In this document: positions 1 through 64,000 of the stretch, one piece after another
How positions within the stretch are numbered: the first letter of the stretch is position 1
How the letters are laid out: every line of letters starts with the position of its first letter
Assembly: GCA_963674745.2 (NCBI GenBank)
Contig: CAXXDV010000001.1
Span: 2,272,001-2,336,000, forward strand
DNA: 64,000 nt
Direction: 5' to 3'
Source of the DNA: Desulfosudaceae bacterium
Lineage (GTDB): Bacteria; Desulfobacterota; Desulfobacteria; Desulfobacterales; Desulfosudaceae
Made by a program: the position numbers and the translations under genes
The notes under the pieces: generated by a model
Database searches by the model: none
Told to the model about the DNA's origin: nothing
What the model saw: only the letters and a program-made list of their open reading frames with translations

Positions 1-1026
1 CGGCCCCTGGGCATCCCCGCCTTGGAGGACAAACTTGTCCAGAAGGCGGTGGCCATGATCCTGACGGAGATATACGAACCGGATTTTCTGGATTGTTCGT
101 ACGGATACCGACCGGATAAAGGGGCCAAGGACGCGATCGGCGACCTGACGTTTCAGTTTCAGTTCGGCGTATTCGGCTATGTTGTGGAAGCGGATATCAA
201 AAGTTATTTTGATACCATTAACCATGATAAGCTGATGGCCATACTGGAGAAACGGATCAATGATCGGGCGTTCTTGCGGTTGATCAGAAAATGGCTGAAA
301 GCGGGCATCCTGCATCCGGACGGACAGGTCGAGCATCCGGTTACCGGGACGCCCCAGGGAGGACTCGTATCTCCCGTCCTGTCGAACATTTATCTGCATG
401 AGGTGCTGGATAAATGGTTCCAGGAGGTAGTCAAACCGAGGCTGGCAGGCCGTGCCATCATGTGCAGATATGCGGATGACTGGGTATGCGCCTTTCAATA
501 TCGGGAAGATGCGGACCGGTTCTATGATGTTCTTTCGAAACGCCTCGGCTGCTATGGTCTTGAGGTGGAGCCGAGCAAGACAAAGGTCATCCGGTTCAGC
601 CGATTCCAACCCGGCCGGGAGCGTGACAGGACGTTCACGTTTCTGGGGTTCGAATTTTACTGGTCAAAAGACCGCAAAGGTGTTGCCCGGGCACAGCGTC
701 GCACGGCTCCGGCCAAGCAACGTGAAGCCTTGGCGCGTATGAGAGATTGGTTGAAGAAGTCCCGGCATCTGCCGAAAAGACAAATCTTTGATGGGCTGAA
801 ACGTAAGCTGACCGGCCATTACAATTATTTTTATGTACGGGGGAATGCCCGTGCGGTATGGTCGTTTTACAGAGATGTGATCAGCTCGGCATTTAAATGG
901 CTGAATCGCAGAAGCCAGCGTAAAAGCTATAATTGGGAACGATTTAAGCAGGTCTTAGAATACGTAAAAATACCGAAACCGAAGCTGACGGAAAAGAAAC
1001 GTTTTCGCACGTGCGCGTTGAGCTAA
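1..1026 (+). CDS. ltrA: group II intron reverse transcriptase/maturase (5'-partial, no En domain)
   Basis: Open from base 1 (RPLGIPALEDK); GTPQGG and RYADD motifs and domain X (GHYNYF); ends without an HNH domain. Confidence 0.95.
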   Translation, partial: RPLGIPALEDKLVQKAVAMILTEIYEPDFLDCSYGYRPDKGAKDAIGDLTFQFQFGVFGYVVEADIKSYFDTINHDKLMAILEKRINDRAFLRLIRKWLKAGILHPDGQVEHPVTGTPQGGLVSPVLSNIYLHEVLDKWFQEVVKPRLAGRAIMCRYADDWVCAFQYREDADRFYDVLSKRLGCYGLEVEPSKTKVIRFSRFQPGRERDRTFTFLGFEFYWSKDRKGVARAQRRTAPAKQREALARMRDWLKKSRHLPKRQIFDGLKRKLTGHYNYFYVRGNARAVWSFYRDVISSAFKWLNRRSQRKSYNWERFKQVLEYVKIPKPKLTEKKRFRTCALS

Positions 1027-1126
1027 GCCGACACGGAAGCGAGTATAACCGAGGAACCGGATGCGGGAAAACCGCACGTCCGGGACTGTGTGGGGGGTGC
1101 CGGGTAACCGGCATTCCTACCACGAC
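1..1126 (+). mobile_element. 3' part of a group II intron (RT ORF, domains V and VI); 5' end outside window
   Basis: The RT ORF is followed by DV GAACCGGATGCGGGAAAACCGCACGTCCGGGAC (~1054-1086), a DVI hairpin with bulged A at 1119, and a terminal AC at 1125-1126. Confidence 0.93.
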
Positions 1127-1141
1127 TACGCAAAGGATATT

Positions 1142-1588
1142 ATGGACGAGAAAGAATTTTGGAATATCTTGGGAATGCTCAACTGGGATAAAACGGGTGA
1201 TGATGAAGCAGTCGTTGAGCCAGTTGTAAGCTATCTATCCAACCAATCGGACGAAGATATATTCCAATTTGAAGAGTTGCTCGCTCAAAAGCTATATGCG
1301 CTTGATACAAAAGCACATGCTAAAGAAATTGGTGAGGACGCATACATAAATGATGATCAATATTTTTCAGTTGATTGTTTTTTATATGCACGGTGTGTAG
1401 TCGTCGCAAACGGTAAGGAATTGTTCGAAGATGCTCTAAACAATCCATCAGAATTTCCTAAAGATATGGAGTTCGAAGCTATATTGTACGTTGCTCAAGA
1501 TGCTTATGAACGAAAAAATGGGAAAAAATGGAATTATGTATCCCCCACCAGTTATGAAACATTTAAAAATGTTGGTGGTTGGGAATAA
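1142..1588 (+). CDS. DUF4240-like protein (cassette 1)
   Basis: MDEKEFWNIL...FLYARCVVVANG resembles DUF4240; ATG follows AAGGA. Confidence 0.75.
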   Translation: MDEKEFWNILGMLNWDKTGDDEAVVEPVVSYLSNQSDEDIFQFEELLAQKLYALDTKAHAKEIGEDAYINDDQYFSVDCFLYARCVVVANGKELFEDALNNPSEFPKDMEFEAILYVAQDAYERKNGKKWNYVSPTSYETFKNVGGWE

Positions 1589-1590
1589 GC

Positions 1591-1714
1591 GTATAACAAC
1601 GCCACTCACACTGACTCGCAGGGGCGGGCTGTTTTTGTATTTGCGTAGTTTGGTGTTAAACTCACTTTAGCGAAGTCCGCAACCCCTGCTCGCCGGTGGT
1701 GGCGGACGTTATGC
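1591..1714 (+). repeat. attC site (family A, 124 bp)
   Basis: GTATAAC ... GCAGGGG/CCCCTGC arms ... GTTATGC. Confidence 0.88.
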
Positions 1715-1724
1715 GTCATAAGAA

Positions 1725-2315
1725 ATGATCATAATCAATAAAACCACTTTAAGTTTAATTCTCTGCCTGCTCTTATTATTGATTGGCTTTGGTTGCCTAC
1801 CCAAAGCATCGTATCATATGGAAGGTTATGAAGTTAAACCTGACAGATCAGAACATGGAACAGTTGAATTATATTGCAGAATTGTCTGTACACATTCCGG
1901 ATCATCAAGTTTAGTTGCAGGACACAGTGTATATGGAGCGCCTTATAAGTTAGAAGTTGAAGCGAGGACTTACGATAATAGATGGGAAGATTTGACAATC
2001 CGAAAAATTAATATTGCGCTTAAAGACAAAACTATCAAAATATTGGAGGGGTCTTTGAGCGACCAAGTTTTCCAATTTAATCGAAGCCCTTCAAGGCATG
2101 ATCCGCACGAAAATGAACACAAAGAAATTGTATATGAAACGGAAGCCCAATTTCCAATTGAGTTGACGTGGAATAAAGATAAAACTGCAGAAATCACGGT
2201 TCTGTTTAGCCTGACCAGTAAAGGTGAAACATTAAATGGCGTTCATCACTGCAAAGTAGATGCATATGAAATAAATCGTGAATCATCAATGTGGGATGCT
2301 ATGATGGGAATATAA
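1725..2315 (+). CDS. putative lipoprotein (cassette 2)
   Basis: Hydrophobic signal ending FGC; ORF fills the cassette. Confidence 0.7.
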   Translation: MIIINKTTLSLILCLLLLLIGFGCLPKASYHMEGYEVKPDRSEHGTVELYCRIVCTHSGSSSLVAGHSVYGAPYKLEVEARTYDNRWEDLTIRKINIALKDKTIKILEGSLSDQVFQFNRSPSRHDPHENEHKEIVYETEAQFPIELTWNKDKTAEITVLFSLTSKGETLNGVHHCKVDAYEINRESSMWDAMMGI

Positions 2316-2329
2316 CCCAATAGTAAAAC

Positions 2330-2455
2330 GCATAACAAGCCAGCCCAGCAGGATCGCCAGGGCAGGCTTTGTTGGGTAACCGGGGGAAGTGAAAATCTTT
2401 AAACTATAAGTCAGTCGGTGGAAGCCCTGGCGCCCTCTGGCTGAAGACGTTATAA
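2330..2455 (+). repeat. attC site (family B, 126 bp)
   Basis: GCATAAC ... GCCAGGGC/GCCCTGGC ... GTTATAA. Confidence 0.9.
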
Positions 2456-2460
2456 ACATT

Positions 2461-2961
2461 ATGCAAAATGTCTTTGTAATAACTGTAGTTGCTTTTTTTC
2501 TCGATGTAATTCTTTCTGCCACTTGGAATTCAACATATTTCCTGTTTGGAGTGCTTGCTTATAAAAAATCATATCGTATTAAAGGCAAGACCCTTGATGA
2601 TCTACCTAACAATATAAGAAAGGATGGTGATCATATCACTTGGGCAAGGTATAAGATTAAGCAAGTAGATAACAGGACATTTCTTTTAAGAAAAAATTTA
2701 TGGTATTTCGGTTTCAGCTTTTCAATGCCAATCATTCGATGGAGAATCAAAGTTCATGACAATGGACAATATTTTAGCTTAACGGCTTTGTATCAATTCT
2801 ACCCAATAGTCCTTCTCTTAGGAATAGGAACAATGTCAGTTCCAGCATTTATCACCATTGTATCCATATTTGTGGCCTTCTTCATATTGAGAACCAAGCT
2901 TGGAGTTGAACCTTTTCATAATGCAGAAGTTGAAAAAATTTGTGGTTTTATAAGAAATTAA
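2461..2961 (+). CDS. hypothetical membrane protein (cassette 3)
   Basis: ORF fills the cassette; hydrophobic segments. Confidence 0.7.
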   Translation: MQNVFVITVVAFFLDVILSATWNSTYFLFGVLAYKKSYRIKGKTLDDLPNNIRKDGDHITWARYKIKQVDNRTFLLRKNLWYFGFSFSMPIIRWRIKVHDNGQYFSLTALYQFYPIVLLLGIGTMSVPAFITIVSIFVAFFILRTKLGVEPFHNAEVEKICGFIRN

Positions 2962-2969
2962 AAAATAGT

Positions 2970-3091
2970 TTATAACAATTCAGCCCAGTAGGATCGCCAG
3001 GGCAGGCTTTGTTGGGCAACTGAGGGAAGTGAGCAGTAATCATCTATAATTAAGTCGGTGGGAACCCTGGCTCCCTCTGGCTGAAGACGTT
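2970..3091 (+). repeat. attC site (family B), R' interrupted by a MITE
   Basis: TTATAAC at 2970, family-B body, GTT at 3089-3091; the core resumes as GTTATGT at 3308. Confidence 0.88.
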
Positions 3092-3307
3092 GAGGCTGTA
3101 GAAAAAGTAAAATTTGAGTAAAACATAGGGTTTTGCCGCCAATTTTTGAAAACCTGAAAGTTATATAAGATTTTGTATGATCTCTGTGAAGCCATCTAAA
3201 ATAGATGGTTTGCAAGGATTTTATGTTTTAGTATAAAATATATTCTACGAAGGTGTTTTTCTGAAAAAAGATAAAATTTATCGAAAATAGACTTTTCCTA
3301 CAGACTC
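3092..3307. mobile_element. 216-bp MITE with 17-bp terminal inverted repeats
   Basis: GAGGCTGTAGAAAAAGT ... ACTTTTCCTACAGACTC (2 mismatches), flanked by GTT on both sides. Confidence 0.82.
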
Positions 3308-3344
3308 GTTATGTGCCGGATTAAAATGTGTTGAGACCTTCTAA

Positions 3345-3524
3345 ATGATATTTCGTGTATTAAAATACATTGCTTCTGAAATGCTTGAGTGGATTATATG
3401 CATAGCTCTTATTGTCACTCTAATGCTAGCTTTCCGTTATTCATATTTTTGGATTTTATTTTCTGTTTTGCTGGTAGGAGTTGTATATTACATTTTGCGA
3501 AAAAAACCCGACGTCAAAATATAG
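3345..3524 (+). CDS. 59-aa small membrane protein (cassette 4; not in ORF track)
   Basis: Manual translation: MIFRVLKYIASEMLEWIICIALIVTLMLAFRYSYFWILFSVLLVGVVYYILRKKPDVKI. Confidence 0.55.
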   Translation: MIFRVLKYIASEMLEWIICIALIVTLMLAFRYSYFWILFSVLLVGVVYYILRKKPDVKI

Positions 3525-3602
3525 ATATAGGGAATAAAAATAATCAGAACATAAGAAAGTTTGAAAAATAAAAAATTATAATTTACCAAAATAAAAACAA
3601 GC

Positions 3603-3726
3603 ACATAACAACACCATGCACTTGACTCGCAGGGGCGGGCTGTTTTTCAAACGTCGCGGTTCGGTGTTAACGTGGCTTTGCAATAGTCACTTTTCCCCTG
3701 CTCCCAAGTGACGGTGGACGTTATCT
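3603..3726 (+). repeat. attC site (family A, 124 bp)
   Basis: ACATAAC ... GTTATCT; similar to 1591 and 12717. Confidence 0.9.
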
Positions 3727-3744
3727 TTTAGAAGCATCGAAAAT

Positions 3745-4389
3745 ATGAAGATAAAATTTGTCGGTATAGTTTTAATTGTAATTGGGTTCACAATCCCATT
3801 TGTCTTAAAGGAAATTGTACCGACCTTCATGTATGCCGCGATATTATCGCAAATTTGTTTTTGGTTCGGCCTCTATACAATCCTTACCCCTATTCATCCT
3901 AATAGCATTTACACACCATATCTTCGGTGGGCGCGATATGGTGTTTTATTGAATTTTGGGCTGAGTTTTTTTGCAATAGCATTTGGTTATATGTTTTTAT
4001 ACTTTGGTCTTGATAAAATATTTGGTGTCTTTTTAATACGTTTGCTCTTTTTCTTAACAAACCCCATTCAATCCACTTTTGATTTTTTCGCTCCCAATCC
4101 TATGGTGCTACAGCCTGACGAATCTTTCATTGGAACAATAAGCTTTATTAGGGCGTTGCTAATTGAGTTCTTCAATATATTATTCTTTTGTTGCGTGGGT
4201 GTTTTAGCCAAAATAATTAAAGAAAAGATAACAAGGCCGCGCAATGGATCGCCAGGGCACCCGGCTTTTGAACATTCGGGGGTAAACGAATATAAACCAT
4301 CTTTAAGGCAAGTCAGTGGAAGCCCTGGCTCCCATTGGCGGCCGCCGTTCGGCAAGCCTATAAATATTGTACAAGTGTCAAAGGTATAA
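3745..4389 (+). CDS. multi-TM membrane protein (cassette 5), reads through its attC
   Basis: Several TM segments; no stop before R'' at 4226. Confidence 0.7.
   Translation: MKIKFVGIVLIVIGFTIPFVLKEIVPTFMYAAILSQICFWFGLYTILTPIHPNSIYTPYLRWARYGVLLNFGLSFFAIAFGYMFLYFGLDKIFGVFLIRLLFFLTNPIQSTFDFFAPNPMVLQPDESFIGTISFIRALLIEFFNILFFCCVGVLAKIIKEKITRPRNGSPGHPAFEHSGVNEYKPSLRQVSGSPGSHWRPPFGKPINIVQVSKV
4226..4353 (+). repeat. attC site (family B, 128 bp)
   Basis: AGATAAC ... GTTCGGC. Confidence 0.9.
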
Positions 4390-4413
4390 TTAATTTTAAT
4401 CAATAATTCCACT

Positions 4414-5007
4414 ATGAAAGTGAAACGATATTGTATAGTATTATTTAGATTTGCACTCCTTAATTTATTTGGATTAGTCTTAATCTTTTATGTGCCACTT
4501 GAGCTTTGGTACTTATCGTGGCCAAAAGTAAAAGCGGAGATTATTAAATCTGTGCATGAGTATGATTGCTACCCGCCGAACTCACCTAAATGTACTCCAA
4601 AAGCAACAATAGTATACAAATATGATATTATTGGGAAAAGTTACACATGTAATAATTATTCTCTCCATGGAGTATATAAGCCTTCGTCAATAATCCATTC
4701 GTTCAAAACACAACAGATTCTAGTAGAGCGATTATTAAATAATTACCCGGTCAATAGCAGCATTACAGTCTATTACAACAAAAACAAACCCCATCAGGCC
4801 GCAATCAACCCAAATATGTCAATGGGTGAGTGGCTGTATATTATAGTATGGACATTTATTGGTGGAATAGTTGTTCGCTCATGGACTATGAAAAATAAAG
4901 AACATCTTTCTCTGACTTATGATTTTAAACTGTTTATTACCTGTGTTATTTTACTTTTATTAGGTTCGATTATCGGAAATGCAATCATTGTGCTCCTAAC
5001 GAAATAA
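4414..5007 (+). CDS. DUF3592-like membrane protein (cassette 6)
   Basis: TM, then SWPKVKAEI...ITVYYNKNKPHQA, then TM. Confidence 0.65.
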   Translation: MKVKRYCIVLFRFALLNLFGLVLIFYVPLELWYLSWPKVKAEIIKSVHEYDCYPPNSPKCTPKATIVYKYDIIGKSYTCNNYSLHGVYKPSSIIHSFKTQQILVERLLNNYPVNSSITVYYNKNKPHQAAINPNMSMGEWLYIIVWTFIGGIVVRSWTMKNKEHLSLTYDFKLFITCVILLLLGSIIGNAIIVLLTK

Positions 5008-5013
5008 AAAGAT

Positions 5014-5137
5014 GCCGAACCACACGTTGGTAACGACCGCAAGGGGCGGTCGATTTTGGCACTTACCAAATAATTTAAAAAACGTGTCTTCGGCGGCGGA
5101 CCGTTCCCCTTGCGGCCCCACACCGTGGACGTTCGGC
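5014..5137 (+). repeat. attC site (A-like variant, 124 bp)
   Basis: GCCGAAC ... CCGCAAGGGG/CCCCTTGCGG ... GTTCGGC. Confidence 0.85.
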
Positions 5138-5148
5138 CGACACATAAT

Positions 5149-5532
5149 ATGCAACCATTTACATCACAAGGTAGAAAATTACGATTGGCGCTAATGCCAA
5201 TTTCATATTTTATTGCCTTCGCGACAATATATATTATGTTGATCTGCCTTGCTAAAATTGAAAACTCAAGTATCAAAGGTCTTCTTCAAACAGATAATTT
5301 ATGGCCGCTCGCGATTATCCTCCCGTGTTTTATCTTTGGGAAAATTCTGGGGCTTATGGCTATAAATGGCATTGCATATTTAATTCCCCATTTGCGTAAT
5401 GTTTTTGAGAATGAAGTAGCTGAAACAGGTCGTAATAATTTTTTCCAGGCAATGAAGGGACTTAGTATCGCTCTTGCCATATCGTTAATCATTACTGTGT
5501 TAGGAGCTATTTTATTCCTCCAATATAAATAA
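5149..5532 (+). CDS. hypothetical membrane protein (cassette 7)
   Basis: First ATG after R'; 3 TM segments. Confidence 0.7.
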   Translation: MQPFTSQGRKLRLALMPISYFIAFATIYIMLICLAKIENSSIKGLLQTDNLWPLAIILPCFIFGKILGLMAINGIAYLIPHLRNVFENEVAETGRNNFFQAMKGLSIALAISLIITVLGAILFLQYK

Positions 5533-5537
5533 TTATG

Positions 5538-5666
5538 GCCGAACAAGGCAGCTCAAGAGGATCGCCAGGGCATTCGGCTTTTGAACATTCGGGGGGAAAT
5601 AAACATTAACCGTCTTTAAGGCAAGTCTGTGGGAGCCCTGGCGCCCTTTGGCTGCCGCCGTTATGT
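5538..5666 (+). repeat. attC site (family B, 129 bp)
   Basis: GCCGAAC ... GTTATGT. Confidence 0.9.
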
Positions 5667-5676
5667 TTCAAAAGGC

Positions 5677-6189
5677 ATGAGAAAAAATAATTTCCAGGCT
5701 CTATTATTCTTTGTTGGCATGATTTTCATGTTTTTGCTTTGTTCATGCCAGTTTTCTGAAAACAGGCATCTCAAACGAGAGGTAAAAAGAAATGAATTGA
5801 TTGGTACATGGATAGCAACGCCATTTGCGATAAAATGTTTACAATGGTCAGGTTTTAAGAATCACCTTGCTACAAACGATCATCAGTTGGTTTTAAATGA
5901 GAATGGATCATGCAGATACAAATCATTTCAAAATTTTTTTATTATCTCAGGTTCAACTCCCAAATATCTTGATGTCGATGATTGTAAGTGGGAACTTATC
6001 AGCAAAACCGAACACCAACAACAGTATATAACTATCACCCTATCATCGTCACCTGAGGGAAGCGGAGGCCCTTATTTTTATTTCGACGAAAAAGACAAAA
6101 AATTGATCCTGTGGCAATATTGTAGTGATCCAGATCAGTGGAAATATATGGAATTTTTTAAGGTAGATTCAAAAAACAAAAAAACATAA
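5677..6189 (+). CDS. putative lipoprotein (cassette 8)
   Basis: MRKNN...LLCSC lipobox-like signal. Confidence 0.7.
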   Translation: MRKNNFQALLFFVGMIFMFLLCSCQFSENRHLKREVKRNELIGTWIATPFAIKCLQWSGFKNHLATNDHQLVLNENGSCRYKSFQNFFIISGSTPKYLDVDDCKWELISKTEHQQQYITITLSSSPEGSGGPYFYFDEKDKKLILWQYCSDPDQWKYMEFFKVDSKNKKT

Positions 6190-6311
6190 CCATGCCGCCC
6201 AAAGGATCGCCAGGGCAGTCGGATTTTGAACAGTCGGGGGGAGACGAACATTAACCATCTTTAAGGCAAGTCAGTGGAAGCCCTGGCTCCCATTGGCGGC
6301 CGCCGTTAAGT
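6184..6311 (+). repeat. attC site (family B, 128 bp)
   Basis: ACATAAC ... GTTAAGT. Confidence 0.9.
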
Positions 6312-6324
6312 GCATATAAAACAT

Positions 6325-6936
6325 ATGTCAAAATGGTATATTTTGCCCGGAATGGGCGCAACTTCAGCGATGTATGATTCGCTTAAGCCCGAAATTGATT
6401 TTGAGGTCAACTTTTTAGATTGGCCTGAATATAAGGGTGAAACAACCTACATGGAGGTTGCAGCACGGATTATAACTGAAAACGATATATCAGACGGAGA
6501 TATTGTTGGAGGATCATCCCTGGGGGGAATGGTCGCTCTCGAAATTGCACAGATATTGCGGCCAAGAACAACTGTGCTTCTTGGGAGTGCTATAAATAAG
6601 CGAGAAGTTCAGAGTGTCCTTTCTATCTTGTCCCCTTTGGCAGCTGTAACCCCAATATCATTGATTCAATTTTTGGTGGGGAAACACAAAAGTTTAATAG
6701 CGAAAATGTTTTCCAATTGCGATTCTGGATTTATTCGGGCCATGTGCTTGCATTTACGTTCATGGCCAGGCTATTCCGGCCCGAATGAGAACATAATTCG
6801 GCTTCATGGCCGGAAAGACCATGTAATTCCGTGTCCAGCAACTGGCGCAGAGATTATTGATGGTGCTGGCCATTTATTGGCAATGACACATCCTAAAGAA
6901 ACTGGGCAGTTTTTAAAAAATGTACACAGCACTTAA
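6325..6936 (+). CDS. alpha/beta hydrolase (cassette 9)
   Basis: LPGMGA, GSSLGG nucleophile elbow, HGRKD and GAGH motifs. Confidence 0.85.
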   Translation: MSKWYILPGMGATSAMYDSLKPEIDFEVNFLDWPEYKGETTYMEVAARIITENDISDGDIVGGSSLGGMVALEIAQILRPRTTVLLGSAINKREVQSVLSILSPLAAVTPISLIQFLVGKHKSLIAKMFSNCDSGFIRAMCLHLRSWPGYSGPNENIIRLHGRKDHVIPCPATGAEIIDGAGHLLAMTHPKETGQFLKNVHST

Positions 6937-7059
6937 CCATTCAGCGCAATAGGATCGCCAGGGCACCCGGGTTTTGAACAGCCATGCTGAGTTGAAATTT
7001 TAACCATCTTTAAGTCAGTCGGAGGAAGCCCTGGCGCCCTTTGGCTGAAGACGTTCGGC
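6931..7059 (+). repeat. attC site (family B, 129 bp)
   Basis: ACTTAAC ... GTTCGGC. Confidence 0.9.
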
Positions 7060-7079
7060 TTCTGATTGGAAATATCAAA

Positions 7080-7562
7080 ATGAAAAAGATATTTTTTTTA
7101 ATCATTCTCATTTTAGTGCTTAGTGATGCAAATGCGACTGAGATCGTTGACGTAAATACAAGTATCCTTGGAAAGGACGTAAACACCCCTCTTGAATTAT
7201 TCTCGGTGGGAGAAAATAATAAAAGTACCCTTCTTTATCCCACCAACATTCAATTAGATATTGAGAACAATTTATGCAAAGCTGTATCCATGCTTTTCCC
7301 AGACAATAAAATCAAACTTGATGAAATGAGAAAGATCATAAATACAAAGTATCCCGATACCGAATATATTGTAGGAGATAAATTTTGGGCTTGGCGGGTT
7401 GAAAATGGACATTTTACAATAACAATGTTCCCCCAAGAAGATTGTATCGAGGATTATAATTACATTAGAGTTGTTTACTTGATGTGGGTTAATGAAGATA
7501 TTGATGTTATAGTAGAAAGAGGCGAAAAAATTCTAAATTATCTACAGAAAAATATAGAGTAA
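7080..7562 (+). CDS. putative secreted protein (cassette 10)
   Basis: MKKIFFLIILILVLSDANA signal peptide. Confidence 0.7.
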   Translation: MKKIFFLIILILVLSDANATEIVDVNTSILGKDVNTPLELFSVGENNKSTLLYPTNIQLDIENNLCKAVSMLFPDNKIKLDEMRKIINTKYPDTEYIVGDKFWAWRVENGHFTITMFPQEDCIEDYNYIRVVYLMWVNEDIDVIVERGEKILNYLQKNIE

Positions 7563-7690
7563 GCCGAACCAAGCAGCGCAAGAGGATCGCCAGGGCATTC
7601 GGCTTTTGAACACTCAGGGGAAACTGAACATAAACCATCTATAAGACAGTCAGAGGATGCCCTGGCGCCCTTTGGCTGCAGACGTTCTGT
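7563..7690 (+). repeat. attC site (family B, 128 bp)
   Basis: GCCGAAC ... GTTCTGT. Confidence 0.9.
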
Positions 7691-7718
7691 GCAAAAAAAT
7701 TATCGGGGATAATTAACT

Positions 7719-8312
7719 GTGAATGAGAGTATTTGTTGGTATGAGATAAAACGAAAGACTATATTCTCGTATTTAATCCCGATACTTTTGACTGTATTCT
7801 GGCTAGGTTTTATAACGTTACTAAGCCAGTGCTCGGAAAAAGAAAAAAAATATGACAAGGAATTATGGCAACCCTGGCTTGAGATTAAGAATGAAAAAAT
7901 ACAATTTATCGAATTACACCCTATTCTCACAACTGGATACTACACCATCTCAAATGTGGCTAGGATTGAAGATAAACAATTGATTTCAAAAATTAAAGAG
8001 AATTTAAACAGAAGACTTATGACAAATGAAGATAAGATCGGTTACCATTGGTTCTCAAGTAAACGTCTTCGAATAACAGCTTATACAGAAAAGAAAGAAT
8101 TTTCATTTATCTTATTTTTTCATGGGGAATTTCCAAGTGTTCAATATCAAATGTTGGTGCCCACAAACGAAAAGCATAGCGCATTCAGGCCGCAGCAGTG
8201 CCCCGGTTTCTACGCTAGCGGTGAAGGATGGAGAAGTGCTAAATTGTATAATGTAATAAATGAATTTATCAGTCACTCAAAAAAGGTTCATTGGAACAAA
8301 TATGCTATTTAA
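7719..8312 (+). CDS. membrane-anchored hypothetical protein (cassette 11)
   Basis: N-terminal TM; ORF fills the cassette. Confidence 0.65.
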   Translation: MNESICWYEIKRKTIFSYLIPILLTVFWLGFITLLSQCSEKEKKYDKELWQPWLEIKNEKIQFIELHPILTTGYYTISNVARIEDKQLISKIKENLNRRLMTNEDKIGYHWFSSKRLRITAYTEKKEFSFILFFHGEFPSVQYQMLVPTNEKHSAFRPQQCPGFYASGEGWRSAKLYNVINEFISHSKKVHWNKYAI

Positions 8313-8373
8313 CTTAAACAATGTTCAATGAAACGCAAATAGATAGTGAAAATAATTCATTGAAGATAAAAGC

Positions 8374-8502
8374 ACAGAACAAGGCATCGCAAGAGGATCG
8401 CCAGGGCATTCGGGTTTTTGAACGGCTTGGGGAAATTGAACATTAACTTTCTTTAAGACAGTCAGAGGAAGCCTTGGCGCCCTTTGGCTGCCGCCGTTAT
8501 GT
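8374..8502 (+). repeat. attC site (family B, 129 bp)
   Basis: ACAGAAC ... GTTATGT. Confidence 0.9.
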
Positions 8503-8508
8503 CGAAAT

Positions 8509-9093
8509 ATGAAAAAGCTCATATCAATATTTCCAGCCATTTTAATATTAATTATTATTGGAATGTCGGCTTACAATGTCAAAACAGACCCAGATTATAA
8601 AACCTACGATGTTTTGAATGAAGCGATTGAAAAAGGTGACATTTCGACTGTAAAAACGATTATTGGCAAAGACAAAAAATTTCTTTCGTTTAGTAGGCCG
8701 GCACTTAACGAAGCTGTTTTTAATTGCCAACTTGAGATAGCTAAATACTTGATAAAAGCGGGCGCAAAGGTAAATCATAAATATGGGCGTCATAATTCGA
8801 CTGCTCTTCATGTAGCAGCATATAATTGTGATAATGCCGAAATCATAAATTTATTGATCAGGAACGGTGCTATAGTTGATATAAAAAATGATCTATTTGA
8901 AACACCGCTTATGCTCGCATCCGAAAATGGAAACATCAAAGCGATGAAGGTGCTTATAGATAATGGTGCAAATGTTAATGCAAGGAGTAGAGCATACGGA
9001 ATCCCTGTAGATTATGCGAAAAGGAATAGCTCCTTAAACGCAATTGATTTTTTGAAACAAAAAGGGGCAAAAACAATCAATAAAAATTTTTAA
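8509..9093 (+). CDS. ankyrin-repeat protein with N-terminal signal/TM (cassette 12)
   Basis: TALHVAA, TPLMLAS and LIxxGA repeats. Confidence 0.88.
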   Translation: MKKLISIFPAILILIIIGMSAYNVKTDPDYKTYDVLNEAIEKGDISTVKTIIGKDKKFLSFSRPALNEAVFNCQLEIAKYLIKAGAKVNHKYGRHNSTALHVAAYNCDNAEIINLLIRNGAIVDIKNDLFETPLMLASENGNIKAMKVLIDNGANVNARSRAYGIPVDYAKRNSSLNAIDFLKQKGAKTINKNF

Positions 9094-9094
9094 G

Positions 9095-9155
9095 ACATAA
9101 CGAACAAGGATAGATCGTGCGAGGTAACGAGCCACGATCTTATCCGGGGTTGAAC
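9095..9155. repeat. 61-bp attC-like hairpin formed at the end of the IS91-like element
   Basis: ACATAAC-GAACAA-GGATAGATCGTG...CACGATCTTATCC-GGG-GTTGAAC, with one extrahelical base. Confidence 0.65.
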
Positions 9156-9349
9156 AAGCCCGCTGAACTTTCACTATAAGAAAATATTTAATTTGGGATA
9201 GAGGGCAAAAGGCGTGAACCTGGAAAGTGCTTTTTTTGCAGGACGCAGGGATCCCTTAACCTGAAGGCAGGTTTTAAAAAGACAATTTTGTTCATGGGTG
9301 TGATTGCCTCCTGTTTTTTGTTGTGCCGGGTCATAACCGGGTCAGCGTT

Positions 9350-10405
9350 TTATCCCGGCTTCCAGGCCGCGTAACGGAACCCTTTGATGACCATCGGGAT
9401 GTGGCAACGGGGGCACTTTACAGCAGGTCTCGGGCGTTGGGTTTTTATTCCAAGCCGGACATGCAGGATCAATTGCACCAGTTGCAGCGTCTTTTTGGCG
9501 TTGCCATGAAGAAACCCGTAATCGCGCACCCTGCGGAAGCCCTTGGGCAGGACATGCTGCAGAATGAGCTGGAGAAAATCTTCTCCGTCAAGCGTACGAT
9601 AACGGGTATGGCCGGTGCCGCTTTCAGTGTACCTGAAGGTGACCCGGCCATTTTCATTGGCCACAATATTCTTTTCACTGATTACACCCCGGTATAAGTA
9701 CCGGGACAGGTACTTTATGACCGGGAGCCCGTTACCGACCTTTTCACAATCCACGACCCATTTTGCAGGTGTATTTTTAGGCACATAAAGGCCGGCTTTT
9801 CTTAAAGCGGCCAGAAAACGGGCACGAAAGACCGTGGCCAGGTTAAACTCATTAAACAGATATTTTCCTTTTTTCTTTTTCCATTGTCGCCGGCGCTTAT
9901 CAATCCCGCCGCCGGGCACCACCACATGGATATGAGGATGATAATCCAGACTTCGGGTGTTCGTATGCAGAACCATGGTCAAACCGATTTCTGCGCCCAT
10001 TTGCTTCGGGTTTAAGCCAAAATCCTTGAGTGTTTCGGACACGCAGGAAAAGAAGATTGAATATACATCCCGCTGATTGTTCCAGGCCAGCGGACGGAGT
10101 TCAAACGGCAGCGTAAACGTCGCCATAAAGTAAAGCACCGGAAGCAGTTTGTCTTGCTGCCGGTCGATCCACTGAGTGGCCTCATGGTTCTGGCATTTGG
10201 GGCAGCTCCGATGTCCGCAGGACATCGGGTGCCATTTCCCATGATGGCAGGCAGGACACTGAACGTAAAATTCTCCGGAAGCAGGTGTGCGACATCTGCG
10301 TATGGCACGCAAGGATTTAAGATGCCCCGGCAAGGCTTTTTGGCCGTGCTTTTCCATAAACCTGTCAGCGTACTGATCAATAATTGATGCCAGTTCCATA
10401 ATCAT
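9350..10405 (-). CDS. IS91-family (Y2/HUH) transposase
   Basis: N-terminal Cys zinc-binding region (CPAC...[11 protein letters not shown]), HPHIH HUH motif, YLSRY motif and RVRDYG. Confidence 0.92.
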
Positions 10406-11306
10406 ACCTTTCTAAAATCAACATGGATTGTATTTATCAGCTCATTTAAGACAGTCAGGCTGTCCTGCTCCGTTATATCGCTCAGATGCGTATAACGTGC
10501 TGTTGTGGAGGGACTGGCATGGCCAAGCAGGGCCTGGATGTGACGGAGGCTTAAGCCGCGTTCAAGCAGGTGGGTGGCAAAACTGTGACGCAGGGAGTGA
10601 ATGGATACTTTTTTTTAATGCCGCATTCGGCGACGACCACTTTCATGGCTCTCTGACAGCCGCCTTTATCCATAAAGTTGGTGGCCGCCCGGATGGTCTC
10701 TAAAGACCCCTTGCAATTGGGAAATAACAAATTAGGATGACGATGCTTACGCCAAAGCTCCCGCAGGCCCGTCAAAGTCAGGTCCGGCAATGGCAGCATT
10801 CGGTCCTTATGACCTTTACCCCGGCGGATATGGACCTTTTTGCGCTCAGCATCAATGTCCCCGATCTGAAGGGACAACGTCTCTTCCAGACGCAATCCCA
10901 TGGAATAGGTTGTCAGCAGAAATACCCGGTAACGCAATTTCTTGGTTTTGCCGATGATCCGTTCAACCTCGGAAACGGTAAGAATGTCCGGTATGGTTTT
11001 GACTTTCGGCGGTTTGACGATCTTGATCCATTCCCAGTCCTTTCCGAGCACATACCGCCAGAAGAACTGCAAGCCGTTACGGTCAACCCTGACCGTGCTC
11101 CAGGAATGGCTATCCACCAGCTGAGAGAAATAACCTTCCAATTGTTCCGGACGCAAATGGTCGGGACAACAATCAAAATGGTTACGAATGCGGCGGACTG
11201 AACGGGCATAGAGATCAATGGTCCTCGGACTCATACCCTGAAGCTTGAGCAACTCCAGGTGCCTCTCATAAAGCCGGTTGAAACGTTTTACTTCCGAATC
11301 GTTCAT
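10402..11306 (-). CDS. tyrosine recombinase completed by a -1 frameshift at 10608-10616
   Basis: Frame 0 has a SAM-like N-terminus, GLRLEE and GKGHKDR. The -1 frame after A8G gives [15 protein letters not shown]...[13 protein letters not shown]...RKV*, whose stop overlaps the tnp ATG (ATGA). Confidence 0.88.
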
Positions 11307-11360
11307 GGTATACTCCTTTCATTGGGGGTGCCCGTAATTGAGCACGTATTGGAGTATACC
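11307..11360 (-). promoter_or_regulatory. 5'-UTR hairpin sequestering the recombinase RBS
   Basis: Perfect 10-bp inverted repeat GGTATACTCC/GGAGTATACC; one arm contains the GGAG SD and abuts the ATG. Confidence 0.55.
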
Positions 11361-11393
11361 TTGTTTTTTATTAATCCGCCGCGTAGCGGCTTC

Positions 11394-11521
11394 GTTCAAC
11401 CATTCAGCGCAAGAGGATCGCCAGGGCACTCGGGCTTTGAACAGCCGTACTGAATTGAACATTAACCGACTTTAAGTCAGTCAGAGAAGGCCCTGGCGCC
11501 CTTTGGCTGAAGACGTTATGA
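11394..11521 (+). repeat. attC site (family B); R'' now supplied by the element end
   Basis: GTTCAAC + family-B body + GTTATGA. Confidence 0.88.
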
Positions 11522-11534
11522 AATATAGCCTGAT

Positions 11535-12707
11535 ATGAAAGCCATCAAACCATTATCAATCATGCTTTTTTGTCTTATTGTTGTTTCCTGCGCCCCCAAT
11601 TCTTCTAATATAAGGGCAACAGATAATCAGATGGGCATGGATAACCATTCTGTTAATTATAGTTCGGGTGATATGTTAAAAATTGAAAATTGTACCAAAG
11701 AAGTCAATACAGAATATGACCTAATAGAGCAGGCGTTTGATTGTTATGAAGAGTTCGATCAAAAGACAATCAATGACATTACTTCCAACTACTCCATCTC
11801 TATTTTTATCAATACGTTACAAGACGATAATTACGAGTATCGTGCAGGAGCTGCAAGGATTCTTGGATTATTGAAATATTCAAAATCAGTTCCAGATTTA
11901 TTATACATGGCAATAAACGACCCAAATCCATATTGTAAGGTAAGCGCAACTTTAGCCCTCTATCAAATTGATGAGGAGCCGGCAAAAAACGATGCTTTTT
12001 CTAATCTGATAAAGGACTTTACAAATCCAGAAACAGAATCGGTTTACAGAGGCATCATCGCAGCCCTCATGGGGGATATAGGTGATCAAAATGCAACCCC
12101 TTATTTACTCACAGCTTTAAAAGATCCCAAAACAGATCCATTTGTACTCGATTTTGTAATCTTCGCTTTGGGAAAAATTAAAGGTGAAAATATACCTGCT
12201 GCACTTAATGAATTCATTTTAAGGCATGATATTGAACCATATATTCGAAAAGATGCCATAATGGCGTTAGGCTCAATTGGTGATGATGATTCAATCTCGT
12301 TCTTATCTGATATCTTGAATTCAAAAGATTACAATTATTCTATTAGGGCAGATGCGGCTTCAGCATTAGGTTACGAATCAAACCATAGCCAAAAGGCCAT
12401 TTCAGCCTTAATTAATGCCACAAAGGATGAAAATAAAGGTGTCCGTTTTTTTGCTGTTTGTGCCTTGGGAAAAATACCTGATGAGCGTGCAACGAAGGGT
12501 TTAATTAATGCTCTGAACGATGATTGTGACCGTGTTCGAGTTACGGCAGTCAATTTTTTAGGATTAACCGGTGATGAATCATCTATACCAGCGTTAACAA
12601 GGTTATCAAAAGATGATGCGATAATTTATGGTCAGCCAATTAAAGAACACGTTCAAAAAGCGATTGAGCAAATTAAGGAAAAAGCTATAAAGGATAAATC
12701 AAAATAA
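11535..12707 (+). CDS. HEAT-repeat lipoprotein (cassette 13)
   Basis: VVSC lipobox; repeated VR..A..ALG motifs. Confidence 0.85.
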   Translation: MKAIKPLSIMLFCLIVVSCAPNSSNIRATDNQMGMDNHSVNYSSGDMLKIENCTKEVNTEYDLIEQAFDCYEEFDQKTINDITSNYSISIFINTLQDDNYEYRAGAARILGLLKYSKSVPDLLYMAINDPNPYCKVSATLALYQIDEEPAKNDAFSNLIKDFTNPETESVYRGIIAALMGDIGDQNATPYLLTALKDPKTDPFVLDFVIFALGKIKGENIPAALNEFILRHDIEPYIRKDAIMALGSIGDDDSISFLSDILNSKDYNYSIRADAASALGYESNHSQKAISALINATKDENKGVRFFAVCALGKIPDERATKGLINALNDDCDRVRVTAVNFLGLTGDESSIPALTRLSKDDAIIYGQPIKEHVQKAIEQIKEKAIKDKSK

Positions 12708-12716
12708 CAGAAAATT

Positions 12717-12839
12717 TCATAACCACACCATGCACTTGACTCGCAGGGGCGTTCTGCTTTTTCAGTATCGCAGTTCGGTGTTAACGTGGCTTCGTAAACG
12801 TCACAGTTCCCTGCTCCCAAGTGACGGTGGACGTTGTGC
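12717..12839 (+). repeat. attC site (family A, 123 bp)
   Basis: TCATAAC ... GTTGTGC. Confidence 0.9.
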
Positions 12840-12859
12840 ATCTATAACATTATATAAAT

Positions 12860-14131
12860 ATGGAACCTATATTTCACAGTATAATCTTATGGGTTAAGAT
12901 TTTAAGTATACCAATAGCTTCTATTGTTTATAGATATGTTAAAAAAAAGCCATTCTTTTACAAAGAAAACCCAGATGCAAATTATCAGGAAAAATGGCGT
13001 TCTGGGCATGCATGCAATATTTTTCAAATGTTTGGTGGCGCACGAAATTGTCTTTGGTTTTCGATCCTAAAAGATGAAATAATTATCTGTCCGCATTTTC
13101 CTTTCAACTTATTATTTTTGCCTGAAATATGGGGATGTGAGCATCACATTAAAGGGAAAGAAATTATATCGATTGATGAGAACCCGAGATTAGGTGGAAT
13201 AGTAATCTGCTTTAAAAAAGGGATTGGAGTCAAAAAATTTAGAATTTATCCCAAGCACAAAGAAATTTTTGTGGGTTTCGCTAAAGGGATATTAGCTAAT
13301 CACAAAAAATCGATATCCTCCTCGCTTGTCTTGGACGAAGAAAAGCATCTCTGCCAACCGCCACACACTAAAAAGCGCTATGTACCGAAAAGTATATACC
13401 AATTAATGTTTATAATATTTTTTTTCGGAGTTATTGGTCCAATTTGGTGGTTTGTTATTCCAAATCTTTACAAAAAAGATGGCCTTTACACTGATTTAGA
13501 GCAAAGGAATGTTAAGGCGGTTGAAAAAAGAATTGATAGTCAAGAGGAAGTGATTAATCGAAGATTTTATGGATTAAATGCCACACCATTACATATTGCC
13601 GCTGGTTTGGGTGATATTGAAATGATGGATATGTTATTGCGAAAAGGTGCTAACATTGAAGTGAAGGGTTATAGGAACCTATGTGAACCGATCCATTTAG
13701 CGGCAGGCAAGGGACACATAAAAGCTGTTGAATTTTTATTAAAAAATGGCGCACATATTGATGCCAAAGATAGGGATAACGAAACCCCATTACATGATGC
13801 CGCTTATAATAATCAAGCCGAAATGATAGGTTATCTTGTTAAACATGGAGCAAACATTAATGCAAAAAGCAACTGTTATCATCTTACGCCACTTGAAGAA
13901 GCTGTTAAATTTGAACGGGCTATAGCAGTGCGTGCTTTGCTCGAAAATGGTGCCAAAGCTGATCTTGATGCTTTAATATTAAGAGTTCAAAGAGACATGG
14001 AAGGTGCGCCTTTAGCGGATGAAACACGAAAAAAAGAATGGACAGATGTATTAGAAATATTAAGGGAATTCAAGTCAAGGAATGCACAACCAGTAAATTC
14101 AGCCGACGCAAAAAACCGCGCGGCTGATTAG
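12860..14131 (+). CDS. membrane protein with C-terminal ankyrin repeats (cassette 14)
   Basis: TPLHIAA, PIHLAA, TPLHDAA repeats after a TM; stop lies inside the attC. Confidence 0.85.
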   Translation: MEPIFHSIILWVKILSIPIASIVYRYVKKKPFFYKENPDANYQEKWRSGHACNIFQMFGGARNCLWFSILKDEIIICPHFPFNLLFLPEIWGCEHHIKGKEIISIDENPRLGGIVICFKKGIGVKKFRIYPKHKEIFVGFAKGILANHKKSISSSLVLDEEKHLCQPPHTKKRYVPKSIYQLMFIIFFFGVIGPIWWFVIPNLYKKDGLYTDLEQRNVKAVEKRIDSQEEVINRRFYGLNATPLHIAAGLGDIEMMDMLLRKGANIEVKGYRNLCEPIHLAAGKGHIKAVEFLLKNGAHIDAKDRDNETPLHDAAYNNQAEMIGYLVKHGANINAKSNCYHLTPLEEAVKFERAIAVRALLENGAKADLDALILRVQRDMEGAPLADETRKKEWTDVLEILREFKSRNAQPVNSADAKNRAAD

Positions 14132-14142
14132 CGGCGTTAGGC
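14084..14142 (+). repeat. short 59-bp attC site
   Basis: GCACAAC ... TCAGCCG/CGGCTGA ... GTTAGGC. Confidence 0.85.
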
Positions 14143-14152
14143 GCATGAATAT

Positions 14153-14593
14153 TTGATTCGAAGCTACATATTAAATGGCCTTATCGCATCAGTGGGTGCC
14201 GCATTTATAACGGCTGCTGCCAATATGCTCAATACTATTTGGCATGCTTATCCACCCGACAGATCTGGAATGTTCATCGGATTTGCAGTTTTCTTTGGTG
14301 TTGGTCTATGGTGCCTTTATGGTTCGATAAGCAATATTCGAACACGAATCCGGAACCGCAACACCTCAGAGACTTCCCCAAAAATGTTGTGGCCAGAGCG
14401 CATAGCAGCTATTCTTTGCGGTAGCACAATTCTTGGGGTTGTTCTTTTGTATATAAACTTCCTTCTTGAGCCTTTCGGCACACAAAGAGGCTCCTTAGTT
14501 TTTCATTATATCGCTCTGGGGCTATTATTTAGCGGTATCGTTGGTTCTATCGTATTGCCGATTATTAAAGCTTTAAGACGATCGAGTGCATGA
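14153..14593 (+). CDS. 4-TM hypothetical protein (cassette 15)
   Basis: TTG start; ORF fills the cassette. Confidence 0.65.
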   Translation: MIRSYILNGLIASVGAAFITAAANMLNTIWHAYPPDRSGMFIGFAVFFGVGLWCLYGSISNIRTRIRNRNTSETSPKMLWPERIAAILCGSTILGVVLLYINFLLEPFGTQRGSLVFHYIALGLLFSGIVGSIVLPIIKALRRSSA

Positions 14594-14603
14594 TGACGAC
14601 GGC

Positions 14604-14732
14604 GCCTAACAAGGCATCGCAAGAGGATCGCCAGGGCATTCGGCTTTTGAACATTCGGCGGAAACTGAACATTAACCGTCTTTAAGACAAGTCATTGGAA
14701 GCCCTGGCGCCCTTTGGCTGCCGCCGTTAGGC
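14604..14732 (+). repeat. attC site (family B, 129 bp)
   Basis: GCCTAAC ... GTTAGGC. Confidence 0.9.
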
Positions 14733-14743
14733 AAAAATATATT

Positions 14744-15286
14744 ATGAAGAGGACTAAGCTATTACTTGATGTTCCGTATTCCATAGATAAAACCATTAAA
14801 GTCCTTGAAGACAATATTGATCGCCCCAAAATGCTTACTTTAATTTCAAAGAAAAATCATAAATGCCCATTCATTGGAAAAATTAAAGGGAACAGATTCA
14901 TTTTTCGTGAACAAAGCATATGGGGATACTCTGGCCTATATGACAGGAATAATTTGCATCCATACTTTGAAGGACATATTGTACCAACCGGGGAATTCTG
15001 CCAAATTTCCGGTAAATTTACCAATGGCCCGGTAGCTGGTTGTTTGATGCCAGTACTCTTAACCTGGTTCGCTTTCCTATGTGGAATATCTTCTATTGCA
15101 ATTGTTCATAACTGGTTTACTGGCGCTGACGGACCAGCTCCAGTCATTTTGATTTTCACACTTCCTGTATTTTTGTTATCAATTTATGGTTTATTTTTTT
15201 CAAATCCTTCACGAAAGCGAGACGTAGAAAAATATATAGAAACCTTTGAAAAATTATTGAATGCAAAAATAAATGAGACTGCCTAA
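14744..15286 (+). CDS. hypothetical membrane protein (cassette 16)
   Basis: First ATG after R'; two C-terminal TMs. Confidence 0.7.
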   Translation: MKRTKLLLDVPYSIDKTIKVLEDNIDRPKMLTLISKKNHKCPFIGKIKGNRFIFREQSIWGYSGLYDRNNLHPYFEGHIVPTGEFCQISGKFTNGPVAGCLMPVLLTWFAFLCGISSIAIVHNWFTGADGPAPVILIFTLPVFLLSIYGLFFSNPSRKRDVEKYIETFEKLLNAKINETA

Positions 15287-15541
15287 CACATATGAGCCGC
15301 CCGGAGTCAATGGGGAATAAAAATTTTTTAGGGACTGAGTTTTTACTCCCCCTTTCCGCAGTTAAAACAGAACGGACTCACTGTCTTTAATTCAAAGCGC
15401 GTAGTAAAATAGCTGCTACAAAGGCCGCGCAAAGGATCGCCAGGGCATTCGGCTTTTGAACATTCGGGGGAAATTGAATATTAAACATCTTTAAGGCAAG
15501 TCGGTGGAAGCCCTGGCTCCCATTGGCGGCCGCCGTTCGGT
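15281..15541 (+). repeat. attC site (family B) interrupted by a 133-bp insert
   Basis: GCCTAAC[insert]AAGGCCGCGCAAAGGATCGCC ... GTTCGGT; 128 bp without the insert. Confidence 0.85.
15288..15420 (-). mobile_element. 133-bp insert, probable IS110/IS1111-type right-end remnant
   Basis: Insertion immediately after R''; the minus strand ends TTGACTCCGGGCGGCTCATATGT (terminal -35 box). Confidence 0.5.
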
Positions 15542-15550
15542 GACAAAATT

Positions 15551-16390
15551 ATGCTTAACACCCGCACATGGCATTGGCTTTGCGTTAGCGCTTTCATCAT
15601 GTTTCCGGGCGTGGTCATGATTTGGTTACTGCCAGAAAGTTCACTCCTCAGTTGGTTGGCACCGGCGATGATTTTGTGGGGCATTGTTGTTGGCATTTTG
15701 GGGGCGATTCAGGGAATCCTGCTCGCGTTTGGGCGTTTGAAAATGGGTTGTCCACGATGTGATTCGAAGAGCAACGTGATCGGAGGGAATCGAGATGGGA
15801 TGTATTTGAGCTGCCCTGAGTGCGGTGATCTCCGAATCAAGCTTGGAAGCATCTTTGGCTTGGAAGTGATTCGTTCCGGTAGTGAAGAGGATGACCTTTC
15901 CGATTATAAGGAAGAATCTGCATCGCTACTTCTCACACCCAAGAGACACCCTTTATTGTTCATAGTCCTTTATCTCCCAGTGGTAGCATCGATTATTGTT
16001 GCTACGATCATACACGAGTTCACGGTTTTCTATCTCCTGATTCCTGGCGTGTGGTGTTATGGAGTTGGATGCTTCATCATCGAAGGCATTTACAAAGGTA
16101 GTATGAGCGACAACCACGGAACAGCCTTACGATCGAAGTCGCCCGTTCGATTTTGGGGCAAGATTGGAATTTGGTTTCTCTTTTATGTTTTCGCCACGGC
16201 TTTTCCCATTGGATTCGCCATGCAAGAGCACAGCAAGGCCGACACCGAACAATTCTGTTCAAGTAACAGCCAGGGCCGAGCCGCTTTGGCAGATGGTTGT
16301 AAAATTGAAGGTGTGTCCTTTTTATTGAAGTCAGAGAAAGCCTGTCTGTCCCTGACTGAAGACGTTATGCATAAAAATGAAGTGATATGA
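15551..16390 (+). CDS. membrane protein with a zinc ribbon (cassette 17), reads through attC
   Basis: CPRC...CPEC between TM pairs; stop overlaps the next ATG. Confidence 0.7.
   Translation: MLNTRTWHWLCVSAFIMFPGVVMIWLLPESSLLSWLAPAMILWGIVVGILGAIQGILLAFGRLKMGCPRCDSKSNVIGGNRDGMYLSCPECGDLRIKLGSIFGLEVIRSGSEEDDLSDYKEESASLLLTPKRHPLLFIVLYLPVVASIIVATIIHEFTVFYLLIPGVWCYGVGCFIIEGIYKGSMSDNHGTALRSKSPVRFWGKIGIWFLFYVFATAFPIGFAMQEHSKADTEQFCSSNSQGRAALADGCKIEGVSFLLKSEKACLSLTEDVMHKNEVI
16244..16370 (+). repeat. attC site (divergent B-like, 127 bp)
   Basis: ACCGAAC ... GTTATGC. Confidence 0.8.
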
Positions 16391-17061
16391 ATTTATCCTT
16401 AAAGCAAAAATTTCTTCTGATTGGACTAATAATATTATTCTTTCGAGTCTTCTCAGCCCTTTTAACATTCGGACACGTCCAGCTATTCGGGACTCCATTT
16501 CAAATTGATTTTCTTTTCAATGTATATTCACCTCTTGTCGCATGTGCGCTATCTGTTATTATCTCCATACAAATATTTAATAAATTTTCTGATATAAATA
16601 AACTTTTTGTCATAATGGTTTTGGTTGTCGCATTTTTACCGATGTCTTTTAATTATGAGATCGCCTTTGATGAAGGCACTGACGCTATTCCTGTCGATGA
16701 ATTAGGTGCTGTTAAGCCCGCGTCATTCGGTTTTCATTTGATCGACGATGAACAATCGATACAATCGACCATTTTGACTAACAAGCATGTTGATCGGGCG
16801 GAAGCTGTTTCTGATAAAACTTTCGGGGTTAAAATCTTTTTTACACCTCAAGGAGAAGCGGAATTCCCAAAGTCTATCCGAATCAATGTTGGGGAAAAGC
16901 TTGGTTTTTCTATTAATGGCGAATTGCTCACCAGCACCATAGAAATGGTAGAAAGGGATGATGCTGATAATATAGAAGAAGCCCCGTATATTGTATTGCC
17001 GTTATGCGTTGATATTTTTGGGGCAAACAGAATTGCTGCGGAAATTATGAAGAACAAATAA
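16387..17061 (+). CDS. membrane protein with a SecDF P1-head-like C-terminal domain (cassette 18)
   Basis: 3 TMs, then VKIFFTPQG...NVGEKLGFSINGELL. Confidence 0.55.
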   Translation: MNLSLKQKFLLIGLIILFFRVFSALLTFGHVQLFGTPFQIDFLFNVYSPLVACALSVIISIQIFNKFSDINKLFVIMVLVVAFLPMSFNYEIAFDEGTDAIPVDELGAVKPASFGFHLIDDEQSIQSTILTNKHVDRAEAVSDKTFGVKIFFTPQGEAEFPKSIRINVGEKLGFSINGELLTSTIEMVERDDADNIEEAPYIVLPLCVDIFGANRIAAEIMKNK

Positions 17062-17069
17062 TTAATAAT

Positions 17070-17182
17070 GCATAAGAAGCTCAAGTGGACAGCCAGGGCA
17101 CTCGGGTTTTGAAAAATCGAGGGGTTTGAACAACCCAAATCATTAACTAAGTCAGTGGAAGCTCTGGCTGCCGCCGTTCTGT
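17070..17182 (+). repeat. degenerate attC site (family B, 113 bp)
   Basis: R'' reads GCATAAG (not AAC); right arm lacks about 10 bp; R' GTTCTGT. Confidence 0.7.
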
Positions 17183-17206
17183 TTCAATACCCCCACCAAA
17201 AATATG

Positions 17207-17235
17207 TTGACAAAAGGCAGACAATAGCATATATT
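17207..17235 (+). promoter_or_regulatory. sigma70 promoter of the TA cassette
   Basis: TTGACA-17 bp-TATATT. Confidence 0.75.
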
Positions 17236-17241
17236 CATGCC

Positions 17242-17511
17242 ATGAAATATTTGAACTGGAACTCTGATAAAAACGAAATTTTAAAAAAAGAACGTGGGAT
17301 TTCCTTTGAAGAAATAGCCTATTTGATTGAGTCTGGACAGATAATCGGAATAGAGGAAAATCCGGGGTACCCTGGTCAAAAAATGTATGTTTTGGAAATT
17401 GACAATTATGCCATCATGGTTCCTTACGTGGAAGACGACGCGGAAATTTTTTTGAAAACGGCTTTTCCAAGCCGTAAATACACAAAAAAATACGGTTTGA
17501 AGGGGGAATAA
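17242..17511 (+). CDS. BrnT-like type II toxin (cassette 19)
   Basis: WNSDKNEILKKERGISFEE...FLKTAFPSRK. Confidence 0.8.
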   Translation: MKYLNWNSDKNEILKKERGISFEEIAYLIESGQIIGIEENPGYPGQKMYVLEIDNYAIMVPYVEDDAEIFLKTAFPSRKYTKKYGLKGE

Positions 17512-17807
17512 TGAATAGAATCAAAAAAAAGTCTTTTAAACCAATCGATCAGGAAGAGAAAGACCTGATGGAATCAATTGAACGTGACGAGTGGCGACCT
17601 GTTAAAAACTTTGATCGAGAAAGAAAGAAAGCTATAGAGGCTGCTCGAAACACTCTGAAAAAAGACAAACGAATAAATCTTCGTCTTTCTCAAAAAGATT
17701 ACCATCAAATACAAATAAGAGCACTTGAAGAAGGTATACCCTATCAAACGCTGATTTCAAGTATTGTGCATAAATTCCTGAACGGTTCTTTAACACCTAA
17801 ATCATGA
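17511..17807 (+). CDS. CopG/RHH-type antitoxin
   Basis: KDKRINLRLS...EGIPYQTLI; TAATG overlap with the toxin. Confidence 0.8.
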   Translation: MNRIKKKSFKPIDQEEKDLMESIERDEWRPVKNFDRERKKAIEAARNTLKKDKRINLRLSQKDYHQIQIRALEEGIPYQTLISSIVHKFLNGSLTPKS

Positions 17808-17813
17808 AAGAAA

Positions 17814-17903
17814 ACAGAACCAAGCGGTGTCGCTGATGTCCACGGCTTGCATTCTTCGCTACGCTCAGGCAAGCCGCGCCACAGCTAACCGCAGACGTTA
17901 GGC
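17814..17903 (+). repeat. terminal attC site (90 bp)
   Basis: ACAGAAC ... GCGGT/ACCGC ... GTTAGGC. Confidence 0.8.
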
Positions 17904-18116
17904 TTTCCTTTGGCCTTTGCCGCTGAGGGTTTACACACATCAATTGCCATTTCTCCAGACCTGCCCAAGCGTTTGGGTTCTCAGGCGCTTAATAGGTTCT
18001 TTTATTCAAGGACCGTCGTTGTTGATAAAAAAAAGCTATTGATCTGGAAAAGTTTATTTACGGCGGGTTTACAAAGGAGAAAAGAGGATTGGGCTAAAAT
18101 TTTTTAGTATGCGCGT

Positions 18117-18152
18117 AAAAAAAGGGGGTTGTGATTTTCACAACCCCCTTTT
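18117..18152. terminator. bidirectional intrinsic terminator downstream of tRNA-Val
   Basis: A-tract, AAAGGGGGTTGTGA/TCACAACCCCCTTT stem, T-tract. Confidence 0.8.
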
Positions 18153-18160
18153 GGTGTTAG

Positions 18161-18235
18161 TGGTGGGCGATACTGGGTTTGAACCAGTGACTTCTACCGT
18201 GTGAAGGTAGCACTCTCCCGCTGAGTTAATCGCCC
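18161..18235 (-). tRNA. tRNA-Val (CAC)
   Basis: GGGCGATTAACTCAGCGGGAGAGTG CTACC-TTCACAC-GGTAG ... GGTTCAAACC ... CGCCCACCA. Confidence 0.95.
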
Positions 18236-18357
18236 TTTATGTATAACGTGGCAACGTTTTAAAATATGAATAGCAAATCGTTTTTTGCCGGTCAACAACC
18301 ATTTTGTGCCTGGCCAAAATTTTCGGGTGCGAACAAAAAGCCTTTTTTAATTTCGCC

Positions 18358-19341
18358 TTAATGTTCTTCAGGTTCTTCTTCGGCAGCTTCATCTGCCGCG
18401 TCATCACTTTCCGGTTGATCCTCATCCTGATCCGGATCAACAGCATCATCGTCTTGCGGCAAATCCATCTCCTGATCCTCGACGGCCGGCTCATCGGCGG
18501 ATTCCGTCGTCTCTGTTGCGGATGGGGCTAAATCAGATTCGTCGGTTTGAGCATCGGCCTCTGGGCCCGGCGCCTCAAAACCCGTTTCATCATCTTTCGG
18601 AATCTCCACGCCCAGCTGACGGGCAAATGTGCCATCCGCTGCTTCCGTGATGTCCTGACGTTCTCCCTGCTCAGATGAAACCGCCGTTTCCGGTTCCGGG
18701 CCGTTTCCATCCGGTTGGTCGGCTGCAGTCGTGTCATCATCCGGTTGAGCATCGCCCGACTGATCCGGCTGATCTTCATGGCCGGCAGCCACCTCTTCGG
18801 CTATACCGACCTGGCCGAATTCCTGAATTTCTTTTAAGGTCGGCATGTCACTTAAGCTTTTCAGGTTGAAGATTTCGAGAAACTTACGGGTGGTGGCGTA
18901 AATCAACGGCCGGCCGGGGATTTCTTTTTTGCCCAGAATACGAATCAGTTTTCGTTCCAGAAGGTTACGGATAATCGCGCCGGAATCAACCCCCCTGATG
19001 CGTTCCACATCCGCCCGGATGATCGGCTGGTGGTAGGCGATAATGGCCAGGGTCTCCAGGGCGGCTTTGCTGAGCCGGACAGGAGCGGGCTTGAGCATTT
19101 TTTTGATCCACTCCTTGTAGTCGGGCCGTGTTCTGAACTGAAAGCCACCGGCAACTTCGTTGAGCAGGAAGCCGCCCTGGCGGGCTTCGTGTTCCGTGAT
19201 CAGTTCATTGAGGGCCTCCCGGATTTCTTTTGCTTCGGCATCGGGAATGATCTGTTTGAACGTCCGTATATCAATGGGACTGTCGGCCACAAACAGCAGG
19301 CTTTCTAAAATGTTTTTCAAATCGTTGTGCATTGGCTTCAC
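18358..19341 (-). CDS. scpB: SMC-Scp complex subunit ScpB with a long acidic tail (ATG alternative at 19332)
   Basis: LETLAIIAYHQPI, IRGVDS and PGRPLIY motifs. Confidence 0.93.
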   Translation of the reverse strand: MKPMHNDLKNILESLLFVADSPIDIRTFKQIIPDAEAKEIREALNELITEHEARQGGFLLNEVAGGFQFRTRPDYKEWIKKMLKPAPVRLSKAALETLAIIAYHQPIIRADVERIRGVDSGAIIRNLLERKLIRILGKKEIPGRPLIYATTRKFLEIFNLKSLSDMPTLKEIQEFGQVGIAEEVAAGHEDQPDQSGDAQPDDDTTAADQPDGNGPEPETAVSSEQGERQDITEAADGTFARQLGVEIPKDDETGFEAPGPEADAQTDESDLAPSATETTESADEPAVEDQEMDLPQDDDAVDPDQDEDQPESDDAADEAAEEEPEEH

Positions 19342-19348
19342 ATTTTTT

Positions 19349-19480
19349 ATGGCTTCGTAAAAAGCTCAGTATCTGTGTTGCGCTGCATCCTTCGGAATTT
19401 CACGTACTTCTATGTACGCGCCTCCTCAGGATTTGCGCGCCCCAATCTTAAGCTGGGGCTTGGACTTTTTACTTTGCCAT
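19349..19480. mobile_element. 132-bp MITE-like element between scpA and scpB
   Basis: Ends ATGGCTTCGTAAAAAG ... CTTTTTACTTTGCCAT; a solo copy of the end occurs at 53758. Confidence 0.65.
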
Positions 19481-19495
19481 CCCAATTTTGACTTT

Positions 19496-20242
19496 TTAAA
19501 GGTAGAACAACCGAATAACCCCGCTCTCCACATGCTGCCGGATCGCAACCAGTTGCAGTTTGACCATTTCCAGCAGGGCCAGGAAAATGGCGATCACCTC
19601 GCTTTTTTGTTTAACATTTTCAAGGAGTTCAGAAAAAGTCAGGGATTTTTTCTGCTCCAGCTTTTCCACGATTTCAGTTATTTTGTCTTTTATCGATATT
19701 TCGTCTCTGGCCAGTATCATTTTTGAAGATGCGGGAAGCTTGTCAAGTACTTTCTGAAAGGCGTCAATCAGTTCGAACAAACCGACCTCTATCATGTCGG
19801 CGTCCGCATCCTGTCGGAAAGCTTTTTTATCGATGGTTCGGATAAAGGTGTCTTCGTTGAGTATGGCCCTGTTGCCGAGGTCTTCCGCGGCGGATTTGAT
19901 TTGCATGTACTCTTCCAGCCTTTTGGTGATTTCAGCGCGCGGATCTTCTTCGTCCTCCCCTTCGGCTGTGTGGGACGGCAGAAGGGTACGGGATTTGATA
20001 TTGGTCAGGATGGACGCCATGTATAGGAAATCGCCGGCCAGGTTGATGTTCAGCATTTTCATCCATTCGATATATTCCAGAAACTGCCCGGTGATTCTGG
20101 CTATGGGGATGTCATAAATGCTGACTTCATTTTTTTTGATCAGGTATACCAGAAGGTCCATGGGGCCTTCAAAAATTTCGGTTATGACCTTGTATGGTTC
20201 GCTGATTTCCCGTGTTTCTTCGGTTTTGTCCGTGTCTGCCAT
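19496..20242 (-). CDS. scpA: segregation/condensation protein A
   Basis: FEGPMDLLVYLI and FLALLEM motifs. Confidence 0.93.
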   Translation of the reverse strand: MADTDKTEETREISEPYKVITEIFEGPMDLLVYLIKKNEVSIYDIPIARITGQFLEYIEWMKMLNINLAGDFLYMASILTNIKSRTLLPSHTAEGEDEEDPRAEITKRLEEYMQIKSAAEDLGNRAILNEDTFIRTIDKKAFRQDADADMIEVGLFELIDAFQKVLDKLPASSKMILARDEISIKDKITEIVEKLEQKKSLTFSELLENVKQKSEVIAIFLALLEMVKLQLVAIRQHVESGVIRLFYL

Positions 20243-20280
20243 GGCACCGGTAATATTCAATAAGGTTGTTTGCTGCCGGA

Positions 20281-21267
20281 TTAAATCCCGATTGCCGATC
20301 GCACCTGGTCCATTGTCTGTTGCGCCACCCGGCGTGCCCGGGCGGTGCCGTCATTCATGATATCATCAACCAGTTGCGGCCGATCAACAAAATAAGCGCG
20401 TTTTTCCTGAATGGGCGCCAGACCCGTTATCAGGCTTTCGGCCAGTTTTTTCTTGCATTCAATGCATCCGATGCCGGCTTTGCGGCAATCCGCATTAATG
20501 GCGGCAACCGTAGCGTCATCCGTATAAAGCTTATGGAAAGAATATACGTTGCACACCTCCGGATCGCCGGGATCTGTTTTTCGGGCCCGCTGGGGATCGG
20601 TAATCATTTTTTTGGTGGTTCCCAGAATGGCCTCCGGGGTGTCAGCCAGATAAATGGCATTTTCATAGCTTTTGCTCATTTTCCGCCGATCCGTTCCAAG
20701 AATTCTTGGTGTTTCCGTCAGCTTGGCCTGAGGTTCCGGAAATACCGGGCCATAAAAATGATTAAAACGACGGGCAATTTCCCGGGTGATCTCGACATGG
20801 GGCACCTGGTCTTCTCCCACAGGCACGAGGTCGGCTTTATACATAATGATATCAGCAGCCTGGAGAACAGGGTAGCCGAGAAACCCGAAAGTGGAAATAT
20901 CTTTTCCGGTTAACTGTGCCATCTGATCCTTGTAGGTCGGATTCCGTTCCAGCCAACCCAATGGCGTCAGCATGGACAGGAACAGAAAAAGCTCGGCATG
21001 TTCTTTGACCTGTGACTGGACGAACAGGGTGGCTTTTTCAGGTGACAGCCCCACGCTCAGCCAGTCAACGGCCATCATCCGGGAAAATTCGGATAGTTTT
21101 CCTGTGGTTTCATAATCGGTGGTCAGGGCATGCCAGTCGGCAATAAAGAAAAAACAGTCAAATTCATCCTGAAGACGGACCCAGTTCGCCAACGCCCCGT
21201 GAAGATTACCCAGATGCAGCGGCCCGGTGGGACGCATGCCGCTTAAGATTCTTTTTTTTGTTGCCAT
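20281..21267 (-). CDS. trpS: tryptophan--tRNA ligase
   Basis: SGMRPTG, HLGN, VGEDQ, KMSKS. Confidence 0.97.
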   Translation of the reverse strand: MATKKRILSGMRPTGPLHLGNLHGALANWVRLQDEFDCFFFIADWHALTTDYETTGKLSEFSRMMAVDWLSVGLSPEKATLFVQSQVKEHAELFLFLSMLTPLGWLERNPTYKDQMAQLTGKDISTFGFLGYPVLQAADIIMYKADLVPVGEDQVPHVEITREIARRFNHFYGPVFPEPQAKLTETPRILGTDRRKMSKSYENAIYLADTPEAILGTTKKMITDPQRARKTDPGDPEVCNVYSFHKLYTDDATVAAINADCRKAGIGCIECKKKLAESLITGLAPIQEKRAYFVDRPQLVDDIMNDGTARARRVAQQTMDQVRSAIGI

Positions 21268-21323
21268 TAAACACTCCCGACAAAACAATCGTTCAATTCT
21301 GTTATTCAAAAATGAGGGATTCG

Positions 21324-21400
21324 GCCCGGATATGTCATGAATTTTTTCGACATAAAATGATGCTCAATACCGTATCGAAAAATTCATAAGATATCCGGGC
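21324..21400. repeat. 77-bp palindromic intergenic element
   Basis: GCCCGGATAT..ATGAATTTTT(T)CGA / TCGAAAAATTCAT..ATATCCGGGC. Confidence 0.65.
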
Positions 21401-22101
21401 TAACCGCCCGTGATAAATGCCAGCCCCGTGCTGCCAAGCGCAATATAAACCAGCGGTGTAATGAGATACCAGATAAAGGTAAACAGCCAGTCCGCCTTGA
21501 TCATCAGCAATAAAAGCACCAGTATTATACCGAAGCGATCCAAGGATGCAAATCGTTTTCGCATATGTGGCGGCAGGAAGACAAGCAGTATTTTGCTGCC
21601 GTCCAGGGGCGGAATCGGTATGAGGTTAAAAATGGCCAGCAGGCCGTTGATGATCACGGAGTAAGCACATATCAGCAGCAGATCCGTCATCAGAAACATG
21701 GCTGTCGGCCCCATCGGCATCAACGCCTGGGCCGCGAAAAGCGTCATCCTGAAAAAGATACCGGAAATTATCAGCAACGCCAGGTTGGCCATTATACCGG
21801 CTGTAGAGACCCAGAGCGTGCCTTTTTTCCAGTCCTTCAGGCGGGCAAAATTGACCGGCACCGGCCGGGCATAACCGAAAACAAAGGGCGCACCGAAGAC
21901 GCCCAGCATCAAGGGCAGGAGAAACGACCCGACCGGGTCAAGGTGTCGAATGGGATTGATTGTCACTCTGCCGGCACGTGCCGCGGTGTCGTCCCCCATT
22001 TTCAGCGCCGCAAAACCATGGGCGGCCTCATGGGCGCTGACGGCGAAAAGGAGGGGGACCACCATAACGACGATCCGGTTGATGTCAATTTCCTGAAACA
22101 T
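21400..22101 (-). CDS. site-2 protease (M50 family)
   Basis: HEAAH and NLIPIPPLDG motifs. Confidence 0.92.
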   Translation of the reverse strand: MFQEIDINRIVVMVVPLLFAVSAHEAAHGFAALKMGDDTAARAGRVTINPIRHLDPVGSFLLPLMLGVFGAPFVFGYARPVPVNFARLKDWKKGTLWVSTAGIMANLALLIISGIFFRMTLFAAQALMPMGPTAMFLMTDLLLICAYSVIINGLLAIFNLIPIPPLDGSKILLVFLPPHMRKRFASLDRFGIILVLLLLMIKADWLFTFIWYLITPLVYIALGSTGLAFITGG

Positions 22102-24766
22102 ATTGTTTGGCAATCTCCAACTCATCCAGGCGGGTCTTGACCTGCCCGTCCAGCTTGGCATTCAGGACCGTCCGGAGGATGTCACTGTAAATCGGACCGG
22201 ACGGAATACCGAGCTTTTCCAGGTCATTTCCTTTAATCAGCAGGTGCACGTTTTTCAGCTTAAGAATATAGTGAGAAATCTGTTTTTTCACATCATCTTT
22301 GCCGGCAATGGCCATGATATAAAGGATGAGTTCTGTTTTAAAAGGTTTCAAGTATTCGTAAAGCAAACTGTTTTTGACCGGTGAATCCCTTTTTATCAGC
22401 GACAGGGCATTAACCGCCTCAAACCGTTCGTAGGCAAAAATAGATTGATAACGGTTATTTATCTCAAAGTTGTGGCAAATTTCCAGTGTTGTTTCCCGGT
22501 CACAACGGTTGATCAGCACCAGAAAATATACGGCCCATTTCATGTATGTCTTTTCCAGAAACAGCAGGTCGTACCAGGACACCACATCCCTGACCGATTC
22601 AAGTGCTTTTAGTGTCGTTTTGTTGATTTTGATAGCCGGATGAATAGCGGGCAGCAGCTTGTATTCCGCCAGCCGTTTAATCGCCGGTACGGGGTTGTCC
22701 TCCTCTAATATCTGGCTTATCTCTCCGAACACCCGGCGCCCGCTTAATCTTTTGAAGAAGTTCATTTTTACCGCATTGTCAATCAGGCTGGAGGTCATTT
22801 TGCCGATGGTGAATCCAAACCGTTGTTCAAACCGGATGGCGCGGAAAATACGGGTCGGGTCTTCGACAAAGCTCAAGTTGTGAAGTACGCGAATGGTTTT
22901 TTCCTTGATGTCCCGCTGGGCTGAGAAAAAGTCAATCAGCATGCCGAATTTATCCGGATTCAGAGAGACGGCCAGCGTATTGATGGTGAAATCCCGCCGG
23001 GCCAGATCGAGCTTGATAGAACTCATTTCAACCGTCGGCAGTGCCGCCGGAAACTGATAGTATTCCAGTCGGGCAGATGCCACGTCAATTTTAAACCCAT
23101 CAGCAAAAGTAAGCACAGCGGTACCGAATTTACTGTGATAGTGGACCCGCGCATTCATGGTTTTGGCCAGTTTTTGAGCAAACGCGATACCGTCTCCTTC
23201 GATGACCAGGTCAACGTCTTCTGTCAGACGGTAGAGGAATAAATCCCGGACAAATCCACCTACGACATAGGCACTGAAGCCGATATCAGAGGCGGTTTCT
23301 CCGGCTGCCTTGAGAATACTCAATATACTATTCGGCAGTCGTTCAATCATAAAACGATTGATATTTTTTGTGTTGGGACGTACGGAACCATCCAGATAGG
23401 CCGGTTGCTGCTCTTTTTCTCTTTTGCTTTTCGACACCAGAAGGTTCAGCAGGTCGGTCCGGGTTATAACCCCCAGAAGCTCATTATCTTTGACGATCGG
23501 CAGGATGCGCTGATGCCCCTCAATGATCCTTTCCTGGATTTTAGGCAGCCCATCTTCGGGGTCAGACAATGAAAAATCGGTTGTCATGTAGTCGCTTACG
23601 GCTGCCTCGCCCAGGTCGTGATAGAGGGCTTTTTCGATGACCTGCCGGGTAATAAAACCCAGCAGGGCGCCGCCCTGATTTTCCTTTTCGGTGATCAAAA
23701 GGGCATTAATGTTATAACGGGTCAACAGTTCACCGGCCTGTCGGCAGGAGATCTCGGGTGTCGTTGAAATTACCGGAAACGACATTACATCTCTGGCCCG
23801 GATTTTGGATTGGATCTGTCGGGTCAGCTGTTTTAACAGGTGCTGTTCAGCCTGTGGCAATGTCATATTTTTGATGCTGGCGGAAGCGGCATAGGCGTGC
23901 CCGCCGCCCCCGAAAGGGATCAGTGCATGACTGGTATCAACCTCGGGGATTCTGGATCTGCCGACGACATATATCTTATTACCCATCTGGGCCAGCGCGA
24001 AAATAACGTCCAGGCTTTTCATTCGCTGCATCTTATGAACCAGAAAAGCGAAATCAGGCACATAATCATCCAGGGAGATAGAGACAATGACGACTGAAGT
24101 GCCGTTTATGTCGTGAATGCGGGAGTTTTTGATCATGTTATTTAGAATATCCACCTGTTCCGGTGTCATTTCCCTGGAAATAATATTGGCAATGGTATTC
24201 AGGCTGGCCCCCCGGGACACCAAAAAAGCCGCAGCTTCGAAGTCCCTGGGCGTGGTGGAGGAAAAGGTAAAGGAGCCGGTGTCCTCATAAATCCCCAGCC
24301 CCATGACGGTCGCTTCATCCGGTGAGATCGGTATTTTTTCTTTTTTAATCCGTTCGATCAGGATGGATACCGCGGCGCCTACCTCTTCATTTACCTGCAT
24401 GTCTGCCGTAATATCGTTTTCCGACACAGGATGATGATCATAAATATGGATCTCAAGCGACTGGTCATCAAGCAGTTCGGCCAGTTGTCCGATACGGTTT
24501 TTCTGTTTGGTGTCAACAATGACCAGCCGTTCAATTTCAGAAAAATCGATGTCCCGGATGTTTTTCATGTTAAACAGATAGGCCATGGAACTGATAAAGA
24601 AATCGCGAAGATTCTTTTCGTTGGAACCCGGCAGAACCACAATTGATTCCGGATACAACTTCTGGGCCGCCAGCACGGACGCGATGGCGTCAAAATCCGA
24701 GTTGACGTGAGTGGTAATCACCGTGTTTTTTTTCTTCGATGACTGCTTTTCAGGTGTGTTCAGCAT
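22085..24766 (-). CDS. DHH/CBS-domain tRNA nucleotidyltransferase (CCA/A-adding type)
   Basis: DFDA, DHH, GGGGH, CBS pair, VGGFVRD, RRDFTIN, EDPTR. Confidence 0.9.
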   Translation of the reverse strand: MLNTPEKQSSKKKNTVITTHVNSDFDAIASVLAAQKLYPESIVVLPGSNEKNLRDFFISSMAYLFNMKNIRDIDFSEIERLVIVDTKQKNRIGQLAELLDDQSLEIHIYDHHPVSENDITADMQVNEEVGAAVSILIERIKKEKIPISPDEATVMGLGIYEDTGSFTFSSTTPRDFEAAAFLVSRGASLNTIANIISREMTPEQVDILNNMIKNSRIHDINGTSVVIVSISLDDYVPDFAFLVHKMQRMKSLDVIFALAQMGNKIYVVGRSRIPEVDTSHALIPFGGGGHAYAASASIKNMTLPQAEQHLLKQLTRQIQSKIRARDVMSFPVISTTPEISCRQAGELLTRYNINALLITEKENQGGALLGFITRQVIEKALYHDLGEAAVSDYMTTDFSLSDPEDGLPKIQERIIEGHQRILPIVKDNELLGVITRTDLLNLLVSKSKREKEQQPAYLDGSVRPNTKNINRFMIERLPNSILSILKAAGETASDIGFSAYVVGGFVRDLFLYRLTEDVDLVIEGDGIAFAQKLAKTMNARVHYHSKFGTAVLTFADGFKIDVASARLEYYQFPAALPTVEMSSIKLDLARRDFTINTLAVSLNPDKFGMLIDFFSAQRDIKEKTIRVLHNLSFVEDPTRIFRAIRFEQRFGFTIGKMTSSLIDNAVKMNFFKRLSGRRVFGEISQILEEDNPVPAIKRLAEYKLLPAIHPAIKINKTTLKALESVRDVVSWYDLLFLEKTYMKWAVYFLVLINRCDRETTLEICHNFEINNRYQSIFAYERFEAVNALSLIKRDSPVKNSLLYEYLKPFKTELILYIMAIAGKDDVKKQISHYILKLKNVHLLIKGNDLEKLGIPSGPIYSDILRTVLNAKLDGQVKTRLDELEIAKQYVSGN

Positions 24767-25028
24767 TCTATTATTGACATTATTCATTGCGATGTAAAAG
24801 GTAAATGCTTTAACATATGATACACGGTGACATTTAGCAAGCACATGGGGTGATGATGGAATAAAAAAATAAACTTATCACTATCATTAATAGCGGCGTT
24901 CTGGTATATAATTACTTGAAAATTATTATTCAATTGCCTATACTGACGAAAATAAGTTCATATACCGGGAAAGCTTCAAATATGCTGACGCTGTAGACGA
25001 ATCTTATCGAATACAAAAGGGGGATATT

Positions 25029-26237
25029 ATGCCGGTCTACATCTGGGAAGGCAAACGCCGGGATCAGAAACAAAAGGGGGAGATGGATGTCGCTGATGAA
25101 GCAGCGGTACGTGCCCAACTGCAGCGAATGGGCATTGCTCCGACAAAGATAAAGAAAAAACCCAAAGACCTTTTTGAAAATGTTGCCTTTCTTCAGCCAC
25201 CGGTAAAACAGGAAAATATTATTCTTTTCTGCCGGCAGTTTTCCACCATGATCGATGCCGGTTTGCCCATCGTTCAATGCCTTGAAATTCTTCAGGTACA
25301 GGAAGAGAATGCGACCTTTAAGAAAGTTTTAAAAAGCATAAAAACAGATGTCGAAGGCGGTCTGACCCTGGCCGACGCATTGAAAAAACATAAACATTTT
25401 GACTCGCTCTTCGTCAACATGATCGCCGCCGGTGAGGCCGGTGGTATCCTCGACAAGATTCTGCAGCGGTTGTCATCTTACCTGGAAAAAAATGCCAAGC
25501 TTCAAAGACAGATCAAGGGCGCCATGATGTATCCGGTTATTACGATTGTCATCGCCGTTGTTGTTGTTATTGTCATCCTGGTGTTCGTTATTCCGGTTTT
25601 TGAGGCGATGTTCGCCGATTTCGGTAAAGAGTTGCCTGTTCCCACCCAGATTGTTGTCGGCGCCAGCCGAATCGTAAAAAGCAAAATACTTTACATTATT
25701 GGCGCTATGTTTTTGTTGGGCGTTGCCTACCGGCAGTTTTACAAAACCGAAAAAGGCAATCTGATTATGGACGGTATATTCCTTAAGCTTCCGGTTATCG
25801 GCGTCGTCATCCGTAAATCCGCCGTGGCCCGTTTTACCCAGACCATGGGCACCATGCTCTCCAGTGGTGTCTCAATTCTGGACGCACTGGATATCGTCGC
25901 TAAAACCGCCGGTAATAAAGTGATTGAAAATGCCGTTTATTTCACACGGGCCGGAATTGCTGAAGGGCGAACGGTGGCAGATCCGTTGGCTGAAACCGGC
26001 GTCTTTCCATCCATGGTCTGTTCGATGATCGCGGTCGGCGAGTCGACCGGTGCCCTTGACGCCATGATGGAAAAAATTGCTGCTTTTTATGAAGAGGAAG
26101 TTGATGCCGCCGTTGAAGCCATGACCTCTGCTATCGAGCCGTTGATGATGGTCTTTCTGGGGGGGTTGATCGGCGGTCTGGTCGTTGCCATGTATCTGCC
26201 CGTATTTAAAATGGCGGGCGCGATCTCTGGCGGATAA
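25029..26237 (+). CDS. pilC: type IV pilus platform protein PilC (T2SS F family)
   Basis: RQFSTMIDAG, GEAGG, GESTG, MYLPVF. Confidence 0.93.
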   Translation: MPVYIWEGKRRDQKQKGEMDVADEAAVRAQLQRMGIAPTKIKKKPKDLFENVAFLQPPVKQENIILFCRQFSTMIDAGLPIVQCLEILQVQEENATFKKVLKSIKTDVEGGLTLADALKKHKHFDSLFVNMIAAGEAGGILDKILQRLSSYLEKNAKLQRQIKGAMMYPVITIVIAVVVVIVILVFVIPVFEAMFADFGKELPVPTQIVVGASRIVKSKILYIIGAMFLLGVAYRQFYKTEKGNLIMDGIFLKLPVIGVVIRKSAVARFTQTMGTMLSSGVSILDALDIVAKTAGNKVIENAVYFTRAGIAEGRTVADPLAETGVFPSMVCSMIAVGESTGALDAMMEKIAAFYEEEVDAAVEAMTSAIEPLMMVFLGGLIGGLVVAMYLPVFKMAGAISGG

Positions 26238-26276
26238 TCTTTCGTTGTGAGATAACCGCCGCGGATCGCAAGGGTA

Positions 26277-27596
26277 ATGATGACGACTGACGCGCGATTT
26301 ACAGACGAATTCAAGCACAGGCTCAAATGGCTGATTGTTTTTCGTGCGCTCTTCGCCATTATCCTGCTCGGCTCAACGATTTTTTTCGCTAAGATCAGAA
26401 ATCTGTACTATGACGCCGACGCCCTTATACTGCTCTATATCATTTCCATCTCGACGCTGGTGCTGTCAGCTGTTTATGCCGGTGCTCTGCCGTATGTAAA
26501 GCGGAAACGCCTTTTTTCCTACCTGCAAATCTGCGTTGATACGATTACGGTTACTCTGATTGTATATATTACCGGATGTTTTTACAGCGCTTTTAATTTT
26601 CTTTATCTGATTGTTATTATCAGTGCCTGTTTTTTTCTGTTCCGAAGAGGCGGCATGCTTATCGCGGGGCTTTGCAGTATCCAATACGGTACCTTGATTG
26701 TTCTTGAATATCATGGGCTGATCACTTCCGACCTTGATTTTATTGTTACCGATACGTCATACAGCGGTTCTTATGTGTTGTTTAAAACAACCATTATGAT
26801 GATGGCCTGCTTTGCCGTTGCCTTCCTTACCAGCCTTCTGGTGGAAGAAGAAAGAAAGGCCCGTGGTGAACTGCTGGTCATGCGGAAATACGTCAAACGG
26901 GTGGAAAGAATGGCGGCGGTGGGTGAAATGGCCGCCGGACTGGCCCATGAGATCAGAAATCCGCTGGCCGCCCTTACCGGTGCCATAGAGATGCTGGAAC
27001 CCGAAGTCGATACCGACGACAATCAGGACAACACCAGGTTAAGGAAAATTATTCAGCGTGAGACCAAAAGACTGAACTCGCTGGTGAATAATTTTTTACT
27101 GTTTGCCAAACCCCACAAGGGTAATATAAAAAAAATACCGCTGGATAAGATTCTGGAAGAAACACTGAATCTTTTTGAAGCCGGTTTGAAAAATAAAAAT
27201 AATATTCAATGTGTGACGAATATTGTCGAAGACCTCTGGGTCGACATGGATCCGGAATACCTGCGGCAGATCCTCTGGAACCTGTTGTTGAACGCTGCCG
27301 ATGCGATCAACGAAACAACCGATCAATCCGGCACCATCTCAGTCAATTTGTATCCGGTCAAAAGCAGGATGGTCAGGCTTGAAATTATCGATAACGGTTG
27401 CGGTATGCCCGCGGATCTGGTTGATGTTATATTTGATCCTTTTTTTACGACCAAATCAAAAGGTACTGGTCTGGGGCTTTCAGTTGTCCACAGGCTGGTT
27501 GAATCTTATGGGGGGCGAATTGACTTTGAAAGCGAACCGGGTAAAGGCACCAAGTTTGTGTTGGAATTAAGCCGATCCGGGACAGGGGACCGGTAA
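26277..27596 (+). CDS. pilS: PilS-like sensor histidine kinase
   Basis: 6 TMs, AHEIRNPL, N/G boxes; follows pilC. Confidence 0.8.
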   Translation: MMTTDARFTDEFKHRLKWLIVFRALFAIILLGSTIFFAKIRNLYYDADALILLYIISISTLVLSAVYAGALPYVKRKRLFSYLQICVDTITVTLIVYITGCFYSAFNFLYLIVIISACFFLFRRGGMLIAGLCSIQYGTLIVLEYHGLITSDLDFIVTDTSYSGSYVLFKTTIMMMACFAVAFLTSLLVEEERKARGELLVMRKYVKRVERMAAVGEMAAGLAHEIRNPLAALTGAIEMLEPEVDTDDNQDNTRLRKIIQRETKRLNSLVNNFLLFAKPHKGNIKKIPLDKILEETLNLFEAGLKNKNNIQCVTNIVEDLWVDMDPEYLRQILWNLLLNAADAINETTDQSGTISVNLYPVKSRMVRLEIIDNGCGMPADLVDVIFDPFFTTKSKGTGLGLSVVHRLVESYGGRIDFESEPGKGTKFVLELSRSGTGDR

Positions 27597-27819
27597 ATAT
27601 TGTAATTTTGCCATGTCTCTGTTGCCTGCCGGCAGATCCAGATTCTCGCGTTAGATCCCCATTGCCAGAAATACAGGCCTATATTCAAAGCCCCGGCATC
27701 CTTTTTCCCGGTTTTTTTATTTTAACTTAACCTTGACTATTTTATTAATGTTTTGTTATTTTAAATAGTTTAAATAAAATTTGAGAATTAATTATTAATA
27801 CGGATGGATAAATATCGAA

Positions 27820-29304
27820 ATGGAAAAACCCGAGACAATACTGGAGCTGAGAAAACAGAAAATTCAGACATTGCGAGAGATCGGAATCAACCCTTTTCCG
27901 GCTTCTTTTTCCGTGTCTCATACGGTAGCGGAAGTGGCGGCGCTGATCGAAGAAGGCCGGGCGCCGGCCCCGGATGATGATCAGGAACTGACCTTGGCCG
28001 GTCGTATTATTGCGGTAAATAATTTTGGTAAATCCGCATTTATCCGGTTCCGTGACCGAACCGGAACCATGCAGGCTTATCTTCAGCGAAATGTGGTCGG
28101 AGAAGAAGCCTACGGGCTGTTTAAACAAACGGATATCGGAGATTTTATCGGTGTGACCGGCGGTTTTTTTCAGACCAGAACCGGTGAATGGACCATGCAG
28201 GTCAAAAAGTTCAGGTTGCTGTGCAAAGCGACCCGGCCGCTGCCGGAAAAGTTCCACGGGCTCAAAGATCCGGAAAAGCGATATCGAAAGCGGTATCTGG
28301 ATCTGATGATGAACCAGACCACGCGTGAGCTTTTTATTCTACGGAGCCGGATAATCCAGGCTATCCGGGAGTTTTTCCTCCGGCATGAGTTTATGGAAGT
28401 AGAAACCCCCATGATGCAGCCGATTCCCGGTGGGGCGGAGGCCAGACCCTTTGTAACCCATCATAACGCCCTGGACATGGAACTTTTTTTAAGAATCGCA
28501 CCGGAGCTTTATTTGAAACGCCTGGTCATCGGGGGGTTTGAACGGGTGTTTGAAATCAACCGTAATTTTCGGAATGAAGGGGTTTCATCCCGTCATAATC
28601 CTGAATTCACCATGTTGGAATTTTATCAGGCATATGCGGATTATGAGGTTCTCATGGGGATGACCGAGGAACTGTTCAGTCATGTTTTGATGGCGGCAAA
28701 AGGATCGTTGAGTGTTGAATACCAGGGCCATACGATTGACTTTTCCCCGCCGTGGAAGCGCTTGACATTGGCCGAAGCCATGCGCGATATAGGGGGGTTG
28801 GCCTTGGACCAGCAAAGCAACAAAGACGGCCTGCTGGCATTTGCCGAAACGCACAATGTTCAGTTGACCAAGACCGAAAAATCCGGGAAAATTCTGACCA
28901 AACTGTTTGATGCCCTGGTGGAACCGAAACTGATTCAGCCGACATTTATTACCGAATATCCGGTGGAGGTATCTCCCCTTTCAAAAACCAATGAAAAAAA
29001 TCCGGGTGTTGTCGACCGGTTTGAGCTGTTTATTGCGGGCAATGAAATCGCCAACGGTTTTTCAGAGCTCAATGACCCCGAGGACCAGCACGATCGCTTC
29101 ATGTCCCAGGTCATGGCCAGGCAGGCAGGAGACGAGGAAGCTCACTATATGGATGACGATTATGTTGAAGCCCTCCAATACGGTATGCCGCCCACAGCCG
29201 GTGAAGGAATCGGTATCGACCGGCTGGTCATGCTGTTGACGGACGCGCCCTCCATTCGGGAGGTTATTTTGTTTCCCCACATGAAAAGAATTCCCGGGGA
29301 ATAA
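27820..29304 (+). CDS. lysS: lysine--tRNA ligase (class II)
   Basis: LRIAPELYLKRL, FRNEG, GIGIDR. Confidence 0.97.
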   Translation: MEKPETILELRKQKIQTLREIGINPFPASFSVSHTVAEVAALIEEGRAPAPDDDQELTLAGRIIAVNNFGKSAFIRFRDRTGTMQAYLQRNVVGEEAYGLFKQTDIGDFIGVTGGFFQTRTGEWTMQVKKFRLLCKATRPLPEKFHGLKDPEKRYRKRYLDLMMNQTTRELFILRSRIIQAIREFFLRHEFMEVETPMMQPIPGGAEARPFVTHHNALDMELFLRIAPELYLKRLVIGGFERVFEINRNFRNEGVSSRHNPEFTMLEFYQAYADYEVLMGMTEELFSHVLMAAKGSLSVEYQGHTIDFSPPWKRLTLAEAMRDIGGLALDQQSNKDGLLAFAETHNVQLTKTEKSGKILTKLFDALVEPKLIQPTFITEYPVEVSPLSKTNEKNPGVVDRFELFIAGNEIANGFSELNDPEDQHDRFMSQVMARQAGDEEAHYMDDDYVEALQYGMPPTAGEGIGIDRLVMLLTDAPSIREVILFPHMKRIPGE

Positions 29305-29353
29305 TTATTTGTAACTTTTTTTGCTGATATCGAGACGATTACGGTAAAACAAT

Positions 29354-30598
29354 ATGAACTACGAATTTTTGATCAGCAGGCGCCATTTAATGGCCCCCCG
29401 GGGTAACGCGTTTGTTTCGTTCATCACCCTGCTGTCGGTTGCCGGTGTGGTCATCGGTGTCATGGCTTTAATTATTGTAATTGCCGTCATGTCAGGATTC
29501 GAAAATGATATTAAACAAAGAATCCTTGGCGTGGAATCCCATATCGTTCTGTTTCATCATGGCGGACAGATTACCGGCTATGATAAGATTGTCGGGCAGG
29601 TTGAACAGATGAAGCCGGTGGTCTCGGCTTTGCCTTTTGTGATGACTCAGGTCATGCTCCGGTCGGCATCCGGCGTGACGGGCGGGATTTTAAGAGGTGT
29701 CGATCCGGAACGGGCGGCCGCATCCATACGGATTTTTGAACCGTTTGAGTCCTTAAACGAAAGGTTGACCTGCCGGGAACAGAGCACGGATAATGTCGGC
29801 CAGCCGCCGGGAATTATCCTGGGAAAAGAGCTGGCCGGACGTCTAAGGGTGGGGGAAGGCGACATCGTCTATCTGGTCCTGTCCATGGGGGCATTATCAC
29901 CGGTAGGCCATATGCCGGCAGTCAAACGATTTGAAGTGACCGGTATATTCGAAGCCGGTATGCATGATTTTGACAGCGCGTTTGCTTTTGTCCATCTGGC
30001 AGAAGCCCAGCGGATACTGCACATGGAGGATGCTGTCAGCGGCATTGACATTCGTGTTAAGGATATTTACAAGGCGCGGGTGATCGCTGAGAATATTGTA
30101 GCTAGCCTGGGCGGTTATCCTTTCTATGCCAGAGACTGGATGACCATGAACCAGAATCTGTTCGCCGCATTGAAGCTGGAAAAGGTCGTCATGTTCATTA
30201 TTCTGACCCTGATCGTCCTGGTGGCGGCATTTAATATCGCCAGTTCCCTGGTCATGATCGTCATGAACAAACGAAAAGAGATCGGCATATTGAAGGCAAT
30301 GGGCGCCACCGGCAAAAGTATCCGGCGAATCTTTGTCATGCAGGGGATGCTGATCGGCGGTGTAGGCACCGCGCTGGGGGGGGGGCTGGGGGTAATTGCC
30401 TGTCTTTTACTCAAGCGGTATCAGTTTATTGAGTTGTCCAGTGACGTTTATTATATTACCAAGTTGCCGGTACAGCTTGAATGGCTTGACGTTACCGCAA
30501 TTGCCGGTGCCGCTCTGCTCATATGCTACCTGTCGACATTATACCCTGCAGCCCAGGCGTCCAGGGTTAATCCGGTGGAGGCGATCCGTTATGGCTAA
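29354..30598 (+). CDS. lolE: lipoprotein-releasing ABC permease LolC/E
   Basis: VMSGFE, EIGILKAMGA, PVEAIRY. Confidence 0.88.
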   Translation: MNYEFLISRRHLMAPRGNAFVSFITLLSVAGVVIGVMALIIVIAVMSGFENDIKQRILGVESHIVLFHHGGQITGYDKIVGQVEQMKPVVSALPFVMTQVMLRSASGVTGGILRGVDPERAAASIRIFEPFESLNERLTCREQSTDNVGQPPGIILGKELAGRLRVGEGDIVYLVLSMGALSPVGHMPAVKRFEVTGIFEAGMHDFDSAFAFVHLAEAQRILHMEDAVSGIDIRVKDIYKARVIAENIVASLGGYPFYARDWMTMNQNLFAALKLEKVVMFIILTLIVLVAAFNIASSLVMIVMNKRKEIGILKAMGATGKSIRRIFVMQGMLIGGVGTALGGGLGVIACLLLKRYQFIELSSDVYYITKLPVQLEWLDVTAIAGAALLICYLSTLYPAAQASRVNPVEAIRYG

Positions 30599-31334
30599 TA
30601 CAGTTAACGATGGCAAACACCAGAAAAGGGTCGGCGCCGGGCCGTTAATCAGTGGGAGTAATCTTTCCAAAGGCTTTAAAAATGACGGATTGCGGATCGA
30701 GGTGATCAGGGACACCAGTTTTGAAATTTTCGGCGGTGAGTCGATTGCCGTCGTCGGCGCATCGGGAATCGGCAAATCGACCTTTTTACAGGTTATAGGT
30801 GCCCTTGATCCACCGGAAAGTGGCACCCTGCTGCTGGAAGACCGAGATGTCTATGCCCTCGGTGAAACGGAGCTGGCCGGCTTAAGAAACCAGACGATCG
30901 GTTTTGTCTTTCAATTTCACCATCTGCTGCCGGAATTCAGCGCCCTTGAGAATGTCATGATGCCGGGACTCATAAAGCGTGACGACAGTCGATCGGTACG
31001 GCAGAATGCCGAAGAGATGCTTGTCCGGGTGGGGCTTAAAGACAGGCTGCATCACCGGCCGGCTGAGCTTTCAGGCGGAGAACAGCAACGGGTGGCCATT
31101 GCCCGGGCTCTGGTTTTAAACCCGCTGTTGTTGCTCGCTGATGAACCTACGGGTAATCTTGACAAAAAGACCAGCGGTCATATCCATGAACTGCTGCTGG
31201 AATTGAATCACGAGTTGTCAATGACGTTGATCGTTGCCACGCACAGTCCTCATCTGGCAAGACTGATGTCACGCAACCTGACTATAATCGACAACAATAT
31301 CGTTGAAATACGGGATATATCGGAAGCGGGATAA
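30591..31334 (+). CDS. lolD: lipoprotein-releasing ABC ATPase
   Basis: [32 protein letters not shown]. Confidence 0.92.
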
Positions 31335-31337
31335 ATA

Positions 31338-33722
31338 ATGTTGCTGAATAAAAAGGCGGCAGGATGGGCGTTTTGCTTTAGGCCTGCCAAAATTGTTTTT
31401 TTCTTGATGATTTCGGGCTTAACCCTGGTGTTAACATCATTAACGGTTCCGGTTCTGGCACAAAACGGGACGGAGCAGGAAATCGTGTCAGACGTTCAAA
31501 TACAGGGCAATGTCCGCATTGAATCGGAAGCAATTAAAAAAGTGGTCCAAACCGGCACCGGGGATATTTTTAATAAGCGTCAGCTCTCGGATGATATCAA
31601 GTCGATTTATCGGATGGGCTATTTTGAAGACATTCATGTTGCGATGCAAGACGCCGATGGTGGAAAAATCGTTGTTTTTCATGTCAAGGAAAGGCCGACG
31701 GTCAGAAAGATTCTGTTTAAAAACAATCTTCTGTTTGATACCGACGAACTGATGAAGGAGATTTCCATCACCCGCGGTTCAATTGTCAATGTTGCTGATA
31801 TCCAACGTAATATCAGGCAGCTCAAAGAATTATACAAAAATAAAAATTATTATAATGTTCAAATCACTTACGCCCTTCTTCCGGAAGATAATAATCAGGC
31901 GGACATCGAATTTCATATCGAAGAGGGCGATAAATTCCGGATTCAGAAAATTGATTTTGAAGGAAATCAGGTATACACCGATAAAGAACTGAAAAAAATT
32001 ATCAAGACCGCTGAAAAAGGGTTCTTGATGTGGATTTTTTCTTCTGCCGGTGATTTGAAAATGGATATACTTTCTCAGGACATTGCCCGCCTGACTGCGC
32101 ATTATCACGATAACGGCTATATTAATGCCAGGATCGGTGAACCCGAAATCGTTTACGGCCAGGCCCCGGCGGAAGAGGGTGAAAAAGAACCGGAAAAAGG
32201 CATTTATATCAAGTTTAAAATTGAAGAGGGAGAGCAGTACAAGGTCGGAAGCATCGATCTGTCCGGAGACCTGATTGAGGATGAACAGTTTTTACGGGAC
32301 AGGCTGCAGGTAACGGAGGATACGGTTTTTAATCGGTCCCAGTTGCGGATGGATTTAATGCGGCTCACCGATTTTTATTCGGATCGGGGGTATTACTATG
32401 TCGATATTTATCCCAAAACCGACGTCAATGAAGAATCTCTGACGATTGACATCGATTATGTGATTACCAAAGGGGAGCTTGTTTTTTTTGATCAGATTAT
32501 CATTACCGGCAACACCAAAACCCGCGACAAGGTAATCCGCAGGCAGTTGAGCTTTCATGAGCAGGAGCGTTACAGCGGACGAAAATTAAAATACGGCATC
32601 AGCCGGTTATACCGGTTGAACTATTTTGAAAACGTGGGCGTAGATGTTGTTGAAAAGAAAGCGGAAAACAAGATTGATCTGAAAATAGACGTTGAGGAAA
32701 AACCGACCGGCGAATTCTCTTTCGGCGGCGGCTACAGCAGCCAGGAGAAGTTTTTTGCTACCGCCTCTGTTTCCCAGTTTAACCTTTTCGGCCGCGGGCA
32801 GACATTACAGGTGCAGGGCCAGATGGGGGGGACAACCAATCAGTTCAAGCTCAGTTTTACCGAACCCTGGCTTTTTGATATCCCCCTGTCGGCAGGCATA
32901 GATTTTTATAACTGGGAAGTCGATTATGACACTTATACAATGGACACCACGGGCGGAGGACTGCGCTTCGGCTATCCTGTTTTCAGAGATACCCGTTTAT
33001 ACCTGTCCAACTCATATGAAGTCAACAGTATCCAAGATGTTTACCAGGATGCGCCTACTTCCATTCTCGACCTGCTGGACATAGATGAAGACCGTATTGT
33101 CACCAACAGCATTTCCATGTCTCTTGTTTATGATTCCCGCGACAACGTCATGAACCCGCGCAGAGGTGCTAAACATTCGCTTACCATCGAAAACGCCGGT
33201 GGCCTTCTCGGCGGTGACGTTGCCTTCACCAAATATACTTCCGAGTTGGGCTGGTATATACCGTTATTCTGGAAAACCGTCGGTTTTATTCATTCCAAAG
33301 GCGGTTATGTAAATGAAAATTCAGACGGCTATCTGCCGGACTATGAAAAATTTTATCTGGGAGGGATGAATTCGTTGCGGGGTTTTGACTGGCGCGATGT
33401 ATCCATATTGGAGTTTGATGAGGATGGCTTTCTGATCGACGAACGGGGGGGGGATAAGTTTGTCCAGCTTAATCTGGAGTTTCAGTTTCCCCTTTTTGGT
33501 GACGAACTCGGTCTGGTGGGTGTCATGTTCTATGATACCGGTAATGTGTTCGATAAAGGGGATAACATTGATTTAGGCGACTTAAGAAAAAGCTGGGGCT
33601 TCGGATTCAGATGGTATTCGCCCATGGGGCCGATCAGACTGGAGCGGGGGTATGTGCTTAATCCCGAGGAATGGGAAGACTCCGGCGGGAAATGGGAGTT
33701 CAGCATGGGAACCGCGTTTTAA
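31338..33722 (+). CDS. bamA: outer membrane protein assembly factor BamA
   Basis: POTRA repeats, LRGF, WYSPMGP, C-terminal F. Confidence 0.95.
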   Translation: MLLNKKAAGWAFCFRPAKIVFFLMISGLTLVLTSLTVPVLAQNGTEQEIVSDVQIQGNVRIESEAIKKVVQTGTGDIFNKRQLSDDIKSIYRMGYFEDIHVAMQDADGGKIVVFHVKERPTVRKILFKNNLLFDTDELMKEISITRGSIVNVADIQRNIRQLKELYKNKNYYNVQITYALLPEDNNQADIEFHIEEGDKFRIQKIDFEGNQVYTDKELKKIIKTAEKGFLMWIFSSAGDLKMDILSQDIARLTAHYHDNGYINARIGEPEIVYGQAPAEEGEKEPEKGIYIKFKIEEGEQYKVGSIDLSGDLIEDEQFLRDRLQVTEDTVFNRSQLRMDLMRLTDFYSDRGYYYVDIYPKTDVNEESLTIDIDYVITKGELVFFDQIIITGNTKTRDKVIRRQLSFHEQERYSGRKLKYGISRLYRLNYFENVGVDVVEKKAENKIDLKIDVEEKPTGEFSFGGGYSSQEKFFATASVSQFNLFGRGQTLQVQGQMGGTTNQFKLSFTEPWLFDIPLSAGIDFYNWEVDYDTYTMDTTGGGLRFGYPVFRDTRLYLSNSYEVNSIQDVYQDAPTSILDLLDIDEDRIVTNSISMSLVYDSRDNVMNPRRGAKHSLTIENAGGLLGGDVAFTKYTSELGWYIPLFWKTVGFIHSKGGYVNENSDGYLPDYEKFYLGGMNSLRGFDWRDVSILEFDEDGFLIDERGGDKFVQLNLEFQFPLFGDELGLVGVMFYDTGNVFDKGDNIDLGDLRKSWGFGFRWYSPMGPIRLERGYVLNPEEWEDSGGKWEFSMGTAF

Positions 33723-33745
33723 ACACCAAAAAAGGAGTTTAAGAA

Positions 33746-34285
33746 ATGAGACGAACGATTATTCAGATTGCTGGAATAGTGATTACGCTTTTAATCTGGG
33801 CGGGCGCCGGAATGGCGGCTGATGTCGCTAAAATTGGCGTGGTTGATTTTCAGCGGTTTCTGACGGAATCCAATATCGGGCAGGCAGCTCAGGAGGAGAT
33901 TGAGACCGAAGGCGCCCGAATGGAGAAAGACCTTAAAACCCAGGGAGAAGCCATAGCCGCCTTGGAAAAAAAGCTGGAAGCGGACGCCCTGGTGGTCAGT
34001 GAGGAGAAACGGGAGTCGCAACTTCGAGAATACAGGATAAAAATCGGTGATCTAAAAGCACTGCAACAGAAATATACGATGGCTTTGAAGAAAATGGAGC
34101 AGGAATTGATCGCCAGGGTTCAAAAAAAGGCTTCGACACTGGCTTCGGAACTGGGCGAAAAGGAAGGGTATCTTTTGTTGATCGAAAAGACGGCGGTCAT
34201 TTATCATCCGGCTGCCATTGATGTGACCGACGAGTTGATCCAATTCGCCAACGCAAAAGAGAACAAAACTGAAAATTCTCAATAA
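33746..34285 (+). CDS. skp: OmpH/Skp chaperone
   Basis: Signal peptide, KIGVVD, coiled coil, DVT; synteny. Confidence 0.9.
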   Translation: MRRTIIQIAGIVITLLIWAGAGMAADVAKIGVVDFQRFLTESNIGQAAQEEIETEGARMEKDLKTQGEAIAALEKKLEADALVVSEEKRESQLREYRIKIGDLKALQQKYTMALKKMEQELIARVQKKASTLASELGEKEGYLLLIEKTAVIYHPAAIDVTDELIQFANAKENKTENSQ

Positions 34286-34335
34286 GCCTAATGGCCAGAG
34301 GCAAGCAGAGGTAAAGGCTGAAAAGGCGTGGAAAA

Positions 34336-35373
34336 ATGAAATTACCGCTTAAGGAAATAGCCGCCATGGTGGGCGGTATGGTCCGGGGCAATCCCGATCA
34401 TGGGATTTCCGGTGTGGCGCCTTTCGAACGTGCCGGAGAGGAAGATATCACGCTGGCCGGCAGCGCGACATACTGGAATGATCTGGATCGTACGACCGCC
34501 GGCGCCTTGATCGTACCCCAGGGGGTTGACTGCGGCGGTAGAAACGCAATCGAAACCGATAACCCGCAGGCGGCTTTTACCAAACTGATCAATGCCTTTG
34601 CCGCAAAAAAGAGACCCGGTTGCGGGATCGCCCAGCAGGCATGTATCGGCCGCAATTTTTCCTGCGGGCAGGCTGTACATATATCCCCGGGGGTTGTTAT
34701 CGCCGATGACGTAACGCTGGGAGACCATGTTGTTATCTACCCGGGCGTTTTTATCGGGGAAGGCGTGACCATCGGCAGCGAAGTCGATATTCATGCCAAT
34801 GCTTCTGTCATGTGGGGCTGCGTAATCGGTGACAGGGTTATTATTCAGGCCGGTACGGTGATCGGCAGCGATGGCTTCGGCTATAAACGGGACGGTGATC
34901 AATATCTCAAGATGACGCATACCGGTATTGTTCAGATCGATGATGACGTTGAGATCGGGGCCAACAATACCATTGACCGCGGCACGTTTGATAAAACCTG
35001 GATAAAATCCGGGGTTAAAACCGACAACCTGGTGCATATCGCACACAATGTTTCGGTCGGTGAGAACACGATCATTGTGGCCCAGTCAGCCATTGCCGGC
35101 AGTGTTGTCATCGGCAGGAATGTCGTAATCGCCGGGCAGGCCGGTATCAGTGATCATCTTGAGATCGGTGACTTTGCCATTATCGGCCCCCAGGCCGGTA
35201 TTGCCAAGTCCGTTGGGGCTGGAGATGTCGTTTCCGGCACGCCGGGAATGCCCCACAAGCTGTGGCTGAAAACCCATAGCCTGATCACCCGGTTGCCCGC
35301 GATTAATAAGAAAATAAAATACCTGGAGAAAAAGGTGACCGAACTGGTGACCGGGTTGGAGAAAAATGAATGA
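34336..35373 (+). CDS. lpxD: UDP-3-O-acylglucosamine N-acyltransferase
   Basis: Hexapeptide repeats, GSDGFGY, DNLVHIAHN. Confidence 0.95.
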   Translation: MKLPLKEIAAMVGGMVRGNPDHGISGVAPFERAGEEDITLAGSATYWNDLDRTTAGALIVPQGVDCGGRNAIETDNPQAAFTKLINAFAAKKRPGCGIAQQACIGRNFSCGQAVHISPGVVIADDVTLGDHVVIYPGVFIGEGVTIGSEVDIHANASVMWGCVIGDRVIIQAGTVIGSDGFGYKRDGDQYLKMTHTGIVQIDDDVEIGANNTIDRGTFDKTWIKSGVKTDNLVHIAHNVSVGENTIIVAQSAIAGSVVIGRNVVIAGQAGISDHLEIGDFAIIGPQAGIAKSVGAGDVVSGTPGMPHKLWLKTHSLITRLPAINKKIKYLEKKVTELVTGLEKNE

Positions 35374-35824
35374 GATGAGAATTGATATCAATAAGATCAT
35401 CTCGGTGCTGCCCCAGCGATACCCTTTTATTATGATAGACCGGGTGATCGACTATGTTCCGGATCAAGAGATAACCGCCGTGAAGAACGTTTCTGCCAGT
35501 GACCCCTGGATGGCCGGACATTTTCCGGACAATCCCGTTATGCCCGGGGTCCTGATTCTCGAGGCCATGTGTCAGGCCGGCGGTGTGCTGGTCAATCTGT
35601 CCAATGAAAAAGCAGCAAGATACCTGGCCGGGATGGATAAAGTAAGGTTCAGAAAAAGGGTCATCCCCGGTGACCAGCTGGTCATCCACGGAAAGGTCCT
35701 GAAAAGAAAGTTGAACATGATTAAAATGGAAGTGTCCGCCACGGTTGACGGAACGCTGGTCGCGAAAGCACAGATTATGGCCAGCACAGGAGATGAAAAT
35801 GATACATCCGACAGCGATAATTGA
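35366..35824 (+). CDS. fabZ: 3-hydroxyacyl-ACP dehydratase
   Basis: LPQRYPF, GHFP, MPGVLILE. Confidence 0.95.
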   Translation: MNEMRIDINKIISVLPQRYPFIMIDRVIDYVPDQEITAVKNVSASDPWMAGHFPDNPVMPGVLILEAMCQAGGVLVNLSNEKAARYLAGMDKVRFRKRVIPGDQLVIHGKVLKRKLNMIKMEVSATVDGTLVAKAQIMASTGDENDTSDSDN

Positions 35825-36569
35825 TTCCAGTGCTCAAATAGCGTCAGACGTGGAGGTCGGACCCTACGCCATTATTGCCAATGATGTCGTCATCGAGGCG
35901 GGCACGAAAATCGGTCCCCACGTGGTGATTGATGCCTACACCAGTATCGGTCCGGAATGCCGGGTCTATCAGTTCGCCTCAATCGGCGCGCCACCTCAGT
36001 CGGTCAAGTATGCAGGCGAAAAAACAGAGGTGAAAATCGGTCGGGGCTGCGCCGTTCGGGAGTTCGTTACCATTCACCGGGGAACCAAGTCCGGTGGCGG
36101 TGTAACGGAAATCGGCGAGGACTGTATGCTGATGGCCTATACCCATATCGCCCATGACTGCCGGATAGGGAACCGGGTACTGTTTGCCAATAACGCTACC
36201 CTGGCCGGACATATTTCAGTCGGGAATAACGCCACCATCGGGGGGCTGGTTGCCATTCATCAGTTCGTTAATATCGGGAGCCACGCCTTTATCGGCGGTA
36301 AGTCGGCAGTCGTTAAAGATGTGCCCCCCTACGTAATCGCCGCCGGGGACCGGGCCAGACTTTATGGTTTGAATACAGTCGGGCTGAAGCGGAATAATTT
36401 TTCCCAGGAAACCCTTTTGTCTCTGAAAAAAGCCTACCGGATTATTTTTAGAATCGGCCTGACCTTAAATGAAGCCATTGAAAGGGCTTATGCCGAAGTT
36501 GAGCAGACCCCTGAAGTGGAGACTTTTTTGGCGTTTATTAAATCCTCCCGTCGCGGCATCACACGCTAA
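35793..36569 (+). CDS. lpxA: acyl-ACP--UDP-GlcNAc acyltransferase
   Basis: IHPTAII, HIAHDC, LAGH, HQF. Confidence 0.95.
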   Translation: MKMIHPTAIIDSSAQIASDVEVGPYAIIANDVVIEAGTKIGPHVVIDAYTSIGPECRVYQFASIGAPPQSVKYAGEKTEVKIGRGCAVREFVTIHRGTKSGGGVTEIGEDCMLMAYTHIAHDCRIGNRVLFANNATLAGHISVGNNATIGGLVAIHQFVNIGSHAFIGGKSAVVKDVPPYVIAAGDRARLYGLNTVGLKRNNFSQETLLSLKKAYRIIFRIGLTLNEAIERAYAEVEQTPEVETFLAFIKSSRRGITR

Positions 36570-36606
36570 ACGGTTTTTGCCGGCGGCCGGGTAAAATGGT
36601 TACAAG

Positions 36607-37437
36607 ATGAAAATTGGACTGATCGCGGGCGGGGGCAGCTTTCCGCTGGAATTCGCCGATGCCGCCCGAAAAAACGGCAAACAGGTCTTCACCGTCGCCT
36701 ATCACGGCGCGGCCGACCCCGACATCGGGCATCGGGTGCATGCCGTCGAGTGGCTCTATGTGGGGGAGATTGAAAAGCTGATCCGGTTTTTTAAGGAAAA
36801 TGATGTCAGGGAAACCGTTATGATGGGTGGTGTCGACAAGCGCGTCATGTTTTCAGATTTCAGACCGGATGAGACCGCTTTAACCCTGATTGCCGGACTG
36901 ACCGAAACACATGACGATGCATTGCTGAGAGGTTTCGCGGCGGTTCTGGAAGAAAACCATATCGCGGTCCGCGCCTCCACATTCTTGCTGCCGGAACTGC
37001 TTGCGCCGGAAGGTTGCTGGACGAAAACCGCTCCGGACGAAGCCCAGCAGTCGGATATCGCTATCGGCTGGAAAACGGCCAAGGCCATCGGCGACCTGGA
37101 TATCGGGCAATGCGTGGTGGTGGAAAAAGGGTCGGTCCTGGCCGTGGAAGCCATTGACGGCACGGATGCCACTATCAAAAGAGGAGGCGGACTGGGCGGT
37201 GGTCAGGCTGTGCTGGTAAAGGTCAGCAAACCGAATCAGGATATGCGCTTTGATGTCCCTTCAGTCGGTCCGGCCACGATTCAAACCATGCACGAGGCAG
37301 GGGTCAGGGTTCTGGCCATGGAGACCGGAAAAACCGTCGTTTTCGACAGGGAAAAAATGATTGCCATGTCAAACGATTATAACATAGCCATTGTCGGGTT
37401 GAGTGAGGAACAATGTCAGAGCTTCGCGTCGGCGTAA
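36607..37437 (+). CDS. lpxI: UDP-2,3-diacylglucosamine pyrophosphatase LpxI
   Basis: DIGQ, VEAIDGTD, QDMRFDVP. Confidence 0.92.
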   Translation: MKIGLIAGGGSFPLEFADAARKNGKQVFTVAYHGAADPDIGHRVHAVEWLYVGEIEKLIRFFKENDVRETVMMGGVDKRVMFSDFRPDETALTLIAGLTETHDDALLRGFAAVLEENHIAVRASTFLLPELLAPEGCWTKTAPDEAQQSDIAIGWKTAKAIGDLDIGQCVVVEKGSVLAVEAIDGTDATIKRGGGLGGGQAVLVKVSKPNQDMRFDVPSVGPATIQTMHEAGVRVLAMETGKTVVFDREKMIAMSNDYNIAIVGLSEEQCQSFASA

Positions 37438-38369
37438 TCGGGTCCGGATATCTGGGAAAATTTCACGCTGAAAAATATGCTGCCATGGATGGTGTGACCT
37501 TGGCCGGTGTGGTTGATGTTGATGCCGTCGCCGCCGGAGCGGTGGCAGACCGTTTGGGGTCGACCGCCTATACGGATTACAAGGATCTGTTCGGCCGGGT
37601 GGACGCGGTCAGTATTGTCGTGCCTACGCCGGCGCACTGTCCGATCGCGTTGGCTTTTCTGGAAAACGGTGTTGATGTTATGGTGGAAAAGCCCATGACC
37701 ACCACCCTGGAAGAAGCTGACCGGTTGATCGAGCTGGCTGAGAAAAAAGATCGCATTATTCAGGTCGGGCATCTGGAACGGTTCAATCCTGCTGTTCACC
37801 CGCTTAAGAACATCGTTGATCGGCCCCTTTTTATCGAATCTCATCGGTTGAGCATTTATAAAACCCGGGGTACGGATGTCAGCGTGGTGCTGGACCTGAT
37901 GATTCACGATATCGATCTTATCTTGAATTTTGTAAAGTCCGAGATAACCGATATCCGAGCGGCCGGCGTATCCATCATTTCAGACAGCGTGGACATCGCC
38001 AATGCCCGGCTCGAGTTTGAGAGCGGTTGTGTGGCCAATATTACCGCCAGCCGGGTCTCCAACCGCAGTGAACGAAAAATCCGATTGTTTCAGAAGAGCG
38101 CATACATATCTGTCGATTTTGCCGACAGCGGTATCACGGTGGTGAAAAAGGGTGATGCCGACAACGGCAGTGGACCCATCCCGGGCATGAACGCGCAGCA
38201 GCTTTCTTTTGAAAAATGGGATGCCCTGGAACAGGAACTCAAAGCCTTTGTCGATTGTGTCCGGCACCGCAAGCGCCCCCAAGTCTCAGGTCACGAGGGA
38301 CGCAAAGCCCTCCAGACGGCTCTGGCCGTGATGGAACGGATAAACCAGACGGGAAAGCGATTTGAATAA
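37413..38369 (+). CDS. Gfo/Idh/MocA oxidoreductase (GnnA-like)
   Basis: GSGYLG, EKP, VGHLERFNP, DLMIHD. Confidence 0.88.
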   Translation: MSELRVGVIGSGYLGKFHAEKYAAMDGVTLAGVVDVDAVAAGAVADRLGSTAYTDYKDLFGRVDAVSIVVPTPAHCPIALAFLENGVDVMVEKPMTTTLEEADRLIELAEKKDRIIQVGHLERFNPAVHPLKNIVDRPLFIESHRLSIYKTRGTDVSVVLDLMIHDIDLILNFVKSEITDIRAAGVSIISDSVDIANARLEFESGCVANITASRVSNRSERKIRLFQKSAYISVDFADSGITVVKKGDADNGSGPIPGMNAQQLSFEKWDALEQELKAFVDCVRHRKRPQVSGHEGRKALQTALAVMERINQTGKRFE

Positions 38370-39528
38370 TCAACTTCCAACCAAACCGGTGCCTCCCGCC
38401 AGATGCGTCATGATATCGGCGGGTGAAGCTTCCGGTGATTTGCATGCCGCCAATTTGATCCGAAGTATGCGCAAAAAATGGAGCGATCTTTTTTTCTGCG
38501 GCATCGGCGGCGCGGCCATGCGCCAGGCCGGGGCCAAGATTGTCGTGGACGCCGATCAGCTGTCCGTGGTCGGTATTACAGAAGTTCTGGCCCGGTTGCC
38601 GGCCATTTTAAATGGACTGGATGCCGCCAAAAAAGTGCTTATTTCCCGCCTGCCCGACCTCCTTATTTTGATCGACTTTCCGGATTTTAATTTCAAGCTG
38701 GCCGCTGTTGCCAAACAGCAGGGGATCCCGGTTTTTTATTATATCACACCCCAGGTATGGGCCTGGCGTCAGCGGCGGATTCACACCATCAAGCGGCTGG
38801 TTGACCGGGCCGCGGTCATTCTTCCTTTTGAAGAGGATTTTTTCAGACAGCATGGTGTTCCGGTTTCCTTTGTGGGCCATCCCTTGCTGGATTCAGGATA
38901 CGAAAATCTGCCGGTGCCTGCTGAGCATTCACCGCAACTAAACGCGCCCGTTGTCGGTTTTCTGCCCGGTTCCCGCACCCGCGAAATCAGGAAACTGCTG
39001 CCGGTCATGCTGAACGCGGCCATGGCCATCAGCCGTCAGCATGATCAGGTCCGGTTTCTGGTGTCCAAAGCGCCGTCTGTTTCCCCTGACGTGTTTGACC
39101 GGATTGCCGGGCAATTTTCCGGCCGGGTAAATTTTGAGATCGTGACCGAAAAGGTGGACGTTATTTTAAACCAGGCCACCCTGGTGGTGGCGGCCTCGGG
39201 AACGGTTGCCCTGGAGGCGGCCCTGACCGCTACGCCCATGATCGTGGTTTATAAAGTATCGGCCTTGAGTTACTGGCTGGGCAAGCTGCTGGTTCGCTTG
39301 CAGCATGTCAGCCTGGTCAACCTGATTGCGGGCAAAGAGGTCATCTCCGAACTGCTGCAGGGCGACGCCACGCCTGAAACTATTGTTGCGCATGTGTCGG
39401 CATTGTTAAATGACCCTGACAAATTACAGCAGGTCCGAACTGAGTTGCTGGACGTGCGCCGGAAACTGGGCGGTGGCGGGGCTTCCGACCGGGCGGCCGG
39501 GATTGCCCTTGAGATGCTGGAATCATGA
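38362..39528 (+). CDS. lpxB: lipid-A-disaccharide synthase
   Basis: GEASGD, PQVWAWR, PGSR. Confidence 0.95.
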   Translation: MNNQLPTKPVPPARCVMISAGEASGDLHAANLIRSMRKKWSDLFFCGIGGAAMRQAGAKIVVDADQLSVVGITEVLARLPAILNGLDAAKKVLISRLPDLLILIDFPDFNFKLAAVAKQQGIPVFYYITPQVWAWRQRRIHTIKRLVDRAAVILPFEEDFFRQHGVPVSFVGHPLLDSGYENLPVPAEHSPQLNAPVVGFLPGSRTREIRKLLPVMLNAAMAISRQHDQVRFLVSKAPSVSPDVFDRIAGQFSGRVNFEIVTEKVDVILNQATLVVAASGTVALEAALTATPMIVVYKVSALSYWLGKLLVRLQHVSLVNLIAGKEVISELLQGDATPETIVAHVSALLNDPDKLQQVRTELLDVRRKLGGGGASDRAAGIALEMLES

Positions 39529-39676
39529 TCGAAGGGTGCTCATAAAGGTTTTTTTCGGAGGTTGATTCCATATTTAATTTGGGGATACATATGGGGTGTC
39601 AGGCATCCCAAAGGGCACACGGTGTGAACAGAAATGGATTTTCTCAACGCAGCAGGGCTAAAAGGATAATTTTTTA

Positions 39677-41422
39677 GTGGCACTATTTAAAATAGAGAAT
39701 CGTTACCGGAACCTGCTGGGTTATATCAAGGACAACCGGTTCAGGCTTTACGGGGCCATGTTTTGCATGCTGATTACGTCCGTAAGCACGGCCGCTACCG
39801 CCTATCTGGTCAGACCGGTGATTGACAAGATATTTGTGGCCCATGATGCGTCCATGCTGAAACTGATCCCCCTGGCGGTGATTGCTGTGGCATTTCTTCA
39901 GGGGCTGGGCATGTACGGTCAGGAGGTTCTGCTGATTCGCGTGGCCCAGGGGATTATCAAGGAGTTCCGGGACAGGCTTTACGCCAGGATCACCACCCTG
40001 CCGCTGGCTTTTTTCCATGAGAAAAAGACCGGGGTGCTTATGTCCCGGATCACCAATGACATTCAACTGATCAAGTCGGTGGTGGCCCATGCCATTACCT
40101 ATCTTGTCCGGGACGTGTTCACCCTGATCGGCCTTTTGTGCGTGACTTTCTACCAGATATGGCAACTGGCTTTTGTGGCCTTTGTGGTCCTGCCGTTGCT
40201 TTATTATCCCATCGCCGCCATCGGCCGAAAGGTAAGGCGCATATCCCGGCGTTCCCAGACGCGGGTCGGAGATATCAATTCCTTTCTTCATGAGACCTTT
40301 GTGGGCAACAAGATCATCAAGGCCTTCGGCCGGGAAGAATATGAAATCGATCGATTTTATGAAAAATCCGCCGCTCTCTTTGATATTGAAATGAAAAATA
40401 TCAAGACCAAGGCCCTGACCTCACCGATTGTGCAGGTCCTGTCCGGCCTGGGGGTGGCCTTGGTGATCTGGTTCGGCGGTTCCCAGGTGATGAGCGGTGT
40501 TTATACCTCCGGACAGTTTCTTTCTTTTCTGGCAGCGGTCATGCTCATGTACGCGCCGTTAAAACGACTGTCCAGCCTTAACGCCCAGGTCCAGCAGGGC
40601 ATGGCGGCGGTTGACCGGGTGTATGAAATTCTCGAGGTGCAATCGGATATTGTCGAAGCCCCGGACGCGGTTGAAATTAAAGGCAGGCATCACCGGGTGA
40701 CCTTTGATAAAGTGGATTTTTCTTATAATGGCCAGGAGCAGGTTCTGACCAATATCGACCTTGATGTGGCGCCGGGTGAAGTGATTGCCATTGTCGGTGC
40801 CAGCGGCGGCGGCAAGACCACCCTGGTCAACCTGATTCCCCGTTTTTACGACGTTTCATCCGGCGCGGTCCTGGTCGACGGGCTGGATATCCGCCAAGCA
40901 ACCATCGCCTCGTTGCGGAAACAGATTGCCATTGTGACCCAGGAGCCGATTTTGTTCAACGACACCATTCGTGCCAATATTGCTTACGGCAACCCGGATG
41001 CTTCAGAAGAGGATATCATCCGGGCGGCCAAAGATTCCTATACGTATGATTTCGCAATGCGTTTTCCCGAGCAGCTGGATACGGTCATCGGGGAGCTGGG
41101 CGCGAGGCTTTCCGGGGGACAGAAACAGCGGTTGTGTATCGCCCGCGCCCTGATCAAGGATGCGCCGATTCTGATACTGGACGAGGCCACGTCTTCGCTT
41201 GATACCGAAGCCGAGGCCATTGTTCAGAAAGCCCTGGCCAATCTGATGAAAGGCCGGACGACATTCGTTATCGCCCATCGGCTTTCGACGGTCAGCCACG
41301 CCGATCGGGTGATCGTGATTTCAAACGGGAAAATATCCGAGCAGGGCAAACACGACGAACTTTTGGCCCTGGGAGGGGATTACTACCGCTTATGCCAGAT
41401 GCAGTTTAAAAACGGCGGCTGA
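39677..41422 (+). CDS. msbA: lipid A export ABC transporter
   Basis: TMD plus GASGGGKT, LSGGQ, DEATS; lpx context. Confidence 0.88.
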   Translation: MALFKIENRYRNLLGYIKDNRFRLYGAMFCMLITSVSTAATAYLVRPVIDKIFVAHDASMLKLIPLAVIAVAFLQGLGMYGQEVLLIRVAQGIIKEFRDRLYARITTLPLAFFHEKKTGVLMSRITNDIQLIKSVVAHAITYLVRDVFTLIGLLCVTFYQIWQLAFVAFVVLPLLYYPIAAIGRKVRRISRRSQTRVGDINSFLHETFVGNKIIKAFGREEYEIDRFYEKSAALFDIEMKNIKTKALTSPIVQVLSGLGVALVIWFGGSQVMSGVYTSGQFLSFLAAVMLMYAPLKRLSSLNAQVQQGMAAVDRVYEILEVQSDIVEAPDAVEIKGRHHRVTFDKVDFSYNGQEQVLTNIDLDVAPGEVIAIVGASGGGKTTLVNLIPRFYDVSSGAVLVDGLDIRQATIASLRKQIAIVTQEPILFNDTIRANIAYGNPDASEEDIIRAAKDSYTYDFAMRFPEQLDTVIGELGARLSGGQKQRLCIARALIKDAPILILDEATSSLDTEAEAIVQKALANLMKGRTTFVIAHRLSTVSHADRVIVISNGKISEQGKHDELLALGGDYYRLCQMQFKNGG

Positions 41423-41436
41423 TCTTCCCTGATTTA

Positions 41437-42087
41437 TCAGACAATCACCATCCGTTTAACGGCTTTAACGACTTCTTCAGGGTCATCTATCACCTGGAGG
41501 ATATCGATGTCATTGGGTGATATTCGTTTCTCGTCGAGGAGTTGTTCTTTTATCCAGTCGATCAGCCCGGACCAGTAATCCGTTCCCACCAGAATCACCG
41601 GCAGCGGTTTAATCCGCCTTGTCTGGATCAGGGTCACGGCCTCAAATAATTCATCAAGGGTGCCGAATCCGCCGGGCATGATGATGTAGGCCTGGGCGTA
41701 TTTTATGAACATGACCTTGCGGATAAAAAAATATTCAAACTCCTGCGTGATATTGGCAAAAGCATTGGGCTTTTGCTCAAAAGGCAGGACGATATTCAAA
41801 CCGACTGATCGGCCGTTTTTTTCCGCGGCCCCTTTGTTGGCCGCCTCCATGACGCCGCCGCCGCCGCCGGTGATTACGGCAAATCCGTTTTGCACGAAAA
41901 GGCCGGCAATTTCTTCCGTAGTTTTGTAGACCGGGGAATCCGGTTGTATGCGGGCGGACCCGAAGATGCTGACTGCCGGTCCGATATCATGAAGCGCCTC
42001 GACACCGTCAACAAACTCGCCCATAATTTTGAATATCCGCCAACTCTCCTCCAGCTTGAAGTCATCAATTAAAAACTGCCTTTTCAT
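41437..42087 (-). CDS. LOG-family (TIGR00730) protein
   Basis: PGGFGTLDE, TGGG.GVM. Confidence 0.92.
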   Translation of the reverse strand: MKRQFLIDDFKLEESWRIFKIMGEFVDGVEALHDIGPAVSIFGSARIQPDSPVYKTTEEIAGLFVQNGFAVITGGGGGVMEAANKGAAEKNGRSVGLNIVLPFEQKPNAFANITQEFEYFFIRKVMFIKYAQAYIIMPGGFGTLDELFEAVTLIQTRRIKPLPVILVGTDYWSGLIDWIKEQLLDEKRISPNDIDILQVIDDPEEVVKAVKRMVIV

Positions 42088-42129
42088 TTTGTCCTTTCCT
42101 ATAATTTTCTCGGCTCCCGGTCGAAAAGG

Positions 42130-42366
42130 TTACTTCACCCGTCACCCGCGTCCTTTCAAGCCAATGGTGACCTTGTCTTGCTCCACGATAACCGGAATCT
42201 TCCGGTTTCCATCTGAATATCTGAGCATTTCGTCCAGATTGGCCGGGTCTGCCAGGACATCAACGTAGCGTACGGAATTTCCTTTTTTCGTATACGCCTC
42301 ACGGGCCAGGGTGGTGAACGGTCAGGTGCTCTTCCCGAAGATTATGATTTGATGGTTTTGATTCAT
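42130..42366 (-). CDS. glutaredoxin-like selenoprotein with two in-frame UGA codons (UXX-star-like)
   Basis: MNQNHQIIIFGKST-U-PFT...RKIPVIV...GRG-U-RVK*; TGA at 42322-42324 and 42142-42144; ATGA overlap with the PP2C stop. Confidence 0.85.
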
Positions 42367-43175
42367 AAGCTTTTATTCAGAAGACGCCCGATACGTGAAA
42401 AAATATTACGCTGCTTGTCCACGTCTTTTATCTTGAGCACAATTACCGTAATGTTATCCAGACCGCCCTTTTCATTGGCCAGATCAACCAGCTTTTTACA
42501 GGCAGCGGCCGGTTTGTCGCCCAGGGCCGTATCCAGGATAACCTCTTCTGAAATCATGTCGGTCAGGCCGTCTGAACAGAGAACGAAGGTGTCTCCGGCC
42601 AGGCCTTTCTGCTCGACAGTATCGGGCGTTACTTGAGGCTTGGTGCCCACGGCCTGGGTCAGCATATGTTTGAATTCTTCATTCAGCGGCTCACCGTCCG
42701 GGTTGGCCGCCTTGGCGGCAGAAGCGACCGTATGCAGGGTCGATATCAGTTCAATCTGATCATTACGGATTAAAAACACCGGGCTGTCACCGACATTGGC
42801 CACGATAACTGTCTTGTCAGTCAAGAAAACAGCCGAGATTGTCGTACCCATTCCCGCGTATTTCGGATTATCAGAAGCCAGGTCGAGAACGCTCATGTTG
42901 GCCAGATTAATCCCGGCCAGCAGCCGGTTGGCCTGTTTGGAAAGCCGCCGTCGGGTATCCGGTAATTCCTCGGGGTTTTTATGATCTGTAATGTTTTTGA
43001 TATAGCTCAGGATGGTCTCGGCGGCGACACGGCTGGCCACTTCTCCGGCAGCGTGTCCGCCCATACCGTCGGCTACCACATACAGCCCCAAGGCCTCGTC
43101 AATCACAAAAAAATCTTCATTGGCCTTTCTTTTTCTGCCGGTATCTGTCAGGCCCGCAGACTCAACGATAAGCAT
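42363..43175 (-). CDS. PP2C-family Ser/Thr phosphatase
   Basis: NED, VADGMGG, MGTT, CSDGL, DNIT. Confidence 0.93.
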   Translation of the reverse strand: MLIVESAGLTDTGRKRKANEDFFVIDEALGLYVVADGMGGHAAGEVASRVAAETILSYIKNITDHKNPEELPDTRRRLSKQANRLLAGINLANMSVLDLASDNPKYAGMGTTISAVFLTDKTVIVANVGDSPVFLIRNDQIELISTLHTVASAAKAANPDGEPLNEEFKHMLTQAVGTKPQVTPDTVEQKGLAGDTFVLCSDGLTDMISEEVILDTALGDKPAAACKKLVDLANEKGGLDNITVIVLKIKDVDKQRNIFSRIGRLLNKSL

Positions 43176-43189
43176 AAGGTGCCCTTTTG

Positions 43190-45724
43190 TTATTTGTTGC
43201 TTTGTTGTCTCTTGCTCCGGGCAGCGTCTATTTTCTGGCCGAGTGTTCTCAAGTGTTGCGCCATCTGCCCGGCTGACTGGTATCTTTGTTCCACCTTTTT
43301 GGCCATTGCCTTGTTGAGAATGGCGACCAGCGGTTTGAATATTTTGGGATTAATCTGCTGTGGGTTGGGATGGGGTTCGTTCAATATTTTGTGCATCAAC
43401 TCGGCCGGGCTGCTTCCCTTAAAGGGGACTTCTCCTGTCAGTAATTGAAACATCATGGTGCCCAGAGAAAAAATATCACTCCGGCCGTCCACTTTTTTGC
43501 CTGTAATCTGCTCCGGAGACATGTAATAGGGTGTCCCCTTGATGATGCCCGTTTTGGTCTGTGAAGAAGCCGTTATCCTGGCTATGCCGAAATCGGTTAT
43601 TTTAATTTTATTGCCTTTGATCAACATGATATTGGCCGGTTTGATATCGCGATGGACGATACCTTTCTGATGCGCGTAGTCCAGCCCTTCCGCAATGTCC
43701 GCGATGTAATCAATAACCCGACGCATGGGCAGCAGGTTTTTTTTCTTGGTATATTTGTCGAGGTCATCTCCTTCCAGGTACTCCATGGCAATGTAAGCCA
43801 GGTCCTGCTCTTCACCGGCGTCATATATGGTCACGATGTTGGGATGGGACAGGGTGCCGGCACTTTCGGCTTCCCGGAAGAATTTGGCCTTCATTTCCCT
43901 GGCTTCGTCTTCGTCGAAATCTTCGCTGAATTTGACGGTTTTAATAGCGGTCGTCCGGTTAATGCGGGGGTCCTGGCCAAGGTAGACAGTGCCCATGGCA
44001 CCTTTGCCGAGCTGCTTCATGATTTCATAGCGGCCCAGCGTGGGCCGGACGCCTGATGTACCGGCCATGTCATCGCCGCCGCTGCCGATAAAGTCGCTGC
44101 CGAACACCATGGTCTCGCTGGCCAGGTTCAGTTTTTTCTTCTTATCGGTGACGTCTTTGAACTTACTGTCATGTTGTTCGATGTAACCATATACCGCCGC
44201 TGCCTTGTTGAATTGGCGTTTGCGCTCGTAGTCCAGGGCCAGGTTGTAAAGCACGTCTTTCATTTCATCGTCGACCGGTACTTTTCTGAATTTATCAAAG
44301 GCCATATCCAGCATGCCCTGGGATTGGAAAGAGATGCCCAGCATACGGTTGGTCTGCGCGGATTCACCTTCGACCTTTTCCTTGCCCGCTTCGGTCACAA
44401 AATAATTGATGGATACAATACCGGTATAACCAACGATCAGAAGAAGAAGCGGGTAAATCACCTGAATCCAGATATTTTGCATCAGGAAAAAATAAGCCGA
44501 ACCACCGATCAGCAGGCAGACAAAAAAGAAAAAGGTAGTTCCGGCAATAAGGGCCTTCATCCTGGGAAAACCCCATGTAATCAACAACCCCAGTAATACG
44601 ATGGCGATCCCCTGGCTTTTACCGCCAAGCGGCATTTCCCGGATGAAATTCTGGTTCAAAATGGACCATATGATATTACCGCTGAAATCACCGAAGGAGG
44701 TCCCGGCCGAAACCGGCGTGCTTAAGGGGTTGGCCAGTCCCTTGGCAGAAAAGGATAGCAGTACGATTTTTCCCTTGAACAGGCGCAGGGGGATTTTATC
44801 GTTTATAACGTCAAAGAACGAGTAATGCTTAAACGCCTCATCGGAACCGATGAAGTTGATCAAAATTTCCGAAGAGGATGTCAAGGGAATGGTGATGTCT
44901 TTTAAATATATTTTATCCCCTATTTTTGCAGTGATTTCAGAGGGTTTGATGTTCAGATAGTTGGCCGCGATCACCAATGAATAGGAAGGAATGAACAAAT
45001 CGTTGAACTGATAAAACGGGCGTTCTCTTCTGAATGTGCCGTCTTGATCCGGGGCATAATTGATATGTCCCATGCCGGCGGCGGCTTTCTGGAAAGCGGC
45101 GATGGGAAGGGTGACATCACCGGATTGGGGATGCCTGAGCGGCCCGGAAGGGGCATGGCTGACGTTAATGGCCTGTGAAGCGATGACGGTGTTTTTTCCT
45201 GTTTCATCTTCTTCCGGCAGCAGGGTGTCTTTGAAAAAAACGGGTAAGATCACATTCCCTGCGTTTTTCATGGATTTTGCAAGCTTGGAGTCCCGGTCAA
45301 GATTTTCCCTGGCATCGGAAACGGCATTTAAAAAGGCCGGTGCTTTCGGGTCATCGAAAAAAGATGATTTGAAAATATCCTCCAGCCTGTCAATCTCCAG
45401 CAAACCGGCATTTTCTTCGGCCTCGCTGTAGATGATATTCAGACCGATAACAGCCGGTTTTTCCGTTGCGATTTTGTCTATACAGGCGGCGATCATTGAC
45501 CGGGGCCAGGGCCAGCGGCCGAGGTTTTCAATGGATTCATCATCAATTTCGATAATAACGACCCGGTCCGTGGCTTCGGCCTGAATTTTCAACTTCATCC
45601 AGGTGTCGTAAAGCTTCAACCCCAGCGTGTCAAAAAAATCAATGCGGATAAATGCCAGGAGTAAAAAAAGGATAGTGACCGTCAGGCCAAAAACAAGTGT
45701 GGGATTTTTTTTTATCCAATTCAT
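43190..45724 (-). CDS. CHASE2-domain membrane Ser/Thr protein kinase
   Basis: GRWPWPR CHASE2, 3 TMs, GKGAMG, HRDIKPAN, DFG. Confidence 0.92.
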   Translation of the reverse strand: MNWIKKNPTLVFGLTVTILFLLLAFIRIDFFDTLGLKLYDTWMKLKIQAEATDRVVIIEIDDESIENLGRWPWPRSMIAACIDKIATEKPAVIGLNIIYSEAEENAGLLEIDRLEDIFKSSFFDDPKAPAFLNAVSDARENLDRDSKLAKSMKNAGNVILPVFFKDTLLPEEDETGKNTVIASQAINVSHAPSGPLRHPQSGDVTLPIAAFQKAAAGMGHINYAPDQDGTFRRERPFYQFNDLFIPSYSLVIAANYLNIKPSEITAKIGDKIYLKDITIPLTSSSEILINFIGSDEAFKHYSFFDVINDKIPLRLFKGKIVLLSFSAKGLANPLSTPVSAGTSFGDFSGNIIWSILNQNFIREMPLGGKSQGIAIVLLGLLITWGFPRMKALIAGTTFFFFVCLLIGGSAYFFLMQNIWIQVIYPLLLLIVGYTGIVSINYFVTEAGKEKVEGESAQTNRMLGISFQSQGMLDMAFDKFRKVPVDDEMKDVLYNLALDYERKRQFNKAAAVYGYIEQHDSKFKDVTDKKKKLNLASETMVFGSDFIGSGGDDMAGTSGVRPTLGRYEIMKQLGKGAMGTVYLGQDPRINRTTAIKTVKFSEDFDEDEAREMKAKFFREAESAGTLSHPNIVTIYDAGEEQDLAYIAMEYLEGDDLDKYTKKKNLLPMRRVIDYIADIAEGLDYAHQKGIVHRDIKPANIMLIKGNKIKITDFGIARITASSQTKTGIIKGTPYYMSPEQITGKKVDGRSDIFSLGTMMFQLLTGEVPFKGSSPAELMHKILNEPHPNPQQINPKIFKPLVAILNKAMAKKVEQRYQSAGQMAQHLRTLGQKIDAARSKRQQSNK

Positions 45725-45938
45725 TCGGTTTCAGGCAACCTGTTAGAAATCGAAAGCGTTTACCATGAACACGACCTCCCCTTTTTGAAACGGCGTTTTC
45801 ATGTCATGGGAAAATTATCAGTCCTGTAATTATAAGGTAAGCGATTAAAAGGTGTCAATAGATAGTGTCTACCCCTTTTAGATGGATCGAAACGAGATAA
45901 GAAGGCGGATAGATTCCATATCTTTCCGGAAGTGCCGA

Positions 45939-47393
45939 TTACCTGAATTTGATCTGCCGGGCCGCCAGAAACACTAATTTTAGCAGTATCCAGCCGTGTT
46001 TCCATCTTTTGATTTTCGTTGTGCCGTAAGTCCTGCGGCGATAACGGACGGGCAGATCAATTATTTTAAGGTTAATCCTGGCTGCGTTGAAAAGAAGATC
46101 AAAATCGCCGAAAGGATCCATAAGGCTGAGGCCGTCCGGGTTTTGCTTCATTTTTTCATAATCTTTTTTCCACAACGCCTTGGTGCCGCAAAGCGTGTCT
46201 TTGACGGGTTGATCAAGCAACCAGGACAACAGCAGGCCGAAAGCCTTGTTGAACACCATGTTTAAAAAGCGCATGCTTTGATCTTCCAGTGGATATACCA
46301 GCCGGACACCATTGATGAAATCGCCTTTTCCGGTTATCAGCGCTTCGACAAAGCGGGGAAGGCCTTCGGGAGGGACGGTCATGTCGGCATCAAGGATGAC
46401 CAGGATATCACCGGTCGCCTGGTTGAATCCGGCCCGGACGGCATCGCTTTTTCCCTGCCCGGGCTGCTTGATGAAGCGGATGTTTTGGTTCGAAAATTCG
46501 TTGATGGCATGGCGGATCGTTTCCTCGGTTCCATCCGTGGATCCCCCTTCGACGAAAATCAGTTCCGTATCGTACCCCGGCAGTTTCGTCTGTTGCAGCA
46601 GGTCCGGGATGTTTCCGGCTTCGTTCTTGGCCGGGACTATGATTGAAACAATCGGGGTTGACAGGGGGTGACAGCGATTCTCCGGTGGTGATAACGGCCG
46701 GGCAACAATGTAATTTGTTAACCCGAACCATTGAAAGGGTAAAAAATTTATCAGGAAACGGTTTGCCGTTGCCTCCAGCAGCGGACATCTTGCCGGAAAC
46801 AGGATTCTGGTTCTGTTGCCGAGGGGCTCAAATCCGGACAGGCGTAAAAGGTTGAAAATATCCATGGGCGTCAGCCAGTTTTGTTTCAGCATATCGGCTG
46901 CCAGGTGACACTTTCTGGCCAATTCAAACGGGATGCGCCATACATTATTAAAAAAATTGATGATAATCCGTGTGCCGGCATGACACAAAGGCCGGATTCC
47001 CGTTAGCACCGATTGCACATCCCACAGGTCATTTATCAGATCGGAAAGGATGATTATATCGAACCTGGCGCTGAATGCCAGCTGGTGAACATCAGCGCAA
47101 ACAAAGTCGAGATGAGGATATTTTTTTTTGGCCTGCTTGATCATGGGGATTGAAAAGTCAACGCCGACACCAACTTCAGGTGCCAGGACGTTAAGCAGGT
47201 CGCCCTGACCGCATCCAAGTTCCAGGACCGTTAATCCGGGTGGAATCAGGAAATGATAATAACGCTGGAGCAGGGAGTGGTAAAAGCGGCCGGTGCGCCG
47301 GCCTTTGTTTATCCTGTCCATGCAGATGGCATCCCATTGCCGTCGCCTTTTGGTCTGATAGGTTGCCTCTGGTGTCGGGGTAGCGGTCATCAT
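45939..47393 (-). CDS. bifunctional class I SAM methyltransferase / GT2 glycosyltransferase
   Basis: LELGCGQG; IVPAKNE, LDAD, DTLCG. Confidence 0.88.
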   Translation of the reverse strand: MMTATPTPEATYQTKRRRQWDAICMDRINKGRRTGRFYHSLLQRYYHFLIPPGLTVLELGCGQGDLLNVLAPEVGVGVDFSIPMIKQAKKKYPHLDFVCADVHQLAFSARFDIIILSDLINDLWDVQSVLTGIRPLCHAGTRIIINFFNNVWRIPFELARKCHLAADMLKQNWLTPMDIFNLLRLSGFEPLGNRTRILFPARCPLLEATANRFLINFLPFQWFGLTNYIVARPLSPPENRCHPLSTPIVSIIVPAKNEAGNIPDLLQQTKLPGYDTELIFVEGGSTDGTEETIRHAINEFSNQNIRFIKQPGQGKSDAVRAGFNQATGDILVILDADMTVPPEGLPRFVEALITGKGDFINGVRLVYPLEDQSMRFLNMVFNKAFGLLLSWLLDQPVKDTLCGTKALWKKDYEKMKQNPDGLSLMDPFGDFDLLFNAARINLKIIDLPVRYRRRTYGTTKIKRWKHGWILLKLVFLAARQIKFR

Positions 47394-47403
47394 CTTTATA
47401 TCT

Positions 47404-47528
47404 GGTTCATCTCCCGAAAATATGTATTAAGCATTCATAAAAATTTTCATTAACAACCCCTTGAACCCTCGACCCCTTGAATCCTTGAATGCTTGAACCC
47501 TGTGTGCCCACTAAATTGGAGAAGAGCC
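47404..47528. mobile_element. 125-bp MITE-like element with internal 8-bp tandem repeats
   Basis: GGTTCATCTCC ... GGAGAAGAGCC ends; CCCTTGAA-type repeats at 47457-47501. Confidence 0.55.
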
Positions 47529-47699
47529 TTGTGTGTAAATCGGTTTACCGGCGTTTGGTTTAATATTATTATTCATTTTTTCATTTGTTTATGTAATATA
47601 AAGCAGATCGTATGACAACAGGCAAATATATCAAAAACCCAGCCAGGATATGCAGGTGGCAGTTGCCACGGCGTGGACGAGGCATATCCGGGATAAAGG

Positions 47700-49604
47700 A
47701 TGGCCGGGAAAGGACCCCAAAAAAATATGGCGGATGGTAATACCGGTTTGAAAAAAATCGCCATCGGTTTGGCGGGGTTTTCCCTGATTGCCTGCCACTG
47801 GCTGATTTTTTCCAGATTTTTCCCCATTTTGGGGGGGGGGCTGGGGCATGATTTCACCCTGGGACTGCCACAGCTGTTGTCCGGATATTTTTGGTTTCGA
47901 AATAATGGCCTTTCGTCGGTTTTCTGGTTTTCGCCTTTTATCTGTGGCGGTGTGCCGGCATTTGCCCATCCCATTCATTTTTTTTATTCCATGCCACAAT
48001 TTCTGACCTTTCTGGTGGACCCTTTTTCAGCCGTCATGCTGAATTTTATCCTGTTCGCGACCGTCGGCTTCTGGGGGCATTATTTTCTCGTGCGCCGGGT
48101 GTTCGCCACGACGGCTTATACGGCATTACTTTGCGCCACTTTGTTTCTTTTTAACGGTTTTTATGTTTACCGGTATATTATCGGACATTTTCTTTTTCAT
48201 TCCTTTATGCTGACTCCCTGGTGCGTGTTACTGCTGGTGGATCCCGTCTTGACGACAGGAGGGGGGCGAGTTGGAAAGAACGTGGGTGCCTGTACGATAA
48301 CGGCTTTGATGATCAGTTATATGGTTCATTCCACGCTGCAGAACCTGATGCCGCCTGTTATGCTGAGTATTGTTGCGGCCAGCCTGGTCAGTGGTCTTGC
48401 CCTTGGTCGGCAATTTTCAACAAAAGCCTGGGCGGCACGGTTTTTTTGTGCCTGTACGCTGGCCCTGGGTATATCAGCGGCCAAATTGAGCGCGCTTTAT
48501 CATTTTTTAAGCCATGTACCCAGGACAGGTTATATGTTGCCTCAGTTTACCAGCCTGCCCGATCTTCTTTATGTTCTGTTTCAGTCGCTTTTTTTCAGGC
48601 CGGCCTGGGAAAGGGCGCGACAATCCATGACCCATATGCAGTTTACATTGAAACGTCATGAGTTTGAGTTCGGGCTGACGTTTGTGCCACTGCTCATTCT
48701 GGGCGTTGGCGTAATTTATTTCCTGCTGTTGTTAAGGAAGGGTGACCGACGGCGGTTGTTTTTGAAAAGTATAAACGCCAGGACCCTGTCGCTTGTAACG
48801 GTCTTGTTGCTGTTGCTGGCTCTGCCGATTGTCTTGAATTATTACACGCCCGCCTGGAACCGGTTTTTAAAAACGGTTCCCATCATCGGCAGCAGCACAC
48901 AATGCACGCGCTGGTTTTGTATATATATTCCGATCATCACAATCCTGACGGCCATAGCCGCCTGCAAAACACCTTTTTTCAGGCGGTTTCCGAAATCGGT
49001 GGCGCTGGTCGGTATTTCTGCCGTTTTGTTCGTCAATTTGAGCACGGAGAAATCCTACTATCTTCAGGAAACATATTCGCCATTCCCGATTATGGCCATG
49101 TATTACAAAGTCAAAAAGGGGCAGTGGGAACCTGTCATAACCGATATCGGTGTCTGTACTGATAAATACGGCCGTCCTGTAACCCCTGTTTACCGGAATG
49201 ACAGTCTCGTTTTCGGACAGTCTCAACTGCTATGCTATGATTCCGCATTCGGGTATCGGCTGGAAAATATACCGGTAAAACAATTGTCCCCCGGGCCGGT
49301 ACTCAAGGAAACAGACGGGTTTTTGAATATCAAGAATCCGGCCTGTTATGTGTTTCCGGAAAACAATAATTGTGAGCCGGGAGATCATTTCAGAGTTTCG
49401 GAAAAGGAAAAAGCCCTGGCCTTCACGCATTACCGGCCATACGATTTCGAAATGCCGGTTATCCAGAAGATCGCCAACCGGATAAGTTTCGGCAGTCTGT
49501 TGATATCCGGTATTCTTTTGGCCTGGGTGGTGGTCGCTACAGGCGTTTCTTCCTGGCGACAAAGAACTGGGTCCACAGCAGAAAATCAAGCCTGGTGCCG
49601 GTGA
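47700..49604 (+). CDS. polytopic membrane protein (GT-C/YfhO-like)
   Basis: More than 10 TMs; GHD...WFSPFICGGVP loop; glycosylation context. Confidence 0.65.
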   Translation: MAGKGPQKNMADGNTGLKKIAIGLAGFSLIACHWLIFSRFFPILGGGLGHDFTLGLPQLLSGYFWFRNNGLSSVFWFSPFICGGVPAFAHPIHFFYSMPQFLTFLVDPFSAVMLNFILFATVGFWGHYFLVRRVFATTAYTALLCATLFLFNGFYVYRYIIGHFLFHSFMLTPWCVLLLVDPVLTTGGGRVGKNVGACTITALMISYMVHSTLQNLMPPVMLSIVAASLVSGLALGRQFSTKAWAARFFCACTLALGISAAKLSALYHFLSHVPRTGYMLPQFTSLPDLLYVLFQSLFFRPAWERARQSMTHMQFTLKRHEFEFGLTFVPLLILGVGVIYFLLLLRKGDRRRLFLKSINARTLSLVTVLLLLLALPIVLNYYTPAWNRFLKTVPIIGSSTQCTRWFCIYIPIITILTAIAACKTPFFRRFPKSVALVGISAVLFVNLSTEKSYYLQETYSPFPIMAMYYKVKKGQWEPVITDIGVCTDKYGRPVTPVYRNDSLVFGQSQLLCYDSAFGYRLENIPVKQLSPGPVLKETDGFLNIKNPACYVFPENNNCEPGDHFRVSEKEKALAFTHYRPYDFEMPVIQKIANRISFGSLLISGILLAWVVVATGVSSWRQRTGSTAENQAWCR

Positions 49605-50328
49605 GGCCGTTGTTCAAGCGAGCCAACATCTTTTGCGGCCACCTGGCGGGTATTTCCGCCAGGCCTGGAAGATAAAGGCCCGATTTATGTGTTTCTAAGA
49701 TGGTAAATCCGCTCTGGGCCAGCTTGCTTTCGAGTTTGCGGTTGGCAACGAGGTTGATATGGCCTGTCGGCAGTACCGGCTCCCTGTAAATTTTTTTCGT
49801 AAACGGTATGACCGGACGGCGCAGAAAGATACCGGCTGTCAGCTCCAACAGGCTGAATGGCTGGGGGGTTGAAAGGATCAAGATGCCGCCCGGCTTTAAA
49901 ATACGGTATATCTCGTTCAGGCAGGCCGTCTCATCCTGAATGTGTTCCAGCACTTCGGAGCAGACAATCAATCCGGCCGCATCGCCCCGGATGGGCAGCG
50001 ACCTGGCATTTCCGGCCATATATTGCGTATTCCCCTTTTCTATCGGTACTTCTTTTAGATAACGCAGGAAGGCCGGCTCAATATCCACGCTGATAACGGA
50101 ACGAAAATGCAGGGAGAGTATCGGCAGTAAAACGCCGGATCCGGTACCAAGATCAACGGCCGGCCCACAGGGCACCACCGAAACATAACGGGTGACGGCC
50201 GCGTTTAACCATTGCAGTCGGCTGTTATGCAGCCATCTGCGGGTCGGGTTGCGAGAATCATACAGGCCGCGCTGCAGACGAAGGGCGTCATTAATCCGGC
50301 TATGGCCGCGATGTTTCGTTTTTTTCAT
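49537..50328 (-). CDS. class I SAM-dependent methyltransferase
   Basis: DLGTGSG, SEVLEH, LKPGG. Confidence 0.9.
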   Translation of the reverse strand: MKKTKHRGHSRINDALRLQRGLYDSRNPTRRWLHNSRLQWLNAAVTRYVSVVPCGPAVDLGTGSGVLLPILSLHFRSVISVDIEPAFLRYLKEVPIEKGNTQYMAGNARSLPIRGDAAGLIVCSEVLEHIQDETACLNEIYRILKPGGILILSTPQPFSLLELTAGIFLRRPVIPFTKKIYREPVLPTGHINLVANRKLESKLAQSGFTILETHKSGLYLPGLAEIPARWPQKMLARLNNGLTGTRLDFLLWTQFFVARKKRL

Positions 50329-50677
50329 CAGGTGTTATGGCTTTGCGGACGACAAAAAGCGGCGGGTCCTGCATATCGGCGTCGATAACAACCACGGCAT
50401 CCCCAACGCCTTTTTCCAGGCCGGCGAATACAGCCGTGTCTTTTCCAAAACGCCTTGACAGGGAGGCAAGGGCGGTGTCGGTTCGGTTGCGATAGATGCC
50501 GAGCAGGACATCCCAGCTGTTGTCCGTACTGCCGTCACCAATAAAAATAAATTCATGTTTGAATTTTTCAAAAGTAAGCGCCTGGTCAAGGGCTTTTGCC
50601 AGTTCGGGCAGAATATCGGCTTCATTATAAACCGGTATCACGATGGACAGGATTTTGTCTTTAAGGCCTATTTTCAT
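50300..50677 (-). pseudogene. truncated GT2 (GtrB-like) glycosyltransferase
   Basis: VIPVYNE, DGSTD, DADMQDPP, then ends at 125 aa without the C-terminal half or TMs. Confidence 0.7.
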
Positions 50678-52451
50678 GGGGGTTGCTGTTTAGTGTAATG
50701 TTAATCCGATATATTTCATAAAGTTTTTTTTCAAGATCAAAAGAGGCGGTTAACAAGCGAGCCTGGCTATGGGAACTGAAAATAATCGGTTGGGCCATTT
50801 CCGGGAAGAAGTTGCCAGTGATTTTCTGCGTTGTTTCGTTTAATGCTAATAGTGATTCCAATTGGTTGTCCGTCTTGATGAGATAGGCCAATGTTTTTCC
50901 ATCAGGGCTGAATATGGGACGGGAAATTGATTCTAGAAGCACCGGCTGCTGTTTGATCTCATATGTTGCTTCTTTGTTGTTCACAACCATTATCAGCTTA
51001 TTGTTATCCATAGCCCGATATGCAAGTTTTTTGGAGTCCGGGCTGAAAACCGGCAACCCCATGGCATCATAAGCCTTTTGGGGTTTTCCGTCTGTTATCA
51101 TGTACCATTTCCCCCGGTTTTGGGCCGGATAAGCGAGCTTTTGTGAATCCGGGCTGAAAATCGGTCTTCCGACGACACCAAAAGGTTTCCCCGCCCGCCC
51201 GTTTTTTACCATGAGCCATTTCCCTTCAGCCATTGCCCGATAAATGAGTGTTTTTGAGTCCGGGCTGAAAACCGGTTCATCAATCATATCATATGCATTA
51301 CCAATTGTCCCGTCATGTATCATTTTCATTTTAACACCAGCAGGTGTCCGGATTACGGCCAAATAGGCATAATGCCGCGAATCCGGACTGAATACCACCA
51401 TGCCGACTCGATCAAAAAGCGGTCCGGTTTTTTTGCCGATGACATTCCGGAACTTTTCCCCTTCAATCCTGGAAAAGGCCATTTGAGACGCGTCCGGGCT
51501 GAAAATCGGCGGTATCAGATGCGGGGCATTAGTGGCAGTGCTGTCCTGAAAAAAGATATTCTGAGGCACAAAATCACCGGCTGGGATTTTGTCGTTGTTG
51601 TCAATTACCCAGAACTTTTTATCTTTGATTGCGATATGGGCGAGATGGACGGAGTCGGAACTCCATGTTAAACCTGCGGCTTTGTCATAAGGTCCTTTTT
51701 TAAAACCATCATGGATAACATACCAGGCGTTGTTTTGTGATACAGAATAGGCTGTTTTTTTTGCGTCAGGACTGAAAGAGATCTCTTTTATGCTGTCAAA
51801 CAACTCGCTTTCTTTTCCGTTGATTATAATCCGGGCGCCTTTTTCCGACTTGTTCCGTGTCAGATATATGATGGACTGGGCGTCCGGGCTGAACACAACA
51901 CCTGTTACCTGGTCGATCATGTCGTATGGCTTCAGCCGGTTACCATTGAGCACCACAAACTGTTTGTTTTTGTCCTGTGCGATAAATACGGCATGCTCAC
52001 CGCTGGGGCTGAATCGCAGGCAGCAGGCACCATCATAACCGATCGATTCTTTACCATCTATTACTACGAAATATTTACCATCCTTGTCGGCGATGTAGCC
52101 GAAACGGTTTCTGGCAGGTGAAAAAATCGGATAGCCTCTGGCGATATGGTCATATACTTTTTCCGCCTTACTATTTATTATCACCCCCATGCCTTTTTCG
52201 CGGGCAACTACATAGGCAATATCGTGCATGTCGGGACTGAAAATTAAAGAGTCCGAATATACCAATGTCCTTTTGGGTTGTTTCGTGAGGAGTTCTGCCT
52301 CAACCAATGGGGTGGCGGGCGATGCAAAGGGCTGTACTCCCGGCAGGCAGACTGAAAACAGGCAGAATATGCACAGCAGGACGGGACGTAAACCGTGTGG
52401 TATGTCATTCCACCAGCCGTTGCCTTCTGATTTAATGTCTTTTTTTATCAT
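50661..52451 (-). CDS. PD40/TolB-like beta-propeller repeat protein
   Basis: About 10 P.FSPDS..LAY repeats; signal-like N-terminus. Confidence 0.82.
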   Translation of the reverse strand: MIKKDIKSEGNGWWNDIPHGLRPVLLCIFCLFSVCLPGVQPFASPATPLVEAELLTKQPKRTLVYSDSLIFSPDMHDIAYVVAREKGMGVIINSKAEKVYDHIARGYPIFSPARNRFGYIADKDGKYFVVIDGKESIGYDGACCLRFSPSGEHAVFIAQDKNKQFVVLNGNRLKPYDMIDQVTGVVFSPDAQSIIYLTRNKSEKGARIIINGKESELFDSIKEISFSPDAKKTAYSVSQNNAWYVIHDGFKKGPYDKAAGLTWSSDSVHLAHIAIKDKKFWVIDNNDKIPAGDFVPQNIFFQDSTATNAPHLIPPIFSPDASQMAFSRIEGEKFRNVIGKKTGPLFDRVGMVVFSPDSRHYAYLAVIRTPAGVKMKMIHDGTIGNAYDMIDEPVFSPDSKTLIYRAMAEGKWLMVKNGRAGKPFGVVGRPIFSPDSQKLAYPAQNRGKWYMITDGKPQKAYDAMGLPVFSPDSKKLAYRAMDNNKLIMVVNNKEATYEIKQQPVLLESISRPIFSPDGKTLAYLIKTDNQLESLLALNETTQKITGNFFPEMAQPIIFSSHSQARLLTASFDLEKKLYEIYRINITLNSNPHENRP

Positions 52452-52476
52452 GGGCGTGTTTGAATAGATGAAGTTC

Positions 52477-53160
52477 TTAATCGTTCATGGTGTAGCATTC
52501 CCTGATGCTTTCCGTGAGGGTCTGGCTCATATAGTCGGCAATGTTACGGTCATAAACGGCAGTATGTTCAAACGTTTTTTGGGCCATTAAATAGCGGGTA
52601 TTAAGAGAAATTTTTCCTTCTGTGCGTGTCATTTCGTCCAGAACGGTGGTGTAGTCATCGGGATTGACCACCGGTGTGACCCGGATAAAATTCTTTGCTG
52701 CCGCCCGCAGCATACAGGGGCCGCCGATATCGATGTTGCCCCGGGCCTGCTCGGGTGTGACATCCGGTTGCGCAATGGTACGGGCAAAGGGGTAGAGGTT
52801 CACCACTACCATATCGATGGTGATGGCGCCGGTACGTGCCATATCTCGGATGTGGTCAGCGTTGTATGTTTCCGTAAGCAGACCAAGATAGATTTTAAAA
52901 TCAAGGGTTTTTACCAGGCCGCCCTGCGTCTCCGGTTGCCCGGTATAGTCTGCGACCTGGGTCAGTCGCGATTCGGATTTTTCCCCCAAAAATTTTTGAA
53001 TGGCTGAAAATGTACCCCCGGTGGAAAGAATATTAATGTTCGGATTGATATTGATAAGGCCTGATACAAAACCATCCAATCCGGTTTTGTCTGAAACACT
53101 GACCAGCAGATTGTTGATTGGAATCAGGTCGTCTATACGGCTGACAACGTTAATGCTCAT
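52477..53160 (-). CDS. purH: stand-alone IMP cyclohydrolase domain (N-terminal half of PurH)
   Basis: SVSDKTG, STGGT, VKTL, VNLYPF, IDIGGP, AAKN; only 227 aa. Confidence 0.85.
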   Translation of the reverse strand: MSINVVSRIDDLIPINNLLVSVSDKTGLDGFVSGLININPNINILSTGGTFSAIQKFLGEKSESRLTQVADYTGQPETQGGLVKTLDFKIYLGLLTETYNADHIRDMARTGAITIDMVVVNLYPFARTIAQPDVTPEQARGNIDIGGPCMLRAAAKNFIRVTPVVNPDDYTTVLDEMTRTEGKISLNTRYLMAQKTFEHTAVYDRNIADYMSQTLTESIRECYTMND

Positions 53161-53483
53161 GGTCGTTTACCTCCATAGTTTCGTACTTAGTAAGGATGAT
53201 ATGCGTTCCTGTGATTCTTTTCTGATGTTACCGCAAAAGCATGGTTGACTGCGAGCTGTTTTTTTAATATCAGACTATTCCTGCCGATTTTTACTATTTT
53301 GTACTGTTAAATAGGACAGTGTCTAATTATTTAGGACAAACTATCGGTTTTTTATCGTGCCTGTTAAACGGTACAGGACAAATCTTAATTTTCATGGGCT
53401 AAGTTACGCCTCTGGGTTTAATTTTGTGAAATTATTTCAGCATTTTATTTTTTTATTAACAAAACGGGGTTTTTACCATTCAT

Positions 53484-53499
53484 TGGCCCGGTAATTGCT
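53484..53499 (+). promoter_or_regulatory. sigma54 (-24/-12) promoter
   Basis: TGGCCCGGTAATTGCT, GG-N10-GC. Confidence 0.65.
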
Positions 53500-53509
53500 T
53501 TAGATATTC

Positions 53510-53752
53510 GAAAGATTACCTGCCCAGCCAGGTATGAGAAAATTAATAAAGAGGTGTTAATTAAGTTATTCAGGAAGCCTGTTAGCCGCGTTTGCCTGCC
53601 GCCAAGGCTTCCTTATTGTACGGTGTGTCTGATTCGTTCATCAGCATCTCCCCAGGTGCTACCGGCACCCCCCCCTCCTCCAGCCGGGTGAGTGAATCAG
53701 GCCACCTACACTTTATAAGCTGTTGCGTATTCCGATACGCAACAGCTTTTTT
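53510..53752 (+). ncRNA. putative structured small RNA with C-rich loops
   Basis: Lies between a sigma54 promoter and a +strand terminator; hairpin plus three-way junction whose G-U pairs favour the + strand. Confidence 0.6.
53717..53752 (+). terminator. intrinsic terminator
   Basis: AAGCTGTTGCGTAT-TCCG-ATACGCAACAGCTT followed by a T-tract. Confidence 0.85.
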
Positions 53753-53803
53753 GTTTTATGGCTTCGTAAAAAGTCCAAAACAACCCCTTGAATCCTTTTG
53801 TAA

Positions 53804-54445
53804 TTAAGCTTTGCCTTCGTATTCAGTCAGGAAGCGGCTGAAAAATCGTTCCATGAATTCGTGACGGGCCTGGGCCATTTCCCGGCCGCTTGCCGTCAGC
53901 ATTCTGTCTTTGACCCAGCGGAGCTTGACCCGGTATTCCCGGTAGCCGGTATCGTTTTCCGAATATGACGGAACCCGCTCCACGTTGATATCCGGATTGT
54001 GCAGGCAGGCGCCCAGTTCCCCGGCGAAAAGGTAGGCTCTGGCAATGCCGATGGCGCCGATGGCATCCAGTTTATCGGCGTCGAATACGACCTTCGCTTC
54101 CGGGGTTTCAGGTTCAGGCGGTTTCCGAAAACGATGCGAGGCAATGCAGTGAACAATGTTGTTTTTTCGGGCCTCAGAAAAAGGGAATTTCTCCAGTATG
54201 GCCTGGGCCATCTGGGCCCCTTTTTGAGCATGGCATATGGAACCATTGGCACTGTCCTGGTAGCAGCGGCCGATGTCGTGCAACAAGGCCCCGGCCACCG
54301 CTACTTCCAGATCAACCCCTTCGAGAGCGCCAAGGGTTTTTGTCAGGTTCACGACACGTCTTGTGTGTTCCCAATCGTGGCTGCCCCGACCGGCCAGAAA
54401 ATTTTTTTTGGCGATTTCGGCAATGGCCGATTCATGTTTTGTCAT
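53804..54445 (-). CDS. HD-domain phosphohydrolase
   Basis: H...LLHD...DADKLDAIGAIG. Confidence 0.9.
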   Translation of the reverse strand: MTKHESAIAEIAKKNFLAGRGSHDWEHTRRVVNLTKTLGALEGVDLEVAVAGALLHDIGRCYQDSANGSICHAQKGAQMAQAILEKFPFSEARKNNIVHCIASHRFRKPPEPETPEAKVVFDADKLDAIGAIGIARAYLFAGELGACLHNPDINVERVPSYSENDTGYREYRVKLRWVKDRMLTASGREMAQARHEFMERFFSRFLTEYEGKA

Positions 54446-55370
54446 GGGCCGTAAGTGACCGGAAATACGTGGCGTCGTTTTTTTCTATCGCTTCCAAATG
54501 GTTTTCTGAAAGCAGATTCGGGATCTGTTTTTGAATTTTTTCCATCGGCACTCTCAGGCCTGCGGCCATATCTTCTATTGTTACCGGTCGACGCGCCGCC
54601 ATTTCCAGGATAGCCGGCACAATATCAAGGCTGGAATCGTCGGATACGGTGGAAAAAACAGTGTCCCGTTGCCGATTCATCCCCAATACGTCATAAAAAT
54701 AGTCGATCATGTCTTCACCGGCCTGCTTGGCTTCAGCCTCCGGAGCCGGTCGGACCGTAGTGTTGATATAAATGTCCGTCGGGGTGATTTTATCCACCAG
54801 GGGTTTGAAACGGGCGGCATCTTCTGTTGAGGCGTTAACGCCGTCCATGATTAATATTTCCAGCCATAAGCGACCGGAGAAACAGTCCGCGAATTCAGCC
54901 AGACCTTCAAACATCCGGTCAAACCCGATATCCTTGTGCGGCCGGTTGATGGTCTCAAACAACCCCGGGTTATGGGCATCGAGTGACGGCACCACGATAT
55001 CGGCTGCCATCAGCGCTTCGCGGACAGCTGCTTCTGACAGTAGCGAACTGTTGGTCAGTACAGCTACCGGTAATTCCGTCCGTTTTTTTATGCCTCGAAT
55101 TACGGCCCCGAGGTTACTGTTGAGGGTGGGCTCGCCGGATCCCGCAATGGTGATGCAGTCGGCCTTTACGCCCCGGTCCAGGGTTTGCTCAAGTTGCGAA
55201 AAAACTTCCGCGGTGTCTCTGTACGGGCGTCTTTTTGTCGTTTTTGCGGTTGTCCTGCCCAGCTGACAATAGATACAGTCATAAGTGCAGATCTTGGCCG
55301 GAAGCAGATCAATACCCAGAGAGCGCCCCAGCCGCCTGGACGGAACAGGCCCATAGATACAGGTCTTCAT
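54432..55370 (-). CDS. radical SAM protein
   Basis: GPVPSRRLGRSLG, CTYDCIYC, GEPTL. Confidence 0.9.
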   Translation of the reverse strand: MKTCIYGPVPSRRLGRSLGIDLLPAKICTYDCIYCQLGRTTAKTTKRRPYRDTAEVFSQLEQTLDRGVKADCITIAGSGEPTLNSNLGAVIRGIKKRTELPVAVLTNSSLLSEAAVREALMAADIVVPSLDAHNPGLFETINRPHKDIGFDRMFEGLAEFADCFSGRLWLEILIMDGVNASTEDAARFKPLVDKITPTDIYINTTVRPAPEAEAKQAGEDMIDYFYDVLGMNRQRDTVFSTVSDDSSLDIVPAILEMAARRPVTIEDMAAGLRVPMEKIQKQIPNLLSENHLEAIEKNDATYFRSLTAHDKT

Positions 55371-55378
55371 AGGCTACC

Positions 55379-55795
55379 TTACTTTAAGGCCGACTGGTAA
55401 GCTTCATCAATACGGGCCTGTACATAATTTACCAGCGCGTCATCTTTTTCTTCAATATCAAAACAATGACCGTCTTCTCCGAGCAGGCCGCCGGGAATAA
55501 GATCTCCCAGCTCATCCGGGTCGGTGATCATCTCTCCGTAAAAACAGACCGACAGCCACCGGTTTTGCGGGTCATCATCAATAACGTCCACCATGACGAA
55601 AAGTTCTCTGTCCTGGCCAGGTGTTGCCGCCCGCAGTGAATAGCTGACGCCCGGGCGGGCTTTGAATGCCAGCAGCGCCTGCTCTTTTCCTTCCAGATGT
55701 TGTTTCATGCTGTCGAAAACACCACGCGTACCGCTGGGTGTCTCCTGCCAGGAATTAATAAATTCGGCTAACGCTTTTTGTTCGGTTTCATCCAT
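55379..55795 (-). CDS. hypothetical protein
   Basis: GAGGAG RBS; operon with rsmA. Confidence 0.75.
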   Translation of the reverse strand: MDETEQKALAEFINSWQETPSGTRGVFDSMKQHLEGKEQALLAFKARPGVSYSLRAATPGQDRELFVMVDVIDDDPQNRWLSVCFYGEMITDPDELGDLIPGGLLGEDGHCFDIEEKDDALVNYVQARIDEAYQSALK

Positions 55796-55815
55796 TATGA
55801 CTTCTCCTCGTTCGT

Positions 55816-56676
55816 TTATCGGGTTCTATCCCTGGTCAGTTCTTTATAATATTTGCATATATCAAGATAATCGGGTGCGTCAAGGACTTCCGCTCGATCA
55901 TTTCCGTTAATACCGGACTGCCGCAGGATCTGTTCCCAGACCGAAGCAGGGATTTCCGGCTTCCCGGTGGTCAATGCGTTTTTGATGGTTTTCCGCCTTT
56001 TGGCAAAAGCGATTTTGATGATTTCAAAGAGCAGGTCATCCTCGCAGTCACCGTTTTTTATGGGTTGATTAAAACGGATGGCAACCACGGCTGAAGCGAC
56101 TTTCGGTTTTGGGAAAAACAGGTCTTTTTTAACCCGCATCACTGATTTGACGGTGGCGCAATAACGCAGCATAACCGATAGGCGGCCGTAAGTTTTATTG
56201 CCCGGCAGGGCGGTGATACGGTCGGCCAGCTCCTGTTGAAACATGAGTACGGCTCGATCAATGTATCGGCGGGACCGGATAAGGCGGACAAGGATCTGAG
56301 AGGAGATATAGTAAGGCAGATTTCCAAGAACCACCAGTCGCTGTCCCGTTTTCTCATAGAGTCGGGCCAGATCCACGTCCATGAAACTGCGGTTGATGAT
56401 GGTGATATTATCAAGATCGTTTTCCTGTGTCATCTCGGTCAGCAGGCCAACCAGCCGCCGGTCTGTTTCAATGGCAAAAACCGTTGCCGCCGTGCGGGCC
56501 GCCGCAAATGTCAGGGCACCTGTGCCTGACCCGATTTCGACCACGGTGTCAGACGGGTTTATGCAGGCGTGACGTACAATCGCCTCGGCTGCCTGAGGGT
56601 CACAGAGAAAATTCTGCCCCAGACTCTGTTTGGGGCGGATATCCCGGCTGGCCAGAAGGGCTCTGGGTGATGCCAT
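55816..56676 (-). CDS. rsmA: 16S rRNA dimethyltransferase
   Basis: LGQNFL, EIGSG, NLPY, YGRLSV. Confidence 0.95.
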   Translation of the reverse strand: MASPRALLASRDIRPKQSLGQNFLCDPQAAEAIVRHACINPSDTVVEIGSGTGALTFAAARTAATVFAIETDRRLVGLLTEMTQENDLDNITIINRSFMDVDLARLYEKTGQRLVVLGNLPYYISSQILVRLIRSRRYIDRAVLMFQQELADRITALPGNKTYGRLSVMLRYCATVKSVMRVKKDLFFPKPKVASAVVAIRFNQPIKNGDCEDDLLFEIIKIAFAKRRKTIKNALTTGKPEIPASVWEQILRQSGINGNDRAEVLDAPDYLDICKYYKELTRDRTR

Positions 56677-56838
56677 GATGTGCTTACCTTGTCTCTACAG
56701 GGGCCCGAATCTTAGTAGCAGCCCGGTGTCTCGCCAAATTTGAAAAGGCGCAATCTTACGCCATTTCATCCTTGACGAGACTCTAGCATGTTTGCGGCGG
56801 CCTTTCAATCGGGGCAATTTCGTCTGACTATTTAAAAC

Positions 56839-56891
56839 TTGACAATTATCGGCCGGGTAAGATAACATACATTTTTTTGAACAAACGTTCA
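56839..56891 (+). promoter_or_regulatory. promoter plus palindromic operator upstream of the acyl-CoA dehydrogenase
   Basis: TTGACA-18-TAACAT; TGAAC-N4-GTTCA at 56878-56891. Confidence 0.5.
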
Positions 56892-56958
56892 GTTTTTGTT
56901 TTTCTTTTTAAATACAAACAATTAAGGAAAAAAGCAAAATCAAAAGGAGGATGGTATT

Positions 56959-58773
56959 ATGGCACAACAATTGGCTGACAGACGGGACATGGATTTCGTC
57001 ATGTGGGAACAGCTTGGGGGTGAGGATTATATTAAAAAGTTCGGGTCCAAGGAGTTCAACAAAAAGACCTGTGACATGATTTTAAGCGAAGCCCGGACAC
57101 TGGCCATCAAGGAAATTCTGCCGAGTCTGAGCGAGAGTGACACCGAAGGGCTCAAGTTTGACGCGGGTGTTGTCAAGGTCCCGGAATCGTTTCATCGACT
57201 TCGGCACCTGCTGCTGGAAGGCGAATGGCAGAACCTTCAAGTCGAGGAAGAGATGGGCGGCCAGGGTGCGCCGGCTTTTCTGGCGGCCGCGGTCAGCGAA
57301 TATTTCATGGCCGCCAACTGGCCGCTTTATACCTATGTTACGCTGGGCTGCAGCACGGCCGGTATGATCTATCGCCACGGCACTGAGGAGCAGAAAAAAT
57401 TATATCTGGATAAACTGATTTCCGGTGAATGGGGCGGTACCATGGCCCTGACCGAGCCCAATGCCGGTACCGACGTGGGCGCCCTGGAAACCTCGGCCGT
57501 TAAAAACGAAGACGGCACCTATTCGATAAGCGGTAACAAGATCTTTATTACCAACGCCGAACAGGATCTGACCGAAAACATCATTAATCCGGTGCTGGCC
57601 CGTATTGAAGGCCATGAGCCCGGTACCAAAGGGATATCCATTTTCATCGTTCCCAAGTTCCTGGTCAACCCGGACGGCAGCCTGGGGGAAAGAAATGATA
57701 TCGTCTGCACCGGTGTCGAGGAAAAGCAGGGCATTCATGCCAGCGCCACCTGCAGCCTCAGTATGGGCTCCAAGGGCAAGTGCATCGGCTTTCTGCTGGG
57801 CGAGGAAAAAAAGGGCATGCGGATCATGTTTGAAATGATGAATGAGGCTCGTATGGCCACCGGTCTGCAGGCCTTTGCCTATTCTTCGGCTGCCTACATG
57901 ATTGCCGTTAACTATGCCCGGGAGCGGATTCAGAGCAAAGAGATCACCAGCTTTAATGACCCCAACGCGCCCTCGGTCGCGATTATCAAACATCCGGATG
58001 TACGCCGCAATCTGCTCTGGATGAAATCCCTGGTGGATGGTATGCGCAGTTTCTTCTACTATACCAGCATATTGGGCCAGAAAGCCTTGAGAGCCACGGA
58101 TGAGGCGGAAAAAGAGTTCTGTCACGACATGTTCGAGCTGCTGACCCCGCTGATCAAGGAATATTTGTCGGTCAAGGGATTTGACGTCTGCGTGCAGGCC
58201 ATGCAGGTCATGGGCGGTTCCGGTTATATTAAAGAATACCTGGTCGAGCAGTATGTCCGGGATTGCAATATCACCTCTATTTACGAAGGCTGCAGTGGTG
58301 TTCAGGCCATGGATCTGCTGGGCCGCAAGATGACCATGAAAAAAGGCCAGGTGTTTACCACCTTCCTGGGAGAGGTCAACAAGACCATTGCCAAGGCCAA
58401 GGAAATCGACGCCACCAAAGCGATGGCCGAACAGCTTGAGAAAGCCGCCAACCGTCTGGGTGAAGTGGCGATGCATCTAGGCGCCACGGCCATGGAAGGG
58501 AAAATCAAGGAAGCCTTTGCCCATTCCCTGCCGTATCTCCATGCCATGGGTGATGTCATCATGGGCTGGATGTTGCTGTGGCGGGCGATTACAGCCGCAC
58601 CGAAAGTGGAAGGTGCCAAGAAATCCGATGCTGCTTTCTATGAAGGCCAGGTTAAAACGGCTGATTTTTTCATTAACACCGTGCTTTACCAGACCATGGG
58701 GGCCATGGATTCCATTCAGGCCACCTGCGCGGCCGCCATCGAGATTCCCGATGACGGTTTCGGCGGACTGTAA
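56959..58773 (+). CDS. acyl-CoA dehydrogenase
   Basis: MALTEPNAGTD, GNKIFIT, GGSGY, IYEG. Confidence 0.93.
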   Translation: MAQQLADRRDMDFVMWEQLGGEDYIKKFGSKEFNKKTCDMILSEARTLAIKEILPSLSESDTEGLKFDAGVVKVPESFHRLRHLLLEGEWQNLQVEEEMGGQGAPAFLAAAVSEYFMAANWPLYTYVTLGCSTAGMIYRHGTEEQKKLYLDKLISGEWGGTMALTEPNAGTDVGALETSAVKNEDGTYSISGNKIFITNAEQDLTENIINPVLARIEGHEPGTKGISIFIVPKFLVNPDGSLGERNDIVCTGVEEKQGIHASATCSLSMGSKGKCIGFLLGEEKKGMRIMFEMMNEARMATGLQAFAYSSAAYMIAVNYARERIQSKEITSFNDPNAPSVAIIKHPDVRRNLLWMKSLVDGMRSFFYYTSILGQKALRATDEAEKEFCHDMFELLTPLIKEYLSVKGFDVCVQAMQVMGGSGYIKEYLVEQYVRDCNITSIYEGCSGVQAMDLLGRKMTMKKGQVFTTFLGEVNKTIAKAKEIDATKAMAEQLEKAANRLGEVAMHLGATAMEGKIKEAFAHSLPYLHAMGDVIMGWMLLWRAITAAPKVEGAKKSDAAFYEGQVKTADFFINTVLYQTMGAMDSIQATCAAAIEIPDDGFGGL

Positions 58774-58797
58774 AATCAATAAGCAGCGATAAGCAAG

Positions 58798-59922
58798 ATG
58801 ATGAACCATAAGGGGGCAGACCGGGCCGAACAACCCGGCTGCCCCCTTTTTTGTCCCGGGTGCCACGACAGGCAACGTTCGCCGGAAGAACGGCTGGCTG
58901 AAAAAGTGCGGTTCATGACAACGGTTCTGTCGCCCTGGCAGGACCGCATCGCAACCGTGCGGGAGGCCGATTTCGACCGTCGCCGGGGTTACCGTGAAAA
59001 AGTCTGCCTGTCCGCCCAATGGCGGGACCAAGGCTGGCAGCTGGGCTTTATTAAACGACAGCAACTGGTTCCTGTCCACCACTGCCCTCAGCATACGTCA
59101 CGCGTCAACGACACCTTGAATCTTCTGGCCGGTGTGCTGCCGCCGGCTGAAAAATTCCCTCTGGCCTTTTATCTGCAGTCCGGTGCGCAGGTGACACTGG
59201 TGGTTAAAGACCGTCACATGCCGGATATGTCCTGGCTGAATGCCGAAGTAAAGGATGGTCTGCAAAGCATGGGCAATGACGGTTTGTGGCTGCACCTGCA
59301 CCCATCAACCGGTCGCCGGGTGACGGCCAAAAACAAATGGCACCTGGTCTGGGGCAAGCCCCGCTCGACCGACAGGACCGGACTGGTTTACGGCCCGACC
59401 GCTTTTCAGCAACTGCTTCCGGAACTGGCCCGGGCGGCCCTGGATGTCGCGGAAACACACCTGTCGCTGAAAAGAAATGATTTTGTCCTGGATTTGTATT
59501 GCGGTATCGGCAGCAGTCTGCGACGGTGGAACCGGGAGGAATGCCGGGTGGTCGGGGTCGAGATCAATGGCGAAAGTGTGGACTGCGCACGGACCAATGC
59601 GCCGGCCGCAACCATATTAATAGGTGCCGGCCGGCACCGATTGCCCCAGTTAATGGAAATGCTTCCGCCGAACAGGGATCAGCGCCTGCTCTACGCCAAT
59701 CCCCCGCGCATGGGTATCGAGCCCGAGATAATGGACTGGATCGTGGATGGGTTCAGGCCACGCCGCATTGCCTGTCTGTCATGTAACGCCGTCAGCTTGA
59801 AAAAAGATATGAAGCGACTGACCGGCGCCGGATACAAGGTGGCACAAATCGTCCCTTATGATTTTTTCCCGGGAACGCGGTACCTGGAAATGATGGCACT
59901 CCTTATATCTAAAGGGAAATAA
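58798..59922 (+). CDS. TrmA/RlmD-family RNA uracil methyltransferase
   Basis: CxxCxGC, AFQQ, DLYCG, NPPR, LSCN, DFFP. Confidence 0.85.
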   Translation: MMNHKGADRAEQPGCPLFCPGCHDRQRSPEERLAEKVRFMTTVLSPWQDRIATVREADFDRRRGYREKVCLSAQWRDQGWQLGFIKRQQLVPVHHCPQHTSRVNDTLNLLAGVLPPAEKFPLAFYLQSGAQVTLVVKDRHMPDMSWLNAEVKDGLQSMGNDGLWLHLHPSTGRRVTAKNKWHLVWGKPRSTDRTGLVYGPTAFQQLLPELARAALDVAETHLSLKRNDFVLDLYCGIGSSLRRWNREECRVVGVEINGESVDCARTNAPAATILIGAGRHRLPQLMEMLPPNRDQRLLYANPPRMGIEPEIMDWIVDGFRPRRIACLSCNAVSLKKDMKRLTGAGYKVAQIVPYDFFPGTRYLEMMALLISKGK

Positions 59923-60019
59923 TTATAATTGACGAGACACCGGCCAGGCAGCGCTTGTCCGTGGTCTACAAACGCAGAAAATATTTCCCGGGGACAGAAG
60001 ATTATTGTATTTTAAAAAC

Positions 60020-60841
60020 ATGAGTTCAAAAAAAGAACATCAGAAAGAAAATCCAGAACACCAAAGAGAGCCATTTGCCGGAAAAGGACCCGACCGGCAG
60101 AAAATAAGCGATACGGAGGTCCCGCTTCCTCGCGGCTTTCCGGGTTCTGTTTTGTCCGGTATTATGGACTGGGCGCTGGCCGGCTGGTTTGTGGTTGGGC
60201 TGTCCGCGACGCTTCACTCCGGGACCCCTTATGAGCCATTCATGGATTTCTGGCAATGGTGGTTTGCTTATGAATTTTTCTCCTGGCTTGGACTTTTCAC
60301 TGTTACCATGTTCAGTTTCAGGGTCTATAAACAGGCCGAACCGGATTTGGAAAAGAAGGTCTGGCAGGAACCGTCTTATTGGTACGGACTTGGTATCATG
60401 CTGTTGATTCTGCTGGGCCTTCTGGGAAAAGCCTCTTATGACATGTTCGGTGATTTCTGGTTTTTTAAATATTTCCTCATTGTTTATGCGGTACGTCTTG
60501 TTTCTTTTTCCATGAAACCGGCCGATAAAGCAGTTGATAAACTAATCGAGCAGACGCTGATCTTTTTTATCTCGATGATTTCGGCTTTTTTTCTGGGAAT
60601 ACTGGTTCTGGGCGGACTTCTGTCGAAAATATTTGTGGCTGCTGCTCCGCTGACGCCATCCGGATATATTGATTCGGACGGGCATCATCATTTAACCCGT
60701 TGCGTTTATCTGCTTGCTTTCGGGACATGTTACTATTTGATCATGGGAATACTGGCCTATGTTCTTGCAAGGTACCCGCGTTTTACGCTGGCCGGTCTGG
60801 ATAACATGGGGCAGACGCGGAAAAAAACCTTTCGCCAATAG
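60020..60841 (+). CDS. hypothetical membrane protein
   Basis: About 6 TM segments. Confidence 0.7.
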   Translation: MSSKKEHQKENPEHQREPFAGKGPDRQKISDTEVPLPRGFPGSVLSGIMDWALAGWFVVGLSATLHSGTPYEPFMDFWQWWFAYEFFSWLGLFTVTMFSFRVYKQAEPDLEKKVWQEPSYWYGLGIMLLILLGLLGKASYDMFGDFWFFKYFLIVYAVRLVSFSMKPADKAVDKLIEQTLIFFISMISAFFLGILVLGGLLSKIFVAAAPLTPSGYIDSDGHHHLTRCVYLLAFGTCYYLIMGILAYVLARYPRFTLAGLDNMGQTRKKTFRQ

Positions 60842-60886
60842 GGCCGGTTGTTTTTTTAATAACGATTATTTTCAAAGGGAGACCCG

Positions 60887-61291
60887 ATGAAAACCGTATC
60901 CGTGAAAACAAACGCCAGGAAACAGATGCTGGATGTTACCGCTGAGGTGCGAAAGGCGGTCAGTGAAAGCGGCATTGAAGACGGGATGGTCGTGGCTTAC
61001 GTGCCCCACACCACGGCCGGTATTACCATTAATGAGAATGCCGATCCTGATGTCTGCCGGGATATTTTAAGCCACCTGGGCAAGCTGGTACCGGCAGACA
61101 AAAACTTCCGCCATGTCGAGGGTAATTCCGATGCCCATATCCAGGCCAGCCTCATGGGCAGTTCCGTCATGGTTATCGTCGAATCAGGCAAGCTGGTGCT
61201 GGGCACCTGGCAGTCGGTATTTTTTTGTGAGTTTGACGGCCCTCGAACCCGGAAGCTGCATTTTAAGGTGTTGCCCTCCGGTTCCATCTGA
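60887..61291 (+). CDS. yjbQ: YjbQ/UPF0047 family protein
   Basis: HTTAG...NENADP, NSDAH, LGTWQ, EFDGPR. Confidence 0.92.
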   Translation: MKTVSVKTNARKQMLDVTAEVRKAVSESGIEDGMVVAYVPHTTAGITINENADPDVCRDILSHLGKLVPADKNFRHVEGNSDAHIQASLMGSSVMVIVESGKLVLGTWQSVFFCEFDGPRTRKLHFKVLPSGSI

Positions 61292-61447
61292 TGTTTTGAA
61301 ATTATTATGGTCGATGGCGACAAATCCGTGCTGATCTGCTGTAACATTTCAATAACAGGCCTTGGCCCCTCGACCCCTGGACCCCTTGAATCCTTTGGTC
61401 AATTATAGGCGAAAGACCGTCGTCTAATGCGGGTGGTGTAACTTGTG

Positions 61448-64000
61448 TTATATGGCAACATGTTTAACCGGCAGGTCCCCGAACAGTTCCCGGGTTCCGG
61501 GATGACAGGTGAACAGCAGTGCTTGACGATTTTTAGAGAATTCATGCAGGATGGCTGCCGTGCGTTCGGCCCGTTTCGGGTCGAAATTGACCAGGACGTC
61601 GTCCAGCACCAGGGGAAGTGCTTCCGTCTTTTTTTCATACTCCTCGATAAAGCCCAACCGGATGCTGATCAGCAGCTGTTCCCGGGTGCCCCGGCTCAAC
61701 TGGTCGATCCGCCATGCCCGCTCATTCCGGTCAAAAACCAGCAACCGGGCGTCTTCCAGTGAAACCTGTATCCGCTGGTACCGGTCACCGGTGATTTGCC
61801 TGAAAATCCGGCTCGAGTTTCGGATGACCGACGGCTGCTTTTTCTGCTCATACTGGCTTTTGACCTGCTGCAGGACATGGCGGGCCAGACCGGCCGCCAG
61901 CCACTCGCTGCGGCAGCGCTCCAGTTTTTCCCGGCAGGCCGCCAGTTGCGTCATGAGCTCAGCCAGATCGGATGTGTCCCGGAGCTGTTGACGCAGGGTT
62001 TCGTCGGCACTGATTTTTCTGTTCAGCTCATCACGCTCCCGGCTTAACGCCAGCAGTCCCGATGCCACTTCGTCCAGCTCTTTTTCGATCTTCGGTTTTT
62101 CCGTGACGGTAAGGTAGGCCATGACCTCTTCGGCGGCATGAACACCGGCAATCTGCTCGATGGTCCGTATGGCCTGCCGCCGCTGTTCCCGCAACAAGCC
62201 GATCCTGTCATTGAACATATATTTTTGCTTGAAATCATCCCGGTCATCAGCCTGGATGGATGACTGCAGGCGGTTGATATTTTCTGTTATATCGACGATC
62301 GCCTGTTCGATTTTTTTCCGGGCCGTTCGCTTTTGCGCCAGCTCATTTTTGATTTGAAGCGTTTTGTTTTTCAGGGTGATAGACGCTTTGTATTCCCTTA
62401 GTATACTGGCGGCCAGAAGGGCTTTGTCGGTGTCAGTGTCCCCTTGGGTCAAGACCCGGCTCAGGTCGTTCAGTTCGGCTTCAAAAGATTGGATAAAGGC
62501 CTCTTTTTCCAGCATCCGGTTCAGACGCCTGTTCCGATCGACAATATCCAGTCGTATCTGTTCGATAAGCGTCAACGACGCCAGGGCGGCTTCCGGAGAC
62601 AGCTCCGGGGGCAAGCCAAGTTCCTCTTCGATAAAGCGGCGGAATTCATTTTCGGCCATGGCTTTTTCCGCTTCCATCCAGCCGGCTGCCTGAAGGGCTT
62701 CCTTCAATGGATCGTCCATTGTCACCAGCTTTCGGCCGGACAGCAGGATAAAAGCCATGAGCAGTAAAACGGTTCCCCAGAGGTATTCTTGAAACATGAA
62801 CAAGGGTGTCGCACCGGCCAGCAGGGCCAGGCCTGTCAGAACAAAGGCGTTACGTCCGTTAATCATCGAGCGCCGGGCTTTCAGTATGCCGATCCGGTCT
62901 TCCAGCCGATCCTGATTTTTCTGCAGTGTCTCAAGCCGACTGATAAACGCTTTGATGTGATCCCGGTGGGAAATCATGCCGGAAAACGCCAGGACAGACG
63001 CTTCCGACCAATCCGCATTTATCCCGGCGATTCGCCGGCGGATTGACTGATTCAATTCCTCGAGCGCCAGCCGGTCCTGCCGGCACTCTTCCGCCCAGGT
63101 CTTGTATTTTTCCAGGTTGAACGAGAGGCTTTCAATCTGCTGGGCGCGTGCCAGGAGCGCTTCATTATAATCTTCGGCCCGGTTTGATTCGGTGGCTGAC
63201 AGGGTATCCTGAAGATCGGTCAGTTCCCGGTTCAATCGGGCTTCTTCGGTTTCCAACCGTTCCAGGCGAGACATTCCGTCCGGCGGATAATCCTGCCATT
63301 CCGGCAGGGCCGACAACTCCCGGTCAATGCCTCTGATAATGACAAAGCTTTCATAACATTTCTCATAACAGCTGAGACGATCATGCAGTGCCTTACGTTC
63401 GGCAAAAACGGATTCCAGGTCGCTTAAGGCCTTCTCATGCCGCTTGATGTCCAGTGACAGCTGACGGTACCGTGGCAAGTGTGACTGGACGGCCGCTGTC
63501 TGCTGTTCATAAGCTTCGATTTCATGTAACAGCAGAATGGCCTCCTGTTTTTTACCGTGGGGTTTATAAATGTTTTCCCTTCGGGAAACAAGGGCCTGAT
63601 CGACCTGGTTGATGGAGATGTTTTTCAGGCCCAGGCCGACACTGAATATTTTATCTTCAACCCCGGAACGGCTTAACGATTCCAGGCCCACCAGTTCATC
63701 CAGAGAGAAAGCGTAAACATTCTCAAACAGCCGGCCGGAGGCATGCCCCAGTACCTGGCGCCAGTCATCAGTGCTGTCGCTGAAAGCATCGGCCGTATGG
63801 AGCCGGATATCTCCGGGATAACCGGCGGATCGTTCCAGGACGATTTCGGATCTATCTGTTTTCAGTGCTTTGATACGACCGCCGTGGTTACCCCCGTAAA
63901 CCGGCGGCAAACGTTGTTCCAGGGAACGCGGATACCCGAACAGTGTAAAACGGATAAACTGAAGCAGCGTGGACTTGCCGGATTCATTGCCACCGGAAAT
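61448..64000 (-). CDS. YhaN-like SMC/AAA ATPase (5'-partial)
   Basis: Frame open to 64000 with Walker A GGNESGKST; coiled coil; LSRGTREQ; LDDVLVNFD. Confidence 0.88.
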   Translation of the reverse strand: MSGGNESGKSTLLQFIRFTLFGYPRSLEQRLPPVYGGNHGGRIKALKTDRSEIVLERSAGYPGDIRLHTADAFSDSTDDWRQVLGHASGRLFENVYAFSLDELVGLESLSRSGVEDKIFSVGLGLKNISINQVDQALVSRRENIYKPHGKKQEAILLLHEIEAYEQQTAAVQSHLPRYRQLSLDIKRHEKALSDLESVFAERKALHDRLSCYEKCYESFVIIRGIDRELSALPEWQDYPPDGMSRLERLETEEARLNRELTDLQDTLSATESNRAEDYNEALLARAQQIESLSFNLEKYKTWAEECRQDRLALEELNQSIRRRIAGINADWSEASVLAFSGMISHRDHIKAFISRLETLQKNQDRLEDRIGILKARRSMINGRNAFVLTGLALLAGATPLFMFQEYLWGTVLLLMAFILLSGRKLVTMDDPLKEALQAAGWMEAEKAMAENEFRRFIEEELGLPPELSPEAALASLTLIEQIRLDIVDRNRRLNRMLEKEAFIQSFEAELNDLSRVLTQGDTDTDKALLAASILREYKASITLKNKTLQIKNELAQKRTARKKIEQAIVDITENINRLQSSIQADDRDDFKQKYMFNDRIGLLREQRRQAIRTIEQIAGVHAAEEVMAYLTVTEKPKIEKELDEVASGLLALSRERDELNRKISADETLRQQLRDTSDLAELMTQLAACREKLERCRSEWLAAGLARHVLQQVKSQYEQKKQPSVIRNSSRIFRQITGDRYQRIQVSLEDARLLVFDRNERAWRIDQLSRGTREQLLISIRLGFIEEYEKKTEALPLVLDDVLVNFDPKRAERTAAILHEFSKNRQALLFTCHPGTRELFGDLPVKHVAI

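What the first reader, a model, noticed from the sequence alone, without database searches (positions are those of the whole stretch)
1054..1135. Non-IIC group II intron inserted sense-strand in an attC R' core
Seen: the intron ends ...CACGAC at 1126 and the 3' exon starts TACGC. Cassette 1's inverse core is GCGTATAAC, so by the complementarity rule seen in the other cassettes its core was GTTATACGC and the insertion point is GTTA|TACGC. DV is full length with an AAC triad, and the bulged A is 8 nt from the end (IIB-like). Known: the described IIC-attC introns insert on the bottom strand, antisense to cassettes, at the R'' side. Inference: this is a different intron class with independent attC targeting, spliced out of the array transcript.
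Basis: partly seen in the sequence, partly recalled or inferred. Interest (0 to 1): 0.72.

Follow-up and report, generated by a model that had tools for sequence, protein, structure and literature searches.

The report
Sense-strand attC-homing group II intron
A complete mobile group II intron of a non-C, class E-like lineage sits, pointing the same way as the genes, inside the conserved core of an integron recombination site, which it and many relatives in other phyla find by RNA-DNA base pairing.

Summary
Window 1-1126 is the 3' part of a 2003-nt group II intron that starts 877 nt upstream of the window. Its 5' exon is an attC ending GTTA and its 3' exon starts TACGC, so the intron splits the R' core as GTTA|TACGC, on the cassette sense strand.

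A second, 100% identical copy sits at the same position of another attC (GTTA|TCGAG), in a complete integron of the same genome.

The intron is neither class C nor class D, by both RNA and protein tests. Its RNA matches Rfam RF02005. A documented IIC-attC intron gives RF02001 and RF01998, and two listed class D introns give RF01999. It is most likely class E, the class published for two broken fragments in a Halorhodospira CALIN (Sonbol and Siam 2021).

Targeting is by base pairing:
- EBS1 UAACGU pairs with ACGTTA.
- EBS2 GAAGC pairs with GCTTC.
- EBS3 A pairs with +1 T.

EBS1 and EBS3 covary with the exons across relatives.

In other genomes, 29 of 50 5' junctions lie at GTTA|, and 13 loci pass formal attC tests.

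Splicing was not shown, because no RNA data were found. The 5' end is GCGCG, not the predicted GUGCG.

This is a new variant of a known kind. Earlier notes of this scan report similar sense-strand attC introns on other DNA.

The parts
1..1126 (+). 3' 1126 nt of a 2003-nt group II intron. The full element is G000:C1:2271124-2273126, and its 5' end lies 877 nt upstream of window base 1.
   Evidence: The second copy at C3:2339031-2341033 (-) is identical over all 2003 nt.
1..1026 (+). C-terminal 341 codons of the intron-encoded RT/maturase (458 aa in all; no endonuclease domain; YADD present).
   Evidence: One search gives the ORF L002 1150-2526. One search finds Pfam RVT_1 only (E 1.4e-33). One search gives PDB group II RT hits.
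1054..1086 (+). Domain V: 33 nt, a 5-nt GAAAA loop, and an AAC triad in which the middle A lies opposite G.
   Evidence: Of 61 3' ends in other genomes, 18 are AAC-type and 41 AGC-type, and the opposing base switches with the triad.
1088..1126 (+). Domain VI with bulged A1119 (8th base from the end) and the 3' splice site after C1126.
1127..1131 (+). 3' exon start TACGC: the distal part of the split attC R' core (GTTA|TACGC). T1127 is IBS3.
   Evidence: One search shows the complement of R'' at 1589-1597. One search shows the EBS3 column complementary to +1 in 91% of 32 relatives.
1142..1588 (+). ORF of the first cassette downstream (148 aa, DUF4240). Its start lies 16 nt after the splice site, behind AAAGGA.
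1589..1714 (+). attC of that cassette: R'' GCGTATAAC at 1589-1597 and R' GTTATGC at 1708-1714.
   Evidence: folds it with z -2.2 (top strand) and -2.45 (bottom strand). Searches also find it.
1589..17173 (+). The rest of the cassette array. It holds 17 of the 25 attC-type repeats of the cluster C1:2266570-2289173, which has no integron integrase beside it (a CALIN).

Best explanation
This is a full-length, recently mobile bacterial group II intron without an endonuclease domain. It belongs to a non-C, non-D lineage, most likely class E (IIE).

It entered the top (cassette-sense) strand of an attC by retrohoming. The intron RNA reads 12 bases at the 3' end of the attC:
- EBS2 GAAGC pairs with GCTTC at -13 to -9, in the L' box.
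- EBS1 UAACGU pairs with ACGTTA at -6 to -1, the end of L' plus the first four bases of the R' core.
- EBS3 A291 pairs with T at +1.

The insertion lies 3 nt downstream of the integrase crossover point G|TT. The intron therefore becomes the 5' end of the downstream cassette.

Because EBS1 UAACG matches the conserved core GTTA, a large part of this lineage in several phyla lands at cassette boundaries in the sense orientation.

Shown here: the anatomy, the two identical copies, the pairings and their covariation, the class exclusions, and attC context in relatives.

Inferred: splicing from array transcripts, priming of cDNA synthesis at replication forks, and any effect on cassette recombination.
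For: Copies and boundaries:
- Two copies are identical over 2003 nt, in different attCs with different flanking cassettes.
- Rejoining the exons gives GTTA+TACGC and GTTA+TCGA. These match the complement of each downstream cassette's own R'' (GCGTATAAC; TTTCGATAAC).

Genome context:
- The 12-mer CTTCAGACGTTA occurs 11 times against 0.7 expected. Ten occurrences lie in attCs, of which 2 are occupied and 8 empty, and 5 of the 8 empty sites have +1 T.
- The genome has 249 attC-type repeats in arrays and 3 integron integrases over the TIGR02249 cut-off.
- Copy 2 sits at the 13th of 21 attCs of an array that runs away from a divergent intI. Copy 1 sits at the 8th of 25 attCs in a CALIN.

Class:
- RF02005 matches at 111 bits here, and also in 14 of 14 relatives tested.
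- The IIC-attC intron Kl.pn.I3 gives RF02001 and RF01998. Class D introns E.c.I9 and D152 give RF01999.
- BLASTP of the IEP gives 135 bits to Kl.pn.I3 and 158-160 bits to the class D references, against 263-296 bits to RF02005-type plasmid introns.
- In the tree the class D references form their own clade (support 100) outside the 68-row clade (support 99) that holds this IEP.
- DV has the 5-nt loop that PMC3753933 names as a IIE/IIF trait.
- The H.ha.F IEP fragment printed in the supplement of PMC7923331 looks about half identical by eye to the C-terminal half of this IEP. That paper assigns it to class E.

Pairing:
- EBS1 covaries with the exon: UAACAU/ATGTTA, CAACAA/TTGTTG, CGUACU/AGTACG, CGCAUU/AATGCG, AAUAAA/TTTATT, UAAAUG/CATTTA.
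- One DI column is complementary to +1 in 91% of 32 relatives. The next best column reaches 49%.
- The variable loop carrying EBS2 pairs 5 of 5 with the exon in several relatives.

Lineage:
- 29 of 50 5' junctions in other genomes are at GTTA|.
- The structural attC test is positive at 9 of 34 intron sites, against 29 of 480 control GTTA sites.
- The exact R'' complement of the 3' exon is found downstream at 9 of 50 junctions, against 12 of 2440 with swapped exons.
- In 7 of the 8 such cassettes outside this genome, an ORF on the intron's strand fills the cassette, starting at base 18 to 116 of the cassette (within 27 bases in 5 of them).
- In L038, two copies sit in consecutive attCs about 5 kb from an intI.
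Against: - No RNA data were found, so neither splicing nor transcription is shown.
- RF00029 scores below its gathering threshold for this copy (33.9 against 40).
- The 5' GCGCG and the AAC triad depart from consensus and could lower activity. Both are shared by relatives in other genomes.
- Only 14 loci (13 outside this genome) pass a formal attC test. Several GTTA| sites (L005-L007, L076, L040) show no recognisable attC. Members with other EBS1 sequences sit elsewhere, so the lineage is not exclusively attC-bound.
- R''/R' symmetry means the hairpin test and the complement rule cannot give strand by themselves. Sense orientation rests on ORF direction and on the position of intI.
- The class E label was not tested against a bona fide class E sequence.
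- EBS2 pairing is weak or absent in some relatives (L003, L010, L076).
- Only 2 of 10 perfect sites in the genome are occupied.
Confidence: 0.78

Rival explanations
1. It is a class C (IIC) intron of the rare sense-oriented kind, recognising the attC top-strand hairpin plus a short IBS1. One such intron was reported in an Enterobacter cloacae integron.
For: - The site is formally analogous to IIC sites: a hairpin, then a short motif containing GTT.
- The IEP has no endonuclease domain.
- PDB IIC RTs are among the best solved-structure hits, but only at 129-148 bits, about the same as LtrA at 140 bits.
- PMC7923331 cites a top-strand IIC case.
Against: - The RNA matches RF02005, not the RF02001/RF01998 pair given by the documented IIC-attC intron.
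- The IEP aligns to Kl.pn.I3 only over the RT domain (32%, 135 bits).
- There is a 6-bp EBS1 plus a 5-bp EBS2, whereas IIC introns lack EBS2 (PMC4075523).
- The non-ORF RNA is about 626 nt, from the coordinates.
Confidence: 0.03
2. This is ordinary retrohoming into a repeated 12-nt sequence that merely happens to lie in this genome's attC family. There is no lineage-level specialisation on attC, and GTTA sites in relatives are coincidental.
For: - Recognition is plain EBS/IBS pairing, as in any IIB-type intron.
- Relatives with altered EBS1 sit in non-attC sites.
- About half of the GTTA| sites fail the attC tests.
Against: - EBS1 UAACG is kept across subclades of a 58-row clade spanning many phyla.
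- 29 of 50 junctions are at GTTA|.
- attC evidence is enriched about four-fold (structure) and more than thirty-fold (complement rule) over controls.
- Cassette ORFs start at base 18 to 116 after the junction (within 27 bases in 5 of 7 loci).
Confidence: 0.12
3. The two copies arose by DNA-level duplication or integrase-mediated cassette shuffling of an intron-bearing cassette, not by intron mobility.
For: The intron lies downstream of the G|TT crossover. It would therefore travel with the downstream cassette if that cassette were excised and re-integrated. This follows from the established integron mechanism and is inference.
Against: - The cassettes downstream of the two copies are unrelated (DUF4240 against another ORF) and diverge from +2.
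- The upstream attC halves and upstream cassettes also differ.
- Identity ends exactly at the intron ends.
Confidence: 0.04
4. It is an inactive relic: the non-consensus 5' GCGCG and AAC triad mark a dead ribozyme that no longer splices, so it blocks the downstream cassette.
For: - GCGCG replaces GUGYG, and AAC replaces AGC with two non-Watson-Crick pairs at the DV base.
- RF00029 scores under its gathering score.
- IIE introns spliced only by hydrolysis in vitro (PMC3753933).
Against: - Two copies have 0 differences in 2003 nt, and the 458-aa ORF with YADD is intact.
- GCGCG is shared with L003, L009 and L039. The AAC triad with opposing G is shared by 17 of 61 3' ends from other genomes and covaries cleanly with AGC opposite A.
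Confidence: 0.1

Closest known systems
Group IIC-attC introns (S.ma.I2 lineage; examined here: Kl.pn.I3 on pIMP-1495, L083; PMC3001079, PMC5027574, PMC7923331 background)
   Same: - Both are endonuclease-less group II introns that insert at the conserved GTT-containing core at the foot of the attC hairpin.
- Both also occur in CALINs.
   Different: - The known introns are class C. They lie on the bottom strand, antisense to the cassettes, at the R'' side (TTGT|T). They recognise a hairpin plus a 3-4 bp IBS1 and have no EBS2.
- This intron is RF02005-type RNA. It lies on the top strand, in the sense orientation, at R' (GTTA|T), with 6+5+1 bp of EBS1/2/3 pairing.
H.ha.F1 and H.ha.F2, class E fragments in the Halorhodospira halochloris CALIN (Sonbol and Siam 2021, PMC7923331; main text sections and supplement text seen)
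   Same: - It appears to be the same IEP family. This is a by-eye comparison of the printed fragment, including the C-terminal extension.
- Both have the same orientation as the cassettes and sit in a CALIN.
- Attribute shared: an attC-like structure was noted upstream.
   Different: - The published fragments are 5'-truncated and have broken IEPs. No 5' junction, EBS/IBS pairing or exact target was defined for them.
- Here there are two intact identical copies with exact junctions, and the pattern is seen across the family.
UHB.I2 (IIB1/CL1, Tanatar-5 soda lake contig; PMC7923331)
   Same: It is a non-IIC intron in the sense orientation, next to an attC.
   Different: - Its IEP is of a different family: the printed CL1-type sequence is unlike this one.
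- It is described as lying just after the attC, with UUGCG..GU ends, and no conserved 5' exon was found among its homologues.
Unusual sense-oriented IIC intron in an Enterobacter cloacae class 1 integron (Rodriguez-Martinez et al. 2012; known to me only as cited in PMC7923331)
   Same: [quoted passage not shown]
   Different: It is class C. The paper itself was not read.
RmInt1 and other endonuclease-less homing introns (class D; PMC4075523, PMC3001079)
   Same: - Both have an En-less IEP.
- The target layout is alike: IBS1 next to the splice site, one unpaired gap, a 5-nt IBS2 and a single-base IBS3.
   Different: - RmInt1 homes into an insertion sequence.
- Class D references give RF01999 and fall outside this clade.
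Vi.vu.I1, listed with host 'CI cassette' in Table S1 of Toro and Martinez-Abarca 2013 (PMC3552965 supplement; GQ292873)
   Same: It is an En-less intron with a 439-aa IEP in a Vibrio vulnificus chromosomal integron cassette array.
   Different: - It is listed there as class D, and its sequence was not examined here.
- The paper on that array lists only a 'reverse transcriptase' ORF and does not mention an intron (PMC2761259).

Membership tests
Bacterial ORF-containing group II intron | DI-DIV ribozyme structure | tested here: met
   RF02005 scores 111.2 bits (gathering 49) at L002 660-921.
Bacterial ORF-containing group II intron | DV and DVI with a bulged A near the 3' end | tested here: met
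   RF00029 matches its full length at 33.9 bits, E 4.3e-05, which is under the curated 40 bits. Relatives reach the threshold: L078 41.3, L023 44.2, L072 44.5. A1119 is the 8th base from the end.
Bacterial ORF-containing group II intron | RT/maturase ORF in DIV with YADD | tested here: met
   The ORF has 458 aa and matches RVT_1 at 1.4e-33. PDB group II RT hits reach 3.9e-42.
Bacterial ORF-containing group II intron | EBS-IBS pairing with the flanking exons | tested here: met
   EBS1 pairs over 6 bp, EBS2 over 5 bp and EBS3 over 1 bp. EBS1 and EBS3 covary across relatives.
Bacterial ORF-containing group II intron | Splicing and retromobility | not testable with these tools
   Mobility is inferred from two identical copies in different attCs. 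No RNA run was listed.
Class C (IIC), including IIC-attC | IIC-type RNA | tested here: not met
   The documented IIC-attC intron Kl.pn.I3 gives RF02001 (134 bits) and RF01998 (65 bits). This intron gives RF02005 only.
Class C (IIC), including IIC-attC | IEP groups with class C | tested here: not met
   BLASTP to Kl.pn.I3 gives 32% over 290 aa of the RT domain only, 135 bits. RF02005-type IEPs give 263-296 bits. Only one class C reference was used.
Class C (IIC), including IIC-attC | No EBS2 and a 3-4 bp IBS1 behind a hairpin | tested here: not met
   The intron has a 6-bp EBS1 and a 5-bp EBS2. The definition is taken from PMC7923331 and PMC4075523.
Class C (IIC), including IIC-attC | Bottom-strand insertion at R'' (TTGT|T), antisense to the cassettes | tested here: not met
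   The intron is on the same strand as the cassette ORFs and points away from the divergent intI. It lies at R' GTTA|T.
Class D | RNA and IEP like the listed class D introns | tested here: not met
   E.c.I9 and D152 (Table S1 of PMC3552965) give RF01999. They score 158-160 bits to this IEP and form a separate clade (support 100) outside the 68-row clade.
Class E (IIE) | 5-nt DV loop instead of a tetraloop | tested here: met
   The loop is GAAAA here, and the 59 relatives parsed under the same 33-nt DV frame also give 5-nt loops. PMC3753933 states this trait for both IIE and IIF, so it does not separate E from F.
Class E (IIE) | IEP groups with curated class E IEPs (e.g. Ps.tu.I1) | not tested
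   No curated class E sequence could be brought into the tools. The indirect evidence is by-eye similarity to the H.ha.F fragment, which PMC7923331 places in class E.
Class E (IIE) | alpha' at the tip of a DId3 stem-loop and an extra DId3 bulge | not tested
   The feature is named in PMC3753933. It was not mapped here.
attC site (the 5' exon plus the first bases of the 3' exon) | Inverse core ...AAC and core GTT... closing an imperfect hairpin | tested here: met
   The 5' exon runs from GCATAAC to GTTA, with L''/L' pairing. An unoccupied paralogue folds with z -3.6 (top strand) and -4.3 (bottom strand).
attC site (the 5' exon plus the first bases of the 3' exon) | Member of a cassette array in which each cassette's R'' complements the R' at its own start | tested here: met
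   There are 25 co-oriented repeats in the cluster. The rule holds at 1708/2329 and 2449/2969, and across the intron.
attC site (the 5' exon plus the first bases of the 3' exon) | Integron integrase beside the array | tested here: inconclusive
   Copy 2's array abuts a divergent intI (428.9 bits). Copy 1's array has none and is a CALIN.
attC site (the 5' exon plus the first bases of the 3' exon) | Recombined by IntI | not testable with these tools
   This needs an excision or integration assay.

The most novel reading that the evidence does not exclude
A whole, cross-phylum clade of class E-type group II introns may be a second, independently evolved guild of integron parasites. It would read the universal R' core (GTTA) of attC with a fixed EBS1 (UAACG) on the cassette sense strand. 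Each intron would enter just behind the integrase crossover point, so that it rides as the 5' end of the downstream cassette. It would be removed from array transcripts by splicing. It may also truncate the R box and so alter the excision of its neighbours. Part of the clade would do this with a catalytic AAC triad (A opposite G) in place of AGC.
Probability: 0.5. Interest if true: 0.72.

Novelty: new variant of a known kind. Interest (0 to 1): 0.62.

Why it matters
Textbook knowledge ties attC invasion to one class C lineage that inserts antisense. A 2015 review states that every lineage except class C uses homing sites (PMC4424553).

Here a different class homes into attC by ordinary, reprogrammable base pairing, on the sense strand. 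This has three consequences.
- Cassette expression would depend on splicing.
- The intron can hitch-hike on cassette mobility.
- The same conserved core has been targeted at least twice in evolution.

It also yields intact, apparently active IIE-type introns with a defined natural target. These could be used to study En-less retrohoming at structured, single-strand-prone DNA. They also allow a test of whether an AAC triad supports catalysis.

Tried and rejected
1. CUGAAG in the intron looked like a 6-bp EBS2 for exon CTTCAG. I rejected it because CCCUGAAG is conserved in most relatives whatever their exon. The covarying loop GAAGC is the better EBS2.
2. I first took the S. meliloti pSymA intron L084 for an RmInt1-like class D reference. 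The listed class D introns then fell elsewhere, so L084 is simply another RF02005-type intron.
3. The PDB sequence search did not separate classes: IIC, LtrA and the 6me0 RT scored 116-148 bits.
4. No RNA holder was listed. The contigs laid covered the exons only in X1/X2, which are probably the source sample. X3's 0.28 share turned out to be intron-like pieces, not an intron-less allele. No empty-site allele and no spliced form were seen.
5. The promoter scan gave 4 sites against 3.3 expected, so nothing can be said about an outward promoter.
6. My first crude attC finder found only one attC in the window. The chain-following script stopped at 3089 because of a non-exact complement. An nhmmer profile replaced both.
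7. An attC covariance model was not built. The alignment is specific to this genome's 120-nt attC type and would not transfer to other phyla.
8. GC skew places both copies co-oriented with replication. With n = 2, and with arrays of both orientations in the genome, this supports nothing on its own.
9. Accessions KX711880, KX711879 and KM977631 without the NZ_ prefix were not in the collection.
10. Literature: searches for attC + top strand, class D/E + integron, Vi.vu.I1 and GQ292873 found no description of this lineage's target. The only relevant paper was the fragment report PMC7923331.

Full report
**Observation**

The window opens inside an RT ORF that ends at 1026. Behind it lie:
- a 33-nt domain V (1054-1086, GAAC...GGAC);
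- a domain VI with a bulged A at 1119, eight bases from the end;
- the 3' end ...CACGAC at 1126;
- the 3' exon TACGC at 1127-1131.

Rfam's DV-DVI model RF00029 matches 1052-1126 over its whole length at 33.9 bits. That is below its gathering score of 40, with E 4.3e-05 for the 401 nt searched. At gathering thresholds the only Rfam hit in the whole window is a tRNA at 18164-18235.

The first cassette downstream has the inverse core GCGTATAAC at 1589-1597.

**Upstream of the window**

The window is G000:C1:2272001-2336000. Its first 1126 nt occur twice in the genome at 100% identity. Reading the DNA upstream shows a 2003-nt element:
- an attC ending ...GGCTTCAGACGTTA;
- then GCGCGCCAAGCG...;
- DI-DIV, matching RF02005 at 111.2 bits (gathering 49);
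- a 458-aa ORF with RVT_1 and YADD and no endonuclease domain;
- DV-DVI.

The second copy, on the minus strand of C3, is identical at all 2003 positions. It follows a similar but not identical attC and precedes a different cassette. There the junction is GTTA|TCGAG, and that cassette's own R'' is TTTCGATAAC.

Eight further attCs in the genome carry the same CTTCAGACGTTA and run straight on into cassette DNA, which fixes the 5' boundary. The predicted 5' GTGCG is in fact GCGCG. In 50 5' junctions from other genomes the aligned first five bases are GTGCG 29, TCGCG 8, GAGCG 5, GCGCG 3 and others 5.

**Genome context**

- A profile built from eight attCs (seven in the window, one just upstream) finds 249 attC-type repeats, nearly all in co-oriented arrays.
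- Three integron integrases pass the TIGR02249 cut-off.
- Copy 2 follows the 13th of 21 attCs of an array on the minus strand that starts next to a divergent intI at C3:2348261-2349205.
- Copy 1, the window's copy, follows the 8th of 25 attCs of a cluster with no integrase beside it, i.e. a CALIN.
- In both places the intron is on the strand of the cassette ORFs. In the window a DUF4240 ORF starts 16 nt after the splice site.
- By GC skew both copies are co-oriented with replication. With two copies this is only an anecdote.

**Class**

I took the documented IIC-attC intron Kl.pn.I3 from pIMP-1495 as a class C reference (PMC5027574, passages). It lies antisense to blaIMP-4 and gives RF02001 plus RF01998. 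This intron, 14 of 14 relatives tested and three plasmid introns all give RF02005.

BLASTP scores of this IEP:

| Compared with | Result |
|---|---|
| Kl.pn.I3 (class C) | 32% over the RT domain only, 135 bits |
| Class D references E.c.I9 and D152 | 158-160 bits |
| RF02005-type plasmid introns | 263-296 bits, full-length |

The two class D introns are listed in Table S1 of Toro and Martinez-Abarca 2013 (supplement read): E.c.I9 and D152 on pBpOF4-01. They give RF01999.

In a quick maximum-likelihood tree of 71 IEPs rooted on Kl.pn.I3, they form their own clade (SH-aLRT 100). That clade lies outside a 68-row clade (support 99) that holds this IEP. Before that tree I dropped:
- three long-branch rows (L065, L059, L082);
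- five loci whose longest ORF was not an IEP (L029, L037, L058, L067, L079);
- one row aligning over fewer than 300 aa;
- a few loci with no ORF of the required length.

The intron is therefore neither C nor D. The paper reports D and E as sister classes.

Three things point to class E:
- Nagy et al. 2013 name a 5-nt DV loop as a IIE/IIF trait (passages), and DV here has GAAAA.
- The supplement of Sonbol and Siam 2021 prints the IEP fragment of H.ha.F. By eye it is about half identical to the C-terminal half of this IEP, including the C-terminal extension.
- Those authors place it in class E, nearest Ps.tu.I1.

I could not bring a curated class E sequence into a tree. The label is therefore inferred.

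**How the target is read**

- The DId3 loop GUUGUAACGUAC holds UAACGU, complementary to exon positions -6 to -1 (ACGTTA).
- Across relatives this loop changes together with the exon: UAACAU/ATGTTA (L017), CAACAA/TTGTTG (L031), CGUACU/AGTACG (L039), CGCAUU/AATGCG (L048), AAUAAA/TTTATT (L051) and UAAAUG/CATTTA (L081).
- A variable loop upstream holds GAAGC, complementary to GCTTC at -13 to -9. The corresponding loop pairs 5 of 5 with the exon in L012, L018, L030/33, L038, L040, L045 and L048, but poorly in L003, L010 and L076.
- One DI column (intron position 291, A) is complementary to the first 3' exon base in 91% of 32 relatives. The next best column reaches 49%.

The layout resembles that described for RmInt1: IBS1 next to the splice site, a short unpaired gap, a 5-nt IBS2 and a one-base IBS3 (PMC4075523, passages).

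Of the eight empty perfect 12-mers in the genome, five also have T at +1.

**The lineage**

The IEP has thousands of relatives, mostly on roughly 2-kb metagenome contigs. There are 570 hits in species-representative genomes, of which the best 80 were kept.
- In other genomes, 29 of 50 5' junctions end GTTA and 27 end CGTTA. These are spread over the subclades of the 58-row clade.
- A structural attC criterion required AAC 40-140 nt upstream, a constrained fold of -15 kcal/mol or lower, and at least 5 of 7 R''/R' complementarity. It is met at 9 of 34 intron sites, against 29 of 480 other GTTA sites in the same loci. Several of those control sites are neighbouring attCs.
- The exact complement of the first five 3' exon bases plus TAAC is found downstream at 9 of 50 junctions, against 12 of 2440 when exons are swapped between loci.
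- Together, 14 loci pass one test or the other, 13 of them outside this genome. L078, L010 and L008 look like attCs by eye but miss my thresholds.
- The R''/R' pattern and the complement rule are symmetric between strands, so I checked ORF direction. In 7 of the 8 cassettes outside this genome that the rule defines, an ORF on the intron's strand fills the cassette, starting at base 18 to 116 of it (within 27 bases in 5).
- In L038 (a Terriglobia MAG) two copies follow consecutive attCs about 5 kb from an intI.
- Integrase matches at E <= 1e-40 occur in 6 of the 10 genomes checked. Most of these are incomplete MAGs.

**What is known**

- The 2015 review says attC targeting belongs to class C and that all other lineages use homing sites (PMC4424553, passages).
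- Sonbol and Siam 2021 (sections 5 and 7, passages and supplement text) describe UHB.I2, a CL1-type sense intron just after an attC. They also describe the two 5'-truncated class E fragments in a CALIN, with attC-like structures upstream. They speculate that structure guides targeting.
- They cite a sense-oriented IIC intron in E. cloacae. I did not read that paper.
- Table S1 of PMC3552965 lists Vi.vu.I1 in a 'CI cassette' as class D. The paper on that array lists only a reverse transcriptase ORF.
- My searches found no description of an EBS1-to-R'-core mechanism or of a lineage-wide pattern.
- Earlier notes of this scan report sense-strand non-IIC attC introns on other DNA, one of them called class-E-like. 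A look-up with this IEP found no look-alike among them.

**Not shown**

- Splicing and transcription are not shown: no RNA holder was listed, and the laid contigs gave no spliced or empty form.
- The priming pathway is unknown.
- Any effect on IntI recombination is unknown.

The insertion leaves only GTTA of the 7-nt R' next to L', and it lies 3 nt behind the G|TT crossover. That the intron rides with the downstream cassette and may hinder recombination follows from the standard integron model. It is inference.

Noticed in passing
window 1054-1086, and the DVs of L003-L082: The catalytic triad is AAC with the middle A opposite G. In 61 3' ends from other genomes, 41 have AGC (40 with GAUC and 1 with GAAC as the opposing strand, so the G lies opposite A) and 18 have AAC (17 with GG[A/U]C as the opposing strand, so the A lies opposite G). 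A purine-purine pair therefore swaps sides cleanly. All 59 parsed DVs are 33 nt with a 5-nt loop.
   Followed up: partly
window 10551-11306 (-): A 251-aa tyrosine-recombinase-like ORF matches TIGR02249 at 85 bits, below the cut-off. It recurs four times in the genome, each time in or beside a cassette array (C1:1739981, C1:2102784, C1:2282749, C3:2332314). Each copy has a short neighbouring fragment broken by a TAA. It may be a mobile element living in the arrays.
   Followed up: no
whole genome G000: The integron load is very large: 249 attC-type repeats, three complete integrons and several integrase-less clusters. One cluster holds 89 repeats (C1:1480176-1531325) and another 47 (C3:1821288-1857914).
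   Followed up: partly
L002 500-623; L001 395-524: The attC's own L'' arm reads GAAGC, the same five bases as the intron's EBS2. The intron RNA would therefore compete with the attC's own hairpin for GCTTC in L'.
   Followed up: no
L078 5254-5388 (+): A IIC-type DI-DIV hit (RF02001, 51.8 bits) lies about 1.3 kb downstream of the RF02005-type intron, on the same strand, in a gammaproteobacterial MAG. Two intron classes may share one array.
   Followed up: no
L005 1802-1893 and L044 1204-1278 (+): Strong extra DV-DVI hits (63 bits) lie about 110 nt (L005) and about 650 nt (L044) upstream of the family intron's 5' end. The 3' end of another intron therefore sits one cassette or one attC away.
   Followed up: no
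L053 1798-1856: In Desulfonema magnum a truncated 5' fragment of the same intron lies 177 nt upstream of the full copy. It too follows ...TTTAGCGTTA.
   Followed up: no
L002 823-2557, 1220-2532 and 1250-2534 (runs X4, X5): Marine-sediment metagenome contigs join the intron's 5' and 3' parts while skipping about 1.3-1.7 kb. One does so at a summed depth of 625. This suggests that ORF-less derivatives of this intron family are abundant there.
   Followed up: no
window 18164-18235 (-): A tRNA gene lies about 1 kb beyond the last attC-type repeat of the cluster, which ends at 17173.
   Followed up: no
L038; G006:C37:198789-199730: The intI next to the two intron-bearing attCs is on the same strand as the cassettes. 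This is not the usual divergent arrangement.
   Followed up: no

Follow-up and report, generated by a model that had tools for sequence, protein, structure and literature searches.

The locus at positions 1 to 17903 of the window (the whole 64,000-nucleotide stretch of DNA that was analyzed) raises the question of why four unrelated mobile elements, a group II intron, a MITE, an IS91-family element with a tyrosine recombinase (IS91/Int) and an IS110/IS1111-type insert, should all lie in the attC sites of a single cassette array. A sequence-only reading had reported four attC insertions, none of them interrupting a cassette ORF. We could confirm all four, with the intron at R'+4, the MITE at the R' GTT and both the IS91/Int and the IS1111-type element after R'', and no cassette ORF was cut within the window. 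From the sequence, we consider it very probable that the locus is a distal integron array with an attI-like head and no integrase of its own, invaded by four unrelated elements that recognize fixed nucleotides of the R boxes.

attC sites and cassettes of the array

The region comprises the distal 18 kb of an array of 27 attC sites. Sites were called with a self-built profile, made from 17 window sites, combined with structure. This profile detected 25 of the 27 sites, 17 of them in the window and the other 8 ahead of it, and missed two outliers of 59 bp and 90 bp, which brings the number of sites in the window to 19. A genome-wide search with the same profile returned 249 attC matches in 14 clusters; the genome thus holds ~250 attC sites, and arrays cover 3.26% of it. 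The arrays are AT-rich, with a GC content of 35-45% versus about 50% in their flanks. The boxes R'' (..AAC) and R' (GTT..) are complementary, as in the pair GCCTAAC/GTTAGGC at 14604/14726, and window sites with a correctly assigned R'' showed complementarity at 5-7 of 7 R-box bases. When the 17 window sites were folded, their bottom strands formed bulged hairpins with RYYYAAC...GTTRRRY boxes, and one ORF per repeat unit was observed across the array.

The two main attC families described previously were both recovered, with 3 window sites in family A (GCAGGGG/CCCCTGC) and 13 in family B (GCCAGGGC/GCCCTGGC). We add a third type (GCAAGGGG/CCCCTTGC), found at 5014..5137 with R'' GCCGAAC and R' GTTCGGC and present in 11 copies in the genome. 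The two outliers had been taken for imported cassettes, which fits the 59-bp site (14084..14142; R'' GCACAAC, R' GTTAGGC), since it occurs only once in the genome. In contrast, the 90-bp type (17814-17903, at the array end) recurs in two other arrays, at their distal ends and just past the last attC that the profile detects, with one more copy at C1:547707, off any array, and is therefore not simply foreign.

All sites and cassettes of the window lie on the + strand. The first cassette (1127..1714) starts with the remaining R' (TACG) downstream of the intron, followed by a DUF4240 ORF (1142-1588) and a family A attC (1591-1714). Family B sites lie at 2330..2455 (R'' GCATAAC, R' GTTATAA) and at 2970..3091, the latter ending with the R' GTT (3089-3091) and resuming its R' after the MITE at 3308-3314. 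A family A site at 3603..3726 and a family B site at 4226..4353, through which the ORF at 3745-4389 runs, precede the site of the third type. Five family B sites and their cassettes occupy 5538..8502 (sites at 5538-5666, 6184-6311, 6931-7059, 7563-7690 and 8374-8502), including an alpha/beta hydrolase ORF (6310-6936). The adjoining stretch (8509..9101) holds an ankyrin-repeat ORF (8509-9093) and the native R'' ACATAAC (9095-9101) of a split family B site; the rest of this site lies at 11401..11521, and its R' GTTATGA (11515-11521) pairs with that R''. A HEAT-repeat cassette (11535-12707) stands before a family A attC (12717..12839), and a further ankyrin cassette (12860-14131) before the 59-bp attC. 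Downstream are the family B site with the perfect 7/7 R box mentioned above (14604..14732), a second split family B site with its native R'' GCCTAAC at 15281..15287 and its rest at 15420..15541 (R' GTTCGGT, 15535-15541), and two degenerate family B sites (16261-16370 and 17070-17182, the second with R'' AAG in place of AAC). The last cassette (17155..17903) codes for a BrnT-like and CopG-like toxin-antitoxin pair, a weak assignment with both matches below the Pfam cut-offs.

An IS91-family element with a tyrosine recombinase lies directly after R''

The 2299-bp IS91/Int element (9102..11400, - strand) follows R'' ACATAAC directly. On the R'' side it ends in a hairpin (9102-~9150). The Y2/HUH transposase gene occupies 9350-10405 and the tyrosine recombinase gene 10551-11306; the catalytic C-terminus of the recombinase is encoded in the -1 frame, downstream of A_AAA_AAG (~10612-10622). 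The far end of the element reads ..GCGGCTTCGTTCAAC (11386-11400). The transposase matched NF033538 with 388 bits (cut-off, 125) and also PF04986 and PF14319. Plasmid annotations list such elements as an 'IS91 family transposase' next to a 'site-specific integrase'. Each of the four genome copies lies after a native R'' that pairs with the R' past the element at 3-4 of 4 outer bases, and AAC precedes the hairpin end in nine of ten relatives from the order. The tetranucleotide that IS91 targets next to its origin end is GTTC/CTTG; here, this flank was YAAC instead, belonging to the R'' of attC, in all four own copies, in nine of the ten relatives and in both plasmid copies whose end was found.

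We regard it as unlikely that the tyrosine recombinase, rather than the HUH transposase, does so at R'' AAC via a circular form. In this genome, the junctions fit an AAC duplication equally well, and joining the ends would give GTTC-AAC-GAAC; however, relatives differ in the four bases that open the hairpin end (GAAC, GAAT, AAAT and AGAT), so that joined ends would have no conserved core site. Likewise, the best NCBIfam match of the recombinase is the integron-integrase model, but with 89 bits it falls far below the cut-off of 265, it does not match model positions 180-249, which we take to be roughly the IntI-specific extra domain, and the full-length protein is obtained only via the frameshift. 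Under transposition by the HUH enzyme, the element would insert directly 3' of R'' AAC, antisense to the cassettes, most likely by rolling-circle transfer, with YAAC taking the place of the tetranucleotide that IS91 usually targets. Its far end, GTTCAAC, would then place a new R''-like box beside the remaining attC.

Relatives of this element were found on plasmids. A class 1 integron on an E. coli IncC plasmid contains a relative whose transposase is 43% identical; it is inserted in the aadA1 attC, with GTCTAAC on one side and AATTCGTTCAAGCC on the other, which is the same attC position as that occupied here. A Photobacterium plasmid relative lies after CATAAC and is followed by attC-like sequence. 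At eight loci with relatives, R''/R' complementarity did not exceed chance (0-3 of 4 at best), and only 4 of 10 relatives have strongly folding right flanks; some of the IS91/Int family therefore lies away from clear attC sites. We found no paper stating that IS91-type elements target attC; the available part of a Shewanella paper describes the IS91-like ISShvi3 as 'adjacent to an attC site'.

The MITE belongs to a putative IS1182 lineage with a GTT target

The 216-bp MITE (3092..3307, + strand) is bounded by 17-bp terminal inverted repeats (GAGGCTGTAGAAAAAGT / GAGTCTGTAGGAAAAGT) and lies at an R' GTT, which is duplicated (3089-3091 and 3308-3310). Its 10 genome copies all have one orientation; they mark 7 independent sites, the other 3 being tandem copies, and four copies stand in tandem with a 219-bp period. 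No close transposase for the MITE was found in this genome (best identity, 25%). A scan for the inverted repeats returned at least 124 stretches from many phyla, with 127 ends among the matches listed. Among these ends, 67/127 were flanked by GTT and 45/127 by AAC (112/127 together), and 15/127 had other flanks; 29 of the 67 GTT flanks read GTTRRRY, versus about 4 expected, and 15 were GTTAGGC. In the same listed matches, the flank on the side of the attC body folded more strongly than the other (median z of -1.48 versus -0.52; p 0.0015), and an upstream R'' matching at 3/4 bases or more was seen in only 6 of 19 complete elements (null, 7%). The 17-bp repeats were conserved across phyla, the interiors were variable, and the sizes formed a MITE-like series of 98-576 bp, again among the matches listed.

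At least five members of 1.76-1.84 kb encode putative IS1182-type transposases of 509-539 aa and share the same repeats and GTT/AAC flanks. The transposase matched PF13751 and PF05598 above cut-offs and NF033551 with 268.3 bits (cut-off, 270). Unlike that of the MITE, the orientation of the autonomous members is not fixed, with four genomes showing one and one genome the opposite among the matches listed. We propose that the MITE derives, as a non-autonomous form, from a widespread IS1182-family (DDE) lineage. The target of this lineage is the R' core GTT, which is duplicated on insertion. The GTT of attC is kept, and repeated hits yield tandem copies.

We give very little credence to the idea that IntI mobilizes the 216-bp unit as an integron cassette lacking an ORF. 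Such a cassette could account for the constant orientation and for a unit that starts with TT and ends with G, boundaries that coincide with the IntI crossover between G and TT, and ORF-less cassettes bearing promoters are known (PMC8876359, in the part available). However, the sequence of the unit contains no R''..R' attC of its own, its repeats are those of the 1.8-kb IS1182-family elements with identical GTT/AAC flanks, and its relatives form the MITE-like size series described above. Among sources available in part, we found no paper linking IS1182 elements or MITEs to attC targeting.

The group II intron and the IS110/IS1111-type fragment

The window opens with the 3' 1126 bp (1..1126, + strand) of a group II intron with a full length of 2003 bp (G000:C1:2271124-2273126), the first 877 bp of which precede the window. 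Its RT/maturase ORF, which ends at 1026, matched TIGR04416 with 342 bits (cut-off, 300). The ribozyme matched RF02005 (D1-D4) with 111.2 bits (versus 49), and domains V-VI, at about 1052-1126, reached 33.9 bits with RF00029, below its gathering score of 40. The ribozyme part measures about 630 nt; class C ribozymes are shorter. The intron interrupts the R' of the preceding family B attC between GACGTTA and TACGC, on the top strand and in the orientation of the cassettes. The second genome copy is likewise in cassette orientation (n = 2), and all four group II RT loci of the genome sit in arrays. The EBS1 loop UAACGU pairs with ACGUUA (5-6-nt pairing). Among five close relatives, the 5' exon ends in CGTTA in three and in CGTTG in one, and the 3' exon restores GTTAGGC or GTTAGCC in two of these four. 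The fifth relative has the 5' exon AATATG and an EBS1 loop altered to CAUAUU, a covariation. The covariation shows that EBS1 pairing guides the intron, which would reverse-splice into the top strand between R' positions 4 and 5 (after GTTA). Its sense orientation could permit its removal from cassette transcripts by splicing.

The fourth insertion, previously described as IS1111-like, is indeed located directly after an R'' (GCCTAAC), but only a 132-bp terminal fragment without a transposase gene is present there (15288..15419, - strand). The fragment matches, identically and in register, one end of a 1617-bp IS110/IS1111-type element, namely the end distal to the transposase; full copies of this element exist elsewhere in the genome. 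A second attC, from another family, also carries this fragment by itself, with an identical inner end. All four genome copies of this type lie directly after YTAAC, antisense to the cassettes. The transposase of the full copies matched NF033542 with 206 bits (cut-off, 140), and a 484-nt non-coding region lies downstream of its gene; the seekRNA paper describes a non-coding region downstream of the transposase gene for IS1111. A candidate match between seekRNA and target in our element covered 7 nt only, which is about chance. We suggest that an RNA-guided IS110/IS1111-type element inserts directly after R'', antisense, as in the IS1111-attC group.

Fixed insertion points argue for targeting of attC

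All 20 genome copies (2 intron, 10 MITE, 4 IS91/Int and 4 IS1111-type) are located in attC arrays. Moreover, each of the four element types occupies one fixed attC nucleotide in all of its genome copies, and the position is conserved in other genomes for three of the four. The proposal that attC sites act as a shared safe harbor is thus supported and can be sharpened, since positions that are exact to the nucleotide and conserved elsewhere indicate active targeting rather than a safe harbor alone. We find it scarcely credible that insertions occur anywhere and survive only in a dispensable, mostly silent array. Arrays are AT-rich accessory DNA, of the GC content given above, and the reported share with an IS is 23% for complete integrons and 12% for CALINs (Cury et al., in the part available), as tolerance would have it. 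However, survivorship would spread insertions over array spacers and ORFs, whereas one nucleotide per element type was observed; in addition, the insertion position recurs in other orders and phyla, and the four tandem MITE copies represent repeated hits on a single site. Insertion at attC thus very probably reflects recognition of the sites by the elements and not mere tolerance of the array. In effect, the elements share attC as a place to land at which cassette ORFs are spared, and they may travel with cassettes.

The array resembles an integron platform without its integrase

The array is flanked by an acyl-CoA synthetase gene on the left and, beyond its end, by tRNA-Val (18161-18235, - strand) on the right. 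A whole-genome search with TIGR02249 detected three intI genes above the cut-off, each beside an array of the same repeats and on the expected strand. None of them adjoins the array studied here, the closest on the contig being 154 kb from the window start. The ~190 bp at the head of the array show 87% identity to the attI region of integron C3:2348261 (the stretch separating its intI from its first cassette), one of three complete integrons in the genome, and terminate in ..ACTGTT. The same kind of head was found on at least two other intI-less arrays of the genome. An attI-like head with no adjoining intI indicates an integron platform without its integrase. Hence, the earlier designation as a sedentary chromosomal integron holds for the head of the array and fails for the integrase. 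A complete integron has an adjacent intI, which is absent here, and a putative attI, which is present at the head; a CALIN comprises two or more attC sites with no intI nearby, and here there are 27 sites and no intI within 150 kb. IntegronFinder rules would class the array as a CALIN. It could be served in trans by the three intI genes found in other parts of the genome, which look intact.

That the repeats are some other palindromic family, and the array not integron-derived, is next to impossible: they have no match in Rfam, but three above-cut-off intI genes each border an array of them on the expected strand, the array studied here carries an attI-like head, every site has RYYYAAC...GTTRRRY boxes with one ORF per unit, and one cassette was found after attI in one integron and after attC in another.

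Significance and comparison with known systems

Targeting of attC by IS1182-type elements, IS91-type elements and MITEs would be of kinds not yet reported, as far as the literature that we found goes. A broader reading, which we put forward tentatively and at slightly less than even chances, is that enzymes of four or more classes (ribozyme/RT, DDE, HUH and RNA-guided DEDD) have converged on attC as a target and that two attC-specific lineages have gone unnoticed. As part of this tentative reading, an 'IS1182-attC' clade would comprise the 98-576-bp MITE swarm with duplicated core GTT, from Nitrospirota to Gammaproteobacteria. An 'IS91/Int-attC' clade would insert right after R'', bring its own R''-like end, and have already reached a clinical class 1 integron. 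If this broader reading is true, elements inside a recombination site that is not destroyed could ride on cassettes moved by IntI, which would make integrons vehicles of transposons besides genes.

As in CALINs and sedentary chromosomal integrons, the array is long and on one strand, with cassettes bounded by attC and mostly of unknown function, homogeneous attC families and a toxin-antitoxin-like cassette; it differs in combining an attI-like head with the absence of intI. Group IIC-attC introns (S.ma.I2 and relatives) are described, in the available parts of PMC3001079 and PMC7923331, as lacking an endonuclease domain, using a GTT-type box after the attC hairpin and occurring in integrons and CALINs. 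They insert into the bottom strand, antisense, between TTGT and T, whereas both copies of the intron studied here are in the top strand, sense, after GTTA. The available part of PMC7923331 does mention a single group IIC intron in the top strand, from Enterobacter cloacae, as well as a IIB1 intron lying downstream of an attC.

The IS110/IS1111-type element shares with the IS1111-attC group (ISPa21, ISPst6, ISKpn4) a DEDD IS110-family transposase, a long downstream non-coding region and antisense insertion near the 5' (R'') end of attC (PMC3001079, in the part available), although the window copy is only a 132-bp end fragment. The IS91/Int element resembles IS91-family elements with an upstream recombinase in the zinc-binding N-terminus of its Y2/HUH transposase, the lack of inverted repeats, the hairpin at the end downstream of the transposase gene and the recombinase gene upstream; the branch found here differs in needing a -1 frameshift for the recombinase. 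Finally, the lineage of the MITE has the DDE_Tnp_1_6 and DUF772 domains, terminal inverted repeats and short target duplication of the IS1182 family, from which it is set apart by its fixed target, the attC core GTT(RRRY).

Four mobile elements at the boxes of attC sites

The distal part of an integron attC cassette array, at window positions 1-17903, carries four insertions: a group II intron (1..1126), a MITE (3092..3307), an IS91/Int element (9102..11400) and an IS1111-type fragment (15288..15419). Throughout the genome, all 20 copies of these elements (20/20) were located within attC arrays, which account for 3.26% of the genome, and each type occupied one nucleotide position. The sequence-only reading had noted that cassette ORFs are spared, and indeed none was found to be cut by the four elements in the window. 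Other IS110-family elements, at 4 of 7 loci in the genome, lie outside arrays, indicating that IS insertions are not shut out from the rest of the genome.

Integron arrays are usually regarded as stores of genes that a single enzyme, the integron integrase IntI, has shaped. Over the 18 kb studied here, identical 7-bp boxes are read by four machineries other than IntI. Should this hold more widely, cassettes that such elements split will be mis-called in annotation pipelines, and an element inserted at an outer box of attC (R'' or R') can fuse cassettes, silence them or give them a new promoter, and may itself be moved by IntI. Our search of one literature library returned no paper stating that attC is targeted by IS1182-type elements, IS91-type elements or MITEs.

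The attC sites and cassettes of the window

GC content is 35-45% over the window's first 18 kb, compared to approximately 50% beyond, and the plus strand of this AT-rich stretch carries successive short ORFs, each followed by a 110-130-bp repeat. Reading the sequence directly, with coordinates taken from the sequence itself and not from automatic R'' picks, we identified 19 attC sites at 1591-17903, each opened by an RYYYAAC-like box and closed by a GTT-box. Three belong to family A (GCAGGGG/CCCCTGC) and 13 to family B (GCCAGGGC/GCCCTGGC), the latter including two degenerate sites and two that are split by insertions. One site (5014-5137) is of a third type (GCAAGGGG/CCCCTTGC), and two outliers measure 59 bp and 90 bp. 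On folding, the bottom strands gave long hairpins with bulges, which the R boxes close, with pairing at 7/7 positions for GCCTAAC/GTTAGGC at 14604/14726. Searching the window with Rfam at gathering thresholds returned tRNA-Val as the sole match.

The cassette ORF at 3745-4389 stays open across the B-type attC of its cassette (4226-4353), ending 36 bp inside the next one, and a 170-aa cassette ORF is duplicated upstream of the window (6714-7226 and 9308-9820 of the extracted locus L009). The type of the 90-bp attC (17814-17903) was also observed at C1:901481-901563, C1:2099276-2099345 and C1:547707-547765. In two other arrays, of which one is a complete integron, it is found distally, just past the final attC that the profile detected; these two arrays do not share the toxin-antitoxin-like cassette preceding the window's 90-bp site. 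The core of the 59-bp attC (14096-14139) showed many different flanks in contigs of the public sequencing runs X1 and X3, and its depth bin was far above those of its neighbours. Since this site is unique in the genome and yet has varied flanks in X1 and X3, its type seems to be widespread among the other members of the sampled community. Contigs of four public runs break at the attC repeats; they include individual cassettes and the IS91 element from other metagenomes, but the sides of their joints are under 31 letters long and too fragmented to reveal empty sites. None of the public runs listed was an RNA run.

An integron platform with a putative attI and no adjoining integrase gene

A profile built from 17 sites of the window gave 249 matches in the genome, in 14 clusters. 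The ten arrays with at least four sites span 180,981 bp, or 3.26% of the genome. Three genes scored over the cut-off of 265 of the integron-integrase model TIGR02249 (429, 416 and 415 bits), and each of these intI genes has an array of these repeats at its side, in the strand orientation expected. The window's array extends from C1:2266565 to 2289903 and comprises 25 profile matches, of which 17 fall within the window and the other 8 precede it, in addition to the two outliers. It is flanked by an acyl-CoA synthetase gene on the left and by tRNA-Val, scpB and scpA on the right, and no intI was found next to it.

The 190 bp ahead of the first cassette showed 87% identity to the sequence that separates intI from the first cassette in the integron at C3:2348261. 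This attI-like region (C1:2265472-2265665, corresponding to L009 5472-5665) ends with ACTGTT and is rich in ATGGAAAA/TTTCCA repeats. Similar heads, with 79-83% identity, precede two further arrays lacking intI (C3:367366-367549 and C1:958637-958733). The similarity in the window's array begins directly after the stop codon of the acyl-CoA synthetase gene, as though a former intI had been cleanly taken out. The presence of an attI-like head and the lack of an adjoining intI indicate that the array is, judging from its sequence, an integron platform that keeps attI without an integrase of its own. Integron integrases are common in the lineage: 14 of 31 sampled genomes, including this one, encode one over the cut-off, and a genome of the same genus (G002) encodes three.

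A MITE of a probable IS1182-type lineage

The MITE at 3092-3307 is 216 bp long; its inverted repeats measure 17 bp, and a GTT flanks it at either end. The genome contains 10 copies, nine identical and one at 99%, all inserted at the GTT of an attC R' box in one orientation. Four copies are arranged head-to-tail at G000:C1:1492050-1492920 with a period of 219 bp and a GTT between each, a tandem which shows that a single attC core was hit repeatedly. Inverted-repeat searches and tblastn revealed no autonomous partner in the genome, where the only candidates were IS1182 genes of 25% identity without those repeats. In 60 relatives searched, only partial matches were obtained, in three genomes of other families; two of these carry the same repeats at an attC GTT around unrelated interiors.

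We then scanned one genome per species for the repeats, which returned at least 124 stretches in many phyla, where our own estimate predicted approximately 35. Among the 127 ends listed, the next bases were GTT in 67 and AAC in 45, and the 67 listed GTT flanks read GTTRRRY in 29 cases and GTTAGGC in 15. Among the matches listed, the flank on the side of the attC body folded more strongly than the opposite flank. An upstream box matching R' at three or more of its four outer bases was present in 6 of the 19 complete elements listed, compared to 7% in the null. The sizes of the elements among the matches listed were 98-576 bp, with an additional group of 1.76-1.84 kb whose members encode transposases of 509-539 aa with DDE_Tnp_1_6 and DUF772 domains; NF033551 (IS1182) scored such a transposase at 268.3 bits, with a cut-off of 270. 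Since the repeats and flanks are shared with these transposase-bearing members, the MITE appears to be a derivative of an IS1182-type lineage targeting the attC core. The transposase of this lineage would be of the DDE type, with a structure-associated target of 3 bp.

The possibility that the MITE is a cassette without an ORF was rejected: it carries no attC itself, and its ends are common to real ISs. Comparison of attI regions with joined MITE ends revealed no convincing likeness. A promoter-like TTGCAA-18-TAAAAT is found in the MITE; such sites numbered 3 in the region compared to 2.6 in shuffles, with no excess.

An IS91/Int element behind R''

The 2299-bp element at 9102-11400 encodes a tyrosine recombinase and an IS91-family Y2/HUH transposase (NF033538, 388 bits), both on the minus strand. 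In all four copies of the genome (4/4), a native R'' (e.g., ACATAAC) is found on one side, and the element's own ..GCGGCTTCGTTCAAC followed by the remaining attC on the other; 3-4 of 4 outer bases pair between the native R'' and the R' lying past the element. Among 201 genomes from the order, 39, counting this one, encode a transposase homologue at E <= 1e-40. The closest relatives have both ends conserved, with AAC ahead of the hairpin end in 9/10. Folding of the right flank like an attC was seen in only 4/10, and R''/R' complementarity in the relatives was no better than null.

Transposases with approximately 43% identity are encoded on plasmids, annotated beside a "site-specific integrase". 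The E. coli IncC plasmid NZ_LT985243.1 (L204, 7750-15793) carries a class 1 integron, aadA2-cmlA1-aadA1 ... qacEdelta1-sul1, containing an IS91 and integrase relative. This element is located between aadA1 and qacEdelta1, inside the aadA1 attC and directly behind its R'', where it exactly separates GTCTAAC from AATTCGTTCAAGCC; it is antisense to the cassettes, and this lineage would thus bear on the rearrangement of resistance arrays. On a Photobacterium plasmid, a relative follows CATAAC and is itself followed by attC-like sequence. The target of IS91 is GTTC/CTTG; for the present lineage, rolling-circle insertion would take place 3' of YAAC in place of that target, and the tyrosine recombinase possibly plays a part in it.

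The recombinase gene (10551-11306, minus strand) is split at a conserved A_AAA_AAG heptamer (approximately 10612-10622), with the catalytic C terminus in the -1 frame. The split layout, with A8 or A9 followed by G, was observed in 4/4 copies of the genome and in six relatives of 50-69% transposase identity (L147, L149, L150, L151, L153 and L154); the gene is in frame in one relative (L156) and in the E. coli plasmid copy. The split seems to reflect programmed -1 frameshifting or slippage during transcription and not an assembly error.

An IS1111-type fragment and a group II intron

The fragment at 15288-15419 (132 bp) directly follows the R'' box GCCTAAC and corresponds to the outer end of a 1617-bp element found twice, in other arrays. 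The transposase of the full element is an RNA-guided enzyme of the IS110 family (374 aa, 206 bits), and its gene, antisense to the cassettes, has a 484-nt non-coding region downstream. A downstream non-coding region is the IS1111 layout according to PMC11187229. Compared by description, the place and orientation of insertion agree with the account of IS1111-attC elements in PMC3001079. Searching the element for a seekRNA target returned a 7-mer only, at about the level of chance. A second solo 132-bp fragment lies in an A-type attC at G000:C1:1481767-1481896 and shares the inner endpoint ..GCTGCTAC with the window copy, whose attC is of a different family; in the full IS, this endpoint is followed by a near-repeat of the outer terminus (ACATATGAG versus ACACATATTGAG).

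The ORF that enters the window and ends at 1026 encodes a 458-aa group II RT/maturase (TIGR04416, 342 bits), with an RF02005 match upstream (111 bits) and domains V-VI matching RF00029 at 33.9 bits, below the gathering score. A second, identical intron copy is found in the array beside intI at C3:2348261, and both copies are in cassette orientation. The sequence exclusive to the two copies starts right after ..GACGTTA, and the 37 nt preceding this junction are also present in intron-free attC sites.

Searching the order with the intron-encoded protein gave matches at E <= 1e-80 in 29 of 201 genomes, including this one. Five close relatives define the intron boundaries, with the start G(U/C)GCGCCAAGC and the end ..GAY. 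Their 5' exon ends with CGTTA in three, CGTTG in one and AATATG in the fifth, and in two of the CGTTA/CGTTG relatives the 3' exon restores GTTAGGC or GTTAGCC. The loop of a D1 hairpin reads UAACGU with the CGTTA/CGTTG exons and CAUAUU in the fifth relative, with its AATATG exon. This compensatory change of loop and exon shows that the intron recognizes R' by EBS1-IBS1 pairing, and it would thus be a natural case of attC recognition through simple base pairing.

Group II RT loci number four in the genome, and all four are inside attC arrays. Additional retroelements are found in the array at C3:1821284, along with a truncated gene for an IS110-type transposase: at G000:C3:1842727-1857071 (L175, L177 and L178), a second group II intron is frameshifted and oriented like the cassettes, and a third gene for an RT/maturase (432 bits, with one stop) runs on the other strand. 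In other genomes, the truncated 5' end of a second intron lies behind another ..GCGTTA, upstream of an intron relative (L188, G156:C1:794597-798940), and at least four related introns occur within 55 kb in G086 (C2:4299847-4354565).

According to PMC3001079 and PMC7923331, the known IIC-attC introns enter the bottom strand, in antisense orientation, at TTGT|T; single top-strand precedents are mentioned in PMC7923331. In contrast to this bottom-strand, antisense entry, the present lineage is inserted in cassette orientation at R' and thus represents a mirror-image variant of this mode of entry.

Follow-up and report, generated by a model that had tools for sequence, protein, structure and literature searches.

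Organization of the locus

The 64,000-nt window, the whole stretch of Desulfosudaceae DNA that was analysed, contains a cassette array into which a two-gene mobile element has been inserted (Table 1). The element interrupts the attC of an ankyrin cassette. It begins with GAACAAGG at 9102 and ends with CGTTCAAC at 11400; since AAC is present at both junctions, the two borders may be shifted together by as much as 3 nt (9099-11397). A first, sequence-only reading had quoted the junction sequences, all of which are present, and needed a correction of one base, with R'' (ACATAAC) at 9095-9101 and the element starting at 9102. This R'' box is exactly complementary to the sequence with which the cassette itself starts, G/TTATGT (slash, crossover point) at 8496.

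Table 1. Features of the element and of the attC that it interrupts (positions in the window).
Feature	Position	Strand	Remarks
R'' box ACATAAC of the ankyrin-cassette attC	9095..9101	+	AAC is the insertion point
Whole element	9102..11400	genes on minus strand	2299 bp; defined as the block common to the four genome copies
Terminal hairpin (L box) GGATAGATCGTG / CACGATC-T-TATCC	9108..9145	+	one unpaired T in the 3' arm
R-box inner half GTTGAAC, followed by conserved AAGCCCG	9149..9155	+	covaries with the left-end 7-mer
oriIS-like motif, sense strand ..ATATTTTCTTATA	9174..9194	-	71 nt inside the end; nearly invariant in relatives
IS91-family HUH-Y2 transposase, 351 aa	9350..10405	-	intact in all four copies
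Xer-like tyrosine recombinase gene, two frames	10402..11306	-	zero frame 11306-10551 (251 aa)
Slippery heptamer A_AAA_AAG, in phase, within an A8 run (10609-10616)	10608..10614	-	in all four copies
Left-end hairpin GCCGC-GTA-GCGGC	11378..11390	+	3 nt from GTTC, like IS1294 terIS; kept in relatives
R-box outer half GTTCAAC	11394..11400	+	left end of the element
Rest of the split host attC (L''...L', R' GTTATGA at 11515-11521)	11401..11521	+	aligns with intact attCs of the array

Four copies of the element, including that in the window, were found in the genome, with mutual identities of 97-100%. All four lie directly 3' of the AAC of R'', each in a different attC and inverted with respect to the cassettes, as had been read from the window copy, and YTAAC precedes the insertion point in each. 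The four host attCs represent two sequence types. None of the four was found in array orientation at R' or at attI. Solo hairpin modules were searched for in the genome, and nothing was found except one 23-nt stump. By its sequence, the element is an active-looking member of a large recombinase-bearing subfamily of IS91.

Likeness to attC was judged by a folding test of our own, because Rfam has no attC model; an Rfam scan of positions 1-20000 of the window returned one tRNA only. The test is crude and requires an AAC:GTT pair within 160 nt. An attC hairpin fold that outdid all of 100 shuffles was obtained for the rebuilt empty sites of all four genome copies; that of the window copy folded with -27.4 kcal/mol.

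Transposase, recombinase and frameshift

The transposase matched the Pfam families Y2_Tnp (PF04986, 4.6e-48) and Zn_Tnp_IS91 (PF14319, 8.3e-28) and scored 388 bits with NCBIfam NF033538 (cut-off 125), covering positions 1-353 of 356. It has the HUH-Y2 domain and the N-terminal zinc-binding domain by which the IS91 family is recognized. The recombinase gene lies upstream, its stop codon and the start codon of tnp overlapping in ATGA. Its product scored 141-144 bits, in two stretches, with the IntI model TIGR02249 (cut-off 265), is 32% identical to this genome's IntI and lacks the IntI-specific insert. By these comparisons the recombinase is Xer-like and not an IntI. The catalytic motifs of Int are all conserved across the subfamily, and Int and Tnp remain paired down to approximately 35% identity (24 of 30 loci).

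The catalytic C-terminus of the recombinase (HxLRH...Y) is encoded in the -1 frame. A -1 shift at an A8-9 run is required in 52 of 58 relatives, and the run is broken in five relatives that are read in frame. The -1 frame restores the protein sequence read by these in-frame relatives, and the site has the sequence properties expected of -1 frameshifting. Homopolymer sequencing error was rejected as the cause, since the shift recurs in public-run contigs and in the short-read MAGs of many studies; the A8 run is ungapped in contigs of runs X1, X2 and X4. Predicted -1 frameshifting at A_AAA_AAG is the sole route to a catalytic recombinase, and the overlap of stop and start codons probably places transposase translation under the same control. 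The apparent break, for which annotation pipelines would report a defective integrase, is a conserved recoding site. The frameshift, like the subfamily-wide hairpin architecture described below, goes beyond the sequence-only reading. A palindrome, GGCTTAAGCC, was noticed by eye approximately 50 nt downstream of the slippery site. In public RNA runs, just 0.05 of the sampled words were present.

The element ends and their junction

The two ends of the element are unlike but complementary. The left-end 7-mer pairs with the box beside the terminal hairpin, and the pair covaries in five complementary versions. Among 42 two-ended sequences, GTTGAAC/GTTCAAC was found in 29, GTTGGAC/GTCCAAC in five and GTTGTAC/GTACAAC in one, with GTTCAAG/CTTGAAC in group 2 and ATTGAAC/GTTCAAT in a Clostridium element as further versions; these counts exceed the number of events, since related sequences are not independent. 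In the terminal hairpin, 98.3% of cells are paired across 45 distinct sequences, with compensatory change at five of 12 pairs, a result matched by none of 500 shuffles. At five R-box pairs and six stem pairs, G.T wobbles on the bottom strand correspond to A.C mismatches on the sense strand. This asymmetry is reversed at one stem position (locus L032), and five cells are ambiguous.

Because the left-end 7-mer pairs with the box beside the hairpin, an attC-like site is complete only where both ends are joined. The joined ends provide an R box, an unpaired spacer and an L box with one bulged base. Read in sense orientation, the element starts with TTGAAC and ends with GTTCAAC-spacer-hairpin-spacer-G, which is a cassette-type attC split at G/TT. 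A contig in a public assembly (L067) is circular, 2312 nt long and has a single GTT at the junction. Much of what had been read from the window alone was thus upheld: the complementary core pair (9149-9155 and 11394-11400) is real and covaries in relatives, the end hairpin with its extrahelical base lies at 9108-9145 and is kept in homologues with compensatory changes, the cassette-like build is real, and L067 provides a circular junction sequence. The hairpin architecture is common to the whole recombinase-bearing subfamily; it did not arise by capture of an attC by this element.

The sequence TATAAGAAAATAT at 9174-9194 resembles the canonical oriIS of IS91 and IS1294 (..TTTCCTATACGT). The oriIS-like motif had been reported inside the end, as it is, at a distance of about 75 bp, measured here as 71 nt; in the relatives examined for it, it lies approximately 70 nt or more inside. 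The circle joint (11400 to 9102) and the empty-site joint (9101 to 11401) were absent from the Logan contigs of four public runs, a form of data that loses rare forms. Three joints listed in Logan contigs were set aside, as they were repeat effects of a neighbouring attC or had sides of just 21-22 nt. Loose ends past 9162 in the run contigs resemble relatives with other variable regions.

Target sites of related elements

Relatives sampled from Desulfobacterota, Gammaproteobacteria and other MAGs have the same element ends. The hairpin-bearing right end was found in 56 of 60 loci, and GTT comes next in 52 of these 56. The consensus of the flanks, [G/A]C[C/A]TAAC before the insertion point and AAnnCGnTnnA after it, fits the 5' consensus of attC. 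A cassette ORF ends no more than 60 nt upstream of R'' in 29 of 43 loci, compared with four of 43 in a reversed-sequence control. In our own crude hairpin test, 16 of 33 rebuilt empty sites of relatives folded better than 95 of 100 shuffles. The preference of homologues for the AAC of attC R'', proposed from the one locus, is borne out by the GTT, the flank consensus and the position of the cassette ORFs. Ordinary IS91 targeting was rejected, the flanks being the RYYYAAC of attC and not GTTC or CTTG.

The same architecture was also found on plasmids. In a Clostridium plasmid both ends are seen, and the target is a palindrome that is not an attC; in a Sinorhizobium plasmid the left end only is seen. 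Placement of the cut within AAC was sought in border polymorphisms, and the sole informative case, L032 with a left-end AAT, can be read either way.

A model for insertion and its alternatives

The model that we favour, with a probability of roughly 0.55, is that a single-stranded DNA circle made by the transposase would be inserted into folded attC by the element's own recombinase, the subfamily being site-specific for DNA hairpins, here attC. As in IS91, a single-stranded circle would be peeled off by the transposase; it would consist of the bottom strand, which is antisense to tnp and runs on into the attC top strand. The circle junction would fold, and the recombinase would carry out one strand exchange, at AAC, between the junction hairpin and the folded top strand of attC, the strand that would be exposed on the lagging-strand template. 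Replication would complete the insertion, much as when IntI integrates cassettes or XerCD integrates the CTX phage. Each insertion converts one attC into two chimeric attC-like sites. In the CTX phage, XerCD acts on a folded single-stranded hairpin with an unpaired centre, one strand is exchanged and replication completes the process. The proposed pathway differs from it in that the recombinase is encoded by the element, the target hairpin is not dif, and a transposase and not a phage would supply the single strand.

Several observations bear on this model. The recombining partners share only 3 nt of identity, which fits single-strand exchange on hairpins and not a double-strand site. The host hairpin (top strand) bulges on the cut arm and the element hairpin on the other arm, so the partners are not equivalent. 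With the oriIS-like motif 71 nt inside the element, the transposase site does not define the right end. The lasting pairing of Int with Tnp and the retention of all catalytic motifs of Int also speak for the recombinase as integrator. The transposase may define at least the left end, which has the canonical look of terIS (hairpin, 3 nt, GTTC). The G.T wobbles noted above favour the bottom strand as the one that folds, and for IS91 itself insertion is limited to the bottom-strand circle (PMC13181058). Comparison with the ends of IS91 and IS1294 places the canonical target tetranucleotides on the bottom strand also. In chromosomal integrons, the lagging-strand template carries the attC top strands (PMC11023631); this orientation fits three of the four genome copies, a number too small to weigh.

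Against the favoured model, a short motif lying 5' of the cut is used by HUH enzymes as well. Alternatively, the transposase could do everything, cutting after AAC at the left end and in the target and inserting the single-stranded circle, with R-box pairing that aligns the ends or guides cleavage as in IS608; the recombinase would be an accessory protein for termination or regulation, like Orf121 of IS91, or a resolvase. The element and the target indeed both terminate in AAC, the left end is built like a canonical terIS, int takes the place of orf121 with the same stop-start overlap, and IS91 TnpA alone inserts bottom-strand circles beside a short motif corresponding to the final bases of terIS (PMC13181058). 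However, a motif of 3 nt is insufficient to account for four of four insertions at one position of attC and for a target consensus that reaches 11 nt past the cut. Such an enzyme would also leave the non-terminal oriIS-like motif, the complete set of tyrosine recombinase catalytic motifs conserved throughout the subfamily, and the mirroring of the target's R box, spacer and L box in the element's own site to be accounted for, and we consider this account rather unlikely.

Two alternatives remain. In one, host IntI moves it, its own enzymes serve replication or regulation only, and the copies seen are rare wrong-strand events that IntI hardly reverses. The sense orientation does read as a cassette, with a TTGAAC start, an R''(GTTCAAC)-L''-L'-G end and the bulge on the L'' arm as in attC; three IntI genes are present in the genome, and the junctions are compatible with a G/TT crossover. 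The sequence-only reading had named IntI as a possible integrator; this is unlikely, as all copies join the attC top strand at R'', and none joins it at R' in array orientation. The relatives share the end and flank pattern, with a cassette ORF ending shortly before R'' in 29 of 43; for the array, no IntI lies inside the window, and the closest that was found is approximately 154 kb before the window's first base; the Clostridium and Sinorhizobium plasmids carry the same architecture, in the former at a target that is not attC; and Int and Tnp are strictly linked. This makes movement by IntI highly improbable. In the other, the recombinase would both excise and insert the element, as IntI does with cassettes, and the HUH protein would be a Rep that starts at the internal oriIS and makes single-stranded copies of the excised circle by rolling-circle replication. 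The internal position of the oriIS-like motif, the two chimeric hairpins that flank the integrated copy on one strand and might be synapsed by a recombinase, and the circular assembly L067 agree with such a replicon, but a terIS-like left end of canonical form lies exactly at the border, and no free element replicon was seen in the three-contig genome assembly or in the contigs of the four public runs. It is accordingly thought improbable.

The favoured model can be extended to a two-enzyme pathway that would be undescribed for any transposon. An HUH enzyme would produce a single-stranded circle with foldable joined ends, a Xer-like recombinase would paste it by one strand exchange into hairpins of the lagging-strand template (attC in integron hosts and other palindromes elsewhere), and a conserved -1 frameshift would gate both enzymes. 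This complete scheme is put forward tentatively, at slightly less than even odds.

Relation to known systems

The element shares with the canonical IS91 family (IS91, IS801 and IS1294) an HUH-Y2 transposase with a zinc-binding N-terminus, two unlike ends without target duplication, and an oriIS-like motif downstream of tnp, and it probably also moves as a bottom-strand circle. As in orf121 of IS91, the stop of the upstream ORF overlaps the tnp start. The left end, GCCGC-gta-GCGGC-TTC-GTTC(-AAC) at 11378-11400, is like the terIS of IS1294, GGCAGCC..GGCTGCC-GTG-GTTC, by sequence and on the same strand. In contrast, the transposases are only about 25% identical, and the upstream ORF encodes a 301-aa tyrosine recombinase. 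The canonical oriIS lies at the very end beside the flanking GTTC or CTTG, whereas the end of this element is an extra module of approximately 60-75 nt (box and hairpin) placed outside the oriIS-like motif, and the target is AAC in a hairpin site and not GTTC or CTTG. IS91 members with an upstream integrase are listed in ISfinder (ISShvi3, ISSod25, ISAzo26 and others), and presumably carry the same gene pair. A literature search returned just a passing mention of ISShvi3 and no description of a target rule, junction site or frameshift. The role of the integrase in some IS91 members can now be stated as a concrete model with named sites, strand and cut position.

Gene cassettes moved by IntI have in common with the element a circular form, a folded R box, spacer and L box with a bulged base, an AAC/GTT crossover and a single-strand logic. 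They differ in that the element is found at R'' on the top strand, inverted, and has two genes, one of them for a transposase. The element's recombinase also falls below the cut-off of the IntI model and is without the IntI insert.

The findings point to a little-known kind of mobile element living on integrons. If the favoured model is true, with one attC giving two chimeric attCs at each insertion, such elements could parasitise and remodel cassette arrays, with a bearing on how integron arrays are disrupted and reshaped. Two classes of attC-specific mobile element, IS1111-attC and the group IIC-attC introns, would be joined by this element as a third. Both of the former are attC-specific and insert near the 5' end of attC, antisense to the cassettes (PMC3001079); specificity, position and orientation are shared with the element, so that all three classes converge on the same end of attC in the same direction. 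Their enzymes are unrelated to those of the element: IS1111-attC uses a DEDD transposase with a guide RNA, and group IIC-attC introns a reverse transcriptase with a ribozyme, whereas Pfam and NCBIfam matches in the element were to an IS91 transposase and a tyrosine recombinase only, with no DEDD transposase or reverse transcriptase. Neither of the two has an attC-like site of its own, which the element does have.

Insertion site in the host array

The first 17 kb of the window form an integron-type cassette array, with attC sites of 124-139 nt in two sequence types. The ankyrin cassette of this array starts with G|TTATGT, and its own first attC box (R'') must therefore be ACATAAC. Behind this box follows the IS91-family element, which carries on the minus strand a Xer-like tyrosine recombinase gene (int) and then an HUH-Y2 transposase gene (tnp). 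Since both junctions have AAC, the element borders may be shifted by as many as 3 bases.

Features of the window, from the cassette array to the repeats beyond it
Feature	Position	Strand	Remark
attC sites of the second type (CATAAC..TGACTCGCAGGGGCGGGCTG..GGACGTT)	1612-1710, 3604-3722, 12718-12835		interleaved with the main type
Ankyrin cassette ORF	8509-9093		
R'' box ACATAAC	9095-9101	+	predicted from the cassette start
Element	9102 (GAACAAGG...) to 11400 (...CGTTCAAC)		2299 bp, directly behind R''
Remainder of host attC	11401-11521		aligns with intact attC sites of the array
tRNA gene	18164-18235	minus	about 1 kb past the array's last attC-like repeat
Runs of an 8-nt unit (CCTTGAAC/CCTCGACC-like)	47451-47502, 61360-61403		13.9 kb apart
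111-nt direct repeats	51012-51295		three, plus a fourth 624 nt further on

The sequence-only reading placed the element exactly after the AAC of R'', in inverted orientation, and the same position and orientation recur in all four full copies in the source genome. These copies are 97-100% identical and, when aligned, have exactly GAACAAGG...CGTTCAAC in common. Each is preceded by YTAAC and followed by an attC remainder, in one relative orientation. Four different attC sites of both types are occupied, the second type by copy 3. Rebuilt without the element, the four sites have folding energies of -21 to -29 kcal/mol, and each beats 100 of 100 shuffles.

Elsewhere in the genome, at C3:1912962-1913005, a 23-nt right-end stump (GAACAAGGATAGATCGTGCGAGG) immediately follows GCATAAC, with unrelated sequence after it; this is a fifth, decayed insertion site of the element. 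In contigs assembled from three public sequencing runs (X1, X2 and X3), summed depth is 4-6 times as high over the hairpin module (9082-9172) as over the element body. Several of these contigs agree over 9097-9162 and then diverge, and probably represent further members of the family present in these samples.

Target rule among relatives

A one-genome-per-species scan yielded 80 related loci with transposases 46-77% identical, mostly in Desulfobacterota, but also in Gammaproteobacteria and others. At the right end, behind tnp, a module reading GGGCTTGTYCAAC, 3-5 nt, GGATAAGATCGTGG, loop, CACGATCTATCC and 6 nt in sense orientation was present in 56 of the 60 loci where the DNA behind the transposase extends for 330 nt or more, and the next three bases were GTT in 52 of these 56. 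The four loci lacking the module comprise two that are disrupted or truncated, one cut by a contig end and one that is divergent. The left end, before int, has the form GTTGRAC-GAAGCCGC-hairpin in 36 of 43 loci with enough upstream DNA.

The flanks of these homologues match attC. Read on the top strand of the host, the upstream flanks (56 distinct) gave the consensus [G/A]C[C/A]TAAC; 17 were exact RYYYAAC and 46 matched at least three of its four degenerate places. The consensus of 49 distinct downstream flanks, AAnnCGnTnnA (position 8 is T in 35 and position 11 is A in 40), is how an attC usually begins. Among 43 loci, 29 have an ORF of 60 aa or more whose stop, on the host top strand, falls in the 60 nt before AAC; with reversed sequences as control the figure is 4 of 43. 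An inverted placement behind a cassette gene is thus general. In a crude folding test of 33 rebuilt empty sites (29 relatives and this genome's four copies), 13 beat 99 of 100 shuffles and 16 beat 95 of 100; the remainder fail partly because the test requires an AAC:GTT pair within 160 nt.

Two relatives (L024:1790-1900 and L030:1357-1470) carry behind the right end a partial second copy of its last 20-45 nt, again ending ...CCTTATTCGTT, which may have been left by repeated insertion or by aberrant termination.

The junction site and its strand

Two features noted from the sequence alone, the terminal hairpin and a complementary core pair at the ends, proved to be conserved. On the bottom strand, which is antisense to tnp and continuous with the attC top strand, 98.3% of hairpin cells are paired across 45 distinct sequences, with one base of the 3' arm remaining unpaired. 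Compensatory changes occur in 5 of the 12 pairs, a value reached in 0 of 500 shuffles, and all slid controls were far lower. The core pair is formed by seven left-end bases and the box adjoining the right-end hairpin; thus a complete R box-spacer-L box site exists only when the ends are joined. The core pair covaries across the 42 sequences in which both ends are present (from 38 related loci and the four copies of this genome): GTTGAAC/GTTCAAC in 29, GTTGGAC/GTCCAAC in 5, GTTGTAC/GTACAAC in 1, GTTGAAC/GTCCAAC in 5 and other combinations in 2.

In a second clade (recombinase about 41%, transposase about 35% identical), the R box is GTTCAAG with CTTGAAC or CATGAAC; the hairpin sequence is unrelated, but the GTT junction and attC-like flanks are kept. 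The same end build, with yet another stem, is found in a copy (44%) on a Photobacterium plasmid. One relative contig of 2453 nt (L067) has a 141-nt terminal overlap, giving a circular assembly of 2312 nt in which the right end is followed by a single GTT and then the left end; the underlying molecule is either circular or a tandem.

G.T wobbles on the bottom strand, with A.C mismatches on the sense strand, occur in the five GTTGAAC/GTCCAAC cases and in six cells of the stem; one stem cell (L032) has the opposite asymmetry and five are ambiguous. Actual copies of IS91 and IS1294 have GAAC or CAAG, in sense orientation, as the flank that follows oriIS, and their GTTC/CTTG target and cut therefore lie on the bottom strand. 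IS91 is reported to insert only as the bottom-strand circle (PMC13181058), and lagging-strand templates are reported to carry the attC top strands in chromosomal integrons (PMC11023631). By GC skew, the attC top strand is on the lagging-strand template for three of the four copies in this genome. The array beside IntI at C1:2117407, unlike the other three copy-holding arrays, has its attC top strands in the template of the leading strand. GC skew switches from minus to plus near C1:1.5 Mb and from plus to minus near C3:1.34 Mb, and these two contigs look as if they were halves of one chromosome.

The recombinase and its frameshift

The recombinase, 301 aa as read from natural in-frame relatives, contains Phage_int_SAM_4 and Phage_integrase domains. 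Its best profile matches are to Xer models, with 176 bits for XerA and 161 bits for XerD; none of them reaches its cut-off. Against the IntI model it scores 141 bits, in two stretches, versus a 265-bit cut-off; it is 32% identical to this genome's IntI and lacks the IntI insert. The gene was found in 26 of 151 genomes of the order, this one included, and an IS91 transposase directly follows in 24 of 30 loci, the other six being fragments, contig ends or the weakest match.

The pair also occurs on Sphingomonas, Sinorhizobium and Clostridium plasmids. The Clostridium estertheticum plasmid NZ_CP086142.1 holds two copies (L107 and L145) of one distant recombinase and IS91 element, whose left-end ATTGAAC pairs with the GTTCAAT adjoining a long hairpin at the right end. 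The flanks of this single element form a different palindrome, AAACG.CGTGAA...TTCACG.CGTTT, and the subfamily may target hairpins in general.

In all four genome copies int is split at an A8 run, which is covered without gaps in contigs of three sequencing runs (X1, X2 and X4). The zero-frame codons ATT AAA AAA AAG put A_AAA_AAG in phase, and a -1 shift there gives residues identical in pattern to in-frame relatives. The zero-frame product has 251 aa and lacks HxxR, H and the tyrosine. Among 67 loci with enough DNA, 58 had a readable HxLRH segment; 52 of these need -1 at an A8-9 run (A8G 38, A9 11, A9G 3), five are in frame with the run interrupted or shortened (L026, L032, L072, L084 and L092), and one has an A7 run. 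The conservation of this requirement speaks against decay of the gene. Recoding may occur by either ribosomal or transcriptional slippage. The -1 frame stop overlaps the tnp start (ATGA), the same overlap as that of orf121 in IS91.

The ends and the mode of insertion

The transposase contains Y2_Tnp and Zn_Tnp_IS91 domains (NF033538, 388 bits). The element's left end, a hairpin, 3 nt and GTTC followed by AAC, reproduces the IS1294 terIS. The right end differs: the terminal motif ..TTTCCTATACGT stands at the very end of IS91 and IS1294, whereas its counterpart ..ATATTTTCTTATA lies 71 nt inside the element, close to the 75 bp first estimated for this oriIS-like motif. The distance is about 70 nt or more in the relatives compared, and beyond the motif lie a variable stretch and the box-hairpin module. 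It is chiefly this position that suggests a right end not defined by the transposase. In two relatives (L072:4553-4870 and L089:4553-6600), another small element has entered the oriIS-like motif or the position just behind it; one is about 120 nt long and the other about 2 kb.

ISfinder includes IS91 members with an upstream integrase. Full-text literature searches turned up no account of the target rule, of the junction site or of the frameshift. A position near the attC 5' end and an antisense orientation are also features of IS1111-attC elements and group IIC-attC introns (PMC3001079).

The comparisons show the site rule, the junction site together with its covariation, a strand bias, linkage between the two genes and a recoding signal. 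Insertion of a transposase-made circle by the element's recombinase is preferred, at a probability of roughly 0.55. The transposase would make a single-strand circle, its junction would fold, and the recombinase would integrate the folded circle. Insertion by host IntI, which the sequence-only reading had offered beside the recombinase, appears very improbable; of the genome's three IntI genes, the closest is about 154 kb ahead of the window start, and no integron integrase lies within the 64-kb window. A variant in which the excised circle is a replicon is scarcely more probable.

The recombination partners are identical over three bases only, which fits a one-strand exchange on folded DNA, as carried out by IntI on attC and by XerCD on CTX phage. 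This short identity equally fits an HUH cut behind a short motif, and insertion by the transposase only, to be set against the internal position of the oriIS-like motif, is a tentative and rather unlikely alternative.

Follow-up and report, generated by a model that had tools for sequence, protein, structure and literature searches.

A candidate sigma-54-dependent small RNA with a C-rich loop in the Desulfosudaceae

The gap between the purH-like and HD-domain genes

The window analysed here, a stretch of 64,000 nucleotides from the genome of a Desulfosudaceae bacterium, contains a gap of 643 bp at 53161-53803, both flanking genes of which lie on the minus strand. A preliminary description of this DNA had proposed that the gap holds an undescribed regulatory RNA, which is read from the plus strand, controlled by an enhancer-binding protein, and exposes a loop complementary to Shine-Dalgarno sequences. 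The features of the locus on which the following analysis is based are:

Flanking gene, minus strand: purH-like, 227 aa, with MGS and AICARFT-N-terminal domains (Pfam)
Flanking gene, minus strand: HD-domain gene, 213 aa
53300-53338, no strand assigned: tandem dyads, two abutting 19-bp elements TGT-N13-ACA (53300-53318 and 53320-53338)
53361-53380, no strand assigned: third, weaker repeat, CTGTTAAA...ACAGGACA, with a PWM score of only 8.9
53484-53499, plus strand: probable -24/-12 promoter of the sigma-54 type, TGGCCCG-GTAA-TTGCT
53510-53757, plus strand: predicted RNA of about 248 nt, based on the fold and on inferred ends (the T-run being the 3' end)
53517-53613, plus strand: variable 5' part with hairpins at 53517-53534, 53541-53562 and 53572-53613 (RNAfold)
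53618-53709, plus strand: three-way junction with a long basal helix, arm 1 (53643-53660) and arm 2 (53662-53687)
53667-53682, plus strand: C-rich loop ACCCCCCCCUCCUCCA, C8-UCCUCC, unpaired in the MFE fold
53717-53757, plus strand: intrinsic terminator composed of a hairpin with 14 bp (53717-53748) and a T-run on its 3' side

The start of the RNA near 53510 is inferred and lies about 11 nt past the -12 box. Folding of the plus strand from 53510 to 53760 with RNAfold yielded an MFE of -92.8 kcal/mol as opposed to -60.7 +/- 4.3 kcal/mol for shuffled sequences (z -7.5), none of the 200 shuffles folding equally well, while the fold of the minus strand is weaker (z -5.4). The predicted structure recovers the three 5' hairpins, the three-way junction, an unpaired loop of 16 nt and the terminator hairpin. 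It agrees with the junction arms as they had been read by eye, namely AGCATCT-CCCC-AGGTGCT at 53643-53660 and CCGGC-ACCCCCCCCTCCTCCA-GCCGG at 53662-53687, and the plus-strand terminator recognised at the same time is the sole terminator-like site in 53000-54000. The loop ACCCCCCCCUCCUCCA is complementary to ribosome-binding sites of the GGAGG type and to those with G runs.

The claim that no convincing gene follows the promoter was likewise borne out: the ORF of 8 codons noted at 53534-53560 is present, and the comparison of seven orthologous loci revealed no conserved ORF 3' of the promoter. Of two longer ORFs that overlap the RNA region (45 and 71 codons), neither has a Pfam match. When the region 52000-55000 was searched against Rfam 15 at E values of up to 10, the best matches reached at most 22 bits, compared to family thresholds of 35-100 bits, and fell on the terminator hairpin or were due to chance; in the whole window, only one tRNA passed its threshold. 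The element occurs in a single copy in its own genome, and no published description of the RNA was found in the openly accessible full-text literature searched. The RNA matches neither a known family nor a repeat and is a new family of an already known type of regulator.

Conservation, structure and expression of the RNA

A BLAST search against 60 relatives recovered the junction in G002, a member of the same genus (85% identity), and in G003 from another genus (74% identity), in both cases adjoining the HD gene; a further match in G053 lies inside a coding region and was rejected as a chance match. The covariance model built from these three sequences (window, G002 and G003) detected one copy each in 7 of the 13 genomes of the Desulfosudaceae, representing four of the six genera, with scores of 41-117 bits. 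No match was found in 145 genomes of the class outside the family, and the two matches among 151 genomes of the order both belong to the genus of the window; the RNA is restricted to the family. The family genomes without a match are 71-99% complete, including G007 and G012 of one genus with 99% and 95%, and a broader model (R2) applied to five of these six genomes found nothing better than an E value of 0.7. With the filters switched off, the covariance model matched 3 of 28 HD-gene loci of other genomes, all of them from family members, and the inspection of 12 HD loci by hand revealed no variant RNA. A pattern scan of metagenomes for the conserved helix strand returned at least 120 stretches, and the 80 loci listed from it gave only chance matches to the model, the best with 13 bits (E 0.62).

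In the alignment of the seven sequences, 89.6% of the cells are paired. Nine of the 31 pairs changed on both sides, as opposed to a mean of 4.7 in shuffled alignments (1 of 500 reaching 9) and 0-2 in slid controls, for an alignment that comprises only seven sequences and was fitted to the model, which favours structure. The covariation that the preliminary description proposed to look for in relatives is present, with a conserved structure and nine covarying pairs among seven copies. The orientation of the RNA also agrees with the earlier reading, as 17 G-U pairs compared to 3 A-C pairs show that it is read from the plus strand; matches of the model on the opposite strand score 15-28 bits versus 41-117 bits, the model itself having been built on the plus strand.

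Of the structured elements of the RNA, only the three-way junction is conserved among the orthologues. The C-rich loop is unpaired in the MFE folds of all seven, is 14-26 nt long, and contains C7-UCC in each case. The 5' hairpin AGGAAGCCT/AGGCTTCCT pointed out earlier does exist at 53572-53580 and 53605-53613; it is not conserved in the relatives, the 5' part not being alignable even within the genus. G002 has, in place of the hairpin at 53572-53613, a different hairpin whose loop is a second C-rich one, and the terminator loop of G002 is C-rich as well.

That the region is not a gene at all, its structure being a product of chance, the relic of a repeat or mobile element, or part of a small protein gene, is highly improbable. 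The overlapping ORFs of 45 and 71 codons and the low-complexity C run would fit such an explanation; against it stand the lack of Pfam matches for these ORFs, the single copy of the element, and the synteny and covariation across four genera. In addition, no reading frame stays intact across the indels of the C run, and as the changes in loop length are not multiples of three, a coding reading of the C-rich loop is excluded. We consider it very likely that the gap encodes a real structured non-coding RNA gene.

The RNA has a length of 140-250 nt in the relatives compared to about 250 nt here, and the way in which it ends differs. A separate terminator hairpin is restricted to the genus of the window, where it is kept in G002, whereas a T-run directly follows the junction in four genomes, so that the basal helix serves as the terminator in most relatives. 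Overall, a T-run terminates six of the seven copies, and in these six genomes the next gene is convergent. The exception is G009, in which the T-run is absent and an ORF of 256 aa on the same strand starts 55 nt downstream of the RNA, between the RNA and the HD gene (L041, 713-1483, minus strand), no terminator separating it from the RNA. The encoded protein has an HExxH motif and a hydrophobic N-terminus, and neither a Pfam family nor a homologue in the genome of the window was found for it. The missing T-run together with the downstream ORF suggests that the RNA may be a leader in this genome.

In 8 of the 12 inspected HD loci of other Desulfobacterales (L051, L054-L059 and L067), the purH-like gene starts about 18 nt past the stop codon of the HD gene on the same strand, which makes the RNA module an insertion that split a former HD-purH-like operon. 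At a locus of another MAG (L047), the spacer between HD and purH is about 400 nt long and contains repeated GGAAGC-type hairpins (at about 600-720, reverse complement), the C-loop RNA being absent. On the minus strand of the window, the purH-like gene has three pairs of sigma-70-like hexamers, all weak, at 53296-53459, over the dyads and the AT-rich spacer, and because of this overlap, the binding of an activator might also affect the purH-like gene. The insertion into a former operon, the overlapping hexamers, and the junction of G009 with its same-strand ORF are all compatible with a cis-acting element, either a leader for a downstream gene or a convergent transcription unit or insulator by which the HD and purH-like genes would be kept apart and modulated. 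However, the T-run terminator and the convergent next gene in six of seven genomes argue against this, the G009 ORF has no homologue in the genome of the window, and what is conserved is the RNA structure rather than an overlap with the neighbours. We regard a cis-acting element as improbable and favour, with moderate confidence, a stand-alone trans-acting sRNA driven by sigma-54 and an activator, the C-rich loop of which would block Shine-Dalgarno sequences.

Two RNA runs (X1 and X2) were compared with the locus, and one of them, a marine-sediment metatranscriptome, contains a contig of 332 nt (depth 6.4) that matches 53588-53757 with four differences (98% identity). The contig carries adapter sequence at the 53588 side and, past 53757, continues for 141 nt that do not resemble the window. 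For the flanking genes, the two runs contain short pieces only; the five listed differ from the window in 5-15% of their letters (3 of 33 and 7 of 47 positions at the extremes), the longest in 11 of 235. A region nearly identical to that of the RNA thus occurs in an RNA library, which is a weak hint of expression; the contig may also derive from DNA or from read-through. The run X2 covers no part of the RNA, but a lack of cover is no evidence against expression.

The sigma-54-type promoter, the upstream dyads and candidate activators

The -24/-12 promoter named in the preliminary description is found at 53484-53499 as TGGCCCGGTAATTGCT, with the exact GG-N10-GC spacing. Promoters recognised by sigma-54 have the consensus TGGCACG-N4-TTGCW, with which the TGG-N8-TTG box of the orthologues agrees. 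This box and the G at position 7 are invariant in all seven orthologues, although the flanking bases diverge. The -12 dinucleotide is GC in two of the seven, both from the genus of the window, GT in four, and GA in one; most copies therefore have a weak -12 box, a point against the sigma-54 reading. The box is located 56-151 nt ahead of the junction in the seven loci, the transcribed 5' part in between being divergent, and a sigma-70-like promoter on the plus strand was not found in 53000-54000. We consider it quite likely that the box is a sigma-54 promoter, and synthesis of the RNA would depend on RpoN and an activator.

Repeated motifs upstream of the promoter had been noticed before and are present, AGGACA at 53313-53318, 53333-53338 and 53375-53380, and CTGTTAAA at 53304-53311 and 53361-53368, but they are better described as two 19-bp dyads and a weaker third element. 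The half-sites of the dyads are TGTACT/AGGACA and TGTCTA/AGGACA, with a distance of 20 bp from centre to centre. All seven orthologues have such tandem dyads, which precede the -24 box by 120-190 bp of AT-rich DNA, within the range of about 80-200 bp typical of activator sites; box and dyads keep a constant distance, although the spacers cannot be aligned. A clear counterpart of the third repeat (53361-53380) was not found in the relatives. The dyads at 53300-53338 are presumed to be a putative UAS for a sigma-54 activator.

The two dyads of the window are the top two sites genome-wide for a PWM trained on these same sites, and 27 sites in the genome of 5.5 Mb score at least 14.1. Six of these 27 are located upstream of sigma-54-type boxes of the form GG-N10-GC or TGG-N8-TTG, two being the window's own pair from the PWM training. 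The remaining four comprise one site at contig 3:1623180, two in a Che-like cluster, and one before one of the two further C-loop RNA genes described below. As the boxes in the Che-like cluster have no leading T and the -12 element at 1623180 reads TTGG, three of these sites fall outside the control pattern TGGYNNG-N4-TTG. The genome-wide pairing of dyads and promoters is not enriched, a dyad scoring at least 11 being found upstream of 5 of 514 sigma-54-like sites compared to 4 in the control window. From the six sites ahead of sigma-54-type boxes, the dyad class nevertheless looks like a genuine activator site.

The site on contig 3 at 1623180-1623400 (L246, about 7181-7400) consists of the perfect dyad TGTCCTGAATATCAGGACA, with TGGCATATTTTTTGG following about 190 nt further on; 3' of it lie a small ORF, whose start resembles a signal peptide, and then two DUF2284 genes. 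In G002 and G003, the dyad and the promoter are not conserved ahead of the adjacent DUF2284 genes. The Che-like cluster, also on contig 3 (about 84000-100300, L247), encodes CheA, CheW, CheR, CheB, CheD, two MCPs and a receiver protein, is preceded by genes for a PAS hybrid kinase and an NtrC-type activator, and contains two TGTCCTGAAAC[AG]TTAGACA dyads; on the minus strand, a GG-N10-GC box follows each of them.

The genome encodes one rpoN gene and 42 genes for sigma-54 activators, none of the latter within the window. The NtrC-type response regulator beside the two similar dyads of the Che-like cluster, at 96.1-97.5 kb of contig 3, is the obvious activator candidate. Orthologues with at least 65% identity are encoded in G001, G002, G005, G007, G010, G011 and G012, and the best match has only 47-58% identity in G003, G004, G006, G008 and G009. 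This distribution does not match that of the RNA, the orthologues occurring in a genus without the RNA and being missing from the RNA-bearing G003, G008 and G009.

Further candidates for C-loop RNAs were observed. Two paralogous sRNA gene candidates are located in the same genome on the plus strand, at about 2355133-2355340 of contig 1 and about 1737116-1737325 of contig 3 (L304 and L305). Both have the sigma-54-type box TGGCAYGCTTCTTGA (TGGCAYG-N4-TTGA), GGAGGA in their 5' portion, and a long hairpin (about 125 nt) that ends in a C-rich loop of about 30 nt. One of them has, 103 bp upstream, a dyad of the same class as those in the window. Neither matched an Rfam family at E values of up to 1, and BLAST confines both to this genome. 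In G001 (L307, about 840-1180, minus strand), the dyad TGTCTAATGATTCAGGACA is followed by GGCATGTTTTTTGC and by a hairpin with a GGCCUCCAA (CCUCC) loop, with a gene starting about 200-210 nt beyond it; the hairpin may belong to another member of the regulon or to a leader. A more extensive interpretation would be that at least three sigma-54 C-loop sRNAs on two unrelated scaffolds are controlled by one NtrC-type regulator, possibly that of the Che-like cluster, via one dyad class, forming a Qrr-like but Hfq-independent layer that silences genes with poly-G Shine-Dalgarno sequences. We consider this doubtful; if it were true, the silenced genes would be a small class, many of them encoding large surface or envelope proteins.

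Proposed mode of action and relation to known regulators

The genome contains a subclass of genes with runs of G6-G10 as Shine-Dalgarno sequences. G runs of at least 6 are found at positions -22 to -2 of 70 out of 4988 crude gene starts, compared to 13 and 21 in control windows, and C runs in 8. The CCUCC core of the loop is that of the 3' tail of the 16S rRNA. As any CCUCC loop matches most ribosome-binding sites, complementarity alone says little. The duplex energies for 5401 crude initiation regions average -9.3 +/- 4.1 kcal/mol, and the best duplexes at G-run ribosome-binding sites belong to genes for large FG-GAP/GEVED surface proteins, an AMP-binding enzyme, a sugar transferase, DctP, DUF1302, LemA, and an ABC exporter. 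The target prediction proposed in the preliminary description yielded candidates with G runs by duplex energy, but the test of their conservation was mostly negative, as among the three top candidates checked only a protein of 190 aa keeps the extended complementarity GGAGGAGGG, and only within the genus. The predicted targets are leads only. Hfq (PF17209) was not found in the genome, which is 99.96% complete.

The observations on the locus can be combined into the following model. An NtrC-type activator would bind the tandem dyads at 53300-53338, loop over the AT-rich spacer, and open the sigma-54 promoter at 53484-53499, and transcription would stop at the plus-strand terminator. In the resulting RNA, the three-way junction would keep the C-rich loop of 14-26 nt with its CCUCC core single-stranded, and the loop could then pair with Shine-Dalgarno sequences of the GGAGG or G-run type in some of the mRNAs, the translation of which would be blocked, probably without Hfq. 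As proposed for the cuckoo/alpha-r14 RNAs (PMC4615179; PMC10746234), translational repression through occlusion of the ribosome-binding site appears to be a plausible mode of action, to which we give a slight preference. The overall reading of the preliminary description is supported by the dyads, the -24/-12 box, the structured RNA with a C-rich loop, and the terminator, as each of these elements withstands the comparison with six orthologues.

Alternatively, the RNA could be a real sigma-54 transcript with a partner other than mRNA ribosome-binding sites: the C-rich loop would bind or titrate a poly(C)-binding protein or G-rich RNA, or the long perfect helix would be the functional part, as a site for RNase III or another protein. 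The sequence of the basal helix is conserved beyond what pairing needs, given that 4 of its 20 pairs are invariant and in another 6 the changes are confined to one side, which together with the lack of a conserved target among the three candidates checked and of a detectable Hfq lends this explanation some weight. However, a candidate for such a binding protein was not found, the loop in every case combines a UCC/CCUCC core with long C runs that complement the G-run Shine-Dalgarno class of the genome, and the known RNAs with C-rich loops act by pairing (PMC4615179; PMC10746234). A partner of this kind is in our estimation unlikely, and the trans-acting sRNA that pairs with Shine-Dalgarno sequences remains the preferred reading.

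Post-transcriptional control in the sulfate-reducing Desulfobacterales is almost uncharted, and their genomes encode dozens of sigma-54 activators, the outputs of which are unknown. A conserved sRNA with a promoter, an enhancer, a seed and a terminator would be a concrete and testable output for one such activator, and its covariance model could seed a new Rfam family. The RNA would also represent a case of C-rich-loop regulation in a genome in which Hfq was not found. The finding does not introduce a new principle.

Among the known regulators, Qrr depends on Hfq, whereas Hfq was not found in the genome of the window. Sigma-54-dependent sRNAs such as Qrr and GlmY/Z are well known, and one activator is shared by several Qrr sRNAs; in Desulfovibrio vulgaris, a sulfate reducer, the response regulator DVU0679 targets Dv_sRNA2 (PMC3333781). 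Like Qrr1-5 (activated by LuxO), GlmY/GlmZ (GlrR) and Dv_sRNA2, the RNA described here appears as a stand-alone sRNA gene with a -24/-12 promoter and upstream activator sites. Unlike these, it has a three-way junction scaffold with a C-rich loop as the seed, is not matched in Rfam, and has no activator gene adjacent to it or elsewhere in the window.

With respect to the loop, RoxS/RsaE of the Firmicutes and the 6C RNA of the Actinobacteria have C-rich unpaired regions that pair with G-rich ribosome-binding sites, largely without Hfq. The RNA of the window differs from them in fold, promoter type and taxon, and has no Rfam match.

The cuckoo/alpha-r14 RNAs (CcsR/RSs0680, NfeR1) of the Alphaproteobacteria, a different phylum, likewise expose C-rich loops of the anti-Shine-Dalgarno type. 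They are described as hairpins with variable stems, the loops of which carry an ultraconserved anti-Shine-Dalgarno motif of the CCUCCUCCC type, and have been proposed to occlude the ribosome-binding sites of many mRNAs (PMC4615179; PMC10746234). Their promoters are described as dependent on RpoHI/II or LsrB, PnfeR1 having no sigma-54 signature, unlike the promoter proposed here. In cuckoo RNAs, two to four adjacent simple hairpins each carry CCUCCUCCC (PMC4615179), whereas the RNA of the window has one conserved C-rich loop, with runs of C7-15, which is placed on a three-way junction and varies among relatives.
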